In this document: piece after piece, positions 1 to 53,684 of the stretch | Position numbering within the stretch: position 1 is the first letter of the stretch | Layout: every line of letters begins with the position of its first letter | From: Bacteroidota bacterium | Lineage (GTDB): Bacteria; Bacteroidota; Bacteroidia; 2-12-FULL-35-15 | DNA length: 53,684 nt | Direction of reading: 5' to 3' | Assembly: GCA_040388455.1 (NCBI GenBank) | Contig: JAZKBX010000120.1 | Location: 10,982 to 64,665, forward strand | Position numbers and translations under genes: made by a program | The notes under the pieces: generated by a model | What the model was told of the DNA's origin: nothing | The model's input: only the letters and a program-made list of their open reading frames with translations | The model's database searches: none

Positions 1-2
1 CT

Positions 3-572
3 ACTTCTGGTGTTGGTACTGGTGCAACATTTAATACAGGTTTATTTGGTGTGAATACATTGACAGTGAATACTGCTGGCGTTTACACTGTGTTGCCATC
101 AAATCCTATTTCACAAGCATCTTCTTCCGGTTCTGGAACAGGTGCTACATTAACTGGAACATGGGGTGTAAATACAGTTGTGTTGGGAGCTAATGGTTCC
201 GGATACAGCTCAATGCCAACTGTTACAATAAGTGGTGGTGCAGGAACGGGCGCGACAGCAACGGCTGTGATGGAAGGTGATTCTATTGTTGTTGTTGATG
301 GAGGTTCCGGATATACAACCACTCCAACTGTATCATTTACTGGTGGCGGTGGAACGTTATTGGCTGCAACTGTAACGATTAACGTAGCTACTGAATCTAT
401 AACAGCAGGAACGGTAACTGTAAGAGGTGGAGGTTATACAAGCTTCCCGACTCTTGTGTTAACGGGCGGTTTGGGTAGCATACTTGTATATAATGAGGGT
501 AAGACTGAGTTTATTAAATTGCAGGTGGCTGAAACCATTGTTCAGGTGCAAACAAGTGTGAATGCATTATAA
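3..572 (+). CDS. Gly/Thr-rich virion structural protein, 5'-truncated by the window edge
   Basis: Frame is open from base 3, so the GTG at 51 is probably internal. Repeated GSGY(T/S)xxPTV(T/S)xxGG units typical of phage baseplate/fibre proteins. Followed by a terminator. Confidence 0.7.
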   Translation, partial: TSGVGTGATFNTGLFGVNTLTVNTAGVYTVLPSNPISQASSSGSGTGATLTGTWGVNTVVLGANGSGYSSMPTVTISGGAGTGATATAVMEGDSIVVVDGGSGYTTTPTVSFTGGGGTLLAATVTINVATESITAGTVTVRGGGYTSFPTLVLTGGLGSILVYNEGKTEFIKLQVAETIVQVQTSVNAL

Positions 573-594
573 AATTACGATTGTTGTTTAAGGT

Positions 595-629
595 AAAAAT
601 GGAGTCTGAGAAATTGGACTCCATTTTTT
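595..629 (+). terminator. Rho-independent (bidirectional-type) terminator
   Basis: AAAAATGGAGTC-loop-GACTCCATTTTTT. Confidence 0.85.
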
Positions 630-640
630 GTTTTGTAAAA

Positions 641-682
641 TTGTTACAGAATCATTAATTACAAATTTGTTATTTATTTTTG
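641..682 (+). promoter_or_regulatory. Late promoter 1: TTGTTACA box + Bacteroidota -7 element TATTTTTG
   Basis: TTGTTACA 641-648, TATTTTTG 675-682 (offset 34). Same architecture recurs six times on this arm. Confidence 0.75.
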
Positions 683-712
683 AAGTACTTAAATTAAATT
701 TATTACTTCAAA

Positions 713-1054
713 ATGAATAAGCCAAACCTTTCAAAAGTAAAGGACAAGTCAGTCCTTGAATATATTTCAAGTCTTGAAGATCAGTTAAAAACTCCTTACG
801 CTGAAGCATTTATTTCATTAAAAAGAATGGTTGATAATGGAACCGATCAAATGAAAAATATAGTTTTTGATGTATTTACTCCTGAAGGAGAAACCAAGTT
901 TAAGCAGGCGGCAAAATTCACAGCTCAGTTGAAGGTGTGGTATTCTGAAATGGAATATTTTAAATCTAAAATGAGTCCAGAAGAAATTGTTGAAGTGAGT
1001 AAAGGTGTTGTTAAGGAGGATGGTGTAGAGCAATTTTTAAAGGAGAGGGGATAA
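713..1054 (+). CDS. Putative terminase small subunit
   Basis: Small helical protein 2 nt upstream of TerL; call is positional only. Confidence 0.5.
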   Translation: MNKPNLSKVKDKSVLEYISSLEDQLKTPYAEAFISLKRMVDNGTDQMKNIVFDVFTPEGETKFKQAAKFTAQLKVWYSEMEYFKSKMSPEEIVEVSKGVVKEDGVEQFLKERG

Positions 1055-1056
1055 AA

Positions 1057-3087
1057 ATGATTCAGAAGCCAAAAGATTTTGTTCGTGAACGTTTAATAGG
1101 AGATTACATTATAACTCTTCCTGAGTGCCCACCTGTCAATAAAATAGACAATTATAAACTTCCACAAAAGGATCAGAAATTTTGTAGAGCAGATGTTCCA
1201 AAAGATTTTAAGTCTTGGGCGCCAGAAAAACGAAAGGAATACATATCAAGGGAGTGGGATAGAAGGCTGAACGGGTATTGGTTCTACAATAACGGTAACA
1301 TAGAGTTTATGACCGGAATAAATTATTTTTATGTTTCGTGGTGGAGAATAAACACTGGGTATCCATTGTTTACAGATGCTGACAGAGATTTTTTCTATGT
1401 ATGGGATATGTGTGAGAAAGATGTATTGTGTGATGGACTTGTTTATATAACTCACCGTGGGGAGGGTAAAACTTACAAAGCGACCTGTATTCTTTATGAG
1501 CCTATTTCAAGAAGGAATAATGTAATTGCTACTATACAATCAAAAACAGAACCTGATGCAAGAAAAGTTTTCAATAAACTTGTTCAATCATGGAAGTATT
1601 TGCCTTCTTTCTTTAAGCCTATTGATACTGGAGTTAGTAGGCCAGCAAAGGTGTTGGAGTTTATGGAGCCATCTGTTAGAACTTCAAAAACACAAGAAAA
1701 AATAACATCTGATGTTTTAGATTCATTTCTAAGCTATCTGTCTTCTGGAGAGGTTGCTGGTGATGGGGACAATTATCACAGGATCCTTCAAGATGAAATT
1801 GGTAAAACGGTTGAAGTTAATGTTGACGACAGAATGAAGGTTATGCGTGAAACATTGAGGGCAGGAAGGGGTAAGTACGGTAGGGGTAAGATTTTAGCGA
1901 CCACTACCGTTGAGGAAATGGAGAAGAAGGGTGGTAAGAATTGTAAGTTGGTTTGGGATAAATCAAACCCAAAAAAGAGGGATGGTAACGGATATACGGT
2001 TAGCGGTCTTTATCGTTTATTTAAGCCTTCTGATTATGGGTATATTGAGATAATGAATGGCGAGTCTTTTATTGATGAATACGGGTATTCTTTAAGAGAA
2101 AAAGCGAAAACATTTTTTTTAAATAAAAGATCTGCCCTGAAAGGTAGTGACTTGAATTCCGAGAAAAGAAAGTTTCCTCTTGAAGAGAAAGATATTTGGG
2201 TATCTGACACGAAGCGTGCTGTATATGATACCCAAAGGGTTGAAGATCAGTTAGAGTATAACCAAAGCCTTGTTAATCAGCTGGTGAGAGGTAATTTCTA
2301 TTGGATTGGCGGTGTTCAGTATGGAACTGTTGGGTGGAACCCGGATGAGAATGGGAAGTGGTTATTGTCGTGGCTTCCTCCAAATGAGTTAAGAAATAAG
2401 ACTATTATTAATGCTGGTAAAAAGTCTCCAGGAAATGTAGACCTTAGTTGTGCTGGACTGGATCCTTATGATAATAACACAACTGCTGATGATAGAAAGT
2501 CTGATGCTGCAAGTTATGTTTTTAGAAAGTTTGATCCGTTGAATCCTTATGATACAGGAATATTTGTGTGCGAATACGTTAACCGGCCAAACAAGTCTGA
2601 GATTATGTTTGAAGATATGCTTATGCAATCAATATTTTATGGACACGAAATATTGATTGAAAGCAATAAAATTGGATGTATTAATTATTTCTTGTCAAAA
2701 GGGTATGAAAATTATTTAATGCGTAGGCCAGAAGAAACTCAGACTGCCAGTTCCAGAAAAATGACAGAGGATTGGGGTATCCCTATGTCCGGGTCCGAGT
2801 CAAGACAGAGTTTAGTATATGCCACTGAAAGCTATATAATTAACCGGGTGGGGATGATTCAGGAAGATGGTCAGCAGCCTTATATGGGAAAGTGTTATTT
2901 TAATAAACTTCTTCAGACTTGGTTAGATTATGATGTAGATGATGATTGGACAAAATATGATAGTATGGTAGGCGCTGGGCTTGCTTTACTTGGGGCAAGG
3001 AAGTATATTCCAAAGAAAAAAATCATTAAGAACTTGAATTTATTTCCTCAATTCAGGTTAAATGGTGATGTAAGTGAGCGTATATAG
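1057..3087 (+). CDS. terL: Terminase large subunit
   Basis: Walker A-like HRGEGKT, Walker B ILQDEIGK, RNase H-like nuclease motifs GLDPYD, LIESN and YDSMVG. Lies upstream of the portal. Confidence 0.92.
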   Translation: MIQKPKDFVRERLIGDYIITLPECPPVNKIDNYKLPQKDQKFCRADVPKDFKSWAPEKRKEYISREWDRRLNGYWFYNNGNIEFMTGINYFYVSWWRINTGYPLFTDADRDFFYVWDMCEKDVLCDGLVYITHRGEGKTYKATCILYEPISRRNNVIATIQSKTEPDARKVFNKLVQSWKYLPSFFKPIDTGVSRPAKVLEFMEPSVRTSKTQEKITSDVLDSFLSYLSSGEVAGDGDNYHRILQDEIGKTVEVNVDDRMKVMRETLRAGRGKYGRGKILATTTVEEMEKKGGKNCKLVWDKSNPKKRDGNGYTVSGLYRLFKPSDYGYIEIMNGESFIDEYGYSLREKAKTFFLNKRSALKGSDLNSEKRKFPLEEKDIWVSDTKRAVYDTQRVEDQLEYNQSLVNQLVRGNFYWIGGVQYGTVGWNPDENGKWLLSWLPPNELRNKTIINAGKKSPGNVDLSCAGLDPYDNNTTADDRKSDAASYVFRKFDPLNPYDTGIFVCEYVNRPNKSEIMFEDMLMQSIFYGHEILIESNKIGCINYFLSKGYENYLMRRPEETQTASSRKMTEDWGIPMSGSESRQSLVYATESYIINRVGMIQEDGQQPYMGKCYFNKLLQTWLDYDVDDDWTKYDSMVGAGLALLGARKYIPKKKIIKNLNLFPQFRLNGDVSERI

Positions 3088-3092
3088 AATTA

Positions 3093-3134
3093 TTGTTACA
3101 AAATTAATTTTAGATTTTATATTTAATAAGTTTG
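3093..3134 (+). promoter_or_regulatory. Late promoter 2 (portal)
   Basis: TTGTTACA 3093-3100, TAAGTTTG 3127-3134 (offset 34). Confidence 0.75.
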
Positions 3135-3153
3135 TAAATATCCCTATTTTGTA

Positions 3154-5634
3154 ATGACAGTTGACCTTAAAGCTAAATATAATGCCTTTCCCAGCGACTT
3201 TGAGTCATTAGAGGAAAAGAAAACTGAAAGATTTGGTTTAGAGTACGTAAAGGCAATGTATTCGTTGCATGCGTTAAACTACCCCATTAACAACCCAACA
3301 ATGCTCCAGTATTTCATGAACAGGGAGTGGGCTGAGGGTATTTACAGTACAAATATTTATAAACCAAGAATGGGTATGGAGGGTGATACGTCCTTCCTTA
3401 ACCTTGATTATTCAGCTATTTGCAGGATACCGACTATTGTAGATAATATGGTTGGTAAGCTTACAAATAAGCCATGGCGATTCCAATGCAATCCTACCGA
3501 TACAGTATCCAGGTCAAAATTTGATGATGCCCGTGATGAAATGCGTGCAGATATGTTCTTGAAACAGCATTCTGATGAGGTTGAAAAAAGAACAGGTATT
3601 CCATTGATTCCAAAAGGTAAATTCGTTCCAGAAGACGAGGATGAAAAAGAGCTTCATCTTCAGATGAATTTTAAGTTGGATGAGGCTGAGGCTATGGAGC
3701 TTGCGTTGAAGTGGGTTTTCGATAATAATAATTTTGAAAAAGAGTCAGTTCCTAAAATTTATCGCGATTTAATTGTAGATAAAAAAACTGCTATATGGCG
3801 ATATTATGATGAGAATAAAAACATTAGAGTAAAACGATGGGATCACATAAAATTAATTCACCCGAATAGTGTAGAAGAGGATTTTAAAGATATCCCTTAT
3901 GTTGGTTTGCTGCAAACTTATACTATAGGAGCGCTTGCTAAAATGAATGCAGGACTTACTGATGAGCAGCTATATACAATAGCTAAGTGTCATGCAGGAA
4001 AAAATAATAATTTACCGTGGAATAGTGATTGGTATTTGAATTATCAAGCATATTCTGGTAGATACGGTGAAATAGCTTATCAGCAGTTTCAAAACTTCAA
4101 TATTGATTTGGTTAACTTTTACTTTTTAACTCCAGTTAATACTGTAAAGGCTGTTAAAACTAATGTATCCGGAAGGGTTCGTGTTGAAGATAAAAAAGGA
4201 GATTATGTTGCTGACACAAAAGAAAAAACTTTTGGTGAGCAGACTGAAGATGTTGATGTTGTAAGAAGAAAAAAACTTGTTCGATTTGAAGGGTTTTGGG
4301 TTCCGGGTACAGATATTATTTGGGATTACAAGATGTCTGAAAATGTTGAAAGAGATCCAACTCCTGGTGGTTATAGTCCTGAGACAGAGTTGCCAGTGAA
4401 GATAATCATGCCTAACATGATTGGTAATAAGAACAAGTCGGATGTTCAGCGGATGATTCCTATTGAAAAACAGGTAATGTTAGCCTGGTTGAAGCTTCAA
4501 CAGTTTCTTATAGAAGCTATGCCTCCAGGTATGGCTATAAACCAGAATGCATTACTTGAAGTTGTAAATGGCGCTGGTGAGGGTAAAGCTTTGCCTACTG
4601 ATTGGACTAAGCTTTATAAGCAAACCGGTAATATTATTTTTACAGATAAAGGTCCAGATGGATTACCAATAAACATTCCATTTAAAGAGTTGAACGGAGG
4701 TATAGGTCCTGCATTTATGGATTTCATGCGCGTTATGGATTACGGCATAAACAAAATGAATGAGGTAGTTGGATATAATACTGCTGTAGATGCTAGTTCT
4801 CCTAAAACGGATGTGTTGGTTGGCACACAGGAAATGGCTCAGCAGGCTACTTATGATTGTATGCGTCCTAAGTATATGGCTGCAACAAACCTTATAGAAG
4901 GTACAGGTAAGCGTGTAGGTTTGATGATACAGGATTGTTTGAGGTTAGGTAATGATTCGTTTAGGTTAGCTCTGGCTGAGGCTATTGGTCAGTCTAATGT
5001 TGATGTTCTTACTATGGGGCGGGATGTGCCTTTTTCATCTGCGGCTATCAGTGTGGAAATTCAGCCAGATGATTTTGAAATGCAAGCTATTAATAGGCAC
5101 ATTGAATTGGGTATTGCAAATAAAACTCTTACATCTTCCGATGCGCTTCGTGTTCGTCAGCAGCTGAAGACTAATGTTAAATTAGCAGGTCAGCTAATGG
5201 TTTTCCTTGAAAAGAAAAACATTAAAGAGGCTATTAAATTGCAGTCAGCAGCTATACAGGAAAATGCTGTAGCCCAACAACAATCTGCTCAGGTTGCAAG
5301 TCAAATGAAGCAGCAGGAACTTCAGTTGGAGAATCAAGCTAAAAAGGAGCTAATGCAGTTTGAGTATCAGTTAAAAGGAGGGTTAAGCGAACAAGAGCAC
5401 TTACAAAATATGCAGGAAATCGCGGGTAAAAACTCCGGGCTTATTCAGCAGGCACAAGTTAATGCTGGAAGAGCTATTCAAGTTCAGGAGATCAGCACTA
5501 CTGGAAAATTGGAAGAAGCTCATATTGCAAAAGAAGGTGCTATTGAGAAATCACATATTGATCATGAAGGTAAGTTGAAGCATGAAGCGTTTAAGGCTGC
5601 TGTTACACCTAAGAAGGAGCCTGCAAAAAAATAA
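3154..5634 (+). CDS. Portal protein
   Basis: 826 aa after TerL, 'FLNLDYS...IPTIVDNMVG' N-terminal motif, Gln-rich coiled-coil C-terminal barrel as in P22/crAss-type portals. Confidence 0.88.
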   Translation: MTVDLKAKYNAFPSDFESLEEKKTERFGLEYVKAMYSLHALNYPINNPTMLQYFMNREWAEGIYSTNIYKPRMGMEGDTSFLNLDYSAICRIPTIVDNMVGKLTNKPWRFQCNPTDTVSRSKFDDARDEMRADMFLKQHSDEVEKRTGIPLIPKGKFVPEDEDEKELHLQMNFKLDEAEAMELALKWVFDNNNFEKESVPKIYRDLIVDKKTAIWRYYDENKNIRVKRWDHIKLIHPNSVEEDFKDIPYVGLLQTYTIGALAKMNAGLTDEQLYTIAKCHAGKNNNLPWNSDWYLNYQAYSGRYGEIAYQQFQNFNIDLVNFYFLTPVNTVKAVKTNVSGRVRVEDKKGDYVADTKEKTFGEQTEDVDVVRRKKLVRFEGFWVPGTDIIWDYKMSENVERDPTPGGYSPETELPVKIIMPNMIGNKNKSDVQRMIPIEKQVMLAWLKLQQFLIEAMPPGMAINQNALLEVVNGAGEGKALPTDWTKLYKQTGNIIFTDKGPDGLPINIPFKELNGGIGPAFMDFMRVMDYGINKMNEVVGYNTAVDASSPKTDVLVGTQEMAQQATYDCMRPKYMAATNLIEGTGKRVGLMIQDCLRLGNDSFRLALAEAIGQSNVDVLTMGRDVPFSSAAISVEIQPDDFEMQAINRHIELGIANKTLTSSDALRVRQQLKTNVKLAGQLMVFLEKKNIKEAIKLQSAAIQENAVAQQQSAQVASQMKQQELQLENQAKKELMQFEYQLKGGLSEQEHLQNMQEIAGKNSGLIQQAQVNAGRAIQVQEISTTGKLEEAHIAKEGAIEKSHIDHEGKLKHEAFKAAVTPKKEPAKK

Positions 5635-5644
5635 TTACATTATT

Positions 5645-5686
5645 TTGTTACAATAATTACATGAATGTAATGAGAAATTATTTTTG
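5645..5686 (+). promoter_or_regulatory. Late promoter 3 (scaffold-capsid operon)
   Basis: TTGTTACA 5645-5652, TATTTTTG 5679-5686 (offset 34). Confidence 0.75.
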
Positions 5687-5717
5687 TGATATATAAATTA
5701 AATTTAATTAAATAAAA

Positions 5718-6851
5718 ATGCCTGACGAATTAACAATTGAGCAAAAGATAGCAGCTGATATGTCAGCTAGTTATGCAGAACATATAGGTGCTAACGTGCC
5801 GCCAGTAGTTCCTCCGGTTGAACCACCAGTTCCTCCAGTAGAACCACCAGTAGAGCCGCCACCAGTTGTGCCACCAGTAGTTCCTCCGGTTGAACCACCA
5901 GTTCCTCCAGTAGAACCACCAGTAGAAAAAACTTTTGAAGATTATTTGGCAGAGCGTTCTGGAGGTAAATATAAAAAGTGGGAAGATGTTGAGGTGGAGT
6001 TAACACCAAAAGAAATTTTCGCAAACGAAAAAATAAAGCACCTTAATGATTTAGCTGAAAAAGGTGTTGATGTAACGAGTAGAGAGTTCCTTGAACTTCA
6101 AAGTTTAGACTTTGATAAAATGGATAAAGTAGAAGATATTCTTTTCGAGAAGTGGAAACGCGGTGAAGAAGGAAAAGGATTATCTGAACGTACTATACGT
6201 TACGAAATAAATAAAAAATACAATGTTAATGAGTGGACCAATAAAGAAGCTGCTGATTTAACAGAAGATGATATCGCTAACAGAGAGAAAATGTTTCGTG
6301 ATTCAAACGAATCAAAATCCTGGTTAACGAATTATAAAAACGAACGAGTATTAGAAAAAACAATTGACCCATCTGAGGTAGAGGCAATGGCCGAAACGCA
6401 GAGACGCGAGTTACAAAATTGGGATACATTTGTTGACTCTAATTTAGTAAGTAAAATAACAAAACTGTCAACTCCGATTAGCTATAAGGATGAGACAGAT
6501 AAAGTGGTTGAATCAGTTCTTGATTTTCCGGTATCAGCAAAATCGCTTCAAGAAGTTGGAGAAATGATGAAACAGTTGCCAAGAAACTCAAATGCTTTTT
6601 TTGATCAGTTTAACAAAAAAGATGGAAGTAGAGATCATGAAGCGTTTGCTATTATGATGCTAAAGGCAAAGAGTTTTGATGAAGCAAGGGCTTTATCTTA
6701 TTCCGCTGGAGCAGAACAAAGGGCGTTAGTGATTGAAAAGACATCAAAGAACACAAATTTCAAACCTGCTGAGGTTACTCCTCAAGGCAAAGTATTTACA
6801 ACGGTAGCCGAAGCTCAGGCTGATGCTATTCGAAACATGAAAGTTTTATAA
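5718..6851 (+). CDS. Putative capsid scaffolding protein with Pro-rich N-terminal repeat
   Basis: Acidic helical protein between portal and MCP; (V/E)PPV repeats. Confidence 0.7.
   Translation: MPDELTIEQKIAADMSASYAEHIGANVPPVVPPVEPPVPPVEPPVEPPPVVPPVVPPVEPPVPPVEPPVEKTFEDYLAERSGGKYKKWEDVEVELTPKEIFANEKIKHLNDLAEKGVDVTSREFLELQSLDFDKMDKVEDILFEKWKRGEEGKGLSERTIRYEINKKYNVNEWTNKEAADLTEDDIANREKMFRDSNESKSWLTNYKNERVLEKTIDPSEVEAMAETQRRELQNWDTFVDSNLVSKITKLSTPISYKDETDKVVESVLDFPVSAKSLQEVGEMMKQLPRNSNAFFDQFNKKDGSRDHEAFAIMMLKAKSFDEARALSYSAGAEQRALVIEKTSKNTNFKPAEVTPQGKVFTTVAEAQADAIRNMKVL
5796..5926 (+). repeat. Coding tandem duplication, 72-bp period, built of PPV/PVE micro-repeats
   Basis: gtgcc(g/a)ccagtagttcctccggttgaaccaccagttcctccagtagaaccaccagtaga at 5796 and 5868. 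Confidence 0.9.
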
Positions 6852-6894
6852 TCTAAAAAAATCTAAAAAAAGGGTTTAAGAAACCACAAAAAAT

Positions 6895-8343
6895 ATGTAT
6901 TCATTTTCAACACCATCAACAGTTCAGGTAGCGACACAATCCAATTGGGTTGCATCTAACTCTATTTACGATCAGCGTAAACCGTATATTGATGCCCGCG
7001 AAGCGAAAGTTTGGGGTTCTCAGGATATTTCCGGTTTATTCGATGAGTTAAAAGGAGGTAAAAATTATGTAGAGGCTAATTTTGGTCGTCACATGGAAGA
7101 GGATCGTTTACACGCGATCATTCACGCAACTGGTACTACTCAGGCGGCTTTAGGAGCTGTTGTGTATACTGTAGTGTCAGGTGATACAATCACTTCATGG
7201 CCTTCCGTAGAATTACCGTATATCGCTACAGGTACTACAGGTTTTCCATCATTAGGTGGTGCAACTCTTGTTCCTGTTCGTGTTCACGAAGTGTTAGTGT
7301 TCCCAGGCAACGTAAGAGGTAAAGTAACTGCAGTGTCAGGTGCTACTTTTACTGTAACTCCAACCGGTTCAGTGGATTTACCAACTACAATTTCTACAGA
7401 CGAAATCTGGAGTTTAGGTATCTCGATTCCAGAAGGTTTCAAGGAGCAAATTACTTCAAACAACTGGAGAGAGCATGTTGTGTATTGGAATTCTGAGATC
7501 ATGCAAGATGCTCACGAAACAACTGGTACTGCAATGGTTCAAGCAACTTGGTTATCATTTACTGCTCCTGATGGACAGACAATGTTTAACTGGTGGTTTA
7601 AAGGCCAAATGGGTGCTCGTAAACAATTCGTTAACTACCGTGAGTTCTCATTGGTATTTGGTGAGTCTGTAACGAACTCTACAACTTTACCGGCAAATTA
7701 TTCTGCACAGTATCAACAAACAAATGGTTTGCTTCAGTTCGCGGCATCATTCGGTAACACACCGGTGTATGACCTTACTACAGGCATGACCTTGGATGAT
7801 TTCCAAAATATAATCATTGATACTTTAAGCAAAAATGCTGCATCAACTGAAAATTGCTTGTACACAGCGATCTCTGTAGATAAAATGTTAAGCTCATTTA
7901 TCCGCACTGAAATGCAAAATGGCGGTATCATTTATGATGCCCTTGGTGGATCAAAAGATGCGTATGTGAAACTTGACCTAAGAGACTTTGAAGTTTTAGG
8001 TTATACTTTCCACAGAAAAGTGTATTCAGTATTTAACGATCCAACTACGGCTGGAAACGTAAGTTCTGTGTATAAAAATTTCGCATTCATGGTGCCAATG
8101 GAAAGCAACATGTACGTATGTGCAGAGAAAAAAGAAAAAGTAGAATGTCCTCCAATGAGAGTTAATTACTTGAAACAAGGCGGCTTCAACCGTGAGTGGA
8201 TCGAGACGTTAACAGGTGGTGCTATCGGAAGCAATGCATATACTAACAATGGCGACTACGCTAAGGTTGATATGCGCTCTGAGTGCGCATTTGAAGGGTT
8301 TGGAGCCAACAGGTTCATGACCTTAACTGGAGAGAACCTATAG
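6895..8343 (+). CDS. Major capsid protein
   Basis: 482 aa after scaffold, biased codon usage (ttc/aac/atc), followed by a hairpin. C-terminal 'D...RSECAFEGFGANRF' resembles crAss-like/Bacteroidota podophage MCPs. Confidence 0.85.
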   Translation: MYSFSTPSTVQVATQSNWVASNSIYDQRKPYIDAREAKVWGSQDISGLFDELKGGKNYVEANFGRHMEEDRLHAIIHATGTTQAALGAVVYTVVSGDTITSWPSVELPYIATGTTGFPSLGGATLVPVRVHEVLVFPGNVRGKVTAVSGATFTVTPTGSVDLPTTISTDEIWSLGISIPEGFKEQITSNNWREHVVYWNSEIMQDAHETTGTAMVQATWLSFTAPDGQTMFNWWFKGQMGARKQFVNYREFSLVFGESVTNSTTLPANYSAQYQQTNGLLQFAASFGNTPVYDLTTGMTLDDFQNIIIDTLSKNAASTENCLYTAISVDKMLSSFIRTEMQNGGIIYDALGGSKDAYVKLDLRDFEVLGYTFHRKVYSVFNDPTTAGNVSSVYKNFAFMVPMESNMYVCAEKKEKVECPPMRVNYLKQGGFNREWIETLTGGAIGSNAYTNNGDYAKVDMRSECAFEGFGANRFMTLTGENL

Positions 8344-8347
8344 TTGA

Positions 8348-8388
8348 AATTGGGCGCAATTCTTAAATGTTTTGCGCCCAATTATTTT
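8348..8388 (+). terminator. Terminator/stabilising hairpin after MCP
   Basis: AATTGGGCGCAA-loop-TTGCGCCCAATT followed by ATTTT. Confidence 0.7.
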
Positions 8389-8425
8389 AAAAAAGTAGAG
8401 TTTAAATTAAATTTAATTAAATAAA

Positions 8426-9619
8426 ATGGAACCAATCAACAAGCCGAGAGGCACCTATGCCGATTTTTTATCTGGCGACTACTCTGAAAAACATTTCGTT
8501 TTTGAGTTAATCAAAAAAAATCCACAAGTTGGAAATAACTCACAGGGCAATCCTGCCCCTGGAATGAGAAGTAAAGAAACTGGTAAAACTGTAGAGTTTC
8601 CTTTAGCTGTTCCTATTCCATTAGTTGGAACTATAACTGCTGAAAAAACAGAGAGAAACCAGATAGTTAAATATCCTCGCAAAATCCGCTATTGTGTTGG
8701 CGAAAATAGTATCTTCATTGATGAACAGCAGCCTGATGATAAATTCCCTAAACAACTTGTTTATGCGAATTTTGTGAAAGGTCGTTTTCAGGTAGATGGT
8801 ACTGATAGTACATTGTTGAAATTTTTGTTTGCCTGGGATCAGAACGAAACCAATGAAAAAAGAAATCCAAAAAAATTCCCAAAATTTAAACTTGTTGATA
8901 CATCTGTAATTGCTCAAAAAGCTATTGCTGTAAATAAACAAAAGTTCGATGTTGTAAAGTGGTGTTACACTGCTGATTGGGAGACTGAAGTTAAGCCTTT
9001 GGCTAGCGTTATTTTTACGCATGAGCACATGTCTTATTCAACTGATGAGATACGCCATAACCTTGTTGTAATTGCTGAGAGAGATCCTGGTGCATTCCAA
9101 AAGATGTTAAAAGATCCTAAAACTGAGCGCCTTATGGTTTTGAAGGCTGCTATTGACAAGGAAATAATTGTTAAAAATCCTGCCATCAATGGTTTATTTT
9201 GGTCTGATAATCCTAATCAACCGATTAGTGTAGCTGCTTCAGGCAAAGAAGTGTTAGCTGATTTTATTGCTAAATCATTCTCTTCGGAAGGAGAGAAGAC
9301 GTATTACGCTATCAGGGATTTAGTGTTTCCAAAGGAGTCAGAAGGTTTTTCTGCTGCAACAGGTCAGAAGCCAATGGTTTTTGAGGCTCCAGTTGTAAAA
9401 GGTCCAACTGACACAACTGAAGAGCTTCGAACGTTGATTAAAGATGCTGTTGAAAGAGGAATTGTTGTTATAAGCAAAAATAATGTTTGGTGGAAATTTA
9501 TGGATAGCTCTTTCCAAAAGGAAGATGGTATGATTGAAGGTCTTCGTGACAATGAAATTATGCTTCAGGTGTTAAAAAGAAAAGTTCTTGAAACTCCAGT
9601 TGCGGAAGTTAAGGAATAA
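8426..9619 (+). CDS. Morphogenesis protein downstream of MCP (function unknown)
   Basis: 397 aa; 'RYCVGENSIFIDEQ' motif; same position as the conserved post-MCP gene of crAss-like phages. Confidence 0.6.
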   Translation: MEPINKPRGTYADFLSGDYSEKHFVFELIKKNPQVGNNSQGNPAPGMRSKETGKTVEFPLAVPIPLVGTITAEKTERNQIVKYPRKIRYCVGENSIFIDEQQPDDKFPKQLVYANFVKGRFQVDGTDSTLLKFLFAWDQNETNEKRNPKKFPKFKLVDTSVIAQKAIAVNKQKFDVVKWCYTADWETEVKPLASVIFTHEHMSYSTDEIRHNLVVIAERDPGAFQKMLKDPKTERLMVLKAAIDKEIIVKNPAINGLFWSDNPNQPISVAASGKEVLADFIAKSFSSEGEKTYYAIRDLVFPKESEGFSAATGQKPMVFEAPVVKGPTDTTEELRTLIKDAVERGIVVISKNNVWWKFMDSSFQKEDGMIEGLRDNEIMLQVLKRKVLETPVAEVKE

Positions 9620-9640
9620 AAATAAATATTAGAAATATTT

Positions 9641-9681
9641 AAAAACGGGCCTTGGATGATAATTTCAAGGCCCGTTTTTTT
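9641..9681 (+). terminator. Rho-independent terminator
   Basis: AAAAACGGGCCTTG-loop-CAAGGCCCGTTTTTTT. Confidence 0.9.
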
Positions 9682-9721
9682 GTTACATATTTTAAATATT
9701 AAAATGCGAGTGGTATTTTTG
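9680..9721 (+). promoter_or_regulatory. Late promoter 4
   Basis: TTGTTACA 9680-9687, TATTTTTG 9714-9721 (offset 34), directly after the terminator U-tract. Confidence 0.75.
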
Positions 9722-9740
9722 AAATAAACAATTACACCTC

Positions 9741-11207
9741 ATGGCTACTACAGTTTCTTTCATCACTTCATTTAATATAACAGGAGCAACAAAGCTAATA
9801 ACTTTTTTAGATACGAGTGGTCTACCTGGCCAGGGTGTTCCTTTGGCTGACGTTGTTGGTAATTTTACTATAACAGCTCCAAGTGGTACAACTATTTATA
9901 ATAATACGGCTATTACTAATGCTGATTGTGATATAGATTTTATAGCAAGCCTTGTTAGTCAGCAATCAATAGTTCTTCCTGTAGATGCTTATGGTCTTGT
10001 TGAGGCAGGGAATTACACTATTGTTTATCGTGTGTGGGATTCTAATCTAAGTGTATATTATACAAAAACAAATATAGTAAATTACCAACACGCTTCTCCG
10101 GAGGTGTGTATACGTCAAAGGATTGATTGTATTACTCCTTTGTTTAGTTCTGTAGATTATACAAATTATTCTGTAAATAGCATATCTCCTACAATTAGTG
10201 GTACTCATACTTTAGATTACCCTGTAGGATCAGATGGTGAAGGCTCGCCTACTGTAGTTAATTTTACTGCATCATCTTCAGTTATAGCTGTATCTACATT
10301 TTATCAAGGAACACAAACAACGGAGATTGAGGCAGATTTAACTTATACTGTAGTTTCTGGAGTTAATGGATTTATAATCCTTGATTCTGTTTCTGGATCG
10401 AAAGAAATTAAGGTAGATTGTGATTATATATGTTCTATATTATGCTGTGTCCAAGCTTATGACACAATAAAAGAAGGGTACAGATTAACTAATCAAGTTC
10501 TTTTCACTAAATACGATAATATTTTCCAAGAGGTTATGTCTTATATCGGCCTTATGCAATTAGCTATAAGCTGTGGTCTTGGTAATGAAGTGTGTACTTA
10601 TTTAGAAAGAATAAAAACTTTAACAAATTGTACTAATGCCTGTAATTGTGGGCCAGACACCCCTTCAAGGGTGATAGGCTTAGGGTATCTAATAGGCCCT
10701 GCTGGTCCTGCTGGAGAGCAAGGTATTCAGGGGGCTGCTGGAAATAACGGAAATTATTTAACGATAACATCAGAAGATCCAGGAGAAAACTGTACAACAG
10801 GTGGTCAAAAGGTTATTCTGTATAATGGGGTGACAAGCGATGTAATAAGCACTAGCTATATTTGTAATGGAGCTGCAGGATCAAATGGAACTAACGGAAC
10901 AAACGGTACGAATGCGTTTAAGTTTACAAAACAATTTGTCACAGAAGAAATTGAACAAAATTTGGATATATCCGAGGTTGTTCTTACTGCATGTGAAGAA
11001 GTTCCTGCAGGATGCCTGGCAGATGGGACAACTGAAAATCCTTTTGTTGATTTACATATCCAAATTTGGTTATTAGGTGTCGGTGGATCATGGTCACTTC
11101 TTATTAATGGAACTGACTATACTCTTACTATAAGTAATTCAACAGGATTGATAAGGGCGGTAACTGGTAATAATCAAGGTACTTATAGGGTAGTTGTCTT
11201 AGCTTAA
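9741..11207 (+). CDS. Virion fibre/structural protein with Cys-rich and collagen-like segments
   Basis: Beta-rich N-terminus, CSILCC...CTNACNC cluster, GPAGPAGEQGIQG collagen triplets, 'PGENCTTGG...YICNG' module. Confidence 0.65.
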   Translation: MATTVSFITSFNITGATKLITFLDTSGLPGQGVPLADVVGNFTITAPSGTTIYNNTAITNADCDIDFIASLVSQQSIVLPVDAYGLVEAGNYTIVYRVWDSNLSVYYTKTNIVNYQHASPEVCIRQRIDCITPLFSSVDYTNYSVNSISPTISGTHTLDYPVGSDGEGSPTVVNFTASSSVIAVSTFYQGTQTTEIEADLTYTVVSGVNGFIILDSVSGSKEIKVDCDYICSILCCVQAYDTIKEGYRLTNQVLFTKYDNIFQEVMSYIGLMQLAISCGLGNEVCTYLERIKTLTNCTNACNCGPDTPSRVIGLGYLIGPAGPAGEQGIQGAAGNNGNYLTITSEDPGENCTTGGQKVILYNGVTSDVISTSYICNGAAGSNGTNGTNGTNAFKFTKQFVTEEIEQNLDISEVVLTACEEVPAGCLADGTTENPFVDLHIQIWLLGVGGSWSLLINGTDYTLTISNSTGLIRAVTGNNQGTYRVVVLA

Positions 11208-11230
11208 AACTATTTTAATATTTAATAATT

Positions 11231-11770
11231 ATGTGTTGTGAAAGTTGTAATTGCCAGCCAGGGCCAAGAGGTATTCAGGGGCCAGAAGGTCCAATGGGTC
11301 CAGTAAATACTGTTGCACAGGAAGAGGTGGCGGCTTTAGCATTGGTTGTAGAGGAAATATCTGAGTATGTAGATACTTTACAAATATATAAAGCAGAGAT
11401 AACTCTAACATCAGAAGAGATATTAAATATATTCAGCTCTCCTAAGTTAGCTATCGCTTCACCTGGAGCCGGTAAGGCGATAAGTATTATTTCTGGAAGC
11501 ATGTCATTAACGTTTAATAGTGTTGCGTATAGTGGAAATGTTATTATTTCACTTATAACCGATACAGCAAATATGTATCAAGGCACATTTTATACTTTAA
11601 ACTCAACAGTATCAAGGTGGTCAAGATTTAATAACGTTCCTGGAATAAATGCTACAGACACTCAATTGATTGCTGATAAGGCATTATATATAAAGAACTT
11701 GGTAGGTAATCCTTCTGCTGGTAATAGTGGTGGGAAAATTTATATTACTTATGAAATAATAGACTTGTAA
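11231..11770 (+). CDS. Short collagen-containing fibre protein
   Basis: MCCESCNC, (GXY)n, then a beta domain homologous to the C-terminus of 29504-31543. Confidence 0.65.
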   Translation: MCCESCNCQPGPRGIQGPEGPMGPVNTVAQEEVAALALVVEEISEYVDTLQIYKAEITLTSEEILNIFSSPKLAIASPGAGKAISIISGSMSLTFNSVAYSGNVIISLITDTANMYQGTFYTLNSTVSRWSRFNNVPGINATDTQLIADKALYIKNLVGNPSAGNSGGKIYITYEIIDL

Positions 11771-11774
11771 ATAA

Positions 11775-12320
11775 ATGTCGGTAAATATTTGTGGAATATA
11801 TAAAATAACGTCTCCTTCAGGAAAGATTTATATTGGTCAGTCTGTAAATGTTTTATTAAGATGGAATAGTTATAAGTCTTTGCATTGTCATAAACAAAGG
11901 CATTTACATTCTTCATTAAAAAAATATGGCTCAGATAAACATAAATTTGAACTTGTTTGTCAATGCTCTAGAGAGGAGTTGGATAATTTAGAGTCTTATT
12001 ATATTGAATTATATCAGACTTTTAATAGTGAATTTGGCTTGAATTTGCAGGAGGGAGGGAGAACTCATATTGCTTCGGAAGAAACTCGAAGAAAAATGAG
12101 TGAATCGATGAAAGGTAATAAAAACGGATTAGGTAAAAAACATTCTGAAGAATCAAAGATAAAAATGAGTAAGGCTAGAAAAGGTATTCCTATGACCGAA
12201 AATCATAAGCAAAAATTAAGGGACGCTAAAAGTACTCCAGAGTCTAAAGCAAAAATGAGATTAGCGTATTTGGGTAATAAGAATGGTTGTAAAAACAAAG
12301 AAAATAAGGGATGTCTGTAA
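11775..12320 (+). mobile_element. Free-standing GIY-YIG homing endonuclease with NUMOD3-type repeats
   Basis: CGIYKITSPSGKIYIGQS, E..YI..Y..F...G.N, repeated (H)SEE(T/S)(R/K)xKMS motifs. Confidence 0.92.
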
Positions 12321-12964
12321 ATATTAACTCTTTTAGAATTTTTGTCCAAGCGGTTCAAAATAAGGTGAATAGTGGTAATAGTATTACTGTGCCACAATTC
12401 AACTCATTTGCGAATCAGGCTCAGCTAATGATTTTTGAAAAGGATCGTAATATATTTCTTAAAACGGGAGATATGTCAGATTTTTTATCATGGTTTCTGG
12501 TAAATGCTGTTTTGAATCCGAATATTAATACGGGGTATTTACCATATCCGGCAGACTATCAACATACAGCTGGTATCCGCTCTTATTATAATGGTAAAGA
12601 AAGGCCGGTTGAATTAGTTGAAAATAAGGCATGGGGAGAGGTCATTGCTTCTGAGTTAATGGCGCCATCAAAAATATTTCCAAAGTACACTGAGTTCGCA
12701 AATGAATACAGGTTTTTGCCAAGGGATATTGGTATTGTTATGTTGGATTATTGGAGAGAGCCGGTTAAGCCTATTTGGAATTATAGTATTGTAAATAACC
12801 GGGAGGTATATAATCCAACAGGAAGTGTAGATTTTGAATGGGCTCCTGCGTTTTTAAACTCTGTGGCCGCTGTATATCTTCAGCTTATTGGGTGTAATAT
12901 TAAGGATAAGGAGTTGTCTGCATTTGCAAATCAGTATTCACAGGAATCAAATTCATTATTATAA
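12311..12964 (+). CDS. Tail ring / head-tail adaptor protein 1
   Basis: 'ITVPQFNSFANQAQL...YNPTGSVDFE' pattern; first of three ~200-250 aa genes before the nozzle. Confidence 0.6.
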   Translation: MSVNINSFRIFVQAVQNKVNSGNSITVPQFNSFANQAQLMIFEKDRNIFLKTGDMSDFLSWFLVNAVLNPNINTGYLPYPADYQHTAGIRSYYNGKERPVELVENKAWGEVIASELMAPSKIFPKYTEFANEYRFLPRDIGIVMLDYWREPVKPIWNYSIVNNREVYNPTGSVDFEWAPAFLNSVAAVYLQLIGCNIKDKELSAFANQYSQESNSLL

Positions 12965-12967
12965 AAA

Positions 12968-13558
12968 ATGGCAACAAGTCTTTATAAAATCGCTGAAATG
13001 TGTCGTCAGTTAACTGAAAAGAGAGTTTCTATTCAGGTACTTGTTGACGAGGTTGGTGATGCTTATGGTTCTGTAGCTAAAAAGATATGGTATGAAAATA
13101 CTTCATTTGATGAGCAATCTATTGATGGTTCTTTTTTAAATACATTTTCAAATCTTCAACCTGAATGCGACTGTGATCGTGACGCATGGTTTATTACTAT
13201 TCCTTCAACATATTTGATTCTTCCTCACCAAATGGGTGTTAATTGGGTTTCGTTGATGAAGGATAAAAAGAGTTATGTGCTGGTTAATAATTGGGGTATA
13301 TATGAAGGTTTGAAGTCTTCAGTTATGGGTGGTCGTGGTGTGTATTTAATTGAGGGTAATAAAATGTGGTTCCCGATTATGACAAAAGAAACATGTGGAC
13401 CTGTATTGTTGAAATTGGCGATAGCTTATGATGATATTGATCCTTATGAACCTTTAAATATAGGTCCTAATATTGTAAATGATATTGTATCTATGGTAGT
13501 GGCTCCTTATATGAATAAGCAAAATCCTATTGAAAAGGTTCGTGAAATAATTAATTAA
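12968..13558 (+). CDS. Tail ring protein 2 (putative)
   Basis: Size and position in the ring-protein cluster. Confidence 0.5.
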   Translation: MATSLYKIAEMCRQLTEKRVSIQVLVDEVGDAYGSVAKKIWYENTSFDEQSIDGSFLNTFSNLQPECDCDRDAWFITIPSTYLILPHQMGVNWVSLMKDKKSYVLVNNWGIYEGLKSSVMGGRGVYLIEGNKMWFPIMTKETCGPVLLKLAIAYDDIDPYEPLNIGPNIVNDIVSMVVAPYMNKQNPIEKVREIIN

Positions 13559-13560
13559 AG

Positions 13561-14325
13561 ATGAATAACTACTTATTAGATTCAGTTGTATCAGAGTGGA
13601 TTGCTATAAATGGTAAAACTGAAAATCAACGTGCACGTCTTTATACTATTGCTGTTGCTTGTCTTCGTGAAATAAATATGGATGTTAATGGTATCATTAA
13701 GATTGTAGAGCTTTCTATAAATGATAATGATACGGTTGACCTTCCGGAAGATTTTATGAATTATTCTAAGATAGGTATATTGGGTGCCGATGGCAGAATA
13801 CATTGTCTTGGAAGAGACAATAGTATTAATATGAAGCCTTCGTATAACGATTGTGGTGTTCAAGTGGCAAATCCTAATACCGATAACTCAGATTTTCCTT
13901 TTAATGGGTTGCCGTTTGCCGGTTATTTTTATGGTTCCGGAAATGGTGAGGGAGCTATTTTTGGCTTAGGGGGTGGTAATAACAATATTGGTTACTACCG
14001 TTTAGACAGAGCTAATAACCAGCTTCTTCTTGCCAATATGAATATTCGTAGTGGTGCTAATTTAATTATGGAATATGTTGCTGACATAAATGTTAGTTCT
14101 GATGGAGATTTTTATGTTCATCCATATATTGTTGAAACTATTAAAAGATGGATAGATTGGATGTATGTTAACAATGACAAAAACACTTCACAAGGTGAAA
14201 AATTAAGAAGGGAACGGATTTATTATAATGCTCTTAGAATATCTAAAAGTCGATACGGTGCATCTACGATTGAAGAATGGTATGCAGCCCTTCGCACTCA
14301 AAACTCCGCGACTCCTAGATTTTAA
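13561..14325 (+). CDS. Tail ring / tubular protein 3 (putative)
   Basis: 'VDLPEDFMNYSKIG' and 'VHPYIVETIKRWI' motifs; directly precedes the nozzle gene. Confidence 0.6.
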   Translation: MNNYLLDSVVSEWIAINGKTENQRARLYTIAVACLREINMDVNGIIKIVELSINDNDTVDLPEDFMNYSKIGILGADGRIHCLGRDNSINMKPSYNDCGVQVANPNTDNSDFPFNGLPFAGYFYGSGNGEGAIFGLGGGNNNIGYYRLDRANNQLLLANMNIRSGANLIMEYVADINVSSDGDFYVHPYIVETIKRWIDWMYVNNDKNTSQGEKLRRERIYYNALRISKSRYGASTIEEWYAALRTQNSATPRF

Positions 14326-14330
14326 ATAAT

Positions 14331-17300
14331 ATGCTACAGAAAGTTTTATTCAACGGGCCGATGGACTCGGATTCTTCACCGGAAGCGTTTAAAGATGGTA
14401 TGGGCCGCTTTAGAAGTGATATGCGTATATTTTCTTCTGAAAATGGAGAGAGTGAATCAGCTGAGATACCTCGTGGTAATAGTGTGGTTACGTTTTCGTT
14501 GCCGACAGGAACTAATACTGTTATAGGTGCAGCTGAGGATAAGAAAACTAAGAAGGTTTATTACTTCGTTCACAATACATCATTTAATCATTTGATACTT
14601 GAATATAATTCTGTTACAGGTGCTATTGCAAAAGTATTTCAGGATTCTATTAATATATTGGGTGGTCAAACAAATATTCTTAATTTTAAGACTACTCACC
14701 TTATTACTGGTATTGATATTGTTGAAATAGATAGTTTAAATCATTTGCTGTATTGGACTGATGGCTACATATCAACTTCCGATCCGAATGTATATAACGA
14801 GCCACGTAAAATAAATATCGAAAAAGGTAAATATTTTATGGCCGGAAATTATACTCTTGGGTATAAAACTCCATTTGATCCTGAAATATTATTTAGGATC
14901 AAGCAGCCTGCTGATTGCGGTCCAACGTATGCTTGGTCGGGAATACCTGCTCCAGTATTTACATTTAGCGCTGATTCTGTAACTCCATTATTATTTACAA
15001 GTTCTGATCCAGGTGGGATACCTAAAACAATTCCATACGATCAGGACATATTAGATCCTGGCAACGAGTTTGATATATCAACCTTTACTTGGACCGTAGG
15101 GACAACTGGTGGCTATTATATTAAGTCTACATTTTTAATTAATAATGAAGGGCCTCCAGCGGATAATACTTGTTTGGCTTATTTTTCTGTTAATGGTGTT
15201 CAAGTTTATCCCGGGCTTAATTTTTCTTTATCGAGTGCAACTCCTGTGTCAAAAACGTTAGAGGTGTTTAATCAATCGTTAACTGCTGGGGATACTGTTA
15301 AAGTTGAATTTATTTGTTCAACTGTGGCTATTGGAGAAGCCGATGTGGTTATTTTGGGTACTTTATTTACAAGCGAAAGAGCTATAAGCGGTGTTGGTAT
15401 TAATTATTTATTCAAGCTATATCCTGTGTTTAAAACACAGCTGGTTTATGATGATAATGATGTTAGTTCGTGGTCCCCTTGGAGTAAATATTTTTTTCCT
15501 GCTGTTGTAAAGGATGTATCTACTGGAAATGATATTGTTGCTCAGGATGATACGATTACTGTTACTGTAGATACTGGTATAAGTATAGTAACCAAAATAA
15601 GGGTTGCTGTAAAAATGTTAGGGCAGATACTTAATCCGGCTACTAATCTTCTTCAAAACCTGGAGTTTTCTTTGGTTGCTGAACTTGATAAAGCAAATCT
15701 TAATATTGCTGATAACTCTACTTATAGTTTTGAGTTTCTGAATGATGGAAATTATACTCCATTGTATATTAATGAAAGTATTAAATTGTTTGATTCTGTT
15801 CCCCTGGCTTCTCAATCTGAAGCTTTAATTATTGATGGCCGTATCGTTGATGGTCTTATAACTGAAGGGCAGGATCCGGTTGATATTGATATGATAATGA
15901 ATTTATCATATCCTGAGATCGCAGATATACCTGGTTTTGGGTCAACGATAACTCCTGCATCTTTTTTGAAGTCTGGTGGTATTTATAGTTATGGAATTAT
16001 ATATTCTGATCATGGAGGCAGGTTAGGAACTACAAATATTCAGAGGGGGAAATCAACAGTGTTGCTTCCTAATGGAAAGTTTGGAACAACGCTTTATGTT
16101 CCTTTTTTAACTGAATCAGGTTATGGTGCACCCCATTACACTCCAAATACTGATATGTCTTATGTTCCACAGGTTAATATGGAGATTTATAACCGGCCTC
16201 CATCGTGGGCCACTCATTATCAAGTTGTAAGGAGCAAGAATAAGGCTATTTCGAAATATTTTCAATTTACGGCACAAACAATTGATTATGTTAATGTTTT
16301 GGGGTTTAGTGTAACTCCATCAGCTGCAACTGATGTTAATTTTTATATAAATAATATTACGGGAATCTATTTGTCTGATAATGGGGCATCAAGCTTGGTG
16401 TATGATTTTACTCCAGGAGACAGGGTTCGGTTTATAGCAAATGTTTCTGGTGCTGGTCCTGCATACAATGAGATAGGGGCTTTATTTAGTTTTAATGATA
16501 CAGAGATAATATCTTATAATTCAGGTACAGGAATTATTCATATCAAGAAAACATCGGATGTTCCTTTAACTTTAGCACCTGGAGTTATTTTTGAAATTTA
16601 TACTCCAGCTAAGTCGGTTATAAATGATAATGAGTTTATGTATGAAATTGGTGAGTGCTTTCCTTTAGATGAGGATATTCACGGGAATTTAATTCATACT
16701 TTTTCTACAAGTAATCAGTTAATTAATTCGTATACTTCATCTGCAACGGCTGGGACAAATACAACTATTCAATTGCCTGCCGGCCATGGATTGGTTATTA
16801 ATGATAAGGTTAAGCTGGTTGGCACAGGGTATAGTGTATATGGTATTGTTACTACTGCAAATGCTACAAATGCTATTGTTTCTACGGCTGGATTTACAGT
16901 AACAGGTACAATTAATACAGGAGTTGGTACAGTATATAAGGCTGCAACTGGAACGTTGACTAGTGGCGATTGCTTTAGGATATTTCAAAATATGCCTTGG
17001 GTTGTATCCTCTGTTGTGTATAGGCTGTATATGTATGTGGAGAATATGAATATTTCAAATTTATGGACTTCTAATGCGTGGGATTATGCCAGACCAAACA
17101 AAGTTGATGATGCTGCAAAAAGGATAACCAGGCAATCTACTGTTATATGGTCAGAGTCTTTTATTCCTGAAACATTTATAAATGGACTGAGTACTGTTTA
17201 CGATACTAATTTTCAAACATATGAAGCACAGTATGGTGGAATATATTTTCTTTACAATGAGAAGTTGTGGTTGCATATATTCCAGGAGTTAAAGGTTAGT

Positions 17301-18221
17301 GGAGTTCCTATACAGCAAACTCAGTTTAATGGGACTCAGGGGGAGCAATTTGTTGGTCAATCAACTGAAGTTTTACCGCGTGTACCAAAATATTATGAAG
17401 GAGAGTATGGTATAGGTAAGAATCCTGAGAGTTTTGCTGTTTATGGTAATGCGAAGTATTTTATTGACGTTAATCGTGGCGCTGTATTAAGGCTTTCGAA
17501 CGATGGTATAACTAATATTTCGAAGACTTATAATATGCATAACTATTTTACAGATAAGTGTGCGGCAGTTTTGGCTTTTAATGGAAGAGTTAATGTGTAT
17601 GGGGTTTATGATGTTAAGTTTGGGGAGTATATTATTTCCTTTCAAAATATATCGGATGGTCGAGGCTCTTTTGCCGGTGAAACGTTGGCATTTAATGAAG
17701 ACGAAAACTCCTGGAGTTCGTTTTTCTCATATTTGCCAGATTTTTTATGTTCTAATGGACTTAATATAATTAGTTTTAAATCGGGTGCTCTTTATACTCA
17801 CAATACTAATGCTGTATATGCTAATTACTATGGTGTGCAGTATAAATCCAAGTTGTGGTTTTATTGCAATGCGGCTCCAAGTAATGTAAAGGTTTATGAG
17901 GCTATGTCACTAGAGGCTTTGGATGCTTGGGCGGCTACAATAGAAACCCCTATAAGTGATGAAAATCCTGCAGGTCAAACTACCGGGTTACTGGATACTA
18001 ATTTTGATTTAATAGAGGGAGTTTGGTACTCTGAGATATTGAAAAACGATAACACTCCCAATATTGTTCCTTCTCCGGTTATATTGCCAAACGCCAGGTT
18101 TGAAGGTGATGTTATGAGGGGTGTATATGCTTTAGTTAAATTGGAATATCAGGGAACTGTATATAGTAAAATATTTGCTGCAAATGTTTTATTTATTCCA
18201 AGCGACCGAAGTAATAAATAA
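14331..18221 (+). CDS. Tail stabilisation / nozzle (muzzle) protein, P22 gp10-like
   Basis: 1296 aa beta-rich; 'LLYWTDG..NEPRKINIE', 'YGIGKNPESFA', 'YFIDVNRGAVLRLS.DG' motifs of crAss-like tail stabilisation proteins. Confidence 0.82.
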   Translation: MLQKVLFNGPMDSDSSPEAFKDGMGRFRSDMRIFSSENGESESAEIPRGNSVVTFSLPTGTNTVIGAAEDKKTKKVYYFVHNTSFNHLILEYNSVTGAIAKVFQDSINILGGQTNILNFKTTHLITGIDIVEIDSLNHLLYWTDGYISTSDPNVYNEPRKINIEKGKYFMAGNYTLGYKTPFDPEILFRIKQPADCGPTYAWSGIPAPVFTFSADSVTPLLFTSSDPGGIPKTIPYDQDILDPGNEFDISTFTWTVGTTGGYYIKSTFLINNEGPPADNTCLAYFSVNGVQVYPGLNFSLSSATPVSKTLEVFNQSLTAGDTVKVEFICSTVAIGEADVVILGTLFTSERAISGVGINYLFKLYPVFKTQLVYDDNDVSSWSPWSKYFFPAVVKDVSTGNDIVAQDDTITVTVDTGISIVTKIRVAVKMLGQILNPATNLLQNLEFSLVAELDKANLNIADNSTYSFEFLNDGNYTPLYINESIKLFDSVPLASQSEALIIDGRIVDGLITEGQDPVDIDMIMNLSYPEIADIPGFGSTITPASFLKSGGIYSYGIIYSDHGGRLGTTNIQRGKSTVLLPNGKFGTTLYVPFLTESGYGAPHYTPNTDMSYVPQVNMEIYNRPPSWATHYQVVRSKNKAISKYFQFTAQTIDYVNVLGFSVTPSAATDVNFYINNITGIYLSDNGASSLVYDFTPGDRVRFIANVSGAGPAYNEIGALFSFNDTEIISYNSGTGIIHIKKTSDVPLTLAPGVIFEIYTPAKSVINDNEFMYEIGECFPLDEDIHGNLIHTFSTSNQLINSYTSSATAGTNTTIQLPAGHGLVINDKVKLVGTGYSVYGIVTTANATNAIVSTAGFTVTGTINTGVGTVYKAATGTLTSGDCFRIFQNMPWVVSSVVYRLYMYVENMNISNLWTSNAWDYARPNKVDDAAKRITRQSTVIWSESFIPETFINGLSTVYDTNFQTYEAQYGGIYFLYNEKLWLHIFQELKVSGVPIQQTQFNGTQGEQFVGQSTEVLPRVPKYYEGEYGIGKNPESFAVYGNAKYFIDVNRGAVLRLSNDGITNISKTYNMHNYFTDKCAAVLAFNGRVNVYGVYDVKFGEYIISFQNISDGRGSFAGETLAFNEDENSWSSFFSYLPDFLCSNGLNIISFKSGALYTHNTNAVYANYYGVQYKSKLWFYCNAAPSNVKVYEAMSLEALDAWAATIETPISDENPAGQTTGLLDTNFDLIEGVWYSEILKNDNTPNIVPSPVILPNARFEGDVMRGVYALVKLEYQGTVYSKIFAANVLFIPSDRSNK

Positions 18222-18279
18222 TTACATTTGTGCTTCAGGTAATTAAAATTACCACGACTATAGAAGAATATTTATGGTC

Positions 18280-18312
18280 AAACGCTCCAATACTTGGGGC
18301 GTTTATTTTTTT
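18280..18312 (+). terminator. Rho-independent terminator
   Basis: AAACGCTCCAA-tac-TTGGGGCGTTT then ATTTTTTT. Confidence 0.8.
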
Positions 18313-18353
18313 GTTACTAAACTGTAATTGCTTTGAAATAATTTTTATATTTG
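18311..18353 (+). promoter_or_regulatory. Late promoter 5 (ejection-protein operon), probably leaderless
   Basis: TTGTTACT 18311-18318, TATATTTG 18346-18353 (offset 35); ATG at 18358 follows after only 4 intervening nt. Confidence 0.7.
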
Positions 18354-18357
18354 AAAC

Positions 18358-18660
18358 ATGCAAAGTTTAATAATATTTATATTATCTACTGCCGGTTTAA
18401 CTTGGATACTATGTGATTCATCTTTGTTTAAGCCTTTTCGCGAACTAATTTCAAAGAAATATCTGTTCAACAAAAATGTAATAATTTCATTTTTGGATGG
18501 TATACTGAATTGTCATGGATGCTGTGGTTTCTGGGCTGGTCTTGTTTGTTATCCTTTTTTGCATGAAATTCAGCCTGTGTGGGTACTTTTTGGGTTCTCT
18601 GGTAGTTTTAGTGCTTTGATACTTATTGCGTTGTATAATATGATAAAACGTGTAAAATGA
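18358..18660 (+). CDS. Small membrane protein, DUF1360-like
   Basis: Hydrophobic segments, 'S.LFKPFR' and 'LNCHGCCGFWAG' motif. Confidence 0.6.
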   Translation: MQSLIIFILSTAGLTWILCDSSLFKPFRELISKKYLFNKNVIISFLDGILNCHGCCGFWAGLVCYPFLHEIQPVWVLFGFSGSFSALILIALYNMIKRVK

Positions 18661-19172
18661 CTGAAGGAATCGAAAAAAGAGAAGAAAGATTGCTGCCAGA
18701 TACTAAGAGTATAAGGAAAAGCATAATGGAATATGAGGAACAAATAAAGAGCCAGGAAGGTGCTTTTATTGGAGATTCGCCTATATGTCCTTTGAAACAT
18801 ACGTTCAGTGAAGGCATTTATGTAAGGGAGATTCGCATTCCAGCTGGAACTTATATCGTTGGTAAGCTTCATAAACACGCTCATCCAAATTTTTTATTGA
18901 GTGGGGTTGTTGATGTGGTAACGGAACAAGGCACAACTACTTTAGAAGGGCCTATGTCAATGATTTCTCCTGCAGGAACTAAGCGTGCTTTGTATGTAAA
19001 GCAGGATGTGGTGTGGGTTACAATACACTCAAATCCAACAAATACACAAGATTTGAAAGAACTTGAATCTATTGTTATTGCAGATTCGTATGAGGAGTAT
19101 GAAAAATTTATTGAGAGTAAAAATGAAAATAAATTTATTTCGTTTATAAAAAAACTTTTAAATTGGAAATAG
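18657..19172 (+). CDS. Cupin-fold phage protein preceding ejection genes
   Basis: 'HTFSEGIYVREIRIPAG...KLHKHAH...SPAGTKR...TIHSNP' His-rich cupin-like motif. Confidence 0.65.
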   Translation: MTEGIEKREERLLPDTKSIRKSIMEYEEQIKSQEGAFIGDSPICPLKHTFSEGIYVREIRIPAGTYIVGKLHKHAHPNFLLSGVVDVVTEQGTTTLEGPMSMISPAGTKRALYVKQDVVWVTIHSNPTNTQDLKELESIVIADSYEEYEKFIESKNENKFISFIKKLLNWK

Positions 19173-19681
19173 CTACTGATATATTGCCTAATTTGTCACA
19201 GTCCGATATGAAAAGATTTTGGAGGAATGTTGATGTGCTGTCTGACGAGAATAAGTGTTGGAACTGGAACGGAGGTAAGAGAAGGAGAGGTTATGGTAGG
19301 TTTTATGTTCAGGTAGAAAAGAATAAAGATAAATCATTTGTTGCATCAAGGATTTCGTATTTTATAGAGAATAAAGTTGACCCTGTTGGGCTTACTGTTT
19401 TGCATAAGTGCGATAACCCTTCTTGTGTTAATCCAAATCATTTATTTTTAGGAACACCTTCGGATAATTCAAAAGATATGATTGAAAAGGGTAGGGGGAA
19501 GATGCAGTTTAAGGATGGTGAGGATCATCCTGGAGCAAAAATAACTGAAGATATTGTTCGTGATATACGGAGTGGTAAATATAATGGATTAACACAGATT
19601 GAAATTGGTAAAATTTTTGGCGTTGTCGCGTCTGTTATAAGTAATATTAAAAATTTTAAATGCTGGAAACATGTTAATTAA
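19163..19681 (+). mobile_element. Free-standing HNH homing endonuclease
   Basis: CWNWNG...GYGRF...ASRISY...VLHKCDNPSCVNPNHLFLGT..DN..DM..KGR, C-terminal HTH; TTG start uncertain. Confidence 0.9.
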
Positions 19682-19702
19682 CAATAAAAAAGGAGGTATG
19701 TT

Positions 19703-20386
19703 TTGACGTGGGTCGCTGCAGGCATAGCATCTGGGGCTGCAACGATGGCCGGGGTGCAATACGTAAAAGGTAAACGGGATCAGAAAAAGGCTGAAAAAAA
19801 TCGGCCTAAGTATGAGATACCGGAAGAAGCCTATCAAAATCTTAATCAGGCTCAGCAGTCTGCTTTGCAGGGTTTGCCAGAGGCTCAAAAGCAGCAATAT
19901 CTAAACAATTTGCAGCAGAGTTCGGCTTATGCTTTACAACAAACTACTTCACGAAGAGGCGGTTTGACTGGTGTCGCTGCTATAAATCAGCAACAGAATC
20001 AAGGGCTACAAAATTTAGCTGCTAGTGATGCTCAGGCTCGAATGAATAATCAGCAACAATTGTATAACTTCCGTAATCAAATGGCTGATTATAAAGGTCA
20101 AGCGTACCAGGTTAATAAACTGAATCCTTATTACGAAGGTATAGCTCAAAAGCAAGCCAGGGATGCGGCTTTGTTTCAAAATCTGAATAACGCTGCTGGT
20201 ATGGGGATGTCAGGCATGGGTGGTGGAGGTAAGTCTCAGCAACAACAAATGCCTACACAAAATCAGTACATAGATAATTCTAAGTACAATAATATGGGTC
20301 AAGGTAATTACAATGGTTACGATCCAAATTACAATCCGCAAGGTATTTATTCAGGCGGCAATTACGATATTTCAAATATAGGATAA
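19703..20386 (+). CDS. Ejection/pilot protein (small, Gln-rich, N-terminal hydrophobic Gly/Ala segment)
   Basis: MTWVAAGIASGAA N-terminus, Q/N/A-rich coiled coil; first of three ejection-type genes; TTG start. Confidence 0.65.
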   Translation: MTWVAAGIASGAATMAGVQYVKGKRDQKKAEKNRPKYEIPEEAYQNLNQAQQSALQGLPEAQKQQYLNNLQQSSAYALQQTTSRRGGLTGVAAINQQQNQGLQNLAASDAQARMNNQQQLYNFRNQMADYKGQAYQVNKLNPYYEGIAQKQARDAALFQNLNNAAGMGMSGMGGGGKSQQQQMPTQNQYIDNSKYNNMGQGNYNGYDPNYNPQGIYSGGNYDISNIG

Positions 20387-20387
20387 T

Positions 20388-21791
20388 ATGTATAAGGTAA
20401 ATCCTTCGGATGCAATGACCGAGCTTTATGGCCTGAATAAAGCTGATGCACAGATATTTGATAATAGGCTTGCTCAACAGACTATTGCTAAAAAACAGCA
20501 ACAAGATGAGCTTGCTAGGCGCGAAAAAGAGGCGAAACTGTCTGGTTTAATGTCAGATGTTTCGAAGATTGGTAAAGGCGAAATACGTCCTGCTGATCTT
20601 GATTACTTTGCAGGTGAGCAAAAATCGTTATATGATGATGTTAAAAAAGCATTTTCAGAATCTCGTGGTGGTACTCTTCCTATTGAGAAGCAAGTTGACT
20701 TCGAAAACCGTATTGCTGATATCCAAAGAAAGGCTGCAATATCTGGATCTCGCCATAAGCAAAATATGTCAGAGTATCAGAAAGCTGTTATGCATCCAAA
20801 CAAATATACTAGGGCAGATGAGATTGAAAGGATACAGGCAGACAGCTTCGATAAGGCTAATGCTGGTAAATTTAACGAACCTCTCACTACTTTGACCGAG
20901 AACTTTGATTACGGTCAATATGTAAATGATAAATTGGCTCCTTGGGCTATGGAACAAGCTAAACGTAGAGATAATCGTGGGGTTTATGCAAATACGCCTG
21001 AAGAAAGAAATCAAATGATCATTGATGATTTAGCTGATCCTGTTAAAATGCAACAAGCTGAATATGATTTTTCTTCTGCTAGTGATAAGTTGGGGACAAA
21101 TAATCCTATTGATTATTATGTGAAAAAATATGCTGATAAGTTAAAGGTTGATGTTAAGCCAAAACTTTCAGAGTGGGAGTCAGGTGGTGGAGGCTCTTCA
21201 GAAAAAGAGCCAAAAGTTTCTGGAGTGTATTCTCCTAATGATGATAATACTGGAAATTTTCAGTTTGAATATACAAATACAACAGACAATCCTTACATAT
21301 TAATTCAGGATCCAAAAAATCCAGGAAGCCAGTTAGGGGTGAAGCCGTTGTCTGTTTATATTGATAAGAAAACTCCTGGTAATACTAAAATGAAGGCAGC
21401 TGTTCAGTTGACTGCTGAACAAAAGAAGGATAATGATGAAGCTGTAAAAAATTCTGAATCAAAGCCGTATAGAGAGGTTATTGAACTTGGTTATACTGAT
21501 GTTGACAATATCATGAAAAACAAGTTTAAGGTTCCTAATGTGTTTTCTATAGCTCACGGAAATACTCCAAAAGGGGTTGATGTTAAGTATAATAATTCGC
21601 CAAACTCTAAAAAAGGTACGACAGTAGGTCCGAGTATGACTGATGCGGAGAGAGCTAAAGCTAAATATAGTGCCGTCCAAACATTTGATGAATATAAAAA
21701 TGCTTACATGTCCGCTAAAAATAAATCTAAATTAACTCAGGAAGATATAGATTACCTTAACAAGAAGTGGGCTGAAAAAACTAAAAAATAA
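20388..21791 (+). CDS. Internal virion / ejection protein (medium)
   Basis: 467 aa, helical and charged, between the pilot and giant ejection genes. Confidence 0.55.
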   Translation: MYKVNPSDAMTELYGLNKADAQIFDNRLAQQTIAKKQQQDELARREKEAKLSGLMSDVSKIGKGEIRPADLDYFAGEQKSLYDDVKKAFSESRGGTLPIEKQVDFENRIADIQRKAAISGSRHKQNMSEYQKAVMHPNKYTRADEIERIQADSFDKANAGKFNEPLTTLTENFDYGQYVNDKLAPWAMEQAKRRDNRGVYANTPEERNQMIIDDLADPVKMQQAEYDFSSASDKLGTNNPIDYYVKKYADKLKVDVKPKLSEWESGGGGSSEKEPKVSGVYSPNDDNTGNFQFEYTNTTDNPYILIQDPKNPGSQLGVKPLSVYIDKKTPGNTKMKAAVQLTAEQKKDNDEAVKNSESKPYREVIELGYTDVDNIMKNKFKVPNVFSIAHGNTPKGVDVKYNNSPNSKKGTTVGPSMTDAERAKAKYSAVQTFDEYKNAYMSAKNKSKLTQEDIDYLNKKWAEKTKK

Positions 21792-24700
21792 TGGAAAACA
21801 AAGTTACGATATCTGAAGATGAATTTGATGATGCACCAAAGGGTAGTGTAAGTATATCTGATAACGAATTTGATGATGCACCAGGAAACGAGGTGTCAAA
21901 AAAAAAATCCATCAGAATCATCATTGAGTTCGGATGGTGCTACATCGCCATCAACGGAAAGCGCCTCGGCCTACGCTCCCCAATCTATTACAGATCCGAA
22001 AAGTAAAATAAAGGAAGCTTTATCTGTTAAAGTTAATGAAGATTTTAGTAAAAATCCTATATTTCAGGATTCGAACCCTAATGCAAAAAGAAATAAAGAA
22101 ATTTATATCAACCATTTAGCATCCAAGGGGTACGATAAAAAACAGCTTCAAAATATTTCAGAAGGCGTAGACGACAGAACGAAGTTTATGCCTGATTTTG
22201 AGCGTCCGTATGGATCTCTTCAGCCTATTGTTGACTTTTCTGTTAATATGGTTACTGGTGCAGCTCAGGGGGTTAATGCCGGCCTTGAAAAGTTTAATCA
22301 AGGTATTGGTACTGTAGTAAATGCTTTAGGTGGTCAGACTGGAGGGTTTACTGACAAGGCTGAAGAACTTACAAAGGGTGGTCTTGAATCGGCTACCGGT
22401 TTGGGGGAAACGGCTTTAGCTGGTGCAAGTGTTGCTGTTCCGGAAATGGCTGCATTTGTGGCAAGTACAAGTGCTATAAAAGAAGCGGCTAGTGCTCTAC
22501 CTGATCATGAAGCAAAATTTGTAAATGATGTTGTTGACTTTCCTTTTGCTGCAGTATCAAAAACTGCACAAGCGCTTGGATTTAATCCAGAGAAACATGA
22601 GAATTGGGCTATGCTTATGGAGGTAGCCGATTTTGCTGCAATAGCAAAAGGTATCCAGGTATACGGAAAAAAAACAAATCCTATTCAATCAGTAAAAGAC
22701 CTTAATACTCTTTCAGATAAAGCTGTTAAGGGTGAAATGTCTCCTGAAGAAATGATTAAATATCAAGAGTTTGCTGATAAAACAAAGGATATTACATTAG
22801 AAGAAATACGTGAAGTAGCTGAAGAAAAAGGCTCATCCGAACTTGTTAAAAAGATTGATGAGAATATTGAATATGTTAAAAAAGAAAGGGAGAAACGTGG
22901 CCTTCCAACTGAAACTTACGTAGATGATCTTCCTGAATCTGTATTAAACACTATTGATCTTATTGATAAAGGCGCTCCTGTTGATGTGTCTGTTTTAGAG
23001 GAGTCAAGTAAAGCTTTGTATGATAAATACAAATTTCTGAAAGAAGAAAAGGAGAATCCTAATAGGATACAAACTATTGAGGAAATAAATAATATACAAG
23101 AAAAAATTGGTGAGGATATATCTTATATTGAAGATTATAAGAATAGAATGATCGAGGGAGATATTCCTTTGAATGAATTAAGTAAAAAGGTTGAGGACCT
23201 TAGTACAGAGATGAATAATGAAAATGTTTCTCCTGAAATGAAAGCTAAGTTTCAGGAAGAGATACAGGCTGCCGAATCTGAAATTAATAACATAAATGCT
23301 ATTAAGGATCAGAAAATATCTGATATTGCTAATTCTGAAATTGCGGATGCCAATAATGAGGTAATGCTTGAAATTAAGAAAGAGGACCTTAAAAACGCTA
23401 CAACTGAAACCGGAAAAGATTTAATTCAGAAGGAGATAGATGCACTAGAGCCGTTAGTTAATAATTCAAAAACAAAACCGGAGCGAAAGATTTCAAAAAA
23501 AACGGATTACACAAAAGGTAAGCGTGCTGAAGATGTTGCTGCTGAACAGGGTGTTGAATTTTCTTCTCCGGAACATGCTCAGCAATTTATTCTTGAAAAT
23601 TCAGAGAACCCTGCTGAAATTGCTACTGAGTATATGAACATGGAAGCTGATGGTGAAATAAGTTATAAATCGCAACAGCTGGAGGATTACGGTATTAAAA
23701 TGACTGATGAAGAGTTTAATCAGAATTTCGATAAGAACAAAAAGAATTTTACGCTTGCCAAAAAATATATTGATAATAAACGTAAAGTTCCTTTGGATGT
23801 TCAGCTTATGGAGCTGTCTGAACGTGCTGGTATTGAAATAACTGAACAGGATTTGTTTGATCATATTGATAAAATGGAATTGGACCGTGCTTCCGGAAAA
23901 GAATCAAGTTCAAAAACAAAATTTAAAAGTAAATTTTACGAGTTAACCGGTAAGGAATTGACTCCTGCTTTGGCACGTGAAATTATTAAGGATGAAATAA
24001 ACCAAAACATTGAAAATTATGAGCAATACATCACAAGAGAAAACCTCACTGCAGAAGCAGAAGAACAACTCTACTATGAAGGACTTAGAGATGGAACAAT
24101 TCCAACCTTCGACTCAGAGCGATATGGCAATGTACCGCGCGATAAAAAGGTTTCAAAAGGAGCAAAAAAAATAGAGCAAGCTGTAGTAGAAGCGGAAAAG
24201 CCTATTTCTAAAAAGGTAAATCCAGTTGAAGATAAGTTGCCGGATCTTGGGAATAATGATGCTACGCCTAAAACTCAGAAGTTAGCTGAACGAATGGAGC
24301 TTTCCAGCGTGGTTAACAAAGAAATTAAGCAAGGGTTGTTGGATAAAGGTACTGAGTATATTCCTTTAAACATTGATATTTCAAAAGCTGATGCTAAGCA
24401 GTATGTAGAAGCTATGGATAAGGCCGGTGAACTGGATAAGGCTATAGCGAATGTTACAAATATGCTTAAAAGTGATCCTAAAAATCTTAATGAAAGATTT
24501 AATCGTGGACTTATAAGTGCTGAGTTGTTTGAGAAGTTGGCAGATAAATCAAATAACGCTAAAACGGACGCTCAGAAAACATTATATCGTGACCTGGCTG
24601 TAGATTTGGCAAAGTTTGCCGCTGACAGCTTTACTTCTGCTGGTAAAGAATTAAATGCTGCAAAAGTTTGGAAAAGAATGATGGAGCGTACACCAGATGG

Positions 24701-27551
24701 TGTTGTTCAAAGTATTCGTGAATCTTATGCTGAACAAAATAAGCCTGTGCTCGACTCGTTGAAAGGTGATATAAAAGATGCAAAAAAAGTTATTGACGAA
24801 TTTCTTGAATCAAAAGATTTTAAGGATCTTGTTGGTAAAAAGGTTAAGGAGGAGTTAGTTAAGCTCGGTAAAAAATCTGAAGGTAAATCAATTCCAAAAG
24901 ATGCCAATATATTTAACAGTAAGGCTGTTCGTGAATCGCGTAAAACTGAATTGATGGCCAAATGGAAGGCTGCTAAGGGTAGCGCATCATCATCTATTGT
25001 TGGTCTAAATAAAGAACAGATTGAGGTTGCAGGTGAAATGGCTTTGATACATATTGTTGAGGGGGTTGTGAAGGCTGCTGATTTAGCTGTAAAGTTGAGA
25101 AGTTCTTTAGGTTTAACTCCTGAGCAGTTTAAAGATTTGTGGGAGAATGTTGATGTTGCTGGTAAAAAGATTAAGGAATATGCTGAAGAAAAAGCCAAGG
25201 ATAAGTTTGATGAAAAAACAATTCAAAAAGCTATTGATGTATTTTCCGGAAAGGAAATTGATAAATTGGAAGAAAAAGCTTATCGGGATGCTGTTAAGCA
25301 ACAACTGTCTGATCCAAAAAGCGAACTTTATAAAAAGTTGACAGAAAAGCTTTCTAATGTTAAGCCTGAAAACAGGAAAAAAATTCTTGGTGATATATTA
25401 GCTGAAGTTGAAAAGGTTGGTGGTTTGTCTGATAAAAGATTTCAGGAGATTTATGGTGAAGCGTTTGGATTAAAAACTCTTTCCGGTGCTGAAGAGGTTA
25501 AGATACGTGCCCTTATTGATACGATAAATAAAGCGGAGAAGACTGGCGCTGAGTTATCAAAAACTATACTTGGTGGCGGGACAAAGGAACAAATTAAGCA
25601 GAAGCGTTCTGAGTGGGAGAAGGCTGTATTTGAGGCTCAAAAAGCGAACAATGAAGTTTCTCAGTATTTTAAGGCAGACAAACGAATAGGTAATACGATT
25701 TCATCTTTCATTCAGGCCGGACTGTTAACATCAATGTCGTTACTGAAAAACGTATATTCTAATACATTGATGATACCTACCAGGTCTACCCGTAGAGGTA
25801 TTGCAAGTGCAGCTGATTATTTAATATCAAAAGCTACCAATACTCCAAGAACAATAGATGCTCTAGCGTATTGGAAGGGTGCCATGCAGGGTGTTCGTCC
25901 GGGAGTTGAGGTTGCTTTTAAGGAGCTTTTAGGTGGTGTTAATCCTGAGCAAATGACTGAACGGGATTATAACCAAACATTAGAGCCATTAAAGGCGATG
26001 TATAGCTTTGTTAACGGGTTGAAGGGCAAAGAGAAGATTGCTGCGTATGATCAGGTTAATAATTTCATGGAAGGCACATTTGGCTTATCAGCTGAATTAA
26101 TGTTTAGATTGCTTAATCTTGGTGACAAACCGAATCGGGTTGCTGCTGAATTTGGTGCTGCATTTGAAATTGGGAAATTAAAGGGGTTAAAAGGTAAGGA
26201 ACTTGATAATTTTGTTTTATTCCCAGATGAAATAAGCGCTAAGGAGATTAAGCTGCAGGGTGAGCGTGCTGTATTTCAGCAAACGGAAGGTTTAACGGGA
26301 GAGGTGAGTAAAGGTTTAAAGAAACTAGAGGATGTTATATCTAATAAAATTTTTCCTCAGATTCCGCTGGTTGGGGATGTCTTGAAGGTTCTCTGGAAGA
26401 CACAAATGCCTTATAAGAAAACTCCATTAAATATTTTGGGTGAAACATTTAAGTTGGTTCTTCCAGAGGTTAGTGTTGCTGAAGGTTTGTATCATGCGTT
26501 AAAAACTGGTGACAGAAAAAAGGCTCTTGAAAGTTTTTCTAACGCTGCTATAGGTTTTGGAATACGTGAAGGTGTAAAGGCGCTTATGGCTAATAACCTG
26601 GTTACTGGTAGTGGGGATTATCGTGATAAAGAAGGTAATATGATTCAACAGCAAAACGTTGCTCCAAGCTCCATTAATATAAGTGGTATGCAACGTATGT
26701 TCTCTGGTGGAACTCCAGCTACAAAAGATGGAGATACTTGGATTAATTATTCAAATATGGGTCCTATAGGAATTTTCTTAGGGGTGCATTCTCAATTAAA
26801 AGACGTTCCAGATGAAGCTAGAAGTTATTTGATGGATTTAGCTACTGTTGTTCCTGCTACTGGTCAATACGCTTTAGAGCAATCGTTTTTATTGGGAATG
26901 AATAATTTCTTGACAGCCATGGGTGATAAAGAGGGTCGTAGCAGAAGGAAATGGGCTTTAAATACACTTGGAACTGTAGGTTCTGCTTTTTATCCTAACT
27001 CTGTTGCAACTGTTAGTAAAGCAGCTGATGAAAATGTTCGTGAGTTAAAAGATGAAAAATTTTCTACTGAACTTGTAAATACATTTAAGTCAAAAATGTT
27101 TATGGGTGATGGTCTTCCGTCAAAGGTTAATTTGTGGGGAGAGAAAATAACCGGTGCACCTGAAGGTAGAAGTAAAATGTTATGGTATCTGATGGATGTT
27201 ACTAAGTTTAAAAATGTTCCTACGGAATCTTATAACTATAAGGTGTTTCAGTTATGGAATAATGTAGAGGATACTAAATTAAAAAACGGTGTATTGCCAA
27301 ATGTTCCTCAGCAAAAAATAACAGTTAAAGGTGAGTCTGTTAAATTAACTCCTCAGCAGTATGAAAAATATCAGATATACACTGGTAAAAACCGGGCGGC
27401 ACTCGTTAGAGATTATGCTGAATCTCCTAATTGGGAAAAAGATAGTGATGAAAAGAAGGTTGAACGGTTAAAGGGTTTGTATTCTGATGGCCTTAGTAAC
27501 GCTAAAAGACAATTATTTAAGGAGTATCCTGAACTAAAAAAGAAGAAGTAA
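21791..27551 (+). CDS. Giant internal virion/ejection protein, ~1919 aa, read across a +1 frame change at A10 (21898-21907)
   Basis: The ATG at 21791 is coupled to the upstream stop (TAATG). Its 71-aa frame overlaps the 1893-aa frame exactly at the A10 run. C-terminus resembles large podophage internal virion proteins. Confidence 0.7.
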
Positions 27552-27553
27552 AT

Positions 27554-27595
27554 TTGTTACATAACTTATTTAAAAAATAGTAAAAATTATATTTG
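27554..27595 (+). promoter_or_regulatory. Late promoter 6 (tail fibre operon)
   Basis: TTGTTACA 27554-27561, TATATTTG 27588-27595 (offset 34). Confidence 0.75.
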
Positions 27596-27622
27596 TATTA
27601 ACTAAAAACCCATTTTATAAAC

Positions 27623-28078
27623 ATGAAGCAATTTATTTATGATATAATCTCTGATAAGAGATCTATCCCTTTTAATTCTACAGGTACAGGAACGGTAGTT
27701 ACTCACGGGATCGCTGTCGTTGGAACAGGAACTTTGTTTACTACTGAAATGCGTGTTGGTTCTTATTTAGTTGATCTAGCAAATGATGAAGTAAGAAGAG
27801 TTTATCGTGTTGATAGTGATACATTGGCTTTTTTAGATATTGCTTTTACGGTCGATTTATCTTCGGTAGCTCCAGAGATAATAGCAGCTCACCAAATGAA
27901 GGTAAAGCTTATTTCCTTGGATACTGAAGATTCTTGTTTTGTAGATGGTGTTGCATTTACAGGGGTTATGACAATTCCAAGAACAGGAAATGACAGAAGC
28001 AGCCGTTCTGATTTAATTGATCCAATTATTGTTGATGCTTCCGGTGGCTCAATGAAAGTAGAAATCCTTAACTTTTAA
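27623..28078 (+). CDS. Tail-associated structural protein
   Basis: 'GTGTV...VVGTGTLFTTE..VG' motif common in tail fibre N-terminal modules. Confidence 0.55.
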   Translation: MKQFIYDIISDKRSIPFNSTGTGTVVTHGIAVVGTGTLFTTEMRVGSYLVDLANDEVRRVYRVDSDTLAFLDIAFTVDLSSVAPEIIAAHQMKVKLISLDTEDSCFVDGVAFTGVMTIPRTGNDRSSRSDLIDPIIVDASGGSMKVEILNF

Positions 28079-28084
28079 TTTGAT

Positions 28085-29050
28085 ATGAAAAATTTAATTT
28101 CAATATTGTTCTTGATAGTTTCTTTGAATGCGTATTCTCAATTTGGACCAATTCCTAGTGGAGGTGGTGGTAGTACATTAAAGAATCCTCCATTAAATAC
28201 ATATCTGCCTAATGGTTCTGTTATTGGCTCTTATGCTGCACCATCAAATGATAATTTTGCATTTGATGGGACAAATATGTGGGTAACTAATAATGCTTCT
28301 AGCGGTTCTGCGTTAGATACTGTTTTAGTGTTTTCTGCAACAGGTAAGCGGGTTCAGACTATTTTATTAAGGGTTTCATCTAATCCACAAGGCATTGCAT
28401 TTGATGGGACAAATATGTGGGTAACTTGTTCAGGTAAAAACGGTGTTTACAAAATAACCAATACTTATGATACTGTTTTTTATTCTTTAGGGTTTTACCC
28501 TGTTGGCATTGCATTTGATGGAACAAATATGTGGGTTGTTGATTTAACAAATAATGGAGTGTCGAAAATATCATCTACTGGAACGCATACAGAATACTCA
28601 TTGTCTGGGGCTACAGATCCTAGGTTTATCGCTTTTGATGGTACTTATATGTGGGTTACTGATGATGCCACTACTGGTGTCTTTAGAGTTGCTTCAAATG
28701 GAACATCTGTATTTTATGATATGACAGGATCCGAGGTTCCTTATGGTGTATGTTACGATGGGAGGTATATTTGGACCGCTAATTCTTCTGGTAATAGTGT
28801 GAGTAGAATATCTCAAAGCGGATCCATAATAACTTATTCTATTGGCGCTAACACAAATCCTCAATTTGTTGCGTATAGTGGTAACTATATTTATACTTCT
28901 AATCTTAATAATTCTACTTTAACTAAAATAACTACTTCTAATGGATCAGTAACTTCTATTTCTGCACCAAGCAATATATATTATTTGTTTTATGATGGCA
29001 GTAATATGTGGTTAGGTGGATCGCGTTTATATAAAATGTTGGTTAGATAA
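28085..29050 (+). CDS. Beta-propeller protein (YncE/Vgb-like repeats) with N-terminal signal peptide
   Basis: About 7 repeats of P.GIAFDGTNMWVT; MKNLISILFLIVSLNAYS|Q signal-like N-terminus. Confidence 0.75.
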   Translation: MKNLISILFLIVSLNAYSQFGPIPSGGGGSTLKNPPLNTYLPNGSVIGSYAAPSNDNFAFDGTNMWVTNNASSGSALDTVLVFSATGKRVQTILLRVSSNPQGIAFDGTNMWVTCSGKNGVYKITNTYDTVFYSLGFYPVGIAFDGTNMWVVDLTNNGVSKISSTGTHTEYSLSGATDPRFIAFDGTYMWVTDDATTGVFRVASNGTSVFYDMTGSEVPYGVCYDGRYIWTANSSGNSVSRISQSGSIITYSIGANTNPQFVAYSGNYIYTSNLNNSTLTKITTSNGSVTSISAPSNIYYLFYDGSNMWLGGSRLYKMLVR

Positions 29051-29062
29051 AAAATATTTTAA

Positions 29063-29491
29063 ATGGCTTTACTTACGGCTAGGCAAATACAAACTATAAA
29101 CATAGCAAGATCAGCTATTCCTGGAATGTTGTACCATGGAACTGATGGTAAGACATTCCAGGGACAAGTTGATAGAAAGCTATTAGAGTATCAGCCAGCA
29201 GTTACTTCTTCATTTATTCCTACTGCAACAAATAAAGAAGTAAACGTTCAAAAGGCTATTGAGAATATAAGTGTTGCGGTTGCTGGAGCATCTTTAAAAG
29301 AAATACCTCTTCTTAGTGGTGTAATTAATGGAATAAATACTGTTTTTGTGTGGAAATATGTTCCGTTAATTGTTAATTATAATGGTCAAATATTGAGAGA
29401 GGGTGTTGGTTATACTATCTCTGGAACGGTTACTACATTAGCTAATGCTCCATTTATTGGGGAATTAGTTTGGGCTTACGGAAACTACTAA
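29063..29491 (+). CDS. Tail fibre-associated protein
   Basis: 'GVINGINTVF...YNGQILREGVGYTISG...AP' motif of fibre-shoulder domains. Confidence 0.55.
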   Translation: MALLTARQIQTINIARSAIPGMLYHGTDGKTFQGQVDRKLLEYQPAVTSSFIPTATNKEVNVQKAIENISVAVAGASLKEIPLLSGVINGINTVFVWKYVPLIVNYNGQILREGVGYTISGTVTTLANAPFIGELVWAYGNY

Positions 29492-29503
29492 AATTATGAA
29501 ATT

Positions 29504-31543
29504 ATGAAAAAAATATTATTATGTTTATTGTTGTTTCCTATTTTTTCACAAGGGCAAACTATTGGCGCAAATCAAATAAAAAAGGATGCAACATTAACAG
29601 GAAATGCTTTAAATGAATTACATGTTGTTGCTTCTGGAACAGGTGCGACAGGTACAACGGGTTCCACGGGTTCTACGTCTAATACTGGTGCTACCGGTTT
29701 AACTGGTAGCACTTCTAACACCGGTTCTACAGGCGAAACAGGTTCTACAGGTATAATAGGAGTAACCGGATCAACGTCCAATACAGGTGTAACTGGAACA
29801 ACCGGAAGTACAGGATCAGTAGGTGTAACATCAAGCACAGGTGCTACAGGATTCACGGGATCAATTGGAATAACCGGATCTACTGGTAGCACTTCTAATA
29901 CGGGCAGTACAGGTTCTACTGGCATCACAGGTAGTACAGGCTCAACAGGCTCAACAGGAGATAGCTTCTGGACAGATTCAGGCGGTTTAATTTCACCAAC
30001 TACACCTACAGACAGTGTTATGATTACCAAGCTTTACGGAAGTACTTCATCTAATGGTGATATAGCTATTTCAGGAACAACGAGCACAACTAGAACAACT
30101 TCCTCGGTTATACTCCAACCAACTGCTGGAGATGTAAAAATAGGAACATCTTTAGCTATACCTGTTTTATTTACAGGCATAGCAACCAAGTTTACTTTAG
30201 TTGCCACAAACGCTGTACCTGCTATTATGAAATCGTATCAAAATAGTATATCTAGTTGTATTTTCACATTAGCAAAATCAAGAGGAGGGGCTATTGGTAC
30301 AGAACTTGCTACATCAAACAATGATACCTATGGCATTATAAATTTTGAGGGAGTAAACTCTTCAAATGCTATTGCTAGTGGGCCGTATATACAAGCTTCG
30401 CAAGACGGTACAGCAGGCGCTACGTTTATACCTGGCAGGCTTCAATTTTTCACCGGAAGCAATACTGCTACTACTGCCGAAAGAATGAGAATTGATAATG
30501 CTGGAAATGTTGGTATAGGAACAACCCCAACAGCTAAATTCCATGTTGCTCAAACAGCAACAGCTACAGGAGCTTTAACTGGAATTGTTTACACAGGTGC
30601 AATAAATACAAATCAAACAGCCTCAACAGGGATTTCGTCTGTTATATTTACAACAGCAGGTAGGCAGTGGGCTACTGGAGCTATATCTTTGCAACGGGAA
30701 TTTAGAATAACAGCGCCTACCTATTCATTTGTTGGGGCTTCAACTATTACTGAAGCAATTACATTAAGCGCAAGCACTCCTATTGCTGGAACAAATGCAA
30801 CAATTACAAGGGGTTGGGCTGCGAGATTCTTGGGGAATTTCAACGTGTCTGGGAGTTCTTATTTTGGAGATACGTCAATTGCTCCTTTAGCTGTGATTCA
30901 TGCAGTGAAAACAACGGAGCAACTACGATTAGGTTATGATGCGAGTAATTATTATTCAACAACAGTAGGAAGTACGGGAGGTGTTACATTTAATGCCGTT
31001 GGTGCTGGTTCTGTTTTTACATTTAGTGATGCGGTTGATTTAGCAAATAATTCAGTAGCCGTTACTCAGGCACTAAACGACAGTACAACTAAGGTTGCTA
31101 CTACTGCTTTTGTTGACAGGGCAATTGCTTCTACAGCAGCAGGAACTATTTATGAAGCAACGCTAACCTTAACATCTGGTCAAATAAAGAATTTATATAC
31201 TTCTCCGCAAATAATAGTTGCATCTCCTGGAGCTGGAAAATACATTGAATATATTTCAGGGTCAGCAACCTTGACTTATGTTAGTACTACATACACGGGA
31301 GGGGTATATCTTGTTTTGACCTTTCAGTCTAGCAACCCAACAACTGACATAGCTTATAACCCAATTTTAGAATCAACAGCAACAAGAACGGTTAACTGGA
31401 ATGATGATAATTTTTATCCTAACGATGCTACAGGAAATATATTATCAAACACAGCATTGTATGTTGGTTGTTTAAGTTCAAATCCAGCTACAGGCGATGG
31501 CACATTAAAGGTTCGAATTTTATACGCAATTAGAAACTTCTAA
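29504..31543 (+). CDS. Tail fibre-like protein with G-X-T repeat stalk and N-terminal signal peptide
   Basis: [17 protein letters not shown]|Q, ~110 aa TGSTGxT repeat, [15 protein letters not shown] and [12 protein letters not shown] fibre motifs. Confidence 0.8.
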
Positions 31544-31546
31544 ATA

Positions 31547-31735
31547 ATGGCAACACAACTAACATTAAACAATCCACCTGAAGGAATGAACGCAATCCAA
31601 ACCTTTGAAAATAAAGAACATTTGGATAGCTGGATTGAAGAAAATAAAATAAAATTAGGATCAATTATAATAGATTCAGAAAGTTTGATTTGTAGCGATG
31701 GGGAGTTTACTGACGTTATAGAAATAAATGATTAA
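31547..31735 (+). CDS. Hypothetical protein (possible fibre chaperone)
   Basis: 62-aa ORF tightly packed after the fibre gene. Confidence 0.5.
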   Translation: MATQLTLNNPPEGMNAIQTFENKEHLDSWIEENKIKLGSIIIDSESLICSDGEFTDVIEIND

Positions 31736-31822
31736 ATGGAACATTCAATAGTAAATTATTGTTTAGTTTATCTGTATTTATATTTTCATTATATTTAACC
31801 ACATAAAATAAATATTAATTTT

Positions 31823-32245
31823 ATGACACATATAGATTCTAAAAAGCAACCCAAACAGCCTAAGTTTGATTGGGGGCAAGTTATAAAGCAAGGTTTTAAA
31901 TCTGTAACAGGATGGCAGAAGGTTGTCTTTACAACAATGATTATTGCTTTGGGTACATGGGTCATTACTTATATCAGGGACCATATTTCATCCCCGGCAG
32001 ACGTAGCAAAAATTAATGCTGTACAGGTGGCTATAAGAGATAAAATAACAAAGGATAGTTTAGTTGCTCTTAACATAGAGGCTAAACTTGTTAGTTTGAA
32101 TTTAAACCAGAGTCTTACGGACCAAAAGGTTTCTCTGATACAGGAGAATGTTAAATCGCAAGGTGAGCTTTTAATTAAAGTTCTTTTTGTTATGAATGAA
32201 GTTAAAAAATCTGTTGATTATAATAAAGCTTATACCGTTAAATAA
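31823..32245 (+). CDS. Single-TM coiled-coil protein, holin/antiholin candidate
   Basis: One TM segment (VVFTTMIIALGTWVITYI) plus coiled coil, upstream of the endolysin. Confidence 0.5.
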   Translation: MTHIDSKKQPKQPKFDWGQVIKQGFKSVTGWQKVVFTTMIIALGTWVITYIRDHISSPADVAKINAVQVAIRDKITKDSLVALNIEAKLVSLNLNQSLTDQKVSLIQENVKSQGELLIKVLFVMNEVKKSVDYNKAYTVK

Positions 32246-32248
32246 ATT

Positions 32249-32761
32249 ATGGATCAGATAACTATTTCAAGAATCGCTTTGCTTCACCCTAAATTAAGGG
32301 ATGAGGCTACTGAAATATATAAAGAAATATATCAAAGGTTAAATGGCCGGGTGATACTTAGATTTTCTCATACAATAAGAACATGGCCTGAGCAGGATGG
32401 ATTATATGCACAAGGAAGAACTAAACCAGGTCCTATAGTAACTTATGCTAAGGGAGGCGATTCTTATCATAATTATGCGCTTGCTTCTGATTGTGTATTA
32501 CTTATTGATAAGGATGGTAATGGCACTTATGAAACAGCATCGTGGGATTTCTTTAAAGATGAAGACAAAGATGGAATAAAAGATTTTGAAGAGATAGACT
32601 TTGTATTCAAGTCTTATGGGTGGGAAGGATTGTACAAAGCTGATGGCAAAAGGTGGGATTTCCCGCACTTTCAGAAAACGTTTGGATACAACATATCACA
32701 ATTAAAAAAGAAGTATCTTGCTAATGATTTTATACTAGGAACTAATTACGTTAATATATAA
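32249..32761 (+). CDS. Endolysin, peptidase M15C (L-Ala-D-Glu peptidase) family
   Basis: R..EQD.LYAQGRTKPGPIVT.A.GG.SYHNYALA.D ... WDFPHFQ. Confidence 0.9.
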   Translation: MDQITISRIALLHPKLRDEATEIYKEIYQRLNGRVILRFSHTIRTWPEQDGLYAQGRTKPGPIVTYAKGGDSYHNYALASDCVLLIDKDGNGTYETASWDFFKDEDKDGIKDFEEIDFVFKSYGWEGLYKADGKRWDFPHFQKTFGYNISQLKKKYLANDFILGTNYVNI

Positions 32762-32778
32762 ATTAAAAAATAGAAATT

Positions 32779-33054
32779 ATGAAAGAAGTAAAATTTGATA
32801 TCCGGAATTTTAGTTTGGCAAATACGCCACCTATTATGCAAAAAATTGGTGATTTAGGTTTGGTAGCATCTGCTATTGGTGTTGCCATTCTTGCAGTCCC
32901 TGATACGATGATGAAAGAAGCTGATTTTACAATTGTGCTCCCTCATTTTGCTATTGTAACTGCAAAAGCATTGATTGGATTAGGTGTTTTAACTAAGATT
33001 GTATCAAAATGTTTTGGCATTATTGTTACAACAATAAACGGGGTTAAGCAATGA
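32779..33054 (+). CDS. Putative holin (two TM segments)
   Basis: 91 aa, 'TP...QKIGD' then two hydrophobic helices, between endolysin and spanin. Confidence 0.6.
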   Translation: MKEVKFDIRNFSLANTPPIMQKIGDLGLVASAIGVAILAVPDTMMKEADFTIVLPHFAIVTAKALIGLGVLTKIVSKCFGIIVTTINGVKQ

Positions 33055-33548
33055 AGATATTTTTAATTTCAGCAGCTTTTGCAATAGTGATGGCTGCATC
33101 TTCTTGTATCACACAGCAGAAATGCCTTGAAAGATTTCCTCCAAATGATTTCGATTCAGTGTTGACTGTTGTCACATTCAAGGATACTATTATTTACGAT
33201 ACAGTTATTATACCTGGTAAGGGTGTGACACTGCATGATACTATTCCATGCCCTGATATTAATTATCACAAGGAAGTTAGCAAAAACGGCATAAAGCAGA
33301 CCGTTACAATAGTTAATGGTGTTTTGGATGCAGCATGTGAAGCGGATGCTTTAAAGGAAGTTATTGCCAGGCTTGTTAAAGAAAAAAGTACACTTGTTAA
33401 GCAGTTAACAATTCGTACACTACAGCCAGTAAAGGTGAATGAACTTACAAAGTTTCAGGGGTTTCAGATAGTGTGTGGATGGTTGTTCTGGATATGTTTT
33501 CTGATAGGCGTTATCTATATAATACTTAGAGTGTATTTTAAAAAGTAA
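33051..33548 (+). CDS. Putative unimolecular spanin
   Basis: Lipoprotein signal ending AASS|C19, beta-rich middle, C-terminal TM helix followed by RVYFKK. Confidence 0.7.
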   Translation: MKIFLISAAFAIVMAASSCITQQKCLERFPPNDFDSVLTVVTFKDTIIYDTVIIPGKGVTLHDTIPCPDINYHKEVSKNGIKQTVTIVNGVLDAACEADALKEVIARLVKEKSTLVKQLTIRTLQPVKVNELTKFQGFQIVCGWLFWICFLIGVIYIILRVYFKK

Positions 33549-33568
33549 GTGTCCTGACAAGTATAAAT

Positions 33569-33600
33569 AAAAAAGCCTCCCAAATCTGAGAGGCTTTTTT
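33569..33600. terminator. Bidirectional terminator between the convergent arms
   Basis: AAAAAAGCCTC-loop-GAGGCTTTTTT. Confidence 0.92.
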
Positions 33601-33601
33601 A

Positions 33602-34000
33602 TTAGCAGAACTTTCTACAACTGTGGAAGATATTCTTCGCTCGTTCAGGTTCCTTATAACTGTAAATTATACTGTTATGCTTATGCTTTATAAACTTGAC
33701 TTTTCCTTTTATGACAGGAAGATAGGCGTATTCATTAAACAAGCTCAGAGGTAGATTTTTGCAATCAGTTTTGTCTGCTTTCGCTGCGACCTTAATGGAG
33801 CCAATGGTTACCATAAAAGGACTCGCGACATCTGCAGAATCAACTTCATAATTAAAATCAGCAACACTTACTTTAACACCATCAGGATTAACCTGCTCAA
33901 TTTTCGATGCCTTATGTTCCCCGGTGTAAGAGGCAACAGCAACGTTTGTAAATGCAGTAGCTACTAAAGCAAGCACAAAAATTAGAATGAACTTTTTCAT
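33602..34000 (-). CDS. Secreted/periplasmic protein of unknown function
   Basis: True start likely MKKFILIFVLALVATAFTNVAVA (ATG at 34000), a classic signal peptide; has its own promoter. Confidence 0.65.
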   Translation of the reverse strand: MKKFILIFVLALVATAFTNVAVASYTGEHKASKIEQVNPDGVKVSVADFNYEVDSADVASPFMVTIGSIKVAAKADKTDCKNLPLSLFNEYAYLPVIKGKVKFIKHKHNSIIYSYKEPERAKNIFHSCRKFC

Positions 34001-34004
34001 GGCG

Positions 34005-34035
34005 CAAATATATAACAATTTAGTTATAGTTCAGA
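34005..34035 (-). promoter_or_regulatory. Bacteroidota housekeeping-type promoter, probably leaderless
   Basis: - strand TATATTTG (34012-34005) then cgcc-ATG; imperfect -33 (TCTG) 19 nt upstream. Confidence 0.6.
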
Positions 34036-34767
34036 TAAATAATTCTCATTTACGCAATACTGATAAAGTTTTTTTAATGATTCAAGAGGTGTTTTGCCTT
34101 TAAAATCTTCTCCAACTGTTTTTGCGGAATTTCTAAGCACAACAGACCATTCGCCATCATTTTCTGTAAGCCAATATAACATAATGGCACCGTGGCCATA
34201 CGATTTATAATTTATGCTTTCAAAGTGTTTTAGTAATTTATTTAATTCAATTATTTTATCAAATTCTGATTCAATGTCAGGCTGAAGTTCTTTAAACTCT
34301 TCTTCAGTGATTAATGAAAATTTGGCATGAGCAAATATGTGAAAATCTGAAACTAATTTCCTGCTTTCAAGGTATTCAACCAGGTTATCAACTCCTGCTT
34401 TAAATATTTCCTTTTTAAAATCATCAAAACAGTTTTTGCAAAATGTTTGTTCGCCATTGCTTTCAATTTTATCGGGATGAAATAAGCCTTCACATGATTC
34501 GCATTTCTCCCAATCTATGTAATCCAATATGGTAGGTGTAGTATCTTCATAAACCTTATAAAAGTGGTCGTCAACAGACCATGTTACTATAATATTATTG
34601 TGGCTATATTGGCAATCAAAACCATGATCATCTAATGATTTTGATTTCGCTTGCTTTTTCCACTCATTAAAATCAATTCCAAATTTTTCTTTAAATTGTT
34701 CATGGAAGTATTGCAATGAATCAGGTGCGGCATAATCTTGTGCCAGCAAAAGTTTTTTGTTTGTCAT
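34024..34767 (-). CDS. Hypothetical protein with CxxC...CxxC zinc ribbon
   Basis: CESCEG...FCKNCF. Confidence 0.6.
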   Translation of the reverse strand: MTNKKLLLAQDYAAPDSLQYFHEQFKEKFGIDFNEWKKQAKSKSLDDHGFDCQYSHNNIIVTWSVDDHFYKVYEDTTPTILDYIDWEKCESCEGLFHPDKIESNGEQTFCKNCFDDFKKEIFKAGVDNLVEYLESRKLVSDFHIFAHAKFSLITEEEFKELQPDIESEFDKIIELNKLLKHFESINYKSYGHGAIMLYWLTENDGEWSVVLRNSAKTVGEDFKGKTPLESLKKLYQYCVNENYLSEL

Positions 34768-34949
34768 GGGTGTCCTATTTTTTTAAGTTTATCTAATTCA
34801 AATGGAAGTGTAACTTCTCTGCATTCACTGTTTCCTATTCTGCTGAAAGTAACGGAGGCGCTTTCACTGACAACGCTAATTACAACGCCATAGACTGTTT
34901 TACCATCAACCTCTAACTTGACCATATCACCTTTTTTAATCTCTTTCAT
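34764..34949 (-). CDS. Hypothetical protein (SH3/KOW-like small beta fold)
   Basis: IKKGDMVKL...GVVISV; overlaps neighbours by ATGA. Confidence 0.55.
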   Translation of the reverse strand: MKEIKKGDMVKLEVDGKTVYGVVISVVSESASVTFSRIGNSECREVTLPFELDKLKKIGHP

Positions 34950-35272
34950 TTGGTTTCAATTTCAACTGTTTCTAATTCACTCTCCCGGATAAGTTTGTAT
35001 ATATCAAAATCATTCAACTCAGAACAGTCACGCATCATCTGAACCAGCTTTTGCATTGCTTCTGCTGTAACGGCAAATCTTTTTAACGCAAATGTGCGGT
35101 AAGGATCTGATTTCTCAGTTAAACGTACCTCCTTTAATGAACAACCCTGAACGCCTTGGTGTGGGTGGAACCAAATGTGAGTTATGTGGTAATTTGCGCC
35201 CTTATTAATCCATTCAGATAAATCAACTTCTTCAGGCTTGTTGTCAGAATCTATGCAAACTGCTGGTATCAT
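34946..35272 (-). CDS. Hypothetical protein
   Basis: 108-aa ORF in tight operon. Confidence 0.6.
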   Translation of the reverse strand: MIPAVCIDSDNKPEEVDLSEWINKGANYHITHIWFHPHQGVQGCSLKEVRLTEKSDPYRTFALKRFAVTAEAMQKLVQMMRDCSELNDFDIYKLIRESELETVEIETK

Positions 35273-35274
35273 AA

Positions 35275-35568
35275 TTATTTTTCCATTATTAATATAATAT
35301 CTGACTTCACTATTGATTCATTCTCAATGCAACTGTGTTTGTAGCCATCAACTTTGAACGTTAATGATTGTGATTCAATAGCATTTACAGAGTATCCTAA
35401 TTTAGAGAATGCTAAAATATTTGCTTCTATTACAAGCATATTGTTTGATACAAAAACTTTTACATCCTTTTTAGAATCTCCACTGTTTGGAGTTACAGCT
35501 GCTGTTATCAATACGCATAATATTAATGCAATTGCCGTTGTTCCTATTGTTTTAAATGACTCTTTCAT
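35275..35568 (-). CDS. Hypothetical membrane-anchored protein
   Basis: N-terminal hydrophobic segment TAIALILCVLITAAV. Confidence 0.55.
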   Translation of the reverse strand: MKESFKTIGTTAIALILCVLITAAVTPNSGDSKKDVKVFVSNNMLVIEANILAFSKLGYSVNAIESQSLTFKVDGYKHSCIENESIVKSDIILIMEK

Positions 35569-35786
35569 ACTTTTGAGTATTCTTTGTTTTTAACAACTTC
35601 TCTGAGCTTTGTGCCTTCAGATGGACTACTACGGATGCTGTCAACTTCTGCTTGGGAAATATCATTGTATTTATACACGGCACCGGAATTAAATCGCGCA
35701 TACATAACATTATTTTTTTCATCATACCAAATAGTAGGTACGGTACTTGACTTTGTTGGGATCATTTTTATGTTTTCCATGGGCAA
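35565..35786 (-). CDS. KTSC domain protein
   Basis: 'MIPTKSSTV..IWYD......ARFNSGAVYKY.DI......SPSEG' matches the KTSC pattern. Confidence 0.8.
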   Translation of the reverse strand: MPMENIKMIPTKSSTVPTIWYDEKNNVMYARFNSGAVYKYNDISQAEVDSIRSSPSEGTKLREVVKNKEYSKV

Positions 35787-36133
35787 TTTGTTATGATTAT
35801 TTTTTTATTTTTAAGTAAATCTGCTACTACTGATGGTTTTTTTGCAAAAGGATTTTTTCGCTCATTAGTATCCATTGTGATGTCAATAAATATGTAGCAA
35901 TGTGTTCTCTCCGGCAACACTTCGAAATCATCTTTGGTGAGAAGCTTTTTGCGCTGGCAACCAATTTTTCTAACCCCTTCCGTAGAAGAAAACCATCTCT
36001 CAACTCGGTATGTTGAGTTTTTCTCTTTTTTCTCGCCTTTCTTTGCCAATTTTACTGTTTGAACGGTATGATCATGCAGTAAAGGCTTAATTGTAGTTGA
36101 TTCATAAAACGGCTTTAAGTCCTTATTGTACAT
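35768..36133 (-). CDS. Hypothetical protein
   Basis: 121-aa basic ORF in operon. Confidence 0.55.
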   Translation of the reverse strand: MYNKDLKPFYESTTIKPLLHDHTVQTVKLAKKGEKKEKNSTYRVERWFSSTEGVRKIGCQRKKLLTKDDFEVLPERTHCYIFIDITMDTNERKNPFAKKPSVVADLLKNKKIIITNCPWKT

Positions 36134-36613
36134 CTACTCTTTTATTTTAAAATAGTATTTATACCCTGATTTCTCATTTCCTTCTACTGGATCAATATTG
36201 AAGTAATGGTGACCATACAGCTCGCTGATAATATAAAAGGAATTATTGTCGTTGTCTTCGTCAAAACCTAAAACCTTGTACTCTTTACCTATTATTAATG
36301 CTTTTATTTCTTTTTTAAGTATTGAATCATCCATTATGCATTCATCTATTGCAATAAGGATTGTTCCTACTTCTAATTTTTTTGGTGGATTAGGTACTAA
36401 AATCCAGTTAACAACATTTTTAAACTCATTGCCTAAAGGCACATTAAAGTAAAAGTTATTTGTATATGTTTGATAAAAATTAGTGAACGGATAAAACCCT
36501 TTAAAGCTGCTGTTATTGTAATATATGGCTGGCAATATTGCACCATATTCTGTTACGAAAATCACTAAATCCTTGTGGTTAGGTAATTCTTTTTCTGTTT
36601 TTATCCAATTCAT
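36134..36613 (-). CDS. DUF551-like protein fused to a second small domain
   Basis: MNWIKTEKELP...VVNWILVPNPP pattern, then 'LEVG..L.AIDEC...LIIGKEYKV'. Confidence 0.6.
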   Translation of the reverse strand: MNWIKTEKELPNHKDLVIFVTEYGAILPAIYYNNSSFKGFYPFTNFYQTYTNNFYFNVPLGNEFKNVVNWILVPNPPKKLEVGTILIAIDECIMDDSILKKEIKALIIGKEYKVLGFDEDNDNNSFYIISELYGHHYFNIDPVEGNEKSGYKYYFKIKE

Positions 36614-36618
36614 AATAT

Positions 36619-37320
36619 TTATCTGCCTTTAAGTTCAATTATAATACAACCCCCAACTCCATAGTACTTTGCAACATCATTCTCGGTAACAATTATTCCA
36701 TCATCTTTATATACCAGGTTACTCATGGAATCGTTAACCAGCTTTTTCAAATTATCCGGAAGATCGGGCCGGGTATTCTTGTAAATTATTTCTCCGTTCC
36801 TGATGCGCTCCATAGTTCCTTTTTTCTTGTGGAACGATTTCAGTGGAGGATACACGAAGTGCATTTTTGTAATATGACAAATTTGCTCAAACATTTTAAA
36901 CCCTTCAGGCAGCTGCTTTTTTATTTGGCGAATATAATCATCCGTTCTAATTCCATGCTTCTCAGGCTGGAAGTGGCCCAAAGTGTTATCACCTTTTACA
37001 TAAGCCCTTACTGATTGTTTTGGCATTGGAATACCGAATAACGTAAGGGTGATTGTTGTTAAATTATTTACTGGTTCAGTTAAGATTATGTTTCCTGTAT
37101 TTTTATAAATATCTGTAAATCTGGAAGCGTCATATCCTTCAAATGCATCGTATTTAATTGATACTTTTTGTCCTGGTTCATCTTTTATTTCAGGTTTTTT
37201 TAATGGTAAAGCATGTTTTTCAACCCAATTTTCACGAGGTTGAGGATTGCTGATCTTTGAGTATGATCCATCAGGATTTTTCTTAAAGCCATCCAGTGAG
37301 AATTGTGTTCCTTTAGCCAT
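36619..37320 (-). CDS. rusA: RusA-like Holliday junction resolvase
   Basis: 'G.PMPKQSVR' and 'RPDLPDNLKKLVNDSM...VYKDD.II...K.Y' catalytic Asp pattern. Confidence 0.75.
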   Translation of the reverse strand: MAKGTQFSLDGFKKNPDGSYSKISNPQPRENWVEKHALPLKKPEIKDEPGQKVSIKYDAFEGYDASRFTDIYKNTGNIILTEPVNNLTTITLTLFGIPMPKQSVRAYVKGDNTLGHFQPEKHGIRTDDYIRQIKKQLPEGFKMFEQICHITKMHFVYPPLKSFHKKKGTMERIRNGEIIYKNTRPDLPDNLKKLVNDSMSNLVYKDDGIIVTENDVAKYYGVGGCIIIELKGR

Positions 37321-37469
37321 TACTTTATTGGGGTGTTACATTTAAATAAAATGTCGTGGAGCTTTATGTGTACATTAATTAACTCAATCTCTAATAATGC
37401 CATTTTTTCTATATCCAATTTAGTGAAAGGTCGCTCTTTCTCCCACCAATCAAGTCTCTCTATGTCCAT
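37320..37469 (-). CDS. Small hypothetical protein (49 aa, not in ORF track)
   Basis: MDIERLDWWEKERPFTKLDIEKMALLEIELINVHIKLHDILFKCNTPIK*; fills the gap, with a TAATG overlap to rusA. Confidence 0.55.
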   Translation of the reverse strand: MDIERLDWWEKERPFTKLDIEKMALLEIELINVHIKLHDILFKCNTPIK

Positions 37470-37710
37470 GGTAAGTTGAGTATTTAGGTTTTGTTATTGT
37501 AAATCCGTTGATCAGTTTGTTGTAAGCACCAATTACTTTTTCGTTATTGGTGTCTAAGGAGAAATTTACTGTAGGGTTCTTTCTTTCAAATCGTTCATTA
37601 AACTCCTTATTGTACCTGTCTTGATAAACCTTTCGCTCGATGTACTCCTGTTCAGATTCTTCGAAAACAAATGATTTACCATATTTACCGCAGTACTTAC
37701 TTCTTCCCAT
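37450..37710 (-). CDS. Hypothetical protein
   Basis: 86-aa ORF overlapping both neighbours. Confidence 0.5.
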   Translation of the reverse strand: MGRSKYCGKYGKSFVFEESEQEYIERKVYQDRYNKEFNERFERKNPTVNFSLDTNNEKVIGAYNKLINGFTITKPKYSTYHGHRET

Positions 37711-37978
37711 TTTTTTTAGCTCTTGTGGCTCTCAACTTCAATTTGATGCTGTACTTTTCACATAACCACATAACATCTTCTGTTTGGATGGCTCCCTTAA
37801 CGTTGCCGTGGTTGCGATACCTGGAAAGCGACTGTTCTGTGAACGTCCTGCCATTATCTTTCGCATCCTTGGTGATTGCCCTGGAAGAAAGTTTAAGTCG
37901 CTCAAATCGCCCATTTAGAAGTGTTCTAACTTCATCGTTATCCTTAATAATACAAGGGTGTTTAGTATCCTGATTCAT
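37697..37978 (-). CDS. Putative HTH DNA-binding protein
   Basis: 'RLKLSSRAIT......TFTEQSLSRY' resembles an XRE-type helix-turn-helix. Confidence 0.5.
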   Translation of the reverse strand: MNQDTKHPCIIKDNDEVRTLLNGRFERLKLSSRAITKDAKDNGRTFTEQSLSRYRNHGNVKGAIQTEDVMWLCEKYSIKLKLRATRAKKNGKK

Positions 37979-37982
37979 AATT

Positions 37983-38459
37983 TTATATATGTCTTTCTTC
38001 GGTTTTGTACTTGCCTAATAAATACTCCTGCGGTGTGTGCACCACTATTCCATGTTCTGCTAACCATTGAATACAAAGCTCACAGAACTCAAACATTTCT
38101 TTACTGTTAAGAGAAGCTGTGCTTATGACATCTCTGCTTTCGCGATACATCGTTTCGCCTCCGGCAATGTATTTTGTTGTTTTAGTGTAAGACAAAAACA
38201 TTGGAGCGAAGTGTTGCAGGTGAATCTCATCTCTACTCCAACCTCTAAACATTTCGTAATTCATGCACTCTCCTAAAATACCGCCTCTATAATAACCGTG
38301 AGCATCCTGACTAACACGTTTTGATTTAAGTTTAATAACTTCCTCAAACTCTTCACCTTCCAGCGAGGAAACATATTCATTATGCAGCATATCGTTGTAG
38401 TAAATGCGTTTGCCATTCACTACCTTCCCAAAATGCTTTATAACCGTTTTTTTAGCCAT
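37983..38459 (-). CDS. NinB/Orf-like recombination protein
   Basis: 'RVSQDAHGYYRG.IL' and 'STASLNSKEMFEFCE..I.WLAEHGI' pattern; start MAKK is coupled to the upstream stop. Confidence 0.65.
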   Translation of the reverse strand: MAKKTVIKHFGKVVNGKRIYYNDMLHNEYVSSLEGEEFEEVIKLKSKRVSQDAHGYYRGGILGECMNYEMFRGWSRDEIHLQHFAPMFLSYTKTTKYIAGGETMYRESRDVISTASLNSKEMFEFCELCIQWLAEHGIVVHTPQEYLLGKYKTEERHI

Positions 38460-39424
38460 TATAATTGATTCAAAAACCAAATACGAGCTTTTGCAACTAT
38501 TGCATTTTTAACTTTTTTTTCATCCAATCCCGATGCTTCAAAAGTGTCCTTTTCTTCTTTAAAAACATCTGTAACAATCCATCTTAAAAATTCTCCAGTG
38601 TTTTTAGAGTCTACAGAAACATTGTTTTCATTGAAGAAGGAGATACCTTGTTTTAGTCTGCTTTCTGAAACAGTTAATTCAATAAAGTCATTTATGTTAT
38701 TCATTAATTCTACATCAATAGAATTTAATGTTTTAACTTTTGATGAAGAGTGTTTCTCGCCTTTTGATTTAAATTTTAAATCTTGATTGGTTGTACAGGT
38801 AAAAACAATTCCTTCTCCAGTTCCATCTTTATTAAAAAATTTTCCAACAGGGCAACTACTTTCAACTGAAATAGTCATTTCAATAATTTTATTCTGAACC
38901 AATTCAGGGTGGTTAAAATCAATATCTACTTCATAAGTAGGAAACTGTAAAATGTTGTAAATCCCATTTTCGTTTGCGTATAAATGTTTCGGAAATTCAA
39001 CCCATACATCATCTACCATAATTCCGAAAATAACAAACATTTTATTTAATCCATTTATGGCTACGCCCTTTTGAATATTACCTCCGCACCATTCACCGTA
39101 AACAGCAACATACTCTTTTAGTTTAAGTCCGCTGAATAAAAATTCCAAATCTTTACTCATCATTGTTGCCATAAATCCAGCACTATCTTCCTCCAAAGAT
39201 AGAACTCGTTCTCGTGATTGGAACTCCAATCTTCCATCAGAATATTTTACAATGCTGGCGTTAGTTCCATGGAGTTTAATTGTGCCTTGAAACTTTAATA
39301 CTGGATAGTTGTCTTTGTGTTGGTAAACAGCTTTTCCTTCTTCATCTTTACCTTGATAATCGTGAATAGCCTTTACGGTTCTAATCACATTCCTGAATTG
39401 TTCTATGCTTGGATATTTCTTCAT
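38459..39424 (-). CDS. RNA ligase, Rnl2 family
   Basis: Nucleotidyltransferase motifs KLHGTN (I), QSR, YGEWCG (III), FVIFGI (IIIa), GEGIV (IV), FKSKGEKHS (V). Confidence 0.88.
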   Translation of the reverse strand: MKKYPSIEQFRNVIRTVKAIHDYQGKDEEGKAVYQHKDNYPVLKFQGTIKLHGTNASIVKYSDGRLEFQSRERVLSLEEDSAGFMATMMSKDLEFLFSGLKLKEYVAVYGEWCGGNIQKGVAINGLNKMFVIFGIMVDDVWVEFPKHLYANENGIYNILQFPTYEVDIDFNHPELVQNKIIEMTISVESSCPVGKFFNKDGTGEGIVFTCTTNQDLKFKSKGEKHSSSKVKTLNSIDVELMNNINDFIELTVSESRLKQGISFFNENNVSVDSKNTGEFLRWIVTDVFKEEKDTFEASGLDEKKVKNAIVAKARIWFLNQL

Positions 39425-39431
39425 GATTTAC

Positions 39432-39629
39432 TTATTTAGATACATTTGGTACTTTTTCGTGGTAATCCCATCCATTTTTTTCGCCACATTCAAAGCAACA
39501 CAGTTTCAGTGTCAATATTTTATCTTTATTTTCAATAAAATATGTTCTTATACCGTTGTTGCCGCATTCAAGATAACGGCCTTTTTCCTTTATATTTAAG
39601 ATGTATTTATTATCAGCTATTGTTGTCAT
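39432..39629 (-). CDS. Hypothetical protein
   Basis: 65-aa ORF with CFEC motif. Confidence 0.5.
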   Translation of the reverse strand: MTTIADNKYILNIKEKGRYLECGNNGIRTYFIENKDKILTLKLCCFECGEKNGWDYHEKVPNVSK

Positions 39630-39632
39630 GGT

Positions 39633-39815
39633 TTACATATTGAATAGTGTGGGTGCCGCATCAAACTGAACCAGCATTAAATCAACTTCTCTTTCTGACT
39701 TTTTTGATCTATCAAGATCAGAAAAGTCCCGGGACTTGAAATACGCTTTTTGATTCTGCCTCATTACCTTTACAGCTTTGATGAACTCGGTTATTTTTTC
39801 AGGTGTTGCCTCCAT
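39633..39815 (-). CDS. Conserved small phage protein
   Basis: 'F...V..MRQ.QKAYFKSR....L..SKK.EREVD' pattern recurrent in Bacteroidota phages. Confidence 0.6.
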   Translation of the reverse strand: MEATPEKITEFIKAVKVMRQNQKAYFKSRDFSDLDRSKKSEREVDLMLVQFDAAPTLFNM

Positions 39816-40396
39816 TATATTGAATCCTCGTCTTCGTCAAGGTTAAAAGTCTCAGTGATTTCTTCCTTTGTAATTGTGGCTCCGGATTCAACAGACTTTA
39901 TCATTTCTCTGGCCTCTTTAATGATTGTTTCTTTAGCCTTTATATTTAAAGGTTTTCTTGATCCTTCTACTTCGGGTAATGCTTCGATAATGTCCTTGAA
40001 TGGAATTGCTTCTAACCCTTCTATATGAGGATTTGTTTCAATAACACTATCCGATTGAACTGTAGCCCAAAGGGTTTTGCCTATACAGTCAAGGCTATTG
40101 AATACCTCTTTGTCTTTTATAGTTCCTGCAGAATGGCACATTTTGATGAACTCGGAACTATTGAAGTCGTAAGATTTATCAATTTGCTTGTTTTTGCCAT
40201 CAGCAAAAGTAACAACAACCTGATTGCCTTCCTTTGAAGCGCCAATGATGCACACTAAATGATCACCGTTTGGTAATTCTTTTTTAAGTACTGTTGATCT
40301 GCTCATGTTAGTTTCATTTATTAAACACGACATTCTTTTAGCTAAAGATTTGTCAGATGTAGTGAATTTTCCGTTTGTAAATATTACTGTATCCAT
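39815..40396 (-). CDS. Hypothetical protein with acidic C-terminus
   Basis: 193 aa; ATG lies 2 nt after the tRNA CCA. Confidence 0.6.
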   Translation of the reverse strand: MDTVIFTNGKFTTSDKSLAKRMSCLINETNMSRSTVLKKELPNGDHLVCIIGASKEGNQVVVTFADGKNKQIDKSYDFNSSEFIKMCHSAGTIKDKEVFNSLDCIGKTLWATVQSDSVIETNPHIEGLEAIPFKDIIEALPEVEGSRKPLNIKAKETIIKEAREMIKSVESGATITKEEITETFNLDEDEDSI

Positions 40397-40398
40397 TT

Positions 40399-40475
40399 TG
40401 GTGTACCCGGATGGAATCGAACCACCGACACTATCATTATGAGTGATATGCTCTAACCAACTGAGCTACGGGAAC
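40399..40475 (-). tRNA. tRNA with CAT anticodon (Met or Ile2), encoded CCA
   Basis: GTTCCCG TA GCTC AGTTGGTTA GAGC A TATCA CTCATAA TGATA GTGTC GGTGG TTCGATT CCATC CGGGTAC A CCA; full cloverleaf, U3-U70 mismatch. Confidence 0.93.
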
Positions 40476-40836
40476 AAACCCCTTTTGTTTACCTGTTTTC
40501 ACAAGTCCATATTGAGGGCACTCTTCTGGTAATGTTTTAAAAGCATAAATGCAGAGGGTTGTCTGACTAACTTCATGCTTTTGCTACTACAATAGTACTG
40601 AGAAGTGACTCCCTGGTTGATGTTTACAGAGTTGTAAATCGCCACAGCTTCCTGTTTCCTATTTTAATCCCTAACACTAAAGGCAGTAAGGTTGGAATTT
40701 TAAGTGTTTGTGCATTTCTGCCTTGTAATAGTTTTTGCTCTTAAAAGGACAGCCCTACAGTTTGGTTCCAGTGTTTTCCATTTCAGGTGGCGTTTGTTCT
40801 GTCTTCTCAACGTTACCGTTGCGAATCTCCTTTTAA
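40476..40836 (-). ncRNA. Candidate large structured ncRNA upstream of the tRNA
   Basis: ~360 nt with no credible ORF in a gene-dense arm; many helices, two GNRA tetraloops, long-range complementarities. Confidence 0.65.
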
Positions 40837-40840
40837 TATT

Positions 40841-41650
40841 TTAAAAATCTTCGTCCTCAACAACTGTAGAAGTAGCCATTGTAACTCCAGCCGATTCTTC
40901 AATTGTTTCTGTTGCTGTTGAGTTTGCATAAGCCTCAGCCGCTGCAATTTCCGATGCTGCTTCTTCACCAATTGGCGCTCCAGTTGACGTTCTACTGAAA
41001 TAAGATTTTAAGAATGCCTGAAGCTCAGTATCAAGTTCCATTGCTTTTGCATCAGTTTCCGGTTTAACGGTTATTAATTCAAATACAGGCTCATTCCATT
41101 CTACAGCTCCTTTTTTACCCGGATTTGTAGTAGCAACTTTAAAAGCGCAATCAGAAATCTTTTTACCTGATTTTGTTACAGCGTTTACAACTTCAATCCA
41201 TGCTCCGATAGACGATCCGAAAAGTTTAATGTTGCCAAGTTGCATTTGCTTGTTTTCATCAAAATAACCGATATAGATGGAGTTTGCGAATTTAGCATCC
41301 ATAGCCTCAGCTTGTTGCTTAATTGAATCCCAAGATCCTTTTAAAACGGTTTCTCCCTTTAACTTAACCTCCATGATTTCAGTTTTAGTCGCTCCCATAA
41401 AGTTGCGAACTTCATTCCCGTAGAAAGAGCCTTTTGCTTTATCACTGAATCCTCCAACTGTTGTAAGCACATCAAGTACTACAAATTTAAAAGGAATCGG
41501 AACCATAACATTTGCACCTTTTTTAGAGGCATCTTTTGGGTTTGGAAGGTCTTTATCATAATATTTAAAGCCTTTTGTTGTGGAGTCCCACTGGAACCAC
41601 CTTTTAGATGGATTCAAAATAGGATCTGCGGTTGGGTTTGATCTTGACAT
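40841..41650 (-). CDS. Putative single-stranded DNA-binding protein
   Basis: Beta-rich core, flexible Ala/Glu linker, acidic-aromatic tail EDEDF; high-expression codons; own promoter. Confidence 0.65.
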   Translation of the reverse strand: MSRSNPTADPILNPSKRWFQWDSTTKGFKYYDKDLPNPKDASKKGANVMVPIPFKFVVLDVLTTVGGFSDKAKGSFYGNEVRNFMGATKTEIMEVKLKGETVLKGSWDSIKQQAEAMDAKFANSIYIGYFDENKQMQLGNIKLFGSSIGAWIEVVNAVTKSGKKISDCAFKVATTNPGKKGAVEWNEPVFELITVKPETDAKAMELDTELQAFLKSYFSRTSTGAPIGEEAASEIAAAEAYANSTATETIEESAGVTMATSTVVEDEDF

Positions 41651-41695
41651 GTTTGTGGATTTAGTTTAATTGTTTATGTGTAATATTTGGAGCGA

Positions 41696-41726
41696 CAAAT
41701 GTAAGAAGTTTATTTTATAAAACAAA
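41696..41726 (-). promoter_or_regulatory. Consensus Bacteroidota promoter (TTTG-N19-TACATTTG) with near-palindromic operator
   Basis: - strand TTTG 41726-41723, TACATTTG 41703-41696; TTATTTTATAAAACAA at 41710-41725. Confidence 0.85.
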
Positions 41727-41744
41727 CTTTTATTGAAAATATTT

Positions 41745-42371
41745 TCAATTATTTAGAAGTCCTACTTCCTGCAAAAGATTTACGATTTGTTGTTTGGTTG
41801 GTTTTAGGTATAAGTTTTCAAAAACTTGTTCGTTAGGATTGGAGTTAGACCAGCATGATGAACTATAATTTTTATCTTCAGTTCCTTCATAAACTAACCA
41901 AGCTGACCATTTATCATATTCACAAGCAACGGTGTGTATTTGGTGGGCTGGCATAGAAATACTATCACCTTCATTAACCCACCTGTAATCTGTTGTAGCA
42001 AGATAAGAGTATCCTTCGCTTTTAAACTTTAATTTGCCTTTTGTGATTTTACTTTGATACTTAAATTTTTGAATGTAAATTCCAGCACTGGATTCCTTTA
42101 ATTCCCAATTTAAGAATCGGCCTTTTACACATTGTAAAGTTAAATTGCAGTGGTGAGGATGGAACGCTACTGACATTGAGTTGTCTGAATAGTATTCAGG
42201 AAAGTTTTTCCACATCTGATTTTTAGGTTCAGATATATAAAGACGAATTGTTTTGCCTGGGCTTTCCAATAACATTATTGAGTGAAGGCCTGGACAATGA
42301 CAATTGAGTAAAGATTTGGACACAATTTTATCAATGTTGTTGTGCAGAAGATGGTTAATCAATGTTTTCAT
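41745..42371 (-). CDS. Hypothetical protein, possible cupin-like metal-binding fold
   Basis: 'AFHPHHCNLTL' and 'MPAHQIHTV' His motifs. Confidence 0.55.
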   Translation of the reverse strand: MKTLINHLLHNNIDKIVSKSLLNCHCPGLHSIMLLESPGKTIRLYISEPKNQMWKNFPEYYSDNSMSVAFHPHHCNLTLQCVKGRFLNWELKESSAGIYIQKFKYQSKITKGKLKFKSEGYSYLATTDYRWVNEGDSISMPAHQIHTVACEYDKWSAWLVYEGTEDKNYSSSCWSNSNPNEQVFENLYLKPTKQQIVNLLQEVGLLNN

Positions 42372-42379
42372 ACGTTGGT

Positions 42380-43222
42380 TTATCTAATTGTAAGTGATTC
42401 TTCTAAAAAGAACTTAACCCCGTTAATAATACATCCATCGGTAAGTGACTCTTTATTGTCGGACATATATTTTTTCACAACTGCTTCATTCAGCATGATC
42501 CACTCAAAAGGGCAATCATCCAAACTTTCAATTGAGAACTTCCATGTTTTCCGGCTGCCGGCCAATTTCGTTACAACCGTTTCAGCAATAGCCGCTGTGC
42601 CAATTTGATTATTAGTCTCTTCAATATGCTCTTTAATAATTGCTGTTTCTTCTTCATCGACTTGTGCTGGTGTTGTAATGGCTGTTTTTCTTGACTTTGA
42701 ATATTCATTAAGCGTTAACCTGGTGTTCATAAAATCCGGAAGGAACTCAAACCATTTTTCTTTTCCAGGATGGTTAACAATTAAACGCTCCCGGACCTCT
42801 CTCAACTGCTCCATAGTGGTGCATTTGTCCATTTCAGCAATAGCATCGTTGCTGTATTTGGCAATGGCATTTTTAATACCCAGGATACGGTTTTGTTCCT
42901 GTAGAGCTTTTTCCTTTTTCTGCTTATCGTAAGTAAGCATTTTGATTTTGCCATCGTCCACGGCCTTTTTTATTGGATCGGATAGCTTTTTTGCAAGAGC
43001 ATCAATTGCAGTACAGGCATCCCAATACGGCTTTTTAACTTCCGTTCTTTTGGCATCAATATCCTTTACGAGCTTGTTGGCCTCAGAATATTTCTGCTGT
43101 GCAATCGATAAAGTAGTGTCGTCAGTAATGTTTATTTTACTGCATGCAACTGCAATATCTGTTGCTTGTTTCTGTAAAGCCTGTAATGCGGCTTGTTCTT
43201 TGGTGATTAAAAGTTCACTCAT
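42380..43222 (-). CDS. Coiled-coil phage protein (Gam/gp157-like C-terminus, tentative)
   Basis: 'K.ID.KR.EVKKPY' coiled coil and 'RKTWKF.I..LD.CP.EW...NE..V.K....I.GV.F..E' tail. Confidence 0.55.
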   Translation of the reverse strand: MSELLITKEQAALQALQKQATDIAVACSKINITDDTTLSIAQQKYSEANKLVKDIDAKRTEVKKPYWDACTAIDALAKKLSDPIKKAVDDGKIKMLTYDKQKKEKALQEQNRILGIKNAIAKYSNDAIAEMDKCTTMEQLREVRERLIVNHPGKEKWFEFLPDFMNTRLTLNEYSKSRKTAITTPAQVDEEETAIIKEHIEETNNQIGTAAIAETVVTKLAGSRKTWKFSIESLDDCPFEWIMLNEAVVKKYMSDNKESLTDGCIINGVKFFLEESLTIR

Positions 43223-43240
43223 ATATTTGTTTTTTTTTGT

Positions 43241-43987
43241 TTAAAAAATTGTTATGCGTTTTTGATTTTTGTAATTAAATAACTCTTCAAGGTGTAATAT
43301 GTAATCTTTTGTGGTCCTTCTTGCCTCAACTACAAGGTTATGTTTGCTGAGTTTATTAATTACCTGTGCGTGGTTGTATTTATCTGATCCAATCAGTTTT
43401 GCAATAGCAAGTACAAAGTGTCCAGACTTACTGCTCTCTGAAAAAGATTTGTAATCGATAACTTTTTCAGCTACACCTTTAGCAAAGTCGTAATTAGTAA
43501 TCCTGAATGTTCCGTTTCTAAATTGTTCAATAACTTTTCCACCGCCATTGCTTGCGGCTGGTCCAGAAGAAAGGAGTTGAAGAGATGTACTTAAAGGGAA
43601 GCCGTATTTATCCAAAAATTCTCTTAGCTTTATGTAGTCCTGCTTACCTGTGTCGCAAAAGCAAGCAATGAAATCTTTATTAGCCCATTTATCAGTGTTG
43701 CTGTTTAGGTCTGCAATGTCAACTAAGCCGGAGCTTGATTTAGTTATAACATAAAAAACTTCATGGTTTAATTTTACGCATGCAGAAAATCTGTGCTGTC
43801 CATCAACAATACTCATTCCTTCATCAACAATTATGGGGCAATGCTGTAGTAGGTTGTTCCCATTGTTAACAGATTTAACAATCTTGTTGATCTTTTTTTG
43901 GGATAGTTCTCGGTTGCCTTTTATTAATTTAAACTTTCCGTAACTGATAGTTCTGTAAATTTTGTTTTCGCTTTCTTTGTGTATCAT
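43241..43987 (-). CDS. ParB/Srx-like N-terminal domain protein
   Basis: 'NREL....I..I..S......PIIV.....IVDGQHRFSA'. Confidence 0.75.
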   Translation of the reverse strand: MIHKESENKIYRTISYGKFKLIKGNRELSQKKINKIVKSVNNGNNLLQHCPIIVDEGMSIVDGQHRFSACVKLNHEVFYVITKSSSGLVDIADLNSNTDKWANKDFIACFCDTGKQDYIKLREFLDKYGFPLSTSLQLLSSGPAASNGGGKVIEQFRNGTFRITNYDFAKGVAEKVIDYKSFSESSKSGHFVLAIAKLIGSDKYNHAQVINKLSKHNLVVEARRTTKDYILHLEELFNYKNQKRITIF

Positions 43988-44000
43988 GTTTTTTTAGTTT

Positions 44001-44261
44001 TTATAAGTTTGCAAATTCTGTTTCTAATTCCTTAATACGGGCCTCTAATTTCATTAAATATAGAGTTTTGATATCAGCATAACTTATAGGCATAAAACTT
44101 TCATATAAATCATCTATATGGCTGTCGGATGTGTACCTTGCCGATACTTTTATTTGTGTCCACTTGTGCTGATTGTCTTCAGTTAGACGTTTCCGGTGCA
44201 TTTTAAGTTTGTTGATCGACTCTTCTAAATTTTTTGCTGTTTGTAATTTTTCTGCGTTCAT
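44001..44261 (-). CDS. Hypothetical protein
   Basis: 86 aa ending LETEFANL. Confidence 0.6.
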   Translation of the reverse strand: MNAEKLQTAKNLEESINKLKMHRKRLTEDNQHKWTQIKVSARYTSDSHIDDLYESFMPISYADIKTLYLMKLEARIKELETEFANL

Positions 44262-44290
44262 GGTTTATTTATGGTTTATTGGTTTAAATT

Positions 44291-46162
44291 TTAAAAAGGA
44301 ACTTCATCGGGGTCAAAGGTTGATACGGGTGTTTCTAATGGAAGCTCGCCTGGAGACTCAACAATATTCGTTTTGCCGGTTATCCAGTTAGTGAAGTCTG
44401 GGTATCCTGAAGCATAGTATCTGCCGCTTTTAGCTTCGTATAAATACTCGGACTCTCCAACCCATCCGAAGTGCTTAAACTTAACCTTTTGTCTGTACCA
44501 TGTACAAATACCTGTTGCTCTATCAAGATAAACACAGATTCCATTATCAGCTTTATTGAAGAAATTAGAGCTTCCGGATATACTGTATAGGGTTGGAACA
44601 ACAAACATTCCTGTTTTTTTATCCTTTTCCACCTTTGTGGGGTGTGCTACAAGAAAACAATGTAAGTTATTGGCCTCACAAAACACAGCTAATTCGTCTA
44701 AAGCCCTCCCTACAGCGTGTGTATCATTGTCTTTATGCTCTAATTTATTCCAAGCATCAATTACAAAATAGTCAAGTCCAAAACGTATTTGCAAATTGCG
44801 TATGCTGGCAAGTATTGAAGTAAGTGAAAAGTCTTTTTCAGGCTTAATAAACCATATCTTTTTATCAAGATAATCTTGAACCATCTGATTTTCTTCCTTG
44901 GTGATGCGATTTTCTCCTTCCCATGCCTTACCAACCAATCTACTTGCCATTTTACTGTAATGTAATTGGGTTGGTTTATTCTCTGGAGAATAGAACGCGC
45001 CTTGCCAGTTGTGCCTGTTTGTGAGTCGTAATGTTATCTCATCTACACACTCCGATTTACCTTGGCCTGGTATTCCTGTAACAACAGTGATATATCCTTT
45101 TACAAAACGAAGGGGGAAGTTTTTTAATCCAATACTTACACCTTTATCAAGTCCTCGCTCATACATATCACTGATTTCGTAAGCTATGTCACTTATTGTA
45201 AATGCTCCTTCTAACGGGAATTTAACAGGATTTGAACAGCAATCAATAACTCCTTGGATGCCATACTGCATTAAAACAGCGTTTCCATCTTTCTTATCCT
45301 TCCACTCTATGTAATCGCATTTATGCTTCCCTATTCGTTCAGCGAAGTCCTCACGCAACTTTCGACCATTAATATCGTTGTCAAATCCTAAGTGCCATAT
45401 CTCTATATGCTCAATATCCTTTAGGCAATTATTTAGGTAGATAAGGTTGTTCTTTTTTTCGCTAGCACCATTTGGGACTGAAACTACTCCCATTGTTTCG
45501 TTATCAAATCCAGCCTCAATTAGCGATAACCAATCAATTTCTCCTTCTACTGCGAATGCCTCTTTCTTTCCTTTTAAGCTATCTAATCCACAAAGGATTA
45601 ATTCAGCTCCCTTAACAAGTTTAAAGGATTTATTTGGGCCTCGAAATTTTGTGTTTACAAGAACATCATTTCTGAAGTAGTTAAACTGCATTGTATTGAC
45701 TTCTTCAAACCCGTTTTTGGTAGGCATCAACTCTTTGCCTTCAGTAACTTTAGCTTTAAGTAATGTTTTTTGGCTTATTTTTCTGCCTTCAAACCATTTA
45801 ACAACTTTAGGAGAAAGATCAGTTTTATTTTTCCATTCCGGAACAACATATTTTTGAGAACCTTCTTCAACTAATGGGATGTTATATTTATTTGCTAAGT
45901 ATCTTAAAGAGTCCGGGTAGCTTAATCCTTCTTTAAGTTGTAAGAATTTCATTGCATCGTTTCCTGCCGCTGAGCATCCGAAACACTTAAACATGGTTTT
46001 GTCAGCAGCCATTGAAACGTAAAATGATGGCGTATAGTCCTTGTGGAAAGGGCATGATCCTACCCAATTAGTGCCGCGCTTTGTCATGGTGACAAAATCT
46101 TCAACCACTTCAATGAGTACTGACTTTTGTTTTATTTCTTCTTCGCAATCTAAAGTAAGCAT
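44291..46162 (-). CDS. DNA primase-helicase (CHC2 zinc finger + TOPRIM + SF4/Twinkle-like helicase)
   Basis: CPFHKDYTPSF...FKCFGC; VEGEID; FDND; VTGIPGQGKS; VIDAWN; LVAHP; ISGSSNFFNKADN. Confidence 0.93.
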   Translation of the reverse strand: MLTLDCEEEIKQKSVLIEVVEDFVTMTKRGTNWVGSCPFHKDYTPSFYVSMAADKTMFKCFGCSAAGNDAMKFLQLKEGLSYPDSLRYLANKYNIPLVEEGSQKYVVPEWKNKTDLSPKVVKWFEGRKISQKTLLKAKVTEGKELMPTKNGFEEVNTMQFNYFRNDVLVNTKFRGPNKSFKLVKGAELILCGLDSLKGKKEAFAVEGEIDWLSLIEAGFDNETMGVVSVPNGASEKKNNLIYLNNCLKDIEHIEIWHLGFDNDINGRKLREDFAERIGKHKCDYIEWKDKKDGNAVLMQYGIQGVIDCCSNPVKFPLEGAFTISDIAYEISDMYERGLDKGVSIGLKNFPLRFVKGYITVVTGIPGQGKSECVDEITLRLTNRHNWQGAFYSPENKPTQLHYSKMASRLVGKAWEGENRITKEENQMVQDYLDKKIWFIKPEKDFSLTSILASIRNLQIRFGLDYFVIDAWNKLEHKDNDTHAVGRALDELAVFCEANNLHCFLVAHPTKVEKDKKTGMFVVPTLYSISGSSNFFNKADNGICVYLDRATGICTWYRQKVKFKHFGWVGESEYLYEAKSGRYYASGYPDFTNWITGKTNIVESPGELPLETPVSTFDPDEVPF

Positions 46163-46168
46163 AGTATA

Positions 46169-46390
46169 TTATTTCTTAAATGTGAAATTTCTTATTTCCT
46201 GGAGCTTATCTTCCACTTGCTTTTTGGTATATGCTCCATCATCATCAAACTGTATAGAGAATATGTCTCCTTTAGATTTTACTATTAAATTTTTAATCAA
46301 AGGAAACTCAAACTTTATCGCTTCTTCAATTGCGTGTTGAAAATCATTTTTATAAAAACAGTCTAAATTTATATCGTCAAACTTTTTCAT
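46169..46390 (-). CDS. Hypothetical protein
   Basis: 73-aa ORF in operon. Confidence 0.55.
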   Translation of the reverse strand: MKKFDDINLDCFYKNDFQHAIEEAIKFEFPLIKNLIVKSKGDIFSIQFDDDGAYTKKQVEDKLQEIRNFTFKK

Positions 46391-46620
46391 TCTCTTCTGT
46401 GTTTAAAACAATTTTGGGTTTCTAACTGGCAAGTATTCGGGATGAATGAAACTGGTTTATTAAACTTTGTGCAACCGCCAAATGCAAGTTGGTCCATTAA
46501 TCCTGTTCCTTCGTAAGTAAGTTTGTGAGCTTTTAATTTTTCAATATCTCTCTCCATAAATATACAATCATTACAATTGCAATCAATATTTTGCAGAGCT
46601 ATAGCGCTTTCTTTAGTCAT
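46387..46620 (-). CDS. Cys-rich hypothetical protein
   Basis: CNCNDC...GC.KF...P.TC.....CF. Confidence 0.6.
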   Translation of the reverse strand: MTKESAIALQNIDCNCNDCIFMERDIEKLKAHKLTYEGTGLMDQLAFGGCTKFNKPVSFIPNTCQLETQNCFKHRRE

Positions 46621-46864
46621 TATTTCCTAATTGACTTAAAATATTATCCGCAATTTTTATTGCTCTGCCAGAAATATCTGTATTGAATCCAATGTTTTCA
46701 TTTTTTTGCATTTCCGCAAAAGTGGTTAAAAGTTCTGGGCTGGAGTATATTCCACTTAAAATAGCTTGCATAGCTAATCCGGCAAAATATTCTCGTTTGG
46801 TTAAACCTGGATATATTTCAGTTCTGTTTTCTACAACAAATGCTGGTTTATCTGCGTTGTTCAT
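46613..46864 (-). CDS. Conserved phage protein (GLTKREYFA motif)
   Basis: 'PAF...GLTKREYFAGLAMQAIL...A..IAD.IL..L' widespread phage family. Confidence 0.7.
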   Translation of the reverse strand: MNNADKPAFVVENRTEIYPGLTKREYFAGLAMQAILSGIYSSPELLTTFAEMQKNENIGFNTDISGRAIKIADNILSQLGNND

Positions 46865-46866
46865 GA

Positions 46867-48450
46867 TTATTTTTTTCGTTTAGATAATTCTGTAATTGCT
46901 AATTGTGCTTCAATAACTGTGACACCCCTTGAAATATCGTAGCCGGCTTCTGACAAGAAATCTATCTGCTGTTTTGGTGCCGGTTGATTCATGAAAATGT
47001 CATTGACCTGCATTACGCTGAACGTGTTTTCTTCGATATTGTAGCCTAATTTTTTAATTCTTTGCAGCTGAGCTTCGCTGGCAGGATCATTACATCTTTT
47101 GAACCTTGGAATTTTAGGAAGAGGAAATAATTCAAACACTTCATCTTCCTTTCGCTCCACAAGATTAACCATCGCTTCTCGTTTAGCTTTTGCATCCATC
47201 AGCTTTGCTCGATTCTCATCACTTATGAAAATTCGATCTTCAACAGGCAGTAAAGCGTCTTCTGATTCACATGTTATTACCCGGTGCTTGGTAGTATTAT
47301 CTACAACATCTAATATAATGCAACCTTGGCCAAACTTTTCAACATATTTTTCAGTTTTTAATCGAAGTCCGCGGCCAACCGTTTGATAAAATCTTGTTTT
47401 TGATTTTGTAGGAGCGGCAAGTATAATGCATCCTGCGTCCAAATAATCAAACCCTTCTGTCGCTATAAGGCAGTTAACTAATCCTTCTGCTTCATTATCA
47501 ATGAAGTTTTGATTTTTAAAGTCATTGATAATATTTTTTCGTTCAGGTGTTAAATCTGTATCGCCTACTACGTAGTTGGCTTTTACGCCTTTTTCATTAA
47601 AGGCTGCACATAAATCTGTTACGTGTTCTACATTAACACAAAATACAATGAACGGCCTTCCTAAAGCGTGTTTAATATATGAGTTTACGACCAAATAATT
47701 CCGCTCAGGAGAGTTCACCTTCTCTGCTAATTCCTTTTGGTTGAAATCGGCTCCCTGATTATGTACTTTATCAAGGCTTGTTGATGTTTTTACCTTTATT
47801 CCTGTTGGCTTACAAAGGTTTCCATCCTTAATAGCCTTTACAATAGGATATTCGTAAACAATTTCTTCAAAAAGATCGTCAAGGGTTAAATCGTCAATTG
47901 CTCTCCATGGGGTAGCTGTTAAACCAAGTCTTAATATAGGGTTGAAATGATTTAAAATCATTGTCCAGGTAACAGCCCCTGCGTGGTGGCACTCATCCAC
48001 TATAACGAGGTCAAATAGATCAGGTGGCAGTTGATTAAGCCTTCGCCATATTGTTTGAACAGAAGCGATTGTAACGCGTTTATTTGTAATAAGCAAATCT
48101 TCTTTTATAATGCCAATATTATCTTGAACCAAAGTGGCGAATGCGTCTTCTGTATCTCGTTTTGCTTTTAATAGGCTTACGAGTCCTCCACGTATATTAA
48201 ATCCATTTTCAACATATTCCTTTGAGAAATCAAACTGTTCAGCTAAAAATGTAATGGCATTCTGCTCAATTAATTCTATATTGTGATTTAGCCAGAGAAC
48301 GTTTCTGTAGTCCTGTGCAATATCAACTCCTATCTTGCTTTTACCGGTTCCTGTGGCACCAACAATCATCTGTGTTTTAACGCTTCTTTTAAGTGCGTCA
48401 GATGATGCTTGTCTTGCTTCGGACTGGTAATATCTTGCTTTGTGTGCCAT
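46867..48450 (-). CDS. Superfamily 2 DNA helicase (DEAH/UvsW/IRC3-like)
   Basis: RYYQ, ATGTGKS, VDECHH, LGLTATPWR, TEGFD, QTVGRGLR. Confidence 0.92.
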   Translation of the reverse strand: MAHKARYYQSEARQASSDALKRSVKTQMIVGATGTGKSKIGVDIAQDYRNVLWLNHNIELIEQNAITFLAEQFDFSKEYVENGFNIRGGLVSLLKAKRDTEDAFATLVQDNIGIIKEDLLITNKRVTIASVQTIWRRLNQLPPDLFDLVIVDECHHAGAVTWTMILNHFNPILRLGLTATPWRAIDDLTLDDLFEEIVYEYPIVKAIKDGNLCKPTGIKVKTSTSLDKVHNQGADFNQKELAEKVNSPERNYLVVNSYIKHALGRPFIVFCVNVEHVTDLCAAFNEKGVKANYVVGDTDLTPERKNIINDFKNQNFIDNEAEGLVNCLIATEGFDYLDAGCIILAAPTKSKTRFYQTVGRGLRLKTEKYVEKFGQGCIILDVVDNTTKHRVITCESEDALLPVEDRIFISDENRAKLMDAKAKREAMVNLVERKEDEVFELFPLPKIPRFKRCNDPASEAQLQRIKKLGYNIEENTFSVMQVNDIFMNQPAPKQQIDFLSEAGYDISRGVTVIEAQLAITELSKRKK

Positions 48451-48458
48451 TTTTAAAA

Positions 48459-48908
48459 CTAAATGCCCTCTTTTTTAGTTATTGTAAAATATTCTAACGG
48501 GGTATTAGATGGGTTGTGGTCGTAATTCCAAATACCAAGTTTACCTTTAATATTTTGAATAGGATGCGGATACAGTACGGCATTTTTAATAATCCAATGC
48601 CATTGTCCTGGAACAGCCCAAACTGATTTACTGTTTTCGATACAGTCAACAATTTCAGCTTCACCAATTATGGAAGAATTGTTAAATTCTCCAACAGTCA
48701 TTATCATTTTATCTTTAATAGATAGAAAATTCCACTGTTCTTCAGTAAGTAAATCGGATATGTGTACTGATGTTTTGTCGTTAACTTTGGAAGAGTGAAT
48801 AAGTATTTTGCCTCTGTAGTGCGTTCTTCTAGAACGATTTTCTACCGTTTTTATGCCAGAGGCAATAAGGTAGGCCCACGGGTTTTTAATGGTTAATGCT
48901 TTCTCCAT
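48459..48908 (-). CDS. ASCH domain protein
   Basis: MEKALTIKNPWAYLIASGIKTVENR...YRGKILIHS...IIGEAEIVDC...KGKLGIW; true start likely 48908. Confidence 0.88.
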   Translation of the reverse strand: MEKALTIKNPWAYLIASGIKTVENRSRRTHYRGKILIHSSKVNDKTSVHISDLLTEEQWNFLSIKDKMIMTVGEFNNSSIIGEAEIVDCIENSKSVWAVPGQWHWIIKNAVLYPHPIQNIKGKLGIWNYDHNPSNTPLEYFTITKKEGI

Positions 48909-48909
48909 A

Positions 48910-49182
48910 TTAATTTGGGAATAAAAGGTTAAATCGTTTTTCTGGTAATGGTATTGGTGGACAAAGTTTGTTAAATTCCTTAGAAATGGATCGTATTGAT
49001 TTATCGGAGGCATTAAAAATTGAGAAGTTTAAGAAGTCTTCTTCATTAGATATTACCACTAATGCAAAACCAATATTTTTTTCAGCATTTTCCTCTGAAG
49101 CTGCCTGTAACTGTTCTATAATTGGGCTAAAGCTTTTGTTAAACACTTTCAGTAATTCTTTTGAGGGTTTATGCTGATCCAT
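48910..49182 (-). CDS. Hypothetical protein, first gene after the structured leader
   Basis: Start MDQHKPS at 49182 preceded by an A-rich context. Confidence 0.6.
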   Translation of the reverse strand: MDQHKPSKELLKVFNKSFSPIIEQLQAASEENAEKNIGFALVVISNEEDFLNFSIFNASDKSIRSISKEFNKLCPPIPLPEKRFNLLFPN

Positions 49183-49204
49183 TTTCTTGAAATGATTAAG
49201 GTTA

Positions 49205-49298
49205 AGAGGGAAAAGAGTGCCGGGTTGGCGCACCGGCTCCTGTTATTACAGGTAGATCAGTTTTCAAATGTTCCGAAAACAGGACTGCGTATTTTGAT
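49205..49298 (-). ncRNA. Structured leader / small RNA with terminator-like hairpin
   Basis: GC-rich island just after a consensus promoter; three hairpins, the last (GCCGG/CCGGC) followed by ACUCUUUUCCCUCUU. Confidence 0.5.
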
Positions 49299-49302
49299 GG
49301 CA

Positions 49303-49333
49303 CAAATGTAGATAAATTGTTTTATAAAACAAA
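49303..49333 (-). promoter_or_regulatory. Consensus Bacteroidota promoter with perfect 16-bp palindrome
   Basis: - strand TTTG 49333-49330, N19, TACATTTG 49310-49303; TTGTTTTATAAAACAA at 49317-49332. Confidence 0.85.
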
Positions 49334-49346
49334 CAATTGTTAGTAA

Positions 49347-49676
49347 TTATTTTTCAAACTTTTGTTTTAATTTATTGTATAAATCAAGATCTTCCCGCAA
49401 ACGCCTTTCTTTGTCGAGTTGTTTGTGCTGATTTTCTTTGTCAACTCTTTTTTGGAGGTCTTCGTCAGACTCCAATTCTTCACGTATGCGCCACAATGTA
49501 ACTGAATCTACGCTACCACTCCAAGCGCTACCAGTTACTTCTATATGGGTTGCACCATCTTTTTTAGCTAATTCTAAAAAATCTGTAAGCTCTGATATTG
49601 GTATGTTTCTGCGAGGGTAATCCATGTCTATCTCTAGTTTTCCGCCAATATTTTTTTTAATTATTTTCTTTTCCAT
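49347..49676 (-). CDS. Hypothetical protein
   Basis: 109 aa, C-terminal coiled coil ending LKQKFEK. Confidence 0.6.
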   Translation of the reverse strand: MEKKIIKKNIGGKLEIDMDYPRRNIPISELTDFLELAKKDGATHIEVTGSAWSGSVDSVTLWRIREELESDEDLQKRVDKENQHKQLDKERRLREDLDLYNKLKQKFEK

Positions 49677-50541
49677 GTTGTTTTAAGTTTTTAAATATAT
49701 GAGCAATTACATCTACTGTCCATCCGTTTATTAACGCCTTGTATCGGCTAGAATTACAAACACCGGCAGTATACTCTTCTGGCATAGTTTGAAGTCTTTC
49801 GCATTCTAAAATAGTGTATCTCCTTACGAATTTATTTGAATGTATATCTATTCTGCCTGTAGATGTTAGTGGAACAATTTCTCCGACCTTACAAACAACA
49901 TCCATTTCAGAGTGATTGCCTGCAGCATGAGCTGTTCCGGTTAAACACCCTGATTTGTTAAAATCTTTTTTTAATTTATTTTTTTTATTTCTAACTTCGT
50001 ATGAATATTTTGTTTCAAGAATGTCACTTAAAAGTGTATTCGTATTTTCCGGAATAGTAACCCCTACTATATTTGTCCAATACAACCTTTTTCTGTTTTG
50101 AGCAGACACTAAATTCGAGTTTATTAAAATTGATTGTGTGCCAATATATTCTGTTATTATATCAGAGTACTGCTTTCTCATTACTACATTTTCAAGTAAA
50201 AACTTAACGTTAGGGTTCTGTTTTTTTATATGATTAAGTATATCTACATAAATAAAAAACAACCTACTTCTTTGATCTAAAAAATTTAACTGTTTTCCTG
50301 CAAAAGAAAAGCCTTGACACGGAGAACCTCCAATCAATAAATCAATTTTATTCCAATCAATAATCCAGCTTTTCCAGTTTTCAATATTTCCAAGCTGTAT
50401 TATATCAGAGTAATTGCGATTAGAAATTTTAATCGGGTCTTTGTCAATCTCCGAAGCATAATAACTGCTTACTTTAACTCCTGCTCTTTCAAGGGCAATT
50501 CTACCACAACTCATTCCATCAAATAGGCTTAGTACATTCAT
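49657..50541 (-). CDS. C5 cytosine DNA methyltransferase
   Basis: Motif I LSLFDGMSCG, motif IV GGSPCQGFS, motif VI LLENV, motif VIII AQNRKRLYW, ECERLQT, NGWTVDVI. Confidence 0.93.
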   Translation of the reverse strand: MNVLSLFDGMSCGRIALERAGVKVSSYYASEIDKDPIKISNRNYSDIIQLGNIENWKSWIIDWNKIDLLIGGSPCQGFSFAGKQLNFLDQRSRLFFIYVDILNHIKKQNPNVKFLLENVVMRKQYSDIITEYIGTQSILINSNLVSAQNRKRLYWTNIVGVTIPENTNTLLSDILETKYSYEVRNKKNKLKKDFNKSGCLTGTAHAAGNHSEMDVVCKVGEIVPLTSTGRIDIHSNKFVRRYTILECERLQTMPEEYTAGVCNSSRYKALINGWTVDVIAHIFKNLKQHGKENN

Positions 50542-50720
50542 TATTTTAAATATTTTTTAAGTTTAGTTATTTGGTGACTGATTGATAGTATTGATTCGTA
50601 TTCGTGGTACAGTTTAGCGTGTATTATTTTTTCTGCCATAGAAACTGTATCATCATCGCATTTATCAAGGTGGTGAGAGACGTTCTCAATAATTATCTTT
50701 TTAAGTTTTAAGTCTGACAT
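50541..50720 (-). CDS. Hypothetical protein
   Basis: Likely start MSDLKLKK at 50720, just after the upstream stop. Confidence 0.5.
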   Translation of the reverse strand: MSDLKLKKIIIENVSHHLDKCDDDTVSMAEKIIHAKLYHEYESILSISHQITKLKKYLK

Positions 50721-50721
50721 T

Positions 50722-51033
50722 TTATTTTCTCCTTTTTTTGGTTCTGCCGTTTTTGGCTTTTTTACGCTTGTAATTCTTTGGTTGACTGTAACTACCTTTT
50801 CTTGATTTTGTTGGTTTGTCGATATCAAAATAGTCCAATTTTGATAATGCATAAGGAATTGGCATTGATTCTGTTTTACCTAACCTTCTTGATTTCACAT
50901 CCAGCAAATCCTTGTCAGTTTCAACTATTATGATTCCTCTTTCAATTTTACCTGACGCATAGGCCATTGTAATATCGTATGAAGAATTGATTCCGATTGA
51001 TGAAACTAAAATTTTTGATAGCCTACTGTTCAT
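50722..51033 (-). CDS. Hypothetical protein with basic C-terminal tail
   Basis: Ends KRKKAKNGRTKKRRK. Confidence 0.55.
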   Translation of the reverse strand: MNSRLSKILVSSIGINSSYDITMAYASGKIERGIIIVETDKDLLDVKSRRLGKTESMPIPYALSKLDYFDIDKPTKSRKGSYSQPKNYKRKKAKNGRTKKRRK

Positions 51034-51278
51034 TACCTACATTTTTTAAGTTCACTTTTAACTTTCAGGAAAACATTTTTCTTAACTTCGTAAACGAAAT
51101 AGTAAAAGTTTTGCTCCATTGATTCTGTAAACGGCTTAACAATATCCTTGTCGTGTTCAATGGCTAAATCCATTAATTCACCGGTATTTTTATCGGCAAT
51201 TGTTACAGTTACTATTCCTTCCGGAGTTAAGCCACTCAGGTATTGTTTTAGTTCAGAGAACTCTTGGCGTAGATTCAT
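51033..51278 (-). CDS. Hypothetical protein
   Basis: 81-aa ORF coupled to neighbours. Confidence 0.55.
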   Translation of the reverse strand: MNLRQEFSELKQYLSGLTPEGIVTVTIADKNTGELMDLAIEHDKDIVKPFTESMEQNFYYFVYEVKKNVFLKVKSELKKCR

Positions 51279-51463
51279 GGTTTCTGTTTTAAAAGGTGTG
51301 TTACTGCATTTTGTAATTGAGAAATATATTCTGTTCGTTCTTTTATTTCTTCCTGAGAAAAGAACTCGTCAAAAGATAACTCGTACTCAATATTTTCCAG
51401 TTTCTTTATTTGTGACTGGTGTTCGTAAATACTTTTCTCTAGCAATTTGATAGCGTACATCAT
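51275..51463 (-). CDS. Hypothetical coiled-coil protein
   Basis: 62-aa ORF, ATGA overlaps. Confidence 0.55.
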   Translation of the reverse strand: MMYAIKLLEKSIYEHQSQIKKLENIEYELSFDEFFSQEEIKERTEYISQLQNAVTHLLKQKP

Positions 51464-51657
51464 ACCTGTCCTTTTTTGGGGCCTCTATTACTAAGAAATT
51501 CAATTCTAAGCTCTTCCATACAATCAATCACCTTCAGTAGCTTTTCCTTTTCTGCTTTAGAAAGTAATCTTGATGCGCTTAATTTTACCAGATTTCCTTT
51601 GGTGCCATTTATTGAGGCGTAAATCTGTTTTCTGTAACTTACAAATGTTCTTTCCAT
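51460..51657 (-). CDS. Hypothetical protein
   Basis: 65-aa ORF. Confidence 0.55.
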   Translation of the reverse strand: MERTFVSYRKQIYASINGTKGNLVKLSASRLLSKAEKEKLLKVIDCMEELRIEFLSNRGPKKGQV

Positions 51658-51666
51658 TTTTTTAAA

Positions 51667-52041
51667 TTAATTATGTTTTATTTGACTTTCTGTCTCCTCC
51701 AGCTCTTCGCTAACGTAGGATGTATACTCCTTTATAACGTTATCAATAATTGCAGCCATTTCGCTCAGTCGTGTATCGTTTAACACAGGAGGCTGAATAG
51801 CATTTAGCTGGCTAATATAAAAATCAAATGCTTCTTGATCTGTTTTCTGTATAGGCAAGTTTTTAATAAGTGCATCCCAGCCGGCTTCATCAAGATAAGC
51901 GATATTACCTTTTGTAATTAAATAGCCACCTATAACAAATCCCTGGTAATCAGTTTTTGCTCCGAGTGCAGTTAATTGATTGATCCTGATACGATTTCGT
52001 TCGTAGTCCATTTTATGGTCTGATAAATTCAATTGTTTCAT
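51667..52041 (-). CDS. Hypothetical protein
   Basis: 124-aa ORF. Confidence 0.55.
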   Translation of the reverse strand: MKQLNLSDHKMDYERNRIRINQLTALGAKTDYQGFVIGGYLITKGNIAYLDEAGWDALIKNLPIQKTDQEAFDFYISQLNAIQPPVLNDTRLSEMAAIIDNVIKEYTSYVSEELEETESQIKHN

Positions 52042-52216
52042 AAAGTTCTTTTACTAATTGTGAGAGTTTTTCTTTATATTCTTCAGACTTTTTATCCATC
52101 GGCTGATCACTATTACCAGTTATTTTAGAGTGCGGAACAAATAGTGTTACTCTATCCTTTGGATCTTCCAGCTTCTTGCGGCCTGCATTCGGATTCTTTG
52201 TGCCTTTTTTTGCCAT
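52013..52216 (-). CDS. Small DNA-binding protein (AGRK arm + ribbon-helix-helix-like)
   Basis: 'KKG...PNAGRKK......RVTLFVP' pattern. Confidence 0.55.
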   Translation of the reverse strand: MAKKGTKNPNAGRKKLEDPKDRVTLFVPHSKITGNSDQPMDKKSEEYKEKLSQLVKELYETIEFIRP

Positions 52217-52243
52217 GATTTTTTAAATATATTAATTAATTAT

Positions 52244-52399
52244 TTAGTGATGATGAATTTCGCTCAGTCGTGGTTTTATATTTTCATTAAACCAATTGTT
52301 AGTATCTTCAGGAAGTATCATTCTCCCTATTTCATCATTTGCATATTTTGCAAAAATGTTAAGTATTGCTATAACAGCCTGTTCGCTATATGTTTCCAT
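52244..52399 (-). CDS. Small hypothetical protein (51 aa, not in ORF track)
   Basis: METYSEQAVIAILNIFAKYANDEIGRMILPEDTNNWFNENIKPRLSEIHHH*; fills the gap, AAAATG start. Confidence 0.55.
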   Translation of the reverse strand: METYSEQAVIAILNIFAKYANDEIGRMILPEDTNNWFNENIKPRLSEIHHH

Positions 52400-52403
52400 T
52401 TTG

Positions 52404-52697
52404 TTAGTTTATTAACGGTTTGTTTAAGGTAAGGATTCGCTCTGATACCCTTAATATAGCCATTGATTTTTTAATACACTTTTTAAGTTTACGAGGCAGT
52501 TTCCTTGTTTTCGGGAACCGTGTTTTCAATAGAACCTTAAAGATGTTGTCTTTAAAAAAGATCATATCTGCTTCACAAATTTCTCTAAAACTTCCCTTAA
52601 AATGAACGAGTGAAATATCTTTAAGTGGTGTATTTTTTTTAGATTCAATCAAATCATTTCTTGTAAATCTGATTATTTTAAGTTGTCTTTTTTGCAT
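52404..52697 (-). CDS. Hypothetical basic protein
   Basis: Contains RKLPRKLKK motif. Confidence 0.5.
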   Translation of the reverse strand: MQKRQLKIIRFTRNDLIESKKNTPLKDISLVHFKGSFREICEADMIFFKDNIFKVLLKTRFPKTRKLPRKLKKCIKKSMAILRVSERILTLNKPLIN

Positions 52698-52872
52698 TTG
52701 TCTTTTTTTTAACTGTTTTTACTTTTTTGGCTGGAACTGAATTTTGTTTTTTGGATTTAATTAACTTAATGGTTGTAGATCCTTTGATTATTTGTTTAAC
52801 TCCACATTTAGTAAACATATCCAGTTCTTCGGCTGGAATTTCTACTATTTTAGGCTGCGCGTTTTTCTTCAT
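52678..52872 (-). CDS. Hypothetical basic protein
   Basis: Begins MKKNAQPK, identical to the upstream gene. Confidence 0.55.
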   Translation of the reverse strand: MKKNAQPKIVEIPAEELDMFTKCGVKQIIKGSTTIKLIKSKKQNSVPAKKVKTVKKKTNAKKTT

Positions 52873-53182
52873 AGGTTTTCAGTTTTTAATTGATGTTTTA
52901 TCATAATATTTTTTTCTTACAAAAATTTTAAAATCTTCTACCATTTTTGTGTAACATTCTTTGGTAAGTTTAATTTTCCTATCTGTTACAACAATTCCTT
53001 TTTCTTGCATATCTTCTTCAAAATTTTGCTCAAAATTATCTGCGCTGGTATCCATATCATATCCAGTATCAGAGTATCCTAAAACACAATCTAACACATA
53101 ACCAAATGATATTTCTGCAATTTCTTTTGCAATTTTTTTTGTGAATGAAACATGTAATTTAGGCTGCGCGTTTTTCTTCATA
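52849..53182. repeat. 25-bp exact direct repeat covering two gene starts
   Basis: TTTAGGCTGCGCGTTTTTCTTCATA at 52849-52873 and 53158-53182. Confidence 0.9.
52879..53181 (-). CDS. Hypothetical protein
   Basis: Begins MKKNAQPK. Confidence 0.6.
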   Translation of the reverse strand: MKKNAQPKLHVSFTKKIAKEIAEISFGYVLDCVLGYSDTGYDMDTSADNFEQNFEEDMQEKGIVVTDRKIKLTKECYTKMVEDFKIFVRKKYYDKTSIKN

Positions 53183-53386
53183 AGACAAAGTTTTAAGTTT
53201 TTTAGTTAGTATTGGTACTTTTTTATACGCTTCTGGATTCCTAATTTGCAGTAACCATCCAGACCAGTTACCTGAATCCTTTAATTGCTTTCGTTTTCCG
53301 GCAATAACTTTTGGTAAGGCAGGCCCAAATACCTGTTGGTGCATTTTACCCTTTACGGCTACAATTATTAGCGGTTTCTGCTCCAT
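53159..53386 (-). CDS. Hypothetical protein
   Basis: Likely start MEQKPLII at 53386, 1 nt after the upstream stop. Confidence 0.55.
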   Translation of the reverse strand: MEQKPLIIVAVKGKMHQQVFGPALPKVIAGKRKQLKDSGNWSGWLLQIRNPEAYKKVPILTKKLKTLSYEEKRAA

Positions 53387-53387
53387 A

Positions 53388-53684
53388 TTATTCAAAATAT
53401 ACTATTTCAAATTCACCTTTTTTAATGTATATCTTTTTAGTTGAGAAATCAGATACAATAGAGGAATCGTTTTGAGTAATATTTTCTTTTTTACCTTTAC
53501 AGTACTCATCATTTATTCTTACCTGGCTGTTTTCCCTCGCTGTTACTTGGCTGTTTTCCCTCGCTGTTACCTGGCTGTTTTCCCACGCTGTTACTTGGCT
53601 GTTTCCCCTCGCTGTTACCTGGCTGTTTTCCCTCGCTGTTACCTGGCTGTTTTCCCTCGCTGTTACCTGGCTGTTTTCCCACGC
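53388..53684 (-). CDS. Octapeptide-repeat (VTARENSQ)n beta-solenoid protein, 5'-truncated; not in ORF track
   Basis: Open from the window end: AWENSQVTARENSQ...VRINDEYCKGKKENITQNDSSIVSDFSTKKIYIKKGEFEIVYFE*. Confidence 0.8.
   Translation of the reverse strand, partial: AWENSQVTARENSQVTARENSQVTARGNSQVTAWENSQVTARENSQVTARENSQVRINDEYCKGKKENITQNDSSIVSDFSTKKIYIKKGEFEIVYFE
53521..53684. repeat. 24-bp tandem repeat, at least 6.8 copies
   Basis: AC(C/T)TGGCTGTTT(T/C)CCC(T/A)CGCTGTT, runs off the window end. Confidence 0.95.

Follow-up and report, generated by a model that had tools for sequence, protein, structure and literature searches.

The late promoters of the Mu Mor/C and P2 Ogr/P4 Delta systems combine a host-type downstream element and a poor upstream hexamer with a phage-specific site placed upstream at a fixed distance. 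Phage T4 offers examples of sigma-like or sigma-appropriating proteins in gp55 and AsiA/MotA, and p4 of phi29 is a precedent for a switch protein whose effect depends on the position of its site. In Bacteroidota, E. coli promoters do not function and crAss-like phages bring their own polymerase; outside the crAss-like group, transcription control in Bacteroidota phages is, to our knowledge, almost uncharted. In Gram-positive phages, the operon for packaging and morphogenesis depends on an activator of the RinA, ArpU and LtrC superfamily that acts upstream of terS (PMC3152322, PMC3753634).

Here, we analysed a window of 53,684 nt, which is contained in a circular phage contig of 76.1 kb (C120). 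The phage was assigned to its host by binning (metagenome bin) and by a match in GC content (35.4% vs 35.5%). Megablast of 20 kb of the phage gave no match to cultured phage records, and tblastn of terminase and portal against phage records recovered relatives from Flavobacterium, Cellulophaga and Tenacibaculum phages, all below 60% identity. The terminase was not found in 67 genomes of the same order, and among genome contigs its only relatives were found at 34% and 30%. Pfam and PHROGs searches of about 75 phage ORFs identified chaperonins, replication and recombination genes, a C5 methylase, a ParB-like protein and a serine recombinase.

A first-pass annotation of this DNA had proposed six late promoters of fixed geometry in the window. 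All six sites are present where it had placed them and all lie on the + strand; a seventh, identical site is located elsewhere on the phage contig.

641-682, + strand: predicted late-type promoter 1, TTGTTACA-N26-TATTTTTG, preceding a 113-aa ORF and the large terminase gene (713-3087); start site predicted near 687 by F. johnsoniae numbering
3093-3134, + strand: predicted late-type promoter 2, TTGTTACA-N26-TAAGTTTG, beginning 5 nt past the terminase stop codon and preceding the portal gene (3154-5634)
5645-5686, + strand: predicted late-type promoter 3, TTGTTACA-N26-TATTTTTG, preceding genes for proteins of 377 aa, 482 aa (virion structural) and 397 aa
9680-9721, + strand: predicted late-type promoter 4, TTGTTACA-N26-TATTTTTG, preceding the block 9741-18221, from a 488-aa fibre-like protein to a 1296-aa virion protein
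18311-18353, + strand: predicted late-type promoter 5, TTGTTACT-N27-TATATTTG, with a 27-nt spacer unlike all the others, preceding the block 18358-27551, which includes a 1892-aa protein
27554-27595, + strand: predicted late-type promoter 6, TTGTTACA-N26-TATATTTG, preceding fibre-like, collagen-repeat and peptidase genes (27623-33548)
C120:9958-9999, + strand: seventh, identical site, 1,023 nt upstream of the window start, preceding a 505-aa virion structural gene

The spacer of promoter 3 contains the palindrome ATTACA-N4-TGTAAT. As had been described, the sites head packaging and virion blocks, with terminase, portal, virion structural and fibre-like genes downstream. In the late region, 12 + strand gaps measure 40 nt or more, and seven of them contain a site. 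The claim that three of the six window sites directly follow terminators also holds, as a strong hairpin with a T tract is found at all three:

595-628, + strand: terminator-like hairpin and T tract, immediately preceding promoter 1
9641-9679, + strand: terminator-like hairpin and T tract, immediately preceding promoter 4
18280-18304, + strand: terminator-like hairpin and T tract, immediately preceding promoter 5

In the whole phage, a terminator hairpin precedes four of the seven sites, and the gene blocks behind these four consequently need their own initiation.

Each site consists of a box and a TAnnTTTG element, which starts 34 nt after the start of the box in five of the window sites and 35 nt after it in one, in agreement with the annotated geometry. 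The box is an asymmetric single 8-mer with the consensus WTGYTACM, and 26 nt separate its end from the -7 element; a consistent second half-site was looked for near the box and not found. Numbered as in Flavobacterium johnsoniae, the box covers approximately -46 to -39, the classical (class II) position for an activator that touches RNA polymerase. The composite TTGTTAC-N27/28-TAnnTTTG occurs six times in the window, where 0.02 occurrences are expected, and none of 100 dinucleotide shuffles reached six. The 7-mer TTGTTAC by itself is not enriched there (14 vs 10.2 expected, with 14 reached in nine of 100 shuffles), so that the signal lies in its fixed pairing with the -7 element and in its intergenic placement. 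Across the assembly (4.7 Mb), eight forward and no reverse composite matches were counted, seven of them on the phage contig and all of these on the + strand; a control pattern read backwards gave one forward and one reverse match in the whole assembly. The remaining 4.63 Mb outside the phage thus hold a single composite, against a chance estimate of about one from frequencies, and among 6,041 host TAnnTTTG sites TTGTTAC is found once at a 27-nt spacer and never at 28 nt. In the first 150 host contigs, TAnnTTTG precedes long ORFs in 419 of 2624 cases, compared with 299 of 3059 and 259 of 2430 for control patterns. Judged on sequence, the sites behave as a distinct, phage-specific class of putative promoters.

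The -7 element is identical in form to that of the Bacteroidota housekeeping promoter, TTTG/TAnnTTTG, as described in two studies (PMC6847099, PMC2483708). Unlike this promoter, the phage sites carry an extra conserved 8-mer ending 26 nt upstream, and several of them have G as the second n of TAnnTTTG (TAAGTTTG), a base that is reported to be virtually absent there in F. johnsoniae (PMC6847099). In all seven sites TAnnTTTG lies 12-44 nt ahead of the next ATG, implying leaders of approximately 0-32 nt, compared with an average of 33 nt reported for F. johnsoniae (PMC6847099). A canonical -33 element had been described as missing, and indeed neither TTTG nor TTG is found at a distance of 17-23 nt ahead of the TA in any of the six window sites; overall, the -33 TTTG is present in one of the seven sites (C120:9958, TTTG at 19 nt). 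The F. johnsoniae study calls the -33 element “much less evident” than its -7 counterpart, and the host -33 to -7 span is 19-21 nt (PMC6847099). Since the -33 element is weak in Flavobacteria anyway, a missing TTTG is weak and non-diagnostic evidence for the proposed activator that would replace the -33 contact, and because its absence is not unusual there, the late promoters could work unaided. The phage also carries promoters of the canonical type: the two that had been noted on the - arm are exactly the two - strand matches to TTTG-N19-TACATTTG, and one further match was found on the + strand.

49303-49333, - strand: canonical host-type promoter of the - arm, TTTG-N19-TACATTTG
41696-41726, - strand: canonical host-type promoter of the - arm, TTTG-N19-TACATTTG
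43199-43229, + strand: further TTTG-N19-TACATTTG match, absent from the first-pass annotation

Compared with the described systems, the pairing of a host core element with a phage box is textbook logic, of which the motif described here is a variant. The T4 middle promoters (MotA box and AsiA) and the present sites alike have an asymmetric phage box for the upstream element, rigid spacing and a retained host downstream element; the MotA box is centred near -30 and the present box near -42. Unlike the sites of Mu Mor/C and P2 Ogr, the box is asymmetric and not a dyad, and the sigma factor, unlike that of the Mu and P2 hosts, is that of the Bacteroidota, which uses -7 and -33 elements. Several such promoters heading morphogenetic operons are common to this phage and to the Mu Mor/C (for Mu C, see PMC4461284) and P2 Ogr/P4 Delta systems. 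Phages with RinA, ArpU or LtrC usually have one late promoter before terS, whereas seven dispersed promoters are predicted here.

The conservation of the motif, proposed as a check on it, was borne out in four related metagenomic phage records, where orthologous genes are again preceded by the box and the -7 element with 26 nt between them. The spacer measures 26 nt at four sites in L091, at four forward and no reverse sites in record G068 (L009/L092), at five forward and no reverse sites in record G069 (L293/L303) and at three sites in L304; together with C120, 22 of 23 sites in five records have this length. In ungapped comparisons of four orthologous sites with C120, L091 is identical at 32 of 32 box positions, 88 of 104 spacer positions and 32 of 80 positions in the upstream 20 nt, and L092 at 26 of 32 box and 39 of 104 spacer positions. 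The spacer sequence drifts in the relatives while the box and the spacing stay conserved. The box varies at its fourth position (T or C) and at its eighth (A, C or T). The six box changes of L092 are made up of one pair of substitutions that recurs at three sites and converts TTGTTACA to TTGCTACC. Such parallel changes are what co-evolution with a reader would produce. Alongside the three TTGCTACC boxes L092 retains one TTGTTACA, a mixture that a simple switch in the specificity of one reader does not explain. In L099, whose terminase is 62% identical, the promoters are kept at orthologous gaps, but the box position is occupied by another sequence, TTTTCCTC; TTTTCCT(C/T) ends 27 nt before TACATTTG at five sites and at none on the other strand. 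Among the loci of distant relatives (1.07 Mb and 1.05 Mb), TTGNTAC at the late spacing was found only in L009/L092 and L091, apart from one stray match on the plus and one on the minus strand, and a screen of distant relatives for 6-mers at fixed offset detected a common upstream box in L009/L092, L091 and L099 alone. A scan of IMG/VR for the exact pattern TTGTTACA-N26-TAnnTTTG returned at least 119 stretches with a match, each with a single one among the matches listed, and is by itself uninformative.

From these patterns we infer promoter function, late firing and reading by a phage protein, the late timing being taken from the functions of the genes downstream. An activator reading of the late sites is plausible, and the position of the box at approximately -46 to -39 fits a protein adjoining RNA polymerase. 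We consider it rather probable that the sites are phage-specific promoters of virion and packaging genes, served by the host polymerase with its primary sigma at -7 and by a trans-acting, probably phage-encoded factor on the box. In this model, host RNA polymerase carrying the primary Bacteroidota sigma would read the TAnnTTTG element, the factor would bind the asymmetric WTGYTACM and, from approximately -46 to -39, could touch the polymerase and turn the late promoters on.

It is unlikely that the box is instead a cis element read by the host polymerase itself, either UP-like for the alpha C-terminal domain or displaced and -33-like for sigma region 4, which would make the sites strong constitutive promoters in need of no phage factor. 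T runs before the box, a spacer with 86% A+T (68.5% for intergenic DNA overall) and the fact that no activator gene was found among the scanned phage ORFs would suit such an element, as would the AT-rich motifs near -18 and -28 and the lack of a clear -33 described for F. johnsoniae promoters (PMC6847099). However, a general enhancer should mark strong host promoters, and the single composite in 4.63 Mb of host DNA is about what chance gives; the phage's own - arm promoters lack the box, and its concerted change or replacement in the relatives fits a changeable reader better than a conserved polymerase. A reader of another kind, a divergent sigma-like or sigma-appropriating phage protein that re-targets the polymerase and has the box as its upstream recognition element, would account for a single asymmetric 8-mer without a consistent second half-site and for the rigidity of the 26-nt spacing, and most phage ORFs lack a family match. 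We nevertheless regard it as quite unlikely, as the phage sites have the normal TAnnTTTG of the host at -7, six-frame searches gave no sigma-70 region 2, region 4 or MotA_activ match on the phage, and the 26-nt gap exceeds the host -33/-7 span of 19-21 nt (PMC6847099).

Very unlikely, in our estimate, is a single TGTTAC-binding switch protein that would activate the late promoters at approximately -42 and repress + arm “middle” promoters with a site nearer to -7. It would explain why ATTACAAAAATGTTAT is found at C120:2373 and C120:5164, and also in L091, at a distance of about 19 nt ahead of TACATTTG, why in L293 TGTTAC lies 17 nt before a -7 element ahead of the gene for a conserved 95-aa protein, and why in L099 the palindrome TGTTACA-TT-TGTAACA covers the -7 element at six promoters. 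Yet the C that is invariant in 19 of 19 tabulated late boxes is a T in the middle motif of C120 and L091, and the spacings vary between genomes. Returning to the favoured activator model, TTGTTACA, TTGCTACC and TTTTCCTC occupy the same position within one phage lineage. A tentative extension, possible though doubtful, is that a protein family without a recognisable DNA-binding or sigma domain reads the 8-mer at approximately -42 and hands the unusual Bacteroidota sigma-A holoenzyme to the late promoters, box and reader being exchangeable modules.

Two ORFs of the window had been named as candidate activators.

37697-37978, - strand: candidate activator P0005, 93 aa, four-helix model (pLDDT 72) with weak matches to XRE-type helix-turn-helix proteins
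52013-52216, - strand: second candidate P0006, 67 aa, no family match

For P0005, the helix-turn-helix character stands weakly (XRE-type fold, best Foldseek E 0.66, no fold match reaching E 0.001), and no tie to the box was found; it has eight homologues of unnamed function and none in IMG/VR. The proposal of P0006 gained no support: the ORF has no hit at all, and nothing ties it to the box. Apart from a ParB-like protein and an XRE-type ORF outside the window (C120:69699-69992; HTH_3, 23.3 bits), the Pfam and PHROGs searches of the approximately 75 phage ORFs identified no annotated transcription factor, and no RinA, ArpU or LtrC member was among them. In six-frame searches, the 17 assembly matches to sigma-70 region 2 (Sigma70_r2) and the 28 to region 4 (Sigma70_r4_2) all lie on other contigs, MotA_activ has no match in the assembly, and the Mor family (Pfam) has none on C120 and one weak match on contig C362. 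No AsiA-like protein was identified in the phage. A plausible small Ogr-like zinc-finger ORF was not found, the sole coding-strand ORF with CxxC...CxxC being 247 aa long, and the DFDxD motif of crAss-type virion polymerases was not found in the 1892-aa or the 1296-aa protein. The conserved 95-aa protein behind the “middle” promoter (P0001) has a confident, beta-rich model that gave no lead in the PDB or Atlas. P0004, a helical protein of 143 aa encoded between GroES and GroEL, gave no leads either; it accompanies the TGYTAC box in four of four box-bearing genomes, a co-occurrence that may reflect plain relatedness. Close homologues of P0001 and P0004 are encoded on long contigs of 70.6, 74.9, 68.4 and 63.1 kb.

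Searches of the PubMed Central open subset and bioRxiv found no description of the motif or of late promoters in Flavobacteriia or Bacteroidia phages. A phage-specific, conserved promoter class with rigid geometry offers a direct handle for finding the regulator and, if an activator exists, could supply tightly switchable expression parts for Bacteroidota. Should the proposed family of exchangeable boxes and readers prove true, it would represent the first description of transcription takeover in Bacteroidota phages other than the crAss-like ones and would provide orthogonal pairs of promoters and activators for Bacteroidota. The promoter class also permits the annotation of late genes in related metagenomic phages.

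All six composite sites that the first-pass annotation had placed in the window are found at its exact coordinates, each consisting of the box TTGTTAC, a spacer of 27 or 28 nt and the host-type -7 element TAnnTTTG. In the window, 0.02 such sites are expected, and none of 100 shuffles reached six. TTGTTAC alone is not enriched in the window (14 copies vs. 10.2 expected); eight of the 14 copies lie away from composite sites, mostly within genes, and the extra sites obtained when two mismatches are allowed are all intragenic. Across the whole assembly, the composite occurs eight times forward and never in reverse (backwards-read control: one and one), and seven of the eight are located on the phage contig, C120. 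The single non-phage composite, on contig C303, matches chance, as about one is expected in 4.63 Mb from motif frequencies. Among 6,041 host TAnnTTTG sites, TTGTTAC was found once with a 27-nt spacer and never with 28 nt. The seventh phage site falls outside the window, 1,023 nt before its start:

C120:9958-9999, + strand, composite site before a 505-aa virion structural gene

The window corresponds to C120:10982-64665. C120 (76,156 bp) begins and ends with the same 55 bases and is therefore taken to be a circle of about 76.1 kb; GC makes up 35.4% of it and 35.5% of the 4.7-Mb, 382-contig assembly (GCA_040388455.1). As judged from sequence, its gene set is that of a tailed phage, encoding a large terminase, portal, virion structural proteins, collagen-repeat fibre-like proteins, a peptidase, GroEL and two GroES-like proteins, a primase-helicase, SNF2-type helicase, RusA, RNA ligase, C5 methylase, a ParB-like protein and a serine recombinase. 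Simple ATG-only ORF calls yield two arms: a + arm (C120:2424-44529) with packaging and virion genes from 9.9 kb onward, and a - arm with replication and many small genes. The term “late” is presumptive and taken from gene function. Of the 12 late-region gaps on the + strand that measure 40 nt or more, seven hold a site, and the four that reach 100 nt all do; four sites come after a strong hairpin and T tract, and the other three begin 2-10 nt past the upstream stop codon. At window 18346-18360, an ATG (18358) lies just 12 nt past the T of the -7 element, so that the first gene of this block would either be leaderless or use a later start codon.

Related metagenomic phage fragments were found via terminase, portal and small-protein searches, and carry the following sites:

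L091, terminase 92% identical to that of C120: four TTGTTACA-N26-TAnnTTTG
G068 (loci L009/L092), terminase 85%: four forward, none reverse; three boxes TTGCTACC, one TTGTTACA
G069 (loci L293/L303), portal 73%, GroEL 60%, terminase only 34% (mosaic): five forward, none reverse; boxes TTGTTACA or ATGTTACA
L304, near-identical to G069: three sites

The conservation in relatives on which the first-pass annotation had staked its proposal is borne out, as the box and the 26-nt spacing recur in all four records. With C120 included, there are 23 + strand sites in five records, with a spacer of 26 nt in 22 and 27 nt in one; positions 2, 3, 5, 6 and 7 of the box consensus W-T-G-Y-T-A-C-M are invariant in 19 tabulated sites. 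The L091 sites precede orthologues of the 505-aa gene, a small ORF and terminase, the portal and a 377-aa gene. Ungapped alignment of four orthologous sites, with C120 as the reference, gave these identities:

L091 vs. C120: box 32/32, -7 element 30/32, spacer 88/104, upstream 20 nt 32/80
L092 vs. C120: box 26/32, -7 element 26/32, spacer 39/104, upstream 20 nt 36/80

The L092 spacer, unchanged in length, is thus 38% identical, near the level of unrelated AT-rich sequence. Its six box differences come from one pair of substitutions that is repeated at three different promoters. As box identity and the exact distance to the -7 element are kept while the intervening DNA is randomised, they are under selection as components of a single protein-DNA assembly. 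By sequence comparison, G069 has exchanged its packaging gene and retained its promoter boxes; the 746-aa terminase at 34% identity (L293:10748-12988) is flanked by the portal at 73%. Across the remaining ~2 Mb of more distant relatives' loci, a search for the TTGNTAC composite gave just two stray matches, and no fixed-offset 6-mer common to three promoters was found in other loci of at least 12 kb (beyond C120 lineage loci and L099).

L099, a related locus with the same gene order (terminase 62%), has promoters at orthologous gaps, but their upstream box is another one, TTTTCCT(C/T), ending 27 nt before TACATTTG (five sites, none on the opposite strand). A palindrome, TGTTACA-TT-TGTAACA, overlies the -7 element at six promoters, and this 16-bp sequence suggests a putative operator on each + arm promoter. 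Near-identical ~60-nt promoter modules occur at L099:5046-18564, comprising TTTTCCTCTTTTGTAA, N17 and ATGTTACATTTGTAACATAA(A/T)AGTTACAC.

A TTTG placed 19 nt before the -7 element is missing from all six window sites and, among the seven C120 sites, is present only at C120:9958; the two - arm promoters with TTTG-N19-TACATTTG are present as claimed. The absence of a -33 TTTG therefore stands as observed, but it weighs less as an argument for an activator than had been supposed, since the F. johnsoniae promoter study describes the -33 motif as “much less evident” than the -7 motif, and AT-rich motifs near -18 and -28 as more pronounced (PMC6847099). The A+T content of the late spacers is 86%. 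Several late -7 elements read TAAGTTTG (window 3127-3134, L091:12072, L092:4935 and L293:9615), with a G at the variable position that is virtually absent according to the same study, in which the -7 element is given as T-12, A-11, T-8, T-7, T-6, G-5 (PMC6847099). By this numbering, the box would span about -46 to -39, one helical turn upstream of a would-be -33 element. Class II activators classically bind in this region.

A changeable, phage-borne reader of the box is favored over the conserved polymerase by three observations: the element is absent from host contigs, one chance-level match aside; it is missing from the - arm promoters of the phage itself; and relatives have altered it in concert or replaced it with an unrelated box in the same place. 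The best explanation on these grounds, and a reasonably probable one, is that host polymerase would read the late promoters together with a phage-specified factor at about -42. This logic is shared with Mu Mor/C, P2 Ogr, T4 MotA/AsiA and the RinA superfamily. A six-frame Pfam search of the assembly returned 17 matches to Sigma70_r2 and 28 to Sigma70_r4_2, none of them on C120, no Mor match on C120 and no MotA_activ match in the whole assembly, so that a C120 protein of the sigma-70, Mor or MotA families was not found. HTH_3 had one C120 match (23.3 bits), a 97-aa XRE-type ORF outside the window (C120:69699-69992).

The ORF at window 37697-37978 (P0005, 93 aa), earlier put forward as an HTH-like activator, has eight homologues without names and a predicted four-helix model (pLDDT 72), whose best PDB fold matches are almost all of XRE, Cro or HipB type, with E-values of 0.66 or worse. 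It is probably a helix-turn-helix protein, as proposed; dimers of this kind typically recognise dyads rather than a single asymmetric 8-mer. The second candidate, ORF 52013-52216, has no database match. P0001, a conserved 95-aa protein encoded after the second “middle” promoter, has 31 homologues and a confident small beta-structure model, with no PDB match to the predicted fold. Searches of bioRxiv and of the open part of PubMed Central found no publication that describes this motif, or late promoters in phages of this kind; within that literature, the promoter class would be an undescribed variant of a known regulatory logic, and its main interest is that it opens a way into how Bacteroidota phages control transcription.

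The middle promoter-like module, (T)ATTACAAAAATGTTATTTTAT ~17-19 nt before TACATTTG, heads both early + arm blocks outside the window and is conserved in L091:

C120:2361-2415 and C120:5150-5205 (L089), + arm, middle modules
L091:2025-2070 and about L091:7490-7545, counterparts

A perfect-dyad variant, ATTACAAAAATGTAAT, precedes an extra cassette in L091, and TTACA-N4-TGTWA occurs inside two late spacers (window 659 and 5657). The first late promoter is immediately preceded by a chaperonin trio (C120:5583-9481, L089; GroEL, 531 aa; GroES, 97 aa; a 265-aa second Cpn10-domain protein), an arrangement kept in L091, L092, L293 and L099. The block C120:2424-5160 (coding for proteins of 60, 369 and 132 aa and for a PD-(D/E)XK nuclease) adjoins a serine recombinase/invertase homologue; comparison of C120:993-5160 (L089) with L293:2440-6042 and L099:2288-4277 revealed its counterpart to be reversed relative to P0001, GroEL and the late genes, either by evolutionary inversion or as an invertible segment. 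At C120:69351-70447 (L090:4686-5782), outside the window, large gaps and facing TAnnTTTG elements surround the 97-aa XRE-type ORF, with a GIY-YIG gene adjoining. This region looks like a cI/Cro-type switch and, together with the serine recombinase, hints that the phage is possibly temperate.

Follow-up and report, generated by a model that had tools for sequence, protein, structure and literature searches.

The window, that is, the whole 53,684-nucleotide stretch of Bacteroidota DNA analyzed here (GCA_040388455.1 JAZKBX010000120.1:10982-64665), is best explained as DNA of a podophage of Bacteroidota with crAss-like architecture, as suggested by a muzzle-protein homologue in the structural operon, a 1296-aa ORF (14331-18221) matching PF25729 (crAss_MUZ_C, E 9.7e-10, above the cutoff) and by matches to terminase and portal PHROGs. 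Farther downstream, a 467-aa gene with no match in Pfam or PHROG ends in the sequence TAATG (21789-21793), in which its TAA stop overlaps the ATG (21791-21793) of a 71-codon ORF (Table 1); a stop/start overlap at this position is also found in the related loci L003, L004, and L008-L011 and in Gundel_1. The 71-aa translation (MENKVT-ISEDEFDDAP-KGSVS-ISDNEFDDAP-GNEVSKKK-SIRIII...EK-stop) is the predicted product of standard decoding and contains a twin acidic motif with a 45-nt period, the two 30-nt units being identical at 27 of 30 nt. Relatives carry twin motifs of differing sequence at the matching position, and homologous small ORFs occur in L008/L012, in L067, and in the proteins P0099-P0102. 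Past the motif, the ORF runs through a homopolymer of 10 A in the context TCA AAA AAA AAA TCC, whose 0-frame reading is SKKK and whose reading in the frame of a giant protein is QKKN. The latter frame comprises 1893 codons, and its possible starts (TTG 21870 and ATG 21873/21876) all lie within the second repeat unit, whereas the public gene call begins at TTG 21927 and omits the N-terminal module. Removal of one A gives a fusion of 5757 nt, or 1919 codons, from ATG 21791. The initial annotation had described the overlapping start, the duplicated acidic motif, the short frame ending at 22006, the +1 frame with its starts inside the repeat, and the ~1919-aa protein obtained by loss of one A, and our analysis bears out each of these.

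Table 1. Coordinates of the features around the A10 run in the window, followed by the corresponding junctions in three out-of-frame relatives
Feature	Position	Strand	Description
Upstream gene, 467 aa	20388..21791	+	TAA stop (21789-21791) overlaps the small-ORF start
0-frame ORF, 71 codons	21791..22006	+	N-module (36 aa + KKK), then 32-aa out-of-frame tail
Twin motif ISEDEFDDAP / ISDNEFDDAP	21809..21883	+	Units 21809-21838 and 21854-21883
Giant-protein body frame	21852..27551	+	+1 relative to the short ORF, open from 21852; stop 27549-27551
Weak RNA hairpin	21878..21896	+	GCACC (21878-21882) pairs with GGUGU (21892-21896), 9-nt loop
A10 homopolymer, proposed slippage site	21898..21907	+	TC-A10-T
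Downstream complementary segments	21909..21952	+	CCATC 21909/GATGG 21933; GATGGTG 21933/CGCCATC 21946
L008 junction			MAQDWTPPADAELSEENTGWTPPADATQVDEVAKKK...; GTT GCA A10 TCC; body 1956 codons; 100%-complete 74.5-kb contig
L013 junction			MPDNKDPLGILSKDTKPKDPLGILSEDSAKKK...; TCC GCA A10 TAT; body 1878 codons
L067 junction			MEDKLPTLDELNNDSTSETLPTLDDLNGVAKKK...; GTG GCA A10 TCC

Homologues of the giant protein were found. The protein has no sequence match in Pfam, PHROG, or PDB, including among characterized cargo and virion RNA polymerase proteins; ankyrin-repeat matches in PDB were at chance level (E 0.03-0.5) and were discarded, and an AlphaFold2 model of residues 13-412, made from five aligned rows, was all-helical and too poor to be used because its mean pLDDT was 50.6. 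No relative was recovered from phages by blastn with 21300-23300 or by tblastn with residues 13-512 and the C-terminal 1383 aa, from viral contigs with the giant protein and with alignment A1, or from genome contigs with alignment A1, and among 68 genomes of the host's family and order and 401 genomes of its class, a match was present in G000 only. The giant protein is a putative ejection protein, as judged from gene order and from notes on virion proteomics in the records of cultured phages with a similar architecture, of which phi40:1 gp101 and phi18:3 gp123 are noted in their records as detected in virions by MS/MS. The cultured likenesses are Cellulophaga phi38:1/phi40:1/Calle_1 gp101, Tenacibaculum Gundel_1 gp074, and Flavobacterium elemoE gp18. 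In these flavobacterial podophages, the giant gene follows a muzzle-like gene and encodes an N-terminal twin motif, exactly A10, a Ser/Thr/Pro-rich linker past the run, and then a body of 1700-3700 aa, as in the window's layout, but the A10 is in frame in all of them. In body sequence, the window protein shows no similarity to that of phi38:1 (best E 0.25), and its similarity to that of Gundel_1 is marginal (E 4e-5, 173 aa).

The A10 is the longest homopolymer in the window, where 0.28 to 1.3 runs of at least 10 A are expected at 35.7% GC; a single such run is unremarkable by itself, and its significance comes from its conservation in relatives. The out-of-frame layout was found in three of three further such DNA loci (L008, L013, and L067), which are distant viral contigs, each from other assemblies, and in which a twin-motif ORF is followed by C-A10-T and then by a body in the +1 frame. 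The bodies of the out-of-frame loci are intact over ~1900 codons (1878-1956). In L013, the body frame contains no ATG, GTG, or TTG from the upstream stop to ~60 codons beyond the run; therefore, no body beginning near the conserved N-terminus could be made without a shift. The same arrangement is reflected at the protein level: the four small ORFs P0099-P0102, from four data sources, combine a twin motif with VAKKK and the same out-of-frame tail, and among 97 proteins, 17 by script (18 by eye) lack the twin motif and start at QKKN or no more than 25 residues before it, although such counts depend on the start choices of gene callers. Extending the out-of-frame state to every QKKN protein was rejected, since the QKKN of L046/L049 is in frame. 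Pattern scans returned mostly chance matches, both for L005-L007, L047, L064-L066, L068-L071, L073, and L075-L079 and for 15 of the 16 loci of another scan. The initial annotation had claimed that slippage is needed to make the full-length protein and had pointed to homologues with an out-of-frame A run after a short ORF as a check; such runs are present in the three distant contigs and homologous modules are fused to the body in relatives, both of which support the claim. Because the out-of-frame layout is kept in distant relatives, it looks programmed rather than being a sequencing error.

Conservation of the run extends to genes that can be read without a shift. Exactly A10 is present in 12 of 14 related lineages, and eight lineages, including the cultured Cellulophaga, Tenacibaculum, and Flavobacterium phages, have exactly A10 in frame at the same junction. 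For example, L003 (66% identical) and L004 begin with a TAATG start and read through an in-frame A10 into a homologous body, and the WTPP twin motif of the out-of-frame L008 matches that of the in-frame L004, L010, and L011. In nine in-frame lineages, homologous N-modules belong to the giant protein. For seven in-frame loci, the probability of at least 10 A given the peptide and the locus's own codon usage ranges from 0.08 to 0.31 with a product of 2.9e-6, making chance conservation of the in-frame A10 unlikely given codon usage (joint P ~3e-6), and the A10 is the only homopolymer of at least 10 in the four of four genomes checked. Sequence comparison thus indicates that the run is selected as DNA, i.e. 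at the nucleotide level. Proteins that have a twin motif and lack a K-run (19 of 97 by script, at least two of the 19 being misassigned by eye) indicate that the family can dispense with the run. The tree (26 scored rows) contains at least 10 flips of the frame state, and four related Cellulophaga phages, phi46:3, phi18:3, phi19:3, and phi13:2, have A9 and a body in the -1 frame, which would come into frame with A10. In L003, the body is made up of two genes separated by a ferritin gene.

The second recurrent feature is an RNA hairpin directly 5' of the run. In the window, it is a weak stem of 5 bp, one of them G-U (-5.9 kcal/mol in a 30-nt window, 4.5th percentile within the locus), and ends 1 nt (C 21897) before the run, and a 5'-abutting hairpin is present in all four out-of-frame loci (-10.3, -10.8, and -8.0 kcal/mol in L008, L013, and L067, respectively), with stems that differ in sequence. 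The fractions of 12,989 background windows folding equally well are 4.6% for the window, 0.29% for L008, 0.22% for L013, and 1.4% for L067. An equally strong 5' hairpin occurs in one of nine in-frame lineages (Fisher p = 0.007), a post hoc comparison devised after two cases had been seen and including L067, which was retrieved by a pattern fixing just 5 nt of the 3' arm of its hairpin. The in-frame L046/L049 have a stem of -10.9 kcal/mol at the corresponding place, and in 46-nt folds, the stems of the in-frame L003, L004, and phi38:1 also leave no more than 2 nt between themselves and the run. The initial annotation had instead placed two mutually exclusive hairpins downstream of the run; the complementary segments do exist (Table 1), but folding of the 73 nt that follow the run is at shuffle level (z -0.15, 90 of 200 shuffles equal or better), the fold of the downstream 60 nt is non-significant in the window, and no structure there is common to relatives, so these hairpins were rejected as a functional element. 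No Rfam family was matched, one sub-threshold snoRNA match being taken as chance; the search for terminator-like sites was negative, and that for promoter-like sites gave nothing beyond the level of shuffles.

Based on these features, we propose that the N-terminal module is probably joined to the body by programmed slippage, for which RNA polymerase is a likelier agent than the ribosome. Ribosomes would initiate at ATG 21791 by coupling with the upstream gene via TAATG and translate the twin-motif module; on unslipped A10 mRNA they would terminate at 22006 to give the 71-aa product, and a fraction of expression events would shift to +1 to give the 1919-aa fusion (...GNEVSKKNPSESS...), with a junction peptide predicted to be ...EVSKKNPSESS... 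or ...EVSKKKNPSESS.... By the likeliest route, RNA polymerase would yield mRNA one A shorter (A9) or two A longer (A12), and the nascent hairpin ending 1 nt before the run may help it to slip; less likely, the ribosome would shift +1 on AAA AAA AAA. Slippage by RNA polymerase and by the ribosome is indistinguishable by sequence alone. The sequences show the layout and its conservation, the selection on the run as DNA, and the recurrence of the 5' hairpin, and from these we infer that slippage occurs, its direction and efficiency, the machine involved, and a part in balancing the short product against the long one. The low copy number of the giant protein proposed in the initial annotation may be one outcome. 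The features associated with homopolymer-type slippage are present, namely about nine or more A in the coding sequence, single-ORF homologues, and a conserved out-of-frame layout. By comparison, programmed +1 ribosomal frameshifting of the prfB or antizyme type appears not to apply, as neither a stop or slow codon after the run nor a conserved stimulator (3' structure or upstream rRNA-pairing site) was apparent: past the run, the 0 frame continues with UCC in the window, L008, and L067 and with UAU in L013, neither of them a stop, the residue at this position in P0099-P0102 is Ser or Tyr, and downstream folds are at shuffle level (z -0.15 and -0.85) and unshared among relatives.

Runs of nine A or T are reported to cause efficient slippage of RNA polymerase in vivo, and in Thermus thermophilus dnaX, transcriptional slippage at nine A/T gives tau and gamma (PMC5009743). 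As in dnaX, a homopolymer of at least nine lies within coding sequence, heterogeneous mRNA and two proteins with a common N-terminus in a set ratio are predicted, and homologous genes elsewhere are arranged differently around the site. On the other hand, dnaX yields its full-length product without slippage and a shorter, additional one with it, whereas here the long product would need the shift, and the gene is a phage virion gene whose A10 persists, in frame or out of frame, in several phage families. In the Roseiflexus IS630-family element, a nascent stem-loop 5' of T5C5 drives the loss of one nucleotide (PMC5009743), which resembles the stem-loop directly 5' of the window run and the one-nucleotide loss (+1) that the long protein would require; however, the Roseiflexus motif is heteropolymeric and silent without its hairpin, whereas the homopolymer in the window should slip alone, its hairpin is weak, and a similar hairpin is found in some in-frame relatives. 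As for the ribosome, AAA AAA AAA is a shifty, sliding sequence that occurs just once in the coding sequence of E. coli, 50-fold less often than expected (PMC5009743). The window run contains this nonamer, as in ribosomal sliding on lysine A-runs, but the classic stimulators of +1 ribosomal frameshifting are absent there. We found nothing on this gene in the literature on slippage or frameshifting in crAss-like, Cellulophaga, and Bacteroidetes phages, and the terms frameshift, slippage, and homopolymer have 0 occurrences in the accessible part of the text of Bartlau et al. (PMC8776804).

Before slippage is accepted, explanations at the level of the DNA have to be weighed. The initial annotation had kept a homopolymer sequencing error in view, by which the true genome would have A9 or A12 and one continuous ORF. 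Some platforms do make homopolymer errors, coverage is just ~10x, and the sole run containing the window DNA, X1, is probably the source sample; for this reason, the independent assembly of X1, with a 7004-nt contig of depth ~10 that spans 21300-22500 with 0 differences and 0 gaps, tests the assembler rather than the sequencing. Two other runs, X2 and X3, gave no contig matching this DNA, and no RNA run was among those listed for it. The identical A10 returned by a second assembler means that the run is not an assembly artefact, and 13 further A or T runs of 8 or 9 in the window, including three A8 runs within the giant ORF, leave a tightly packed series of ORFs unbroken. The +1 offset with A10 is moreover repeated in three other assemblies, four small ORFs, and 18 protein clusters, and an error would have to add one A every time and coincide with the C before and the T after the run. 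In-frame and out-of-frame genes both have A10, the offset arising from a base outside the run, and the frame difference therefore does not come from a miscounted homopolymer; an error is very unlikely indeed. Homopolymers of such length are hypermutable, and replication slippage could toggle the run length, or an indel could recently have inactivated the gene, so that the assembled A10 would be an OFF or decaying allele and the fusion would be made by in-frame genomes only. Such phase variation would fit the many changes of frame state on the tree and the A9 genes of the four Cellulophaga phages. It is nevertheless improbable in light of the four of four +1 loci having the same A10 as in-frame genes, with an out-of-frame consensus allele and an intact body in four independent assemblies, which implies that the A10 genotype is viable and selected. 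The X1 contigs contain no length variant, a weak argument given that contigs drop rare variants.

It could also be that no recoding takes place and that the locus consists of two separate genes, the 71-aa protein standing alone and the giant protein starting at ATG 21873 or 21876 (MMHQETRCQKKN...). The ATG ATG in the body frame lies 7-8 codons ahead of the run, making independent initiation possible, and the A-rich stretch past this start would ease initiation in a host without Shine-Dalgarno pairing. Body-frame starts 2-3 codons before the run are present in L008 (ATG) and L067 (GTG), and eight of the 18 QKKN-type proteins start exactly with MQKKN. Furthermore, the twin-motif proteins lacking a K-run and the ferritin-split body of L003 indicate that the architecture is plastic, and frequent frame flips are expected if fission is tolerated. 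This arrangement is, however, difficult to reconcile with L013, which has no body-frame start near the run, and with the N-modules found within the giant protein in the in-frame lineages. The ATGs themselves can be accounted for by the Asp codons (GAT G..) of the acidic 0-frame sequence, and that of L008 falls inside its hairpin. If the genes were independent, the exact A10 and the 5' hairpin would be kept at the junction without reason, and the 0-frame tail is merely an out-of-frame reading of the conserved body linker. We therefore regard two independent genes as rather unlikely.

Returning to programmed slippage, its scope may be wider than the out-of-frame loci. One tentative reading, which we consider possible though less than an even prospect, is that the A10, often together with the 5' hairpin, acts as a family-wide dual-product switch long kept at the boundary between an exchangeable N-module and the body, such that every member would make both the short N-terminal product and the giant fusion through polymerase slippage, moves of the downstream frame would retune their ratio, and the run would also serve as a breakpoint for the N-module. 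Podophages of Bacteroidota covered by this reading include the Pervagoviridae, the Pachyviridae, Elemovirus, and uncultured lineages of crAss-like architecture, with at least 10 events of frame movement by which the ratio would be retuned. A swap of N-modules at the run is observed between phi13:2 and phi18:3.

If slippage occurs as proposed, a widespread group of Bacteroidota phages would have its largest virion gene mis-annotated by gene callers; the records of the Cellulophaga phages list this gene in two pieces, as a 'hypothetical protein' and a 'structural protein'. A phage structural gene would then join the short list of genes needing RNA polymerase slippage. Cultured phages with an in-frame A10 (phi38:1, Calle_1, Gundel_1, and elemoE) and with A9 (phi18:3 and phi46:3) allow this to be tested directly. 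The genes that are in frame, +1, and possibly -1, with or without a hairpin, would provide a natural series for how a homopolymer and a nascent hairpin set product ratios, in a phylum whose transcription and translation signals differ from those of E. coli.

The A10 run lies where a small ORF meets the frame holding the rest (the body) of a giant phage gene, and the surrounding sequence bears out the initial annotation (TAATG start, duplicated motif, A10, +1 frame, ~1919 aa). The TAA of the upstream ORF overlaps the ATG of the small ORF as TAATG, the last 32 residues of the small ORF resemble nothing downstream, and removal of one A from the run gives a fusion frame of exactly 1919 codons. A10 is the longest homopolymer of the window; by itself it is without significance there, because 0.28-1.3 runs of at least 10 A are expected by chance at 35.7% GC. 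The second-longest, a T9, falls in an 18-nt gap between two minus-strand genes, immediately upstream of ATG 43222, and is an A-rich leader that breaks no frame.

Features of the window and of related loci (window coordinates unless a locus is named)
Feature	Position	Strand	Remarks
Terminase gene	1057-3087
Portal gene	3154-5634
Two homing-endonuclease genes	11775-12320 and 19163-19681		Inside the structural operon; one GIY-YIG with NUMOD3, the other HNH
1296-aa protein gene	14331-18221		Carries crAss muzzle C-terminal domain PF25729
467-aa ORF, upstream	20388-21791	+	TAA stop at 21789-21791
Small ORF	21791-22006	+	MENKVT-ISEDEFDDAP-KGSVS-ISDNEFDDAP-GNEVSKKK, then 32 residues
Twin-motif units, 30 nt each	21809-21838 and 21854-21883	+	45-nt spacing; 27/30 nt identical
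A10 run	21898-21907	+	TCA AAA AAA AAA TCC
Body frame, 1893 codons	Open from 21852, stop 27551	+	TTG 21870, ATG 21873/21876; +1 to small ORF
T9	43230-43238		A9 on minus strand
Two genes making up L003 giant gene	L003:3908-6514 and 7016-9529		868 and 837 aa
L003 ferritin-like gene, 165 aa	L003:6519-7016		Between the two halves; PF00210, E 8e-19
phi46:3 and phi18:3 GenBank split	L030/L031 1235-1555		~100-aa ORF (gp119 "structural protein" / gp122 "hypothetical protein"), then body start at 1555
phi46:3 and phi18:3 A9 run	L030/L031 1429-1437		Body frame already open just before the run

Whether homologues keep an out-of-frame A run after a short ORF had been set as a check, and three viral contigs, L008, L013 and L067, do so. 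L008 reads MAQDWTPPADAELSEENTGWTPPADATQVDEVAKKK / STITIEIGRWYF... to a stop through GTT GCA A10 TCC, with the body (MRLQKKNPLLPLKSEDG..., preceded by a stop) in +1; this body is intact over 1956 codons in a 74.5-kb, 100%-complete contig. L013 reads MPDNKDPLGILSKDTKPKDPLGILSEDSAKKK... through TCC GCA A10 TAT, with an intact 1878-codon body (...YQKIPQKKNIVTPSAES...) in +1, in whose frame no ATG, GTG or TTG occurs between the upstream stop and ~60 codons beyond the run. L067 reads MEDKLPTLDELNNDSTSETLPTLDDLNGVAKKK... through GTG GCA A10 TCC. Other relatives carry the run in frame. For example, the closest DNA relative, L003 (66% identical), has the same TAATG overlap and an N-terminus M-AEDSFEQDSF...KDSFVEDSFVADEP-EKKK, from which GAA AAA AAA AAG (A10) leads in frame into the homologous body; its giant gene is divided into two genes around a ferritin-like gene that looks like an accessory gene inserted into a giant virion gene. 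L004 (TAATG start, twin motif EWTPPTDAVV / EWTPPSDAVE) likewise has A10 in frame, as do L046 and L049, identical in the region (...DESQKKNPFQ...). A search pattern made of the upstream-gene C-terminus and TAATG, blind to run and frame, returned four loci: L010 and L011 with A10 in frame, L009 with A7 in frame, and L012, which lies on the L008 contig and is out of frame.

Through its muzzle-like protein, the window is linked to cultured flavobacterial podophages, whose giant "structural protein" genes share the architecture. In phi38:1, phi40:1 and Calle_1 (gp101; MEEELDEFGIPVKK...LDEFGIPLKKK, CCA TTA AAA AAA AAA GAA), Gundel_1 (gp074; TAATG start, ...RYAVKKKDEE) and elemoE (gp18; ...DPEKKNQNS), A10 is in frame, and the records of phi40:1 gp101 and phi18:3 gp123 state MS/MS detection in virions. 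Because body similarity to the window is nil for phi38:1 (E 0.25) and marginal for Gundel_1 (E 4e-5 over 173 aa), the likeness to the cultured phages is one of architecture and synteny. The Cellulophaga phages phi46:3, phi18:3, phi19:3 and phi13:2 (98% identical at the site) are annotated with a ~100-aa ORF and a "structural protein"; the small ORF has the twin motif ...YDLGTYEEFETK / ...YSLGSYDEFETK, then SSLKKK, then A9, after which the body (FIKKKDVSESTSQ...) is read in the -1 frame. We take these genomes to stem from an older pyrosequencing project, so the A9, which A10 would restore to frame, may be an undercalled homopolymer; phi38:1 and phi40:1, from the same project, agree on A10 with Calle_1, an Illumina-sequenced genome (PMC8776804). 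In phi46:3 and phi18:3, the A9 is either a -1 version of the site or an undercall. Query base 193, 2 nt ahead of the run, is where the homology of phi13:2 (L032) to phi46:3 (L030) sets in, at 98% identity; the N-module of phi13:2 differs from that of phi46:3 and is related to that of the Tenacibaculum phage Gundel_1. The homopolymer therefore marks a recombination or module boundary.

Across 14 DNA lineages, exactly A10 is found in 12, with the body in +1 in the window, L008, L013 and L067 and in frame in L003, L004, L010, L011, L046/L049, the phi38:1 group, Gundel_1 and elemoE; L009 (A7, in frame) and the phi46:3 group (A9, -1) complete the set. Given the peptide and each gene's own codon usage, the probability of an unbroken run of at least 10 A is 0.08-0.31 per locus, with a product of 2.9e-6 over seven in-frame loci (L046, found later, is left out), and the window and three complete viral genomes (4/4) have no homopolymer of at least 10 other than the giant-gene run. 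Together, these data show that the run is selected as DNA, beyond Lys-Lys-Lys.

At the protein level, scanning all 1.84 billion representatives gave 96 matches, and the N-termini of 97 proteins (these and P0002) were classed by script: 17 begin at or up to 25 residues upstream of QKKN, the body-frame reading of A10, and lack the twin motif (18 by eye, with P0075 added); 23 join the twin motif to an in-frame xKK(K/N); 19 have the twin motif and no K-run; 4 are uncertain (VKKN, AKKN, GKKN); and 34 have an unclear start, including P0001, the gene call of the window (TTG 21927), and P0019, to which the out-of-frame L067 is related. The in-frame contexts (LKKK, VKKK, PKKK, SKKK, IKKK, EKKN, EKKK) hold the residues that A10 permits in its three registers. 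Searching with a profile built from the small ORFs of the window and L008 brought up four further small ORFs (65-75 aa) in four data sources, all with the twin motif, VAKKK and a common out-of-frame tail ...TIE(F/I)(G/Y).W...ING(K/R)S...R(S/N)P(I/F)Y. In a tree of the first 650 aa (33 of P0001-P0038, after five proteins below 1000 aa were dropped), the 13 QKKN rows are scattered and need 13 changes, of which well-supported branches force at least 11; between the QKKN class and the in-frame classes there are at least 10 changes (26 scored rows), and several out-of-frame/in-frame sister pairs have 95-100% support. The frame state is thus evolutionarily labile while the run persists.

A homopolymer artefact had been allowed for. 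An independent assembly of X1, one public run with the window's DNA and probably its source sample, gave a 7004-nt contig (depth ~10) spanning 21300-22500 with 0 differences and 0 gaps, a check on the assembler and not on the sequencing chemistry; the public runs listed for this DNA included no RNA run. Run length is identical in the in-frame and the out-of-frame genes, so the frame offset sits in a flanking base, which argues against miscounted homopolymers and also against simple length-toggling phase variation. RNA polymerase slippage is efficient in living cells at runs of 9 A or T, and Thermus dnaX exploits it at such a run; in a Roseiflexus IS element, transcripts lose one nucleotide, driven by a nascent stem-loop directly 5' of the motif; E. 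coli genes are almost without AAA AAA AAA, and ribosomes shift or slide on A runs (all in the review PMC5009743). Loss of one A is the correction needed at the window A10, so within a recoding hypothesis we lean modestly toward slippage by RNA polymerase and away from a +1 shift by the ribosome, a choice that sequence alone does not decide. None of the signals usual for +1 ribosomal shifts is present, the 0-frame codon that comes next being UCC or UAU with no stop after the run. The complementary stems that the initial annotation had placed downstream exist, but are no more stable than shuffled sequence (z -0.15, 90 of 200 shuffles as good) and have no common counterpart in relatives; neither folds against shuffles and relatives nor Rfam gave significant 3' structure or a family match.

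Upstream, a hairpin occurs in all four out-of-frame loci, its 3' end 0-1 nt from the run and its stem sequence different in each: GCACC / GGUGU in the window (-5.9 kcal/mol), UGCAACC-CA / UG-GGUUGCA in L008 (-10.3), GGAAUCUU / AAGAUUCC in L013 (-10.8) and CCACAC / GUGUGG in L067 (-8.0). Among 12,989 background 30-nt windows, 4.6%, 0.29%, 0.22% and 1.4%, respectively, fold as well with an abutting stem, the stem of the window itself being weak. One of nine in-frame lineages (L046, -10.9) has an equally strong 5' hairpin (Fisher p = 0.007, in a test devised after L008 and L013 had been seen), and in 46-nt folds the in-frame L003, L004 and phi38:1 likewise have stems ending within 2 nt of the run. 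In the window phage, the junction would read ...GNEVSKKNPSESS... if made from A9 mRNA or by an early shift of the ribosome, ...SKKKNPSE... if made from A12 mRNA and ...SKKKPSE... if the ribosome shifted at the last Lys codon; a phi18:3/phi46:3 fusion would give a peptide spanning ...SSLKKKDVSESTSQ....

Judged by its terminase, portal and virion protein genes, the window is phage DNA. Among 68 species genomes of the host's order (one family, one genus), the phage gene is in one only (G000). The giant protein had no sequence match in Pfam, PHROG or PDB, and the structure predicted for residues 1-400 was of too low quality for use (pLDDT 50.6); the label "ejection protein" is accordingly a suggestion from gene order. 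The literature covered by the search gave no account of the site, nor of recoding in the genes concerned. The class of mechanism is already known; what is new is the gene family and phage group in which it would act, the keeping of exactly A10 throughout the family in either frame, and the recurrent changes of frame. We propose that all run-bearing members would make two products, a peptide that holds the N-terminal twin motif and ends in a short tail, and a giant fusion, in-frame genes giving mostly the fusion and out-of-frame genes mostly the peptide.
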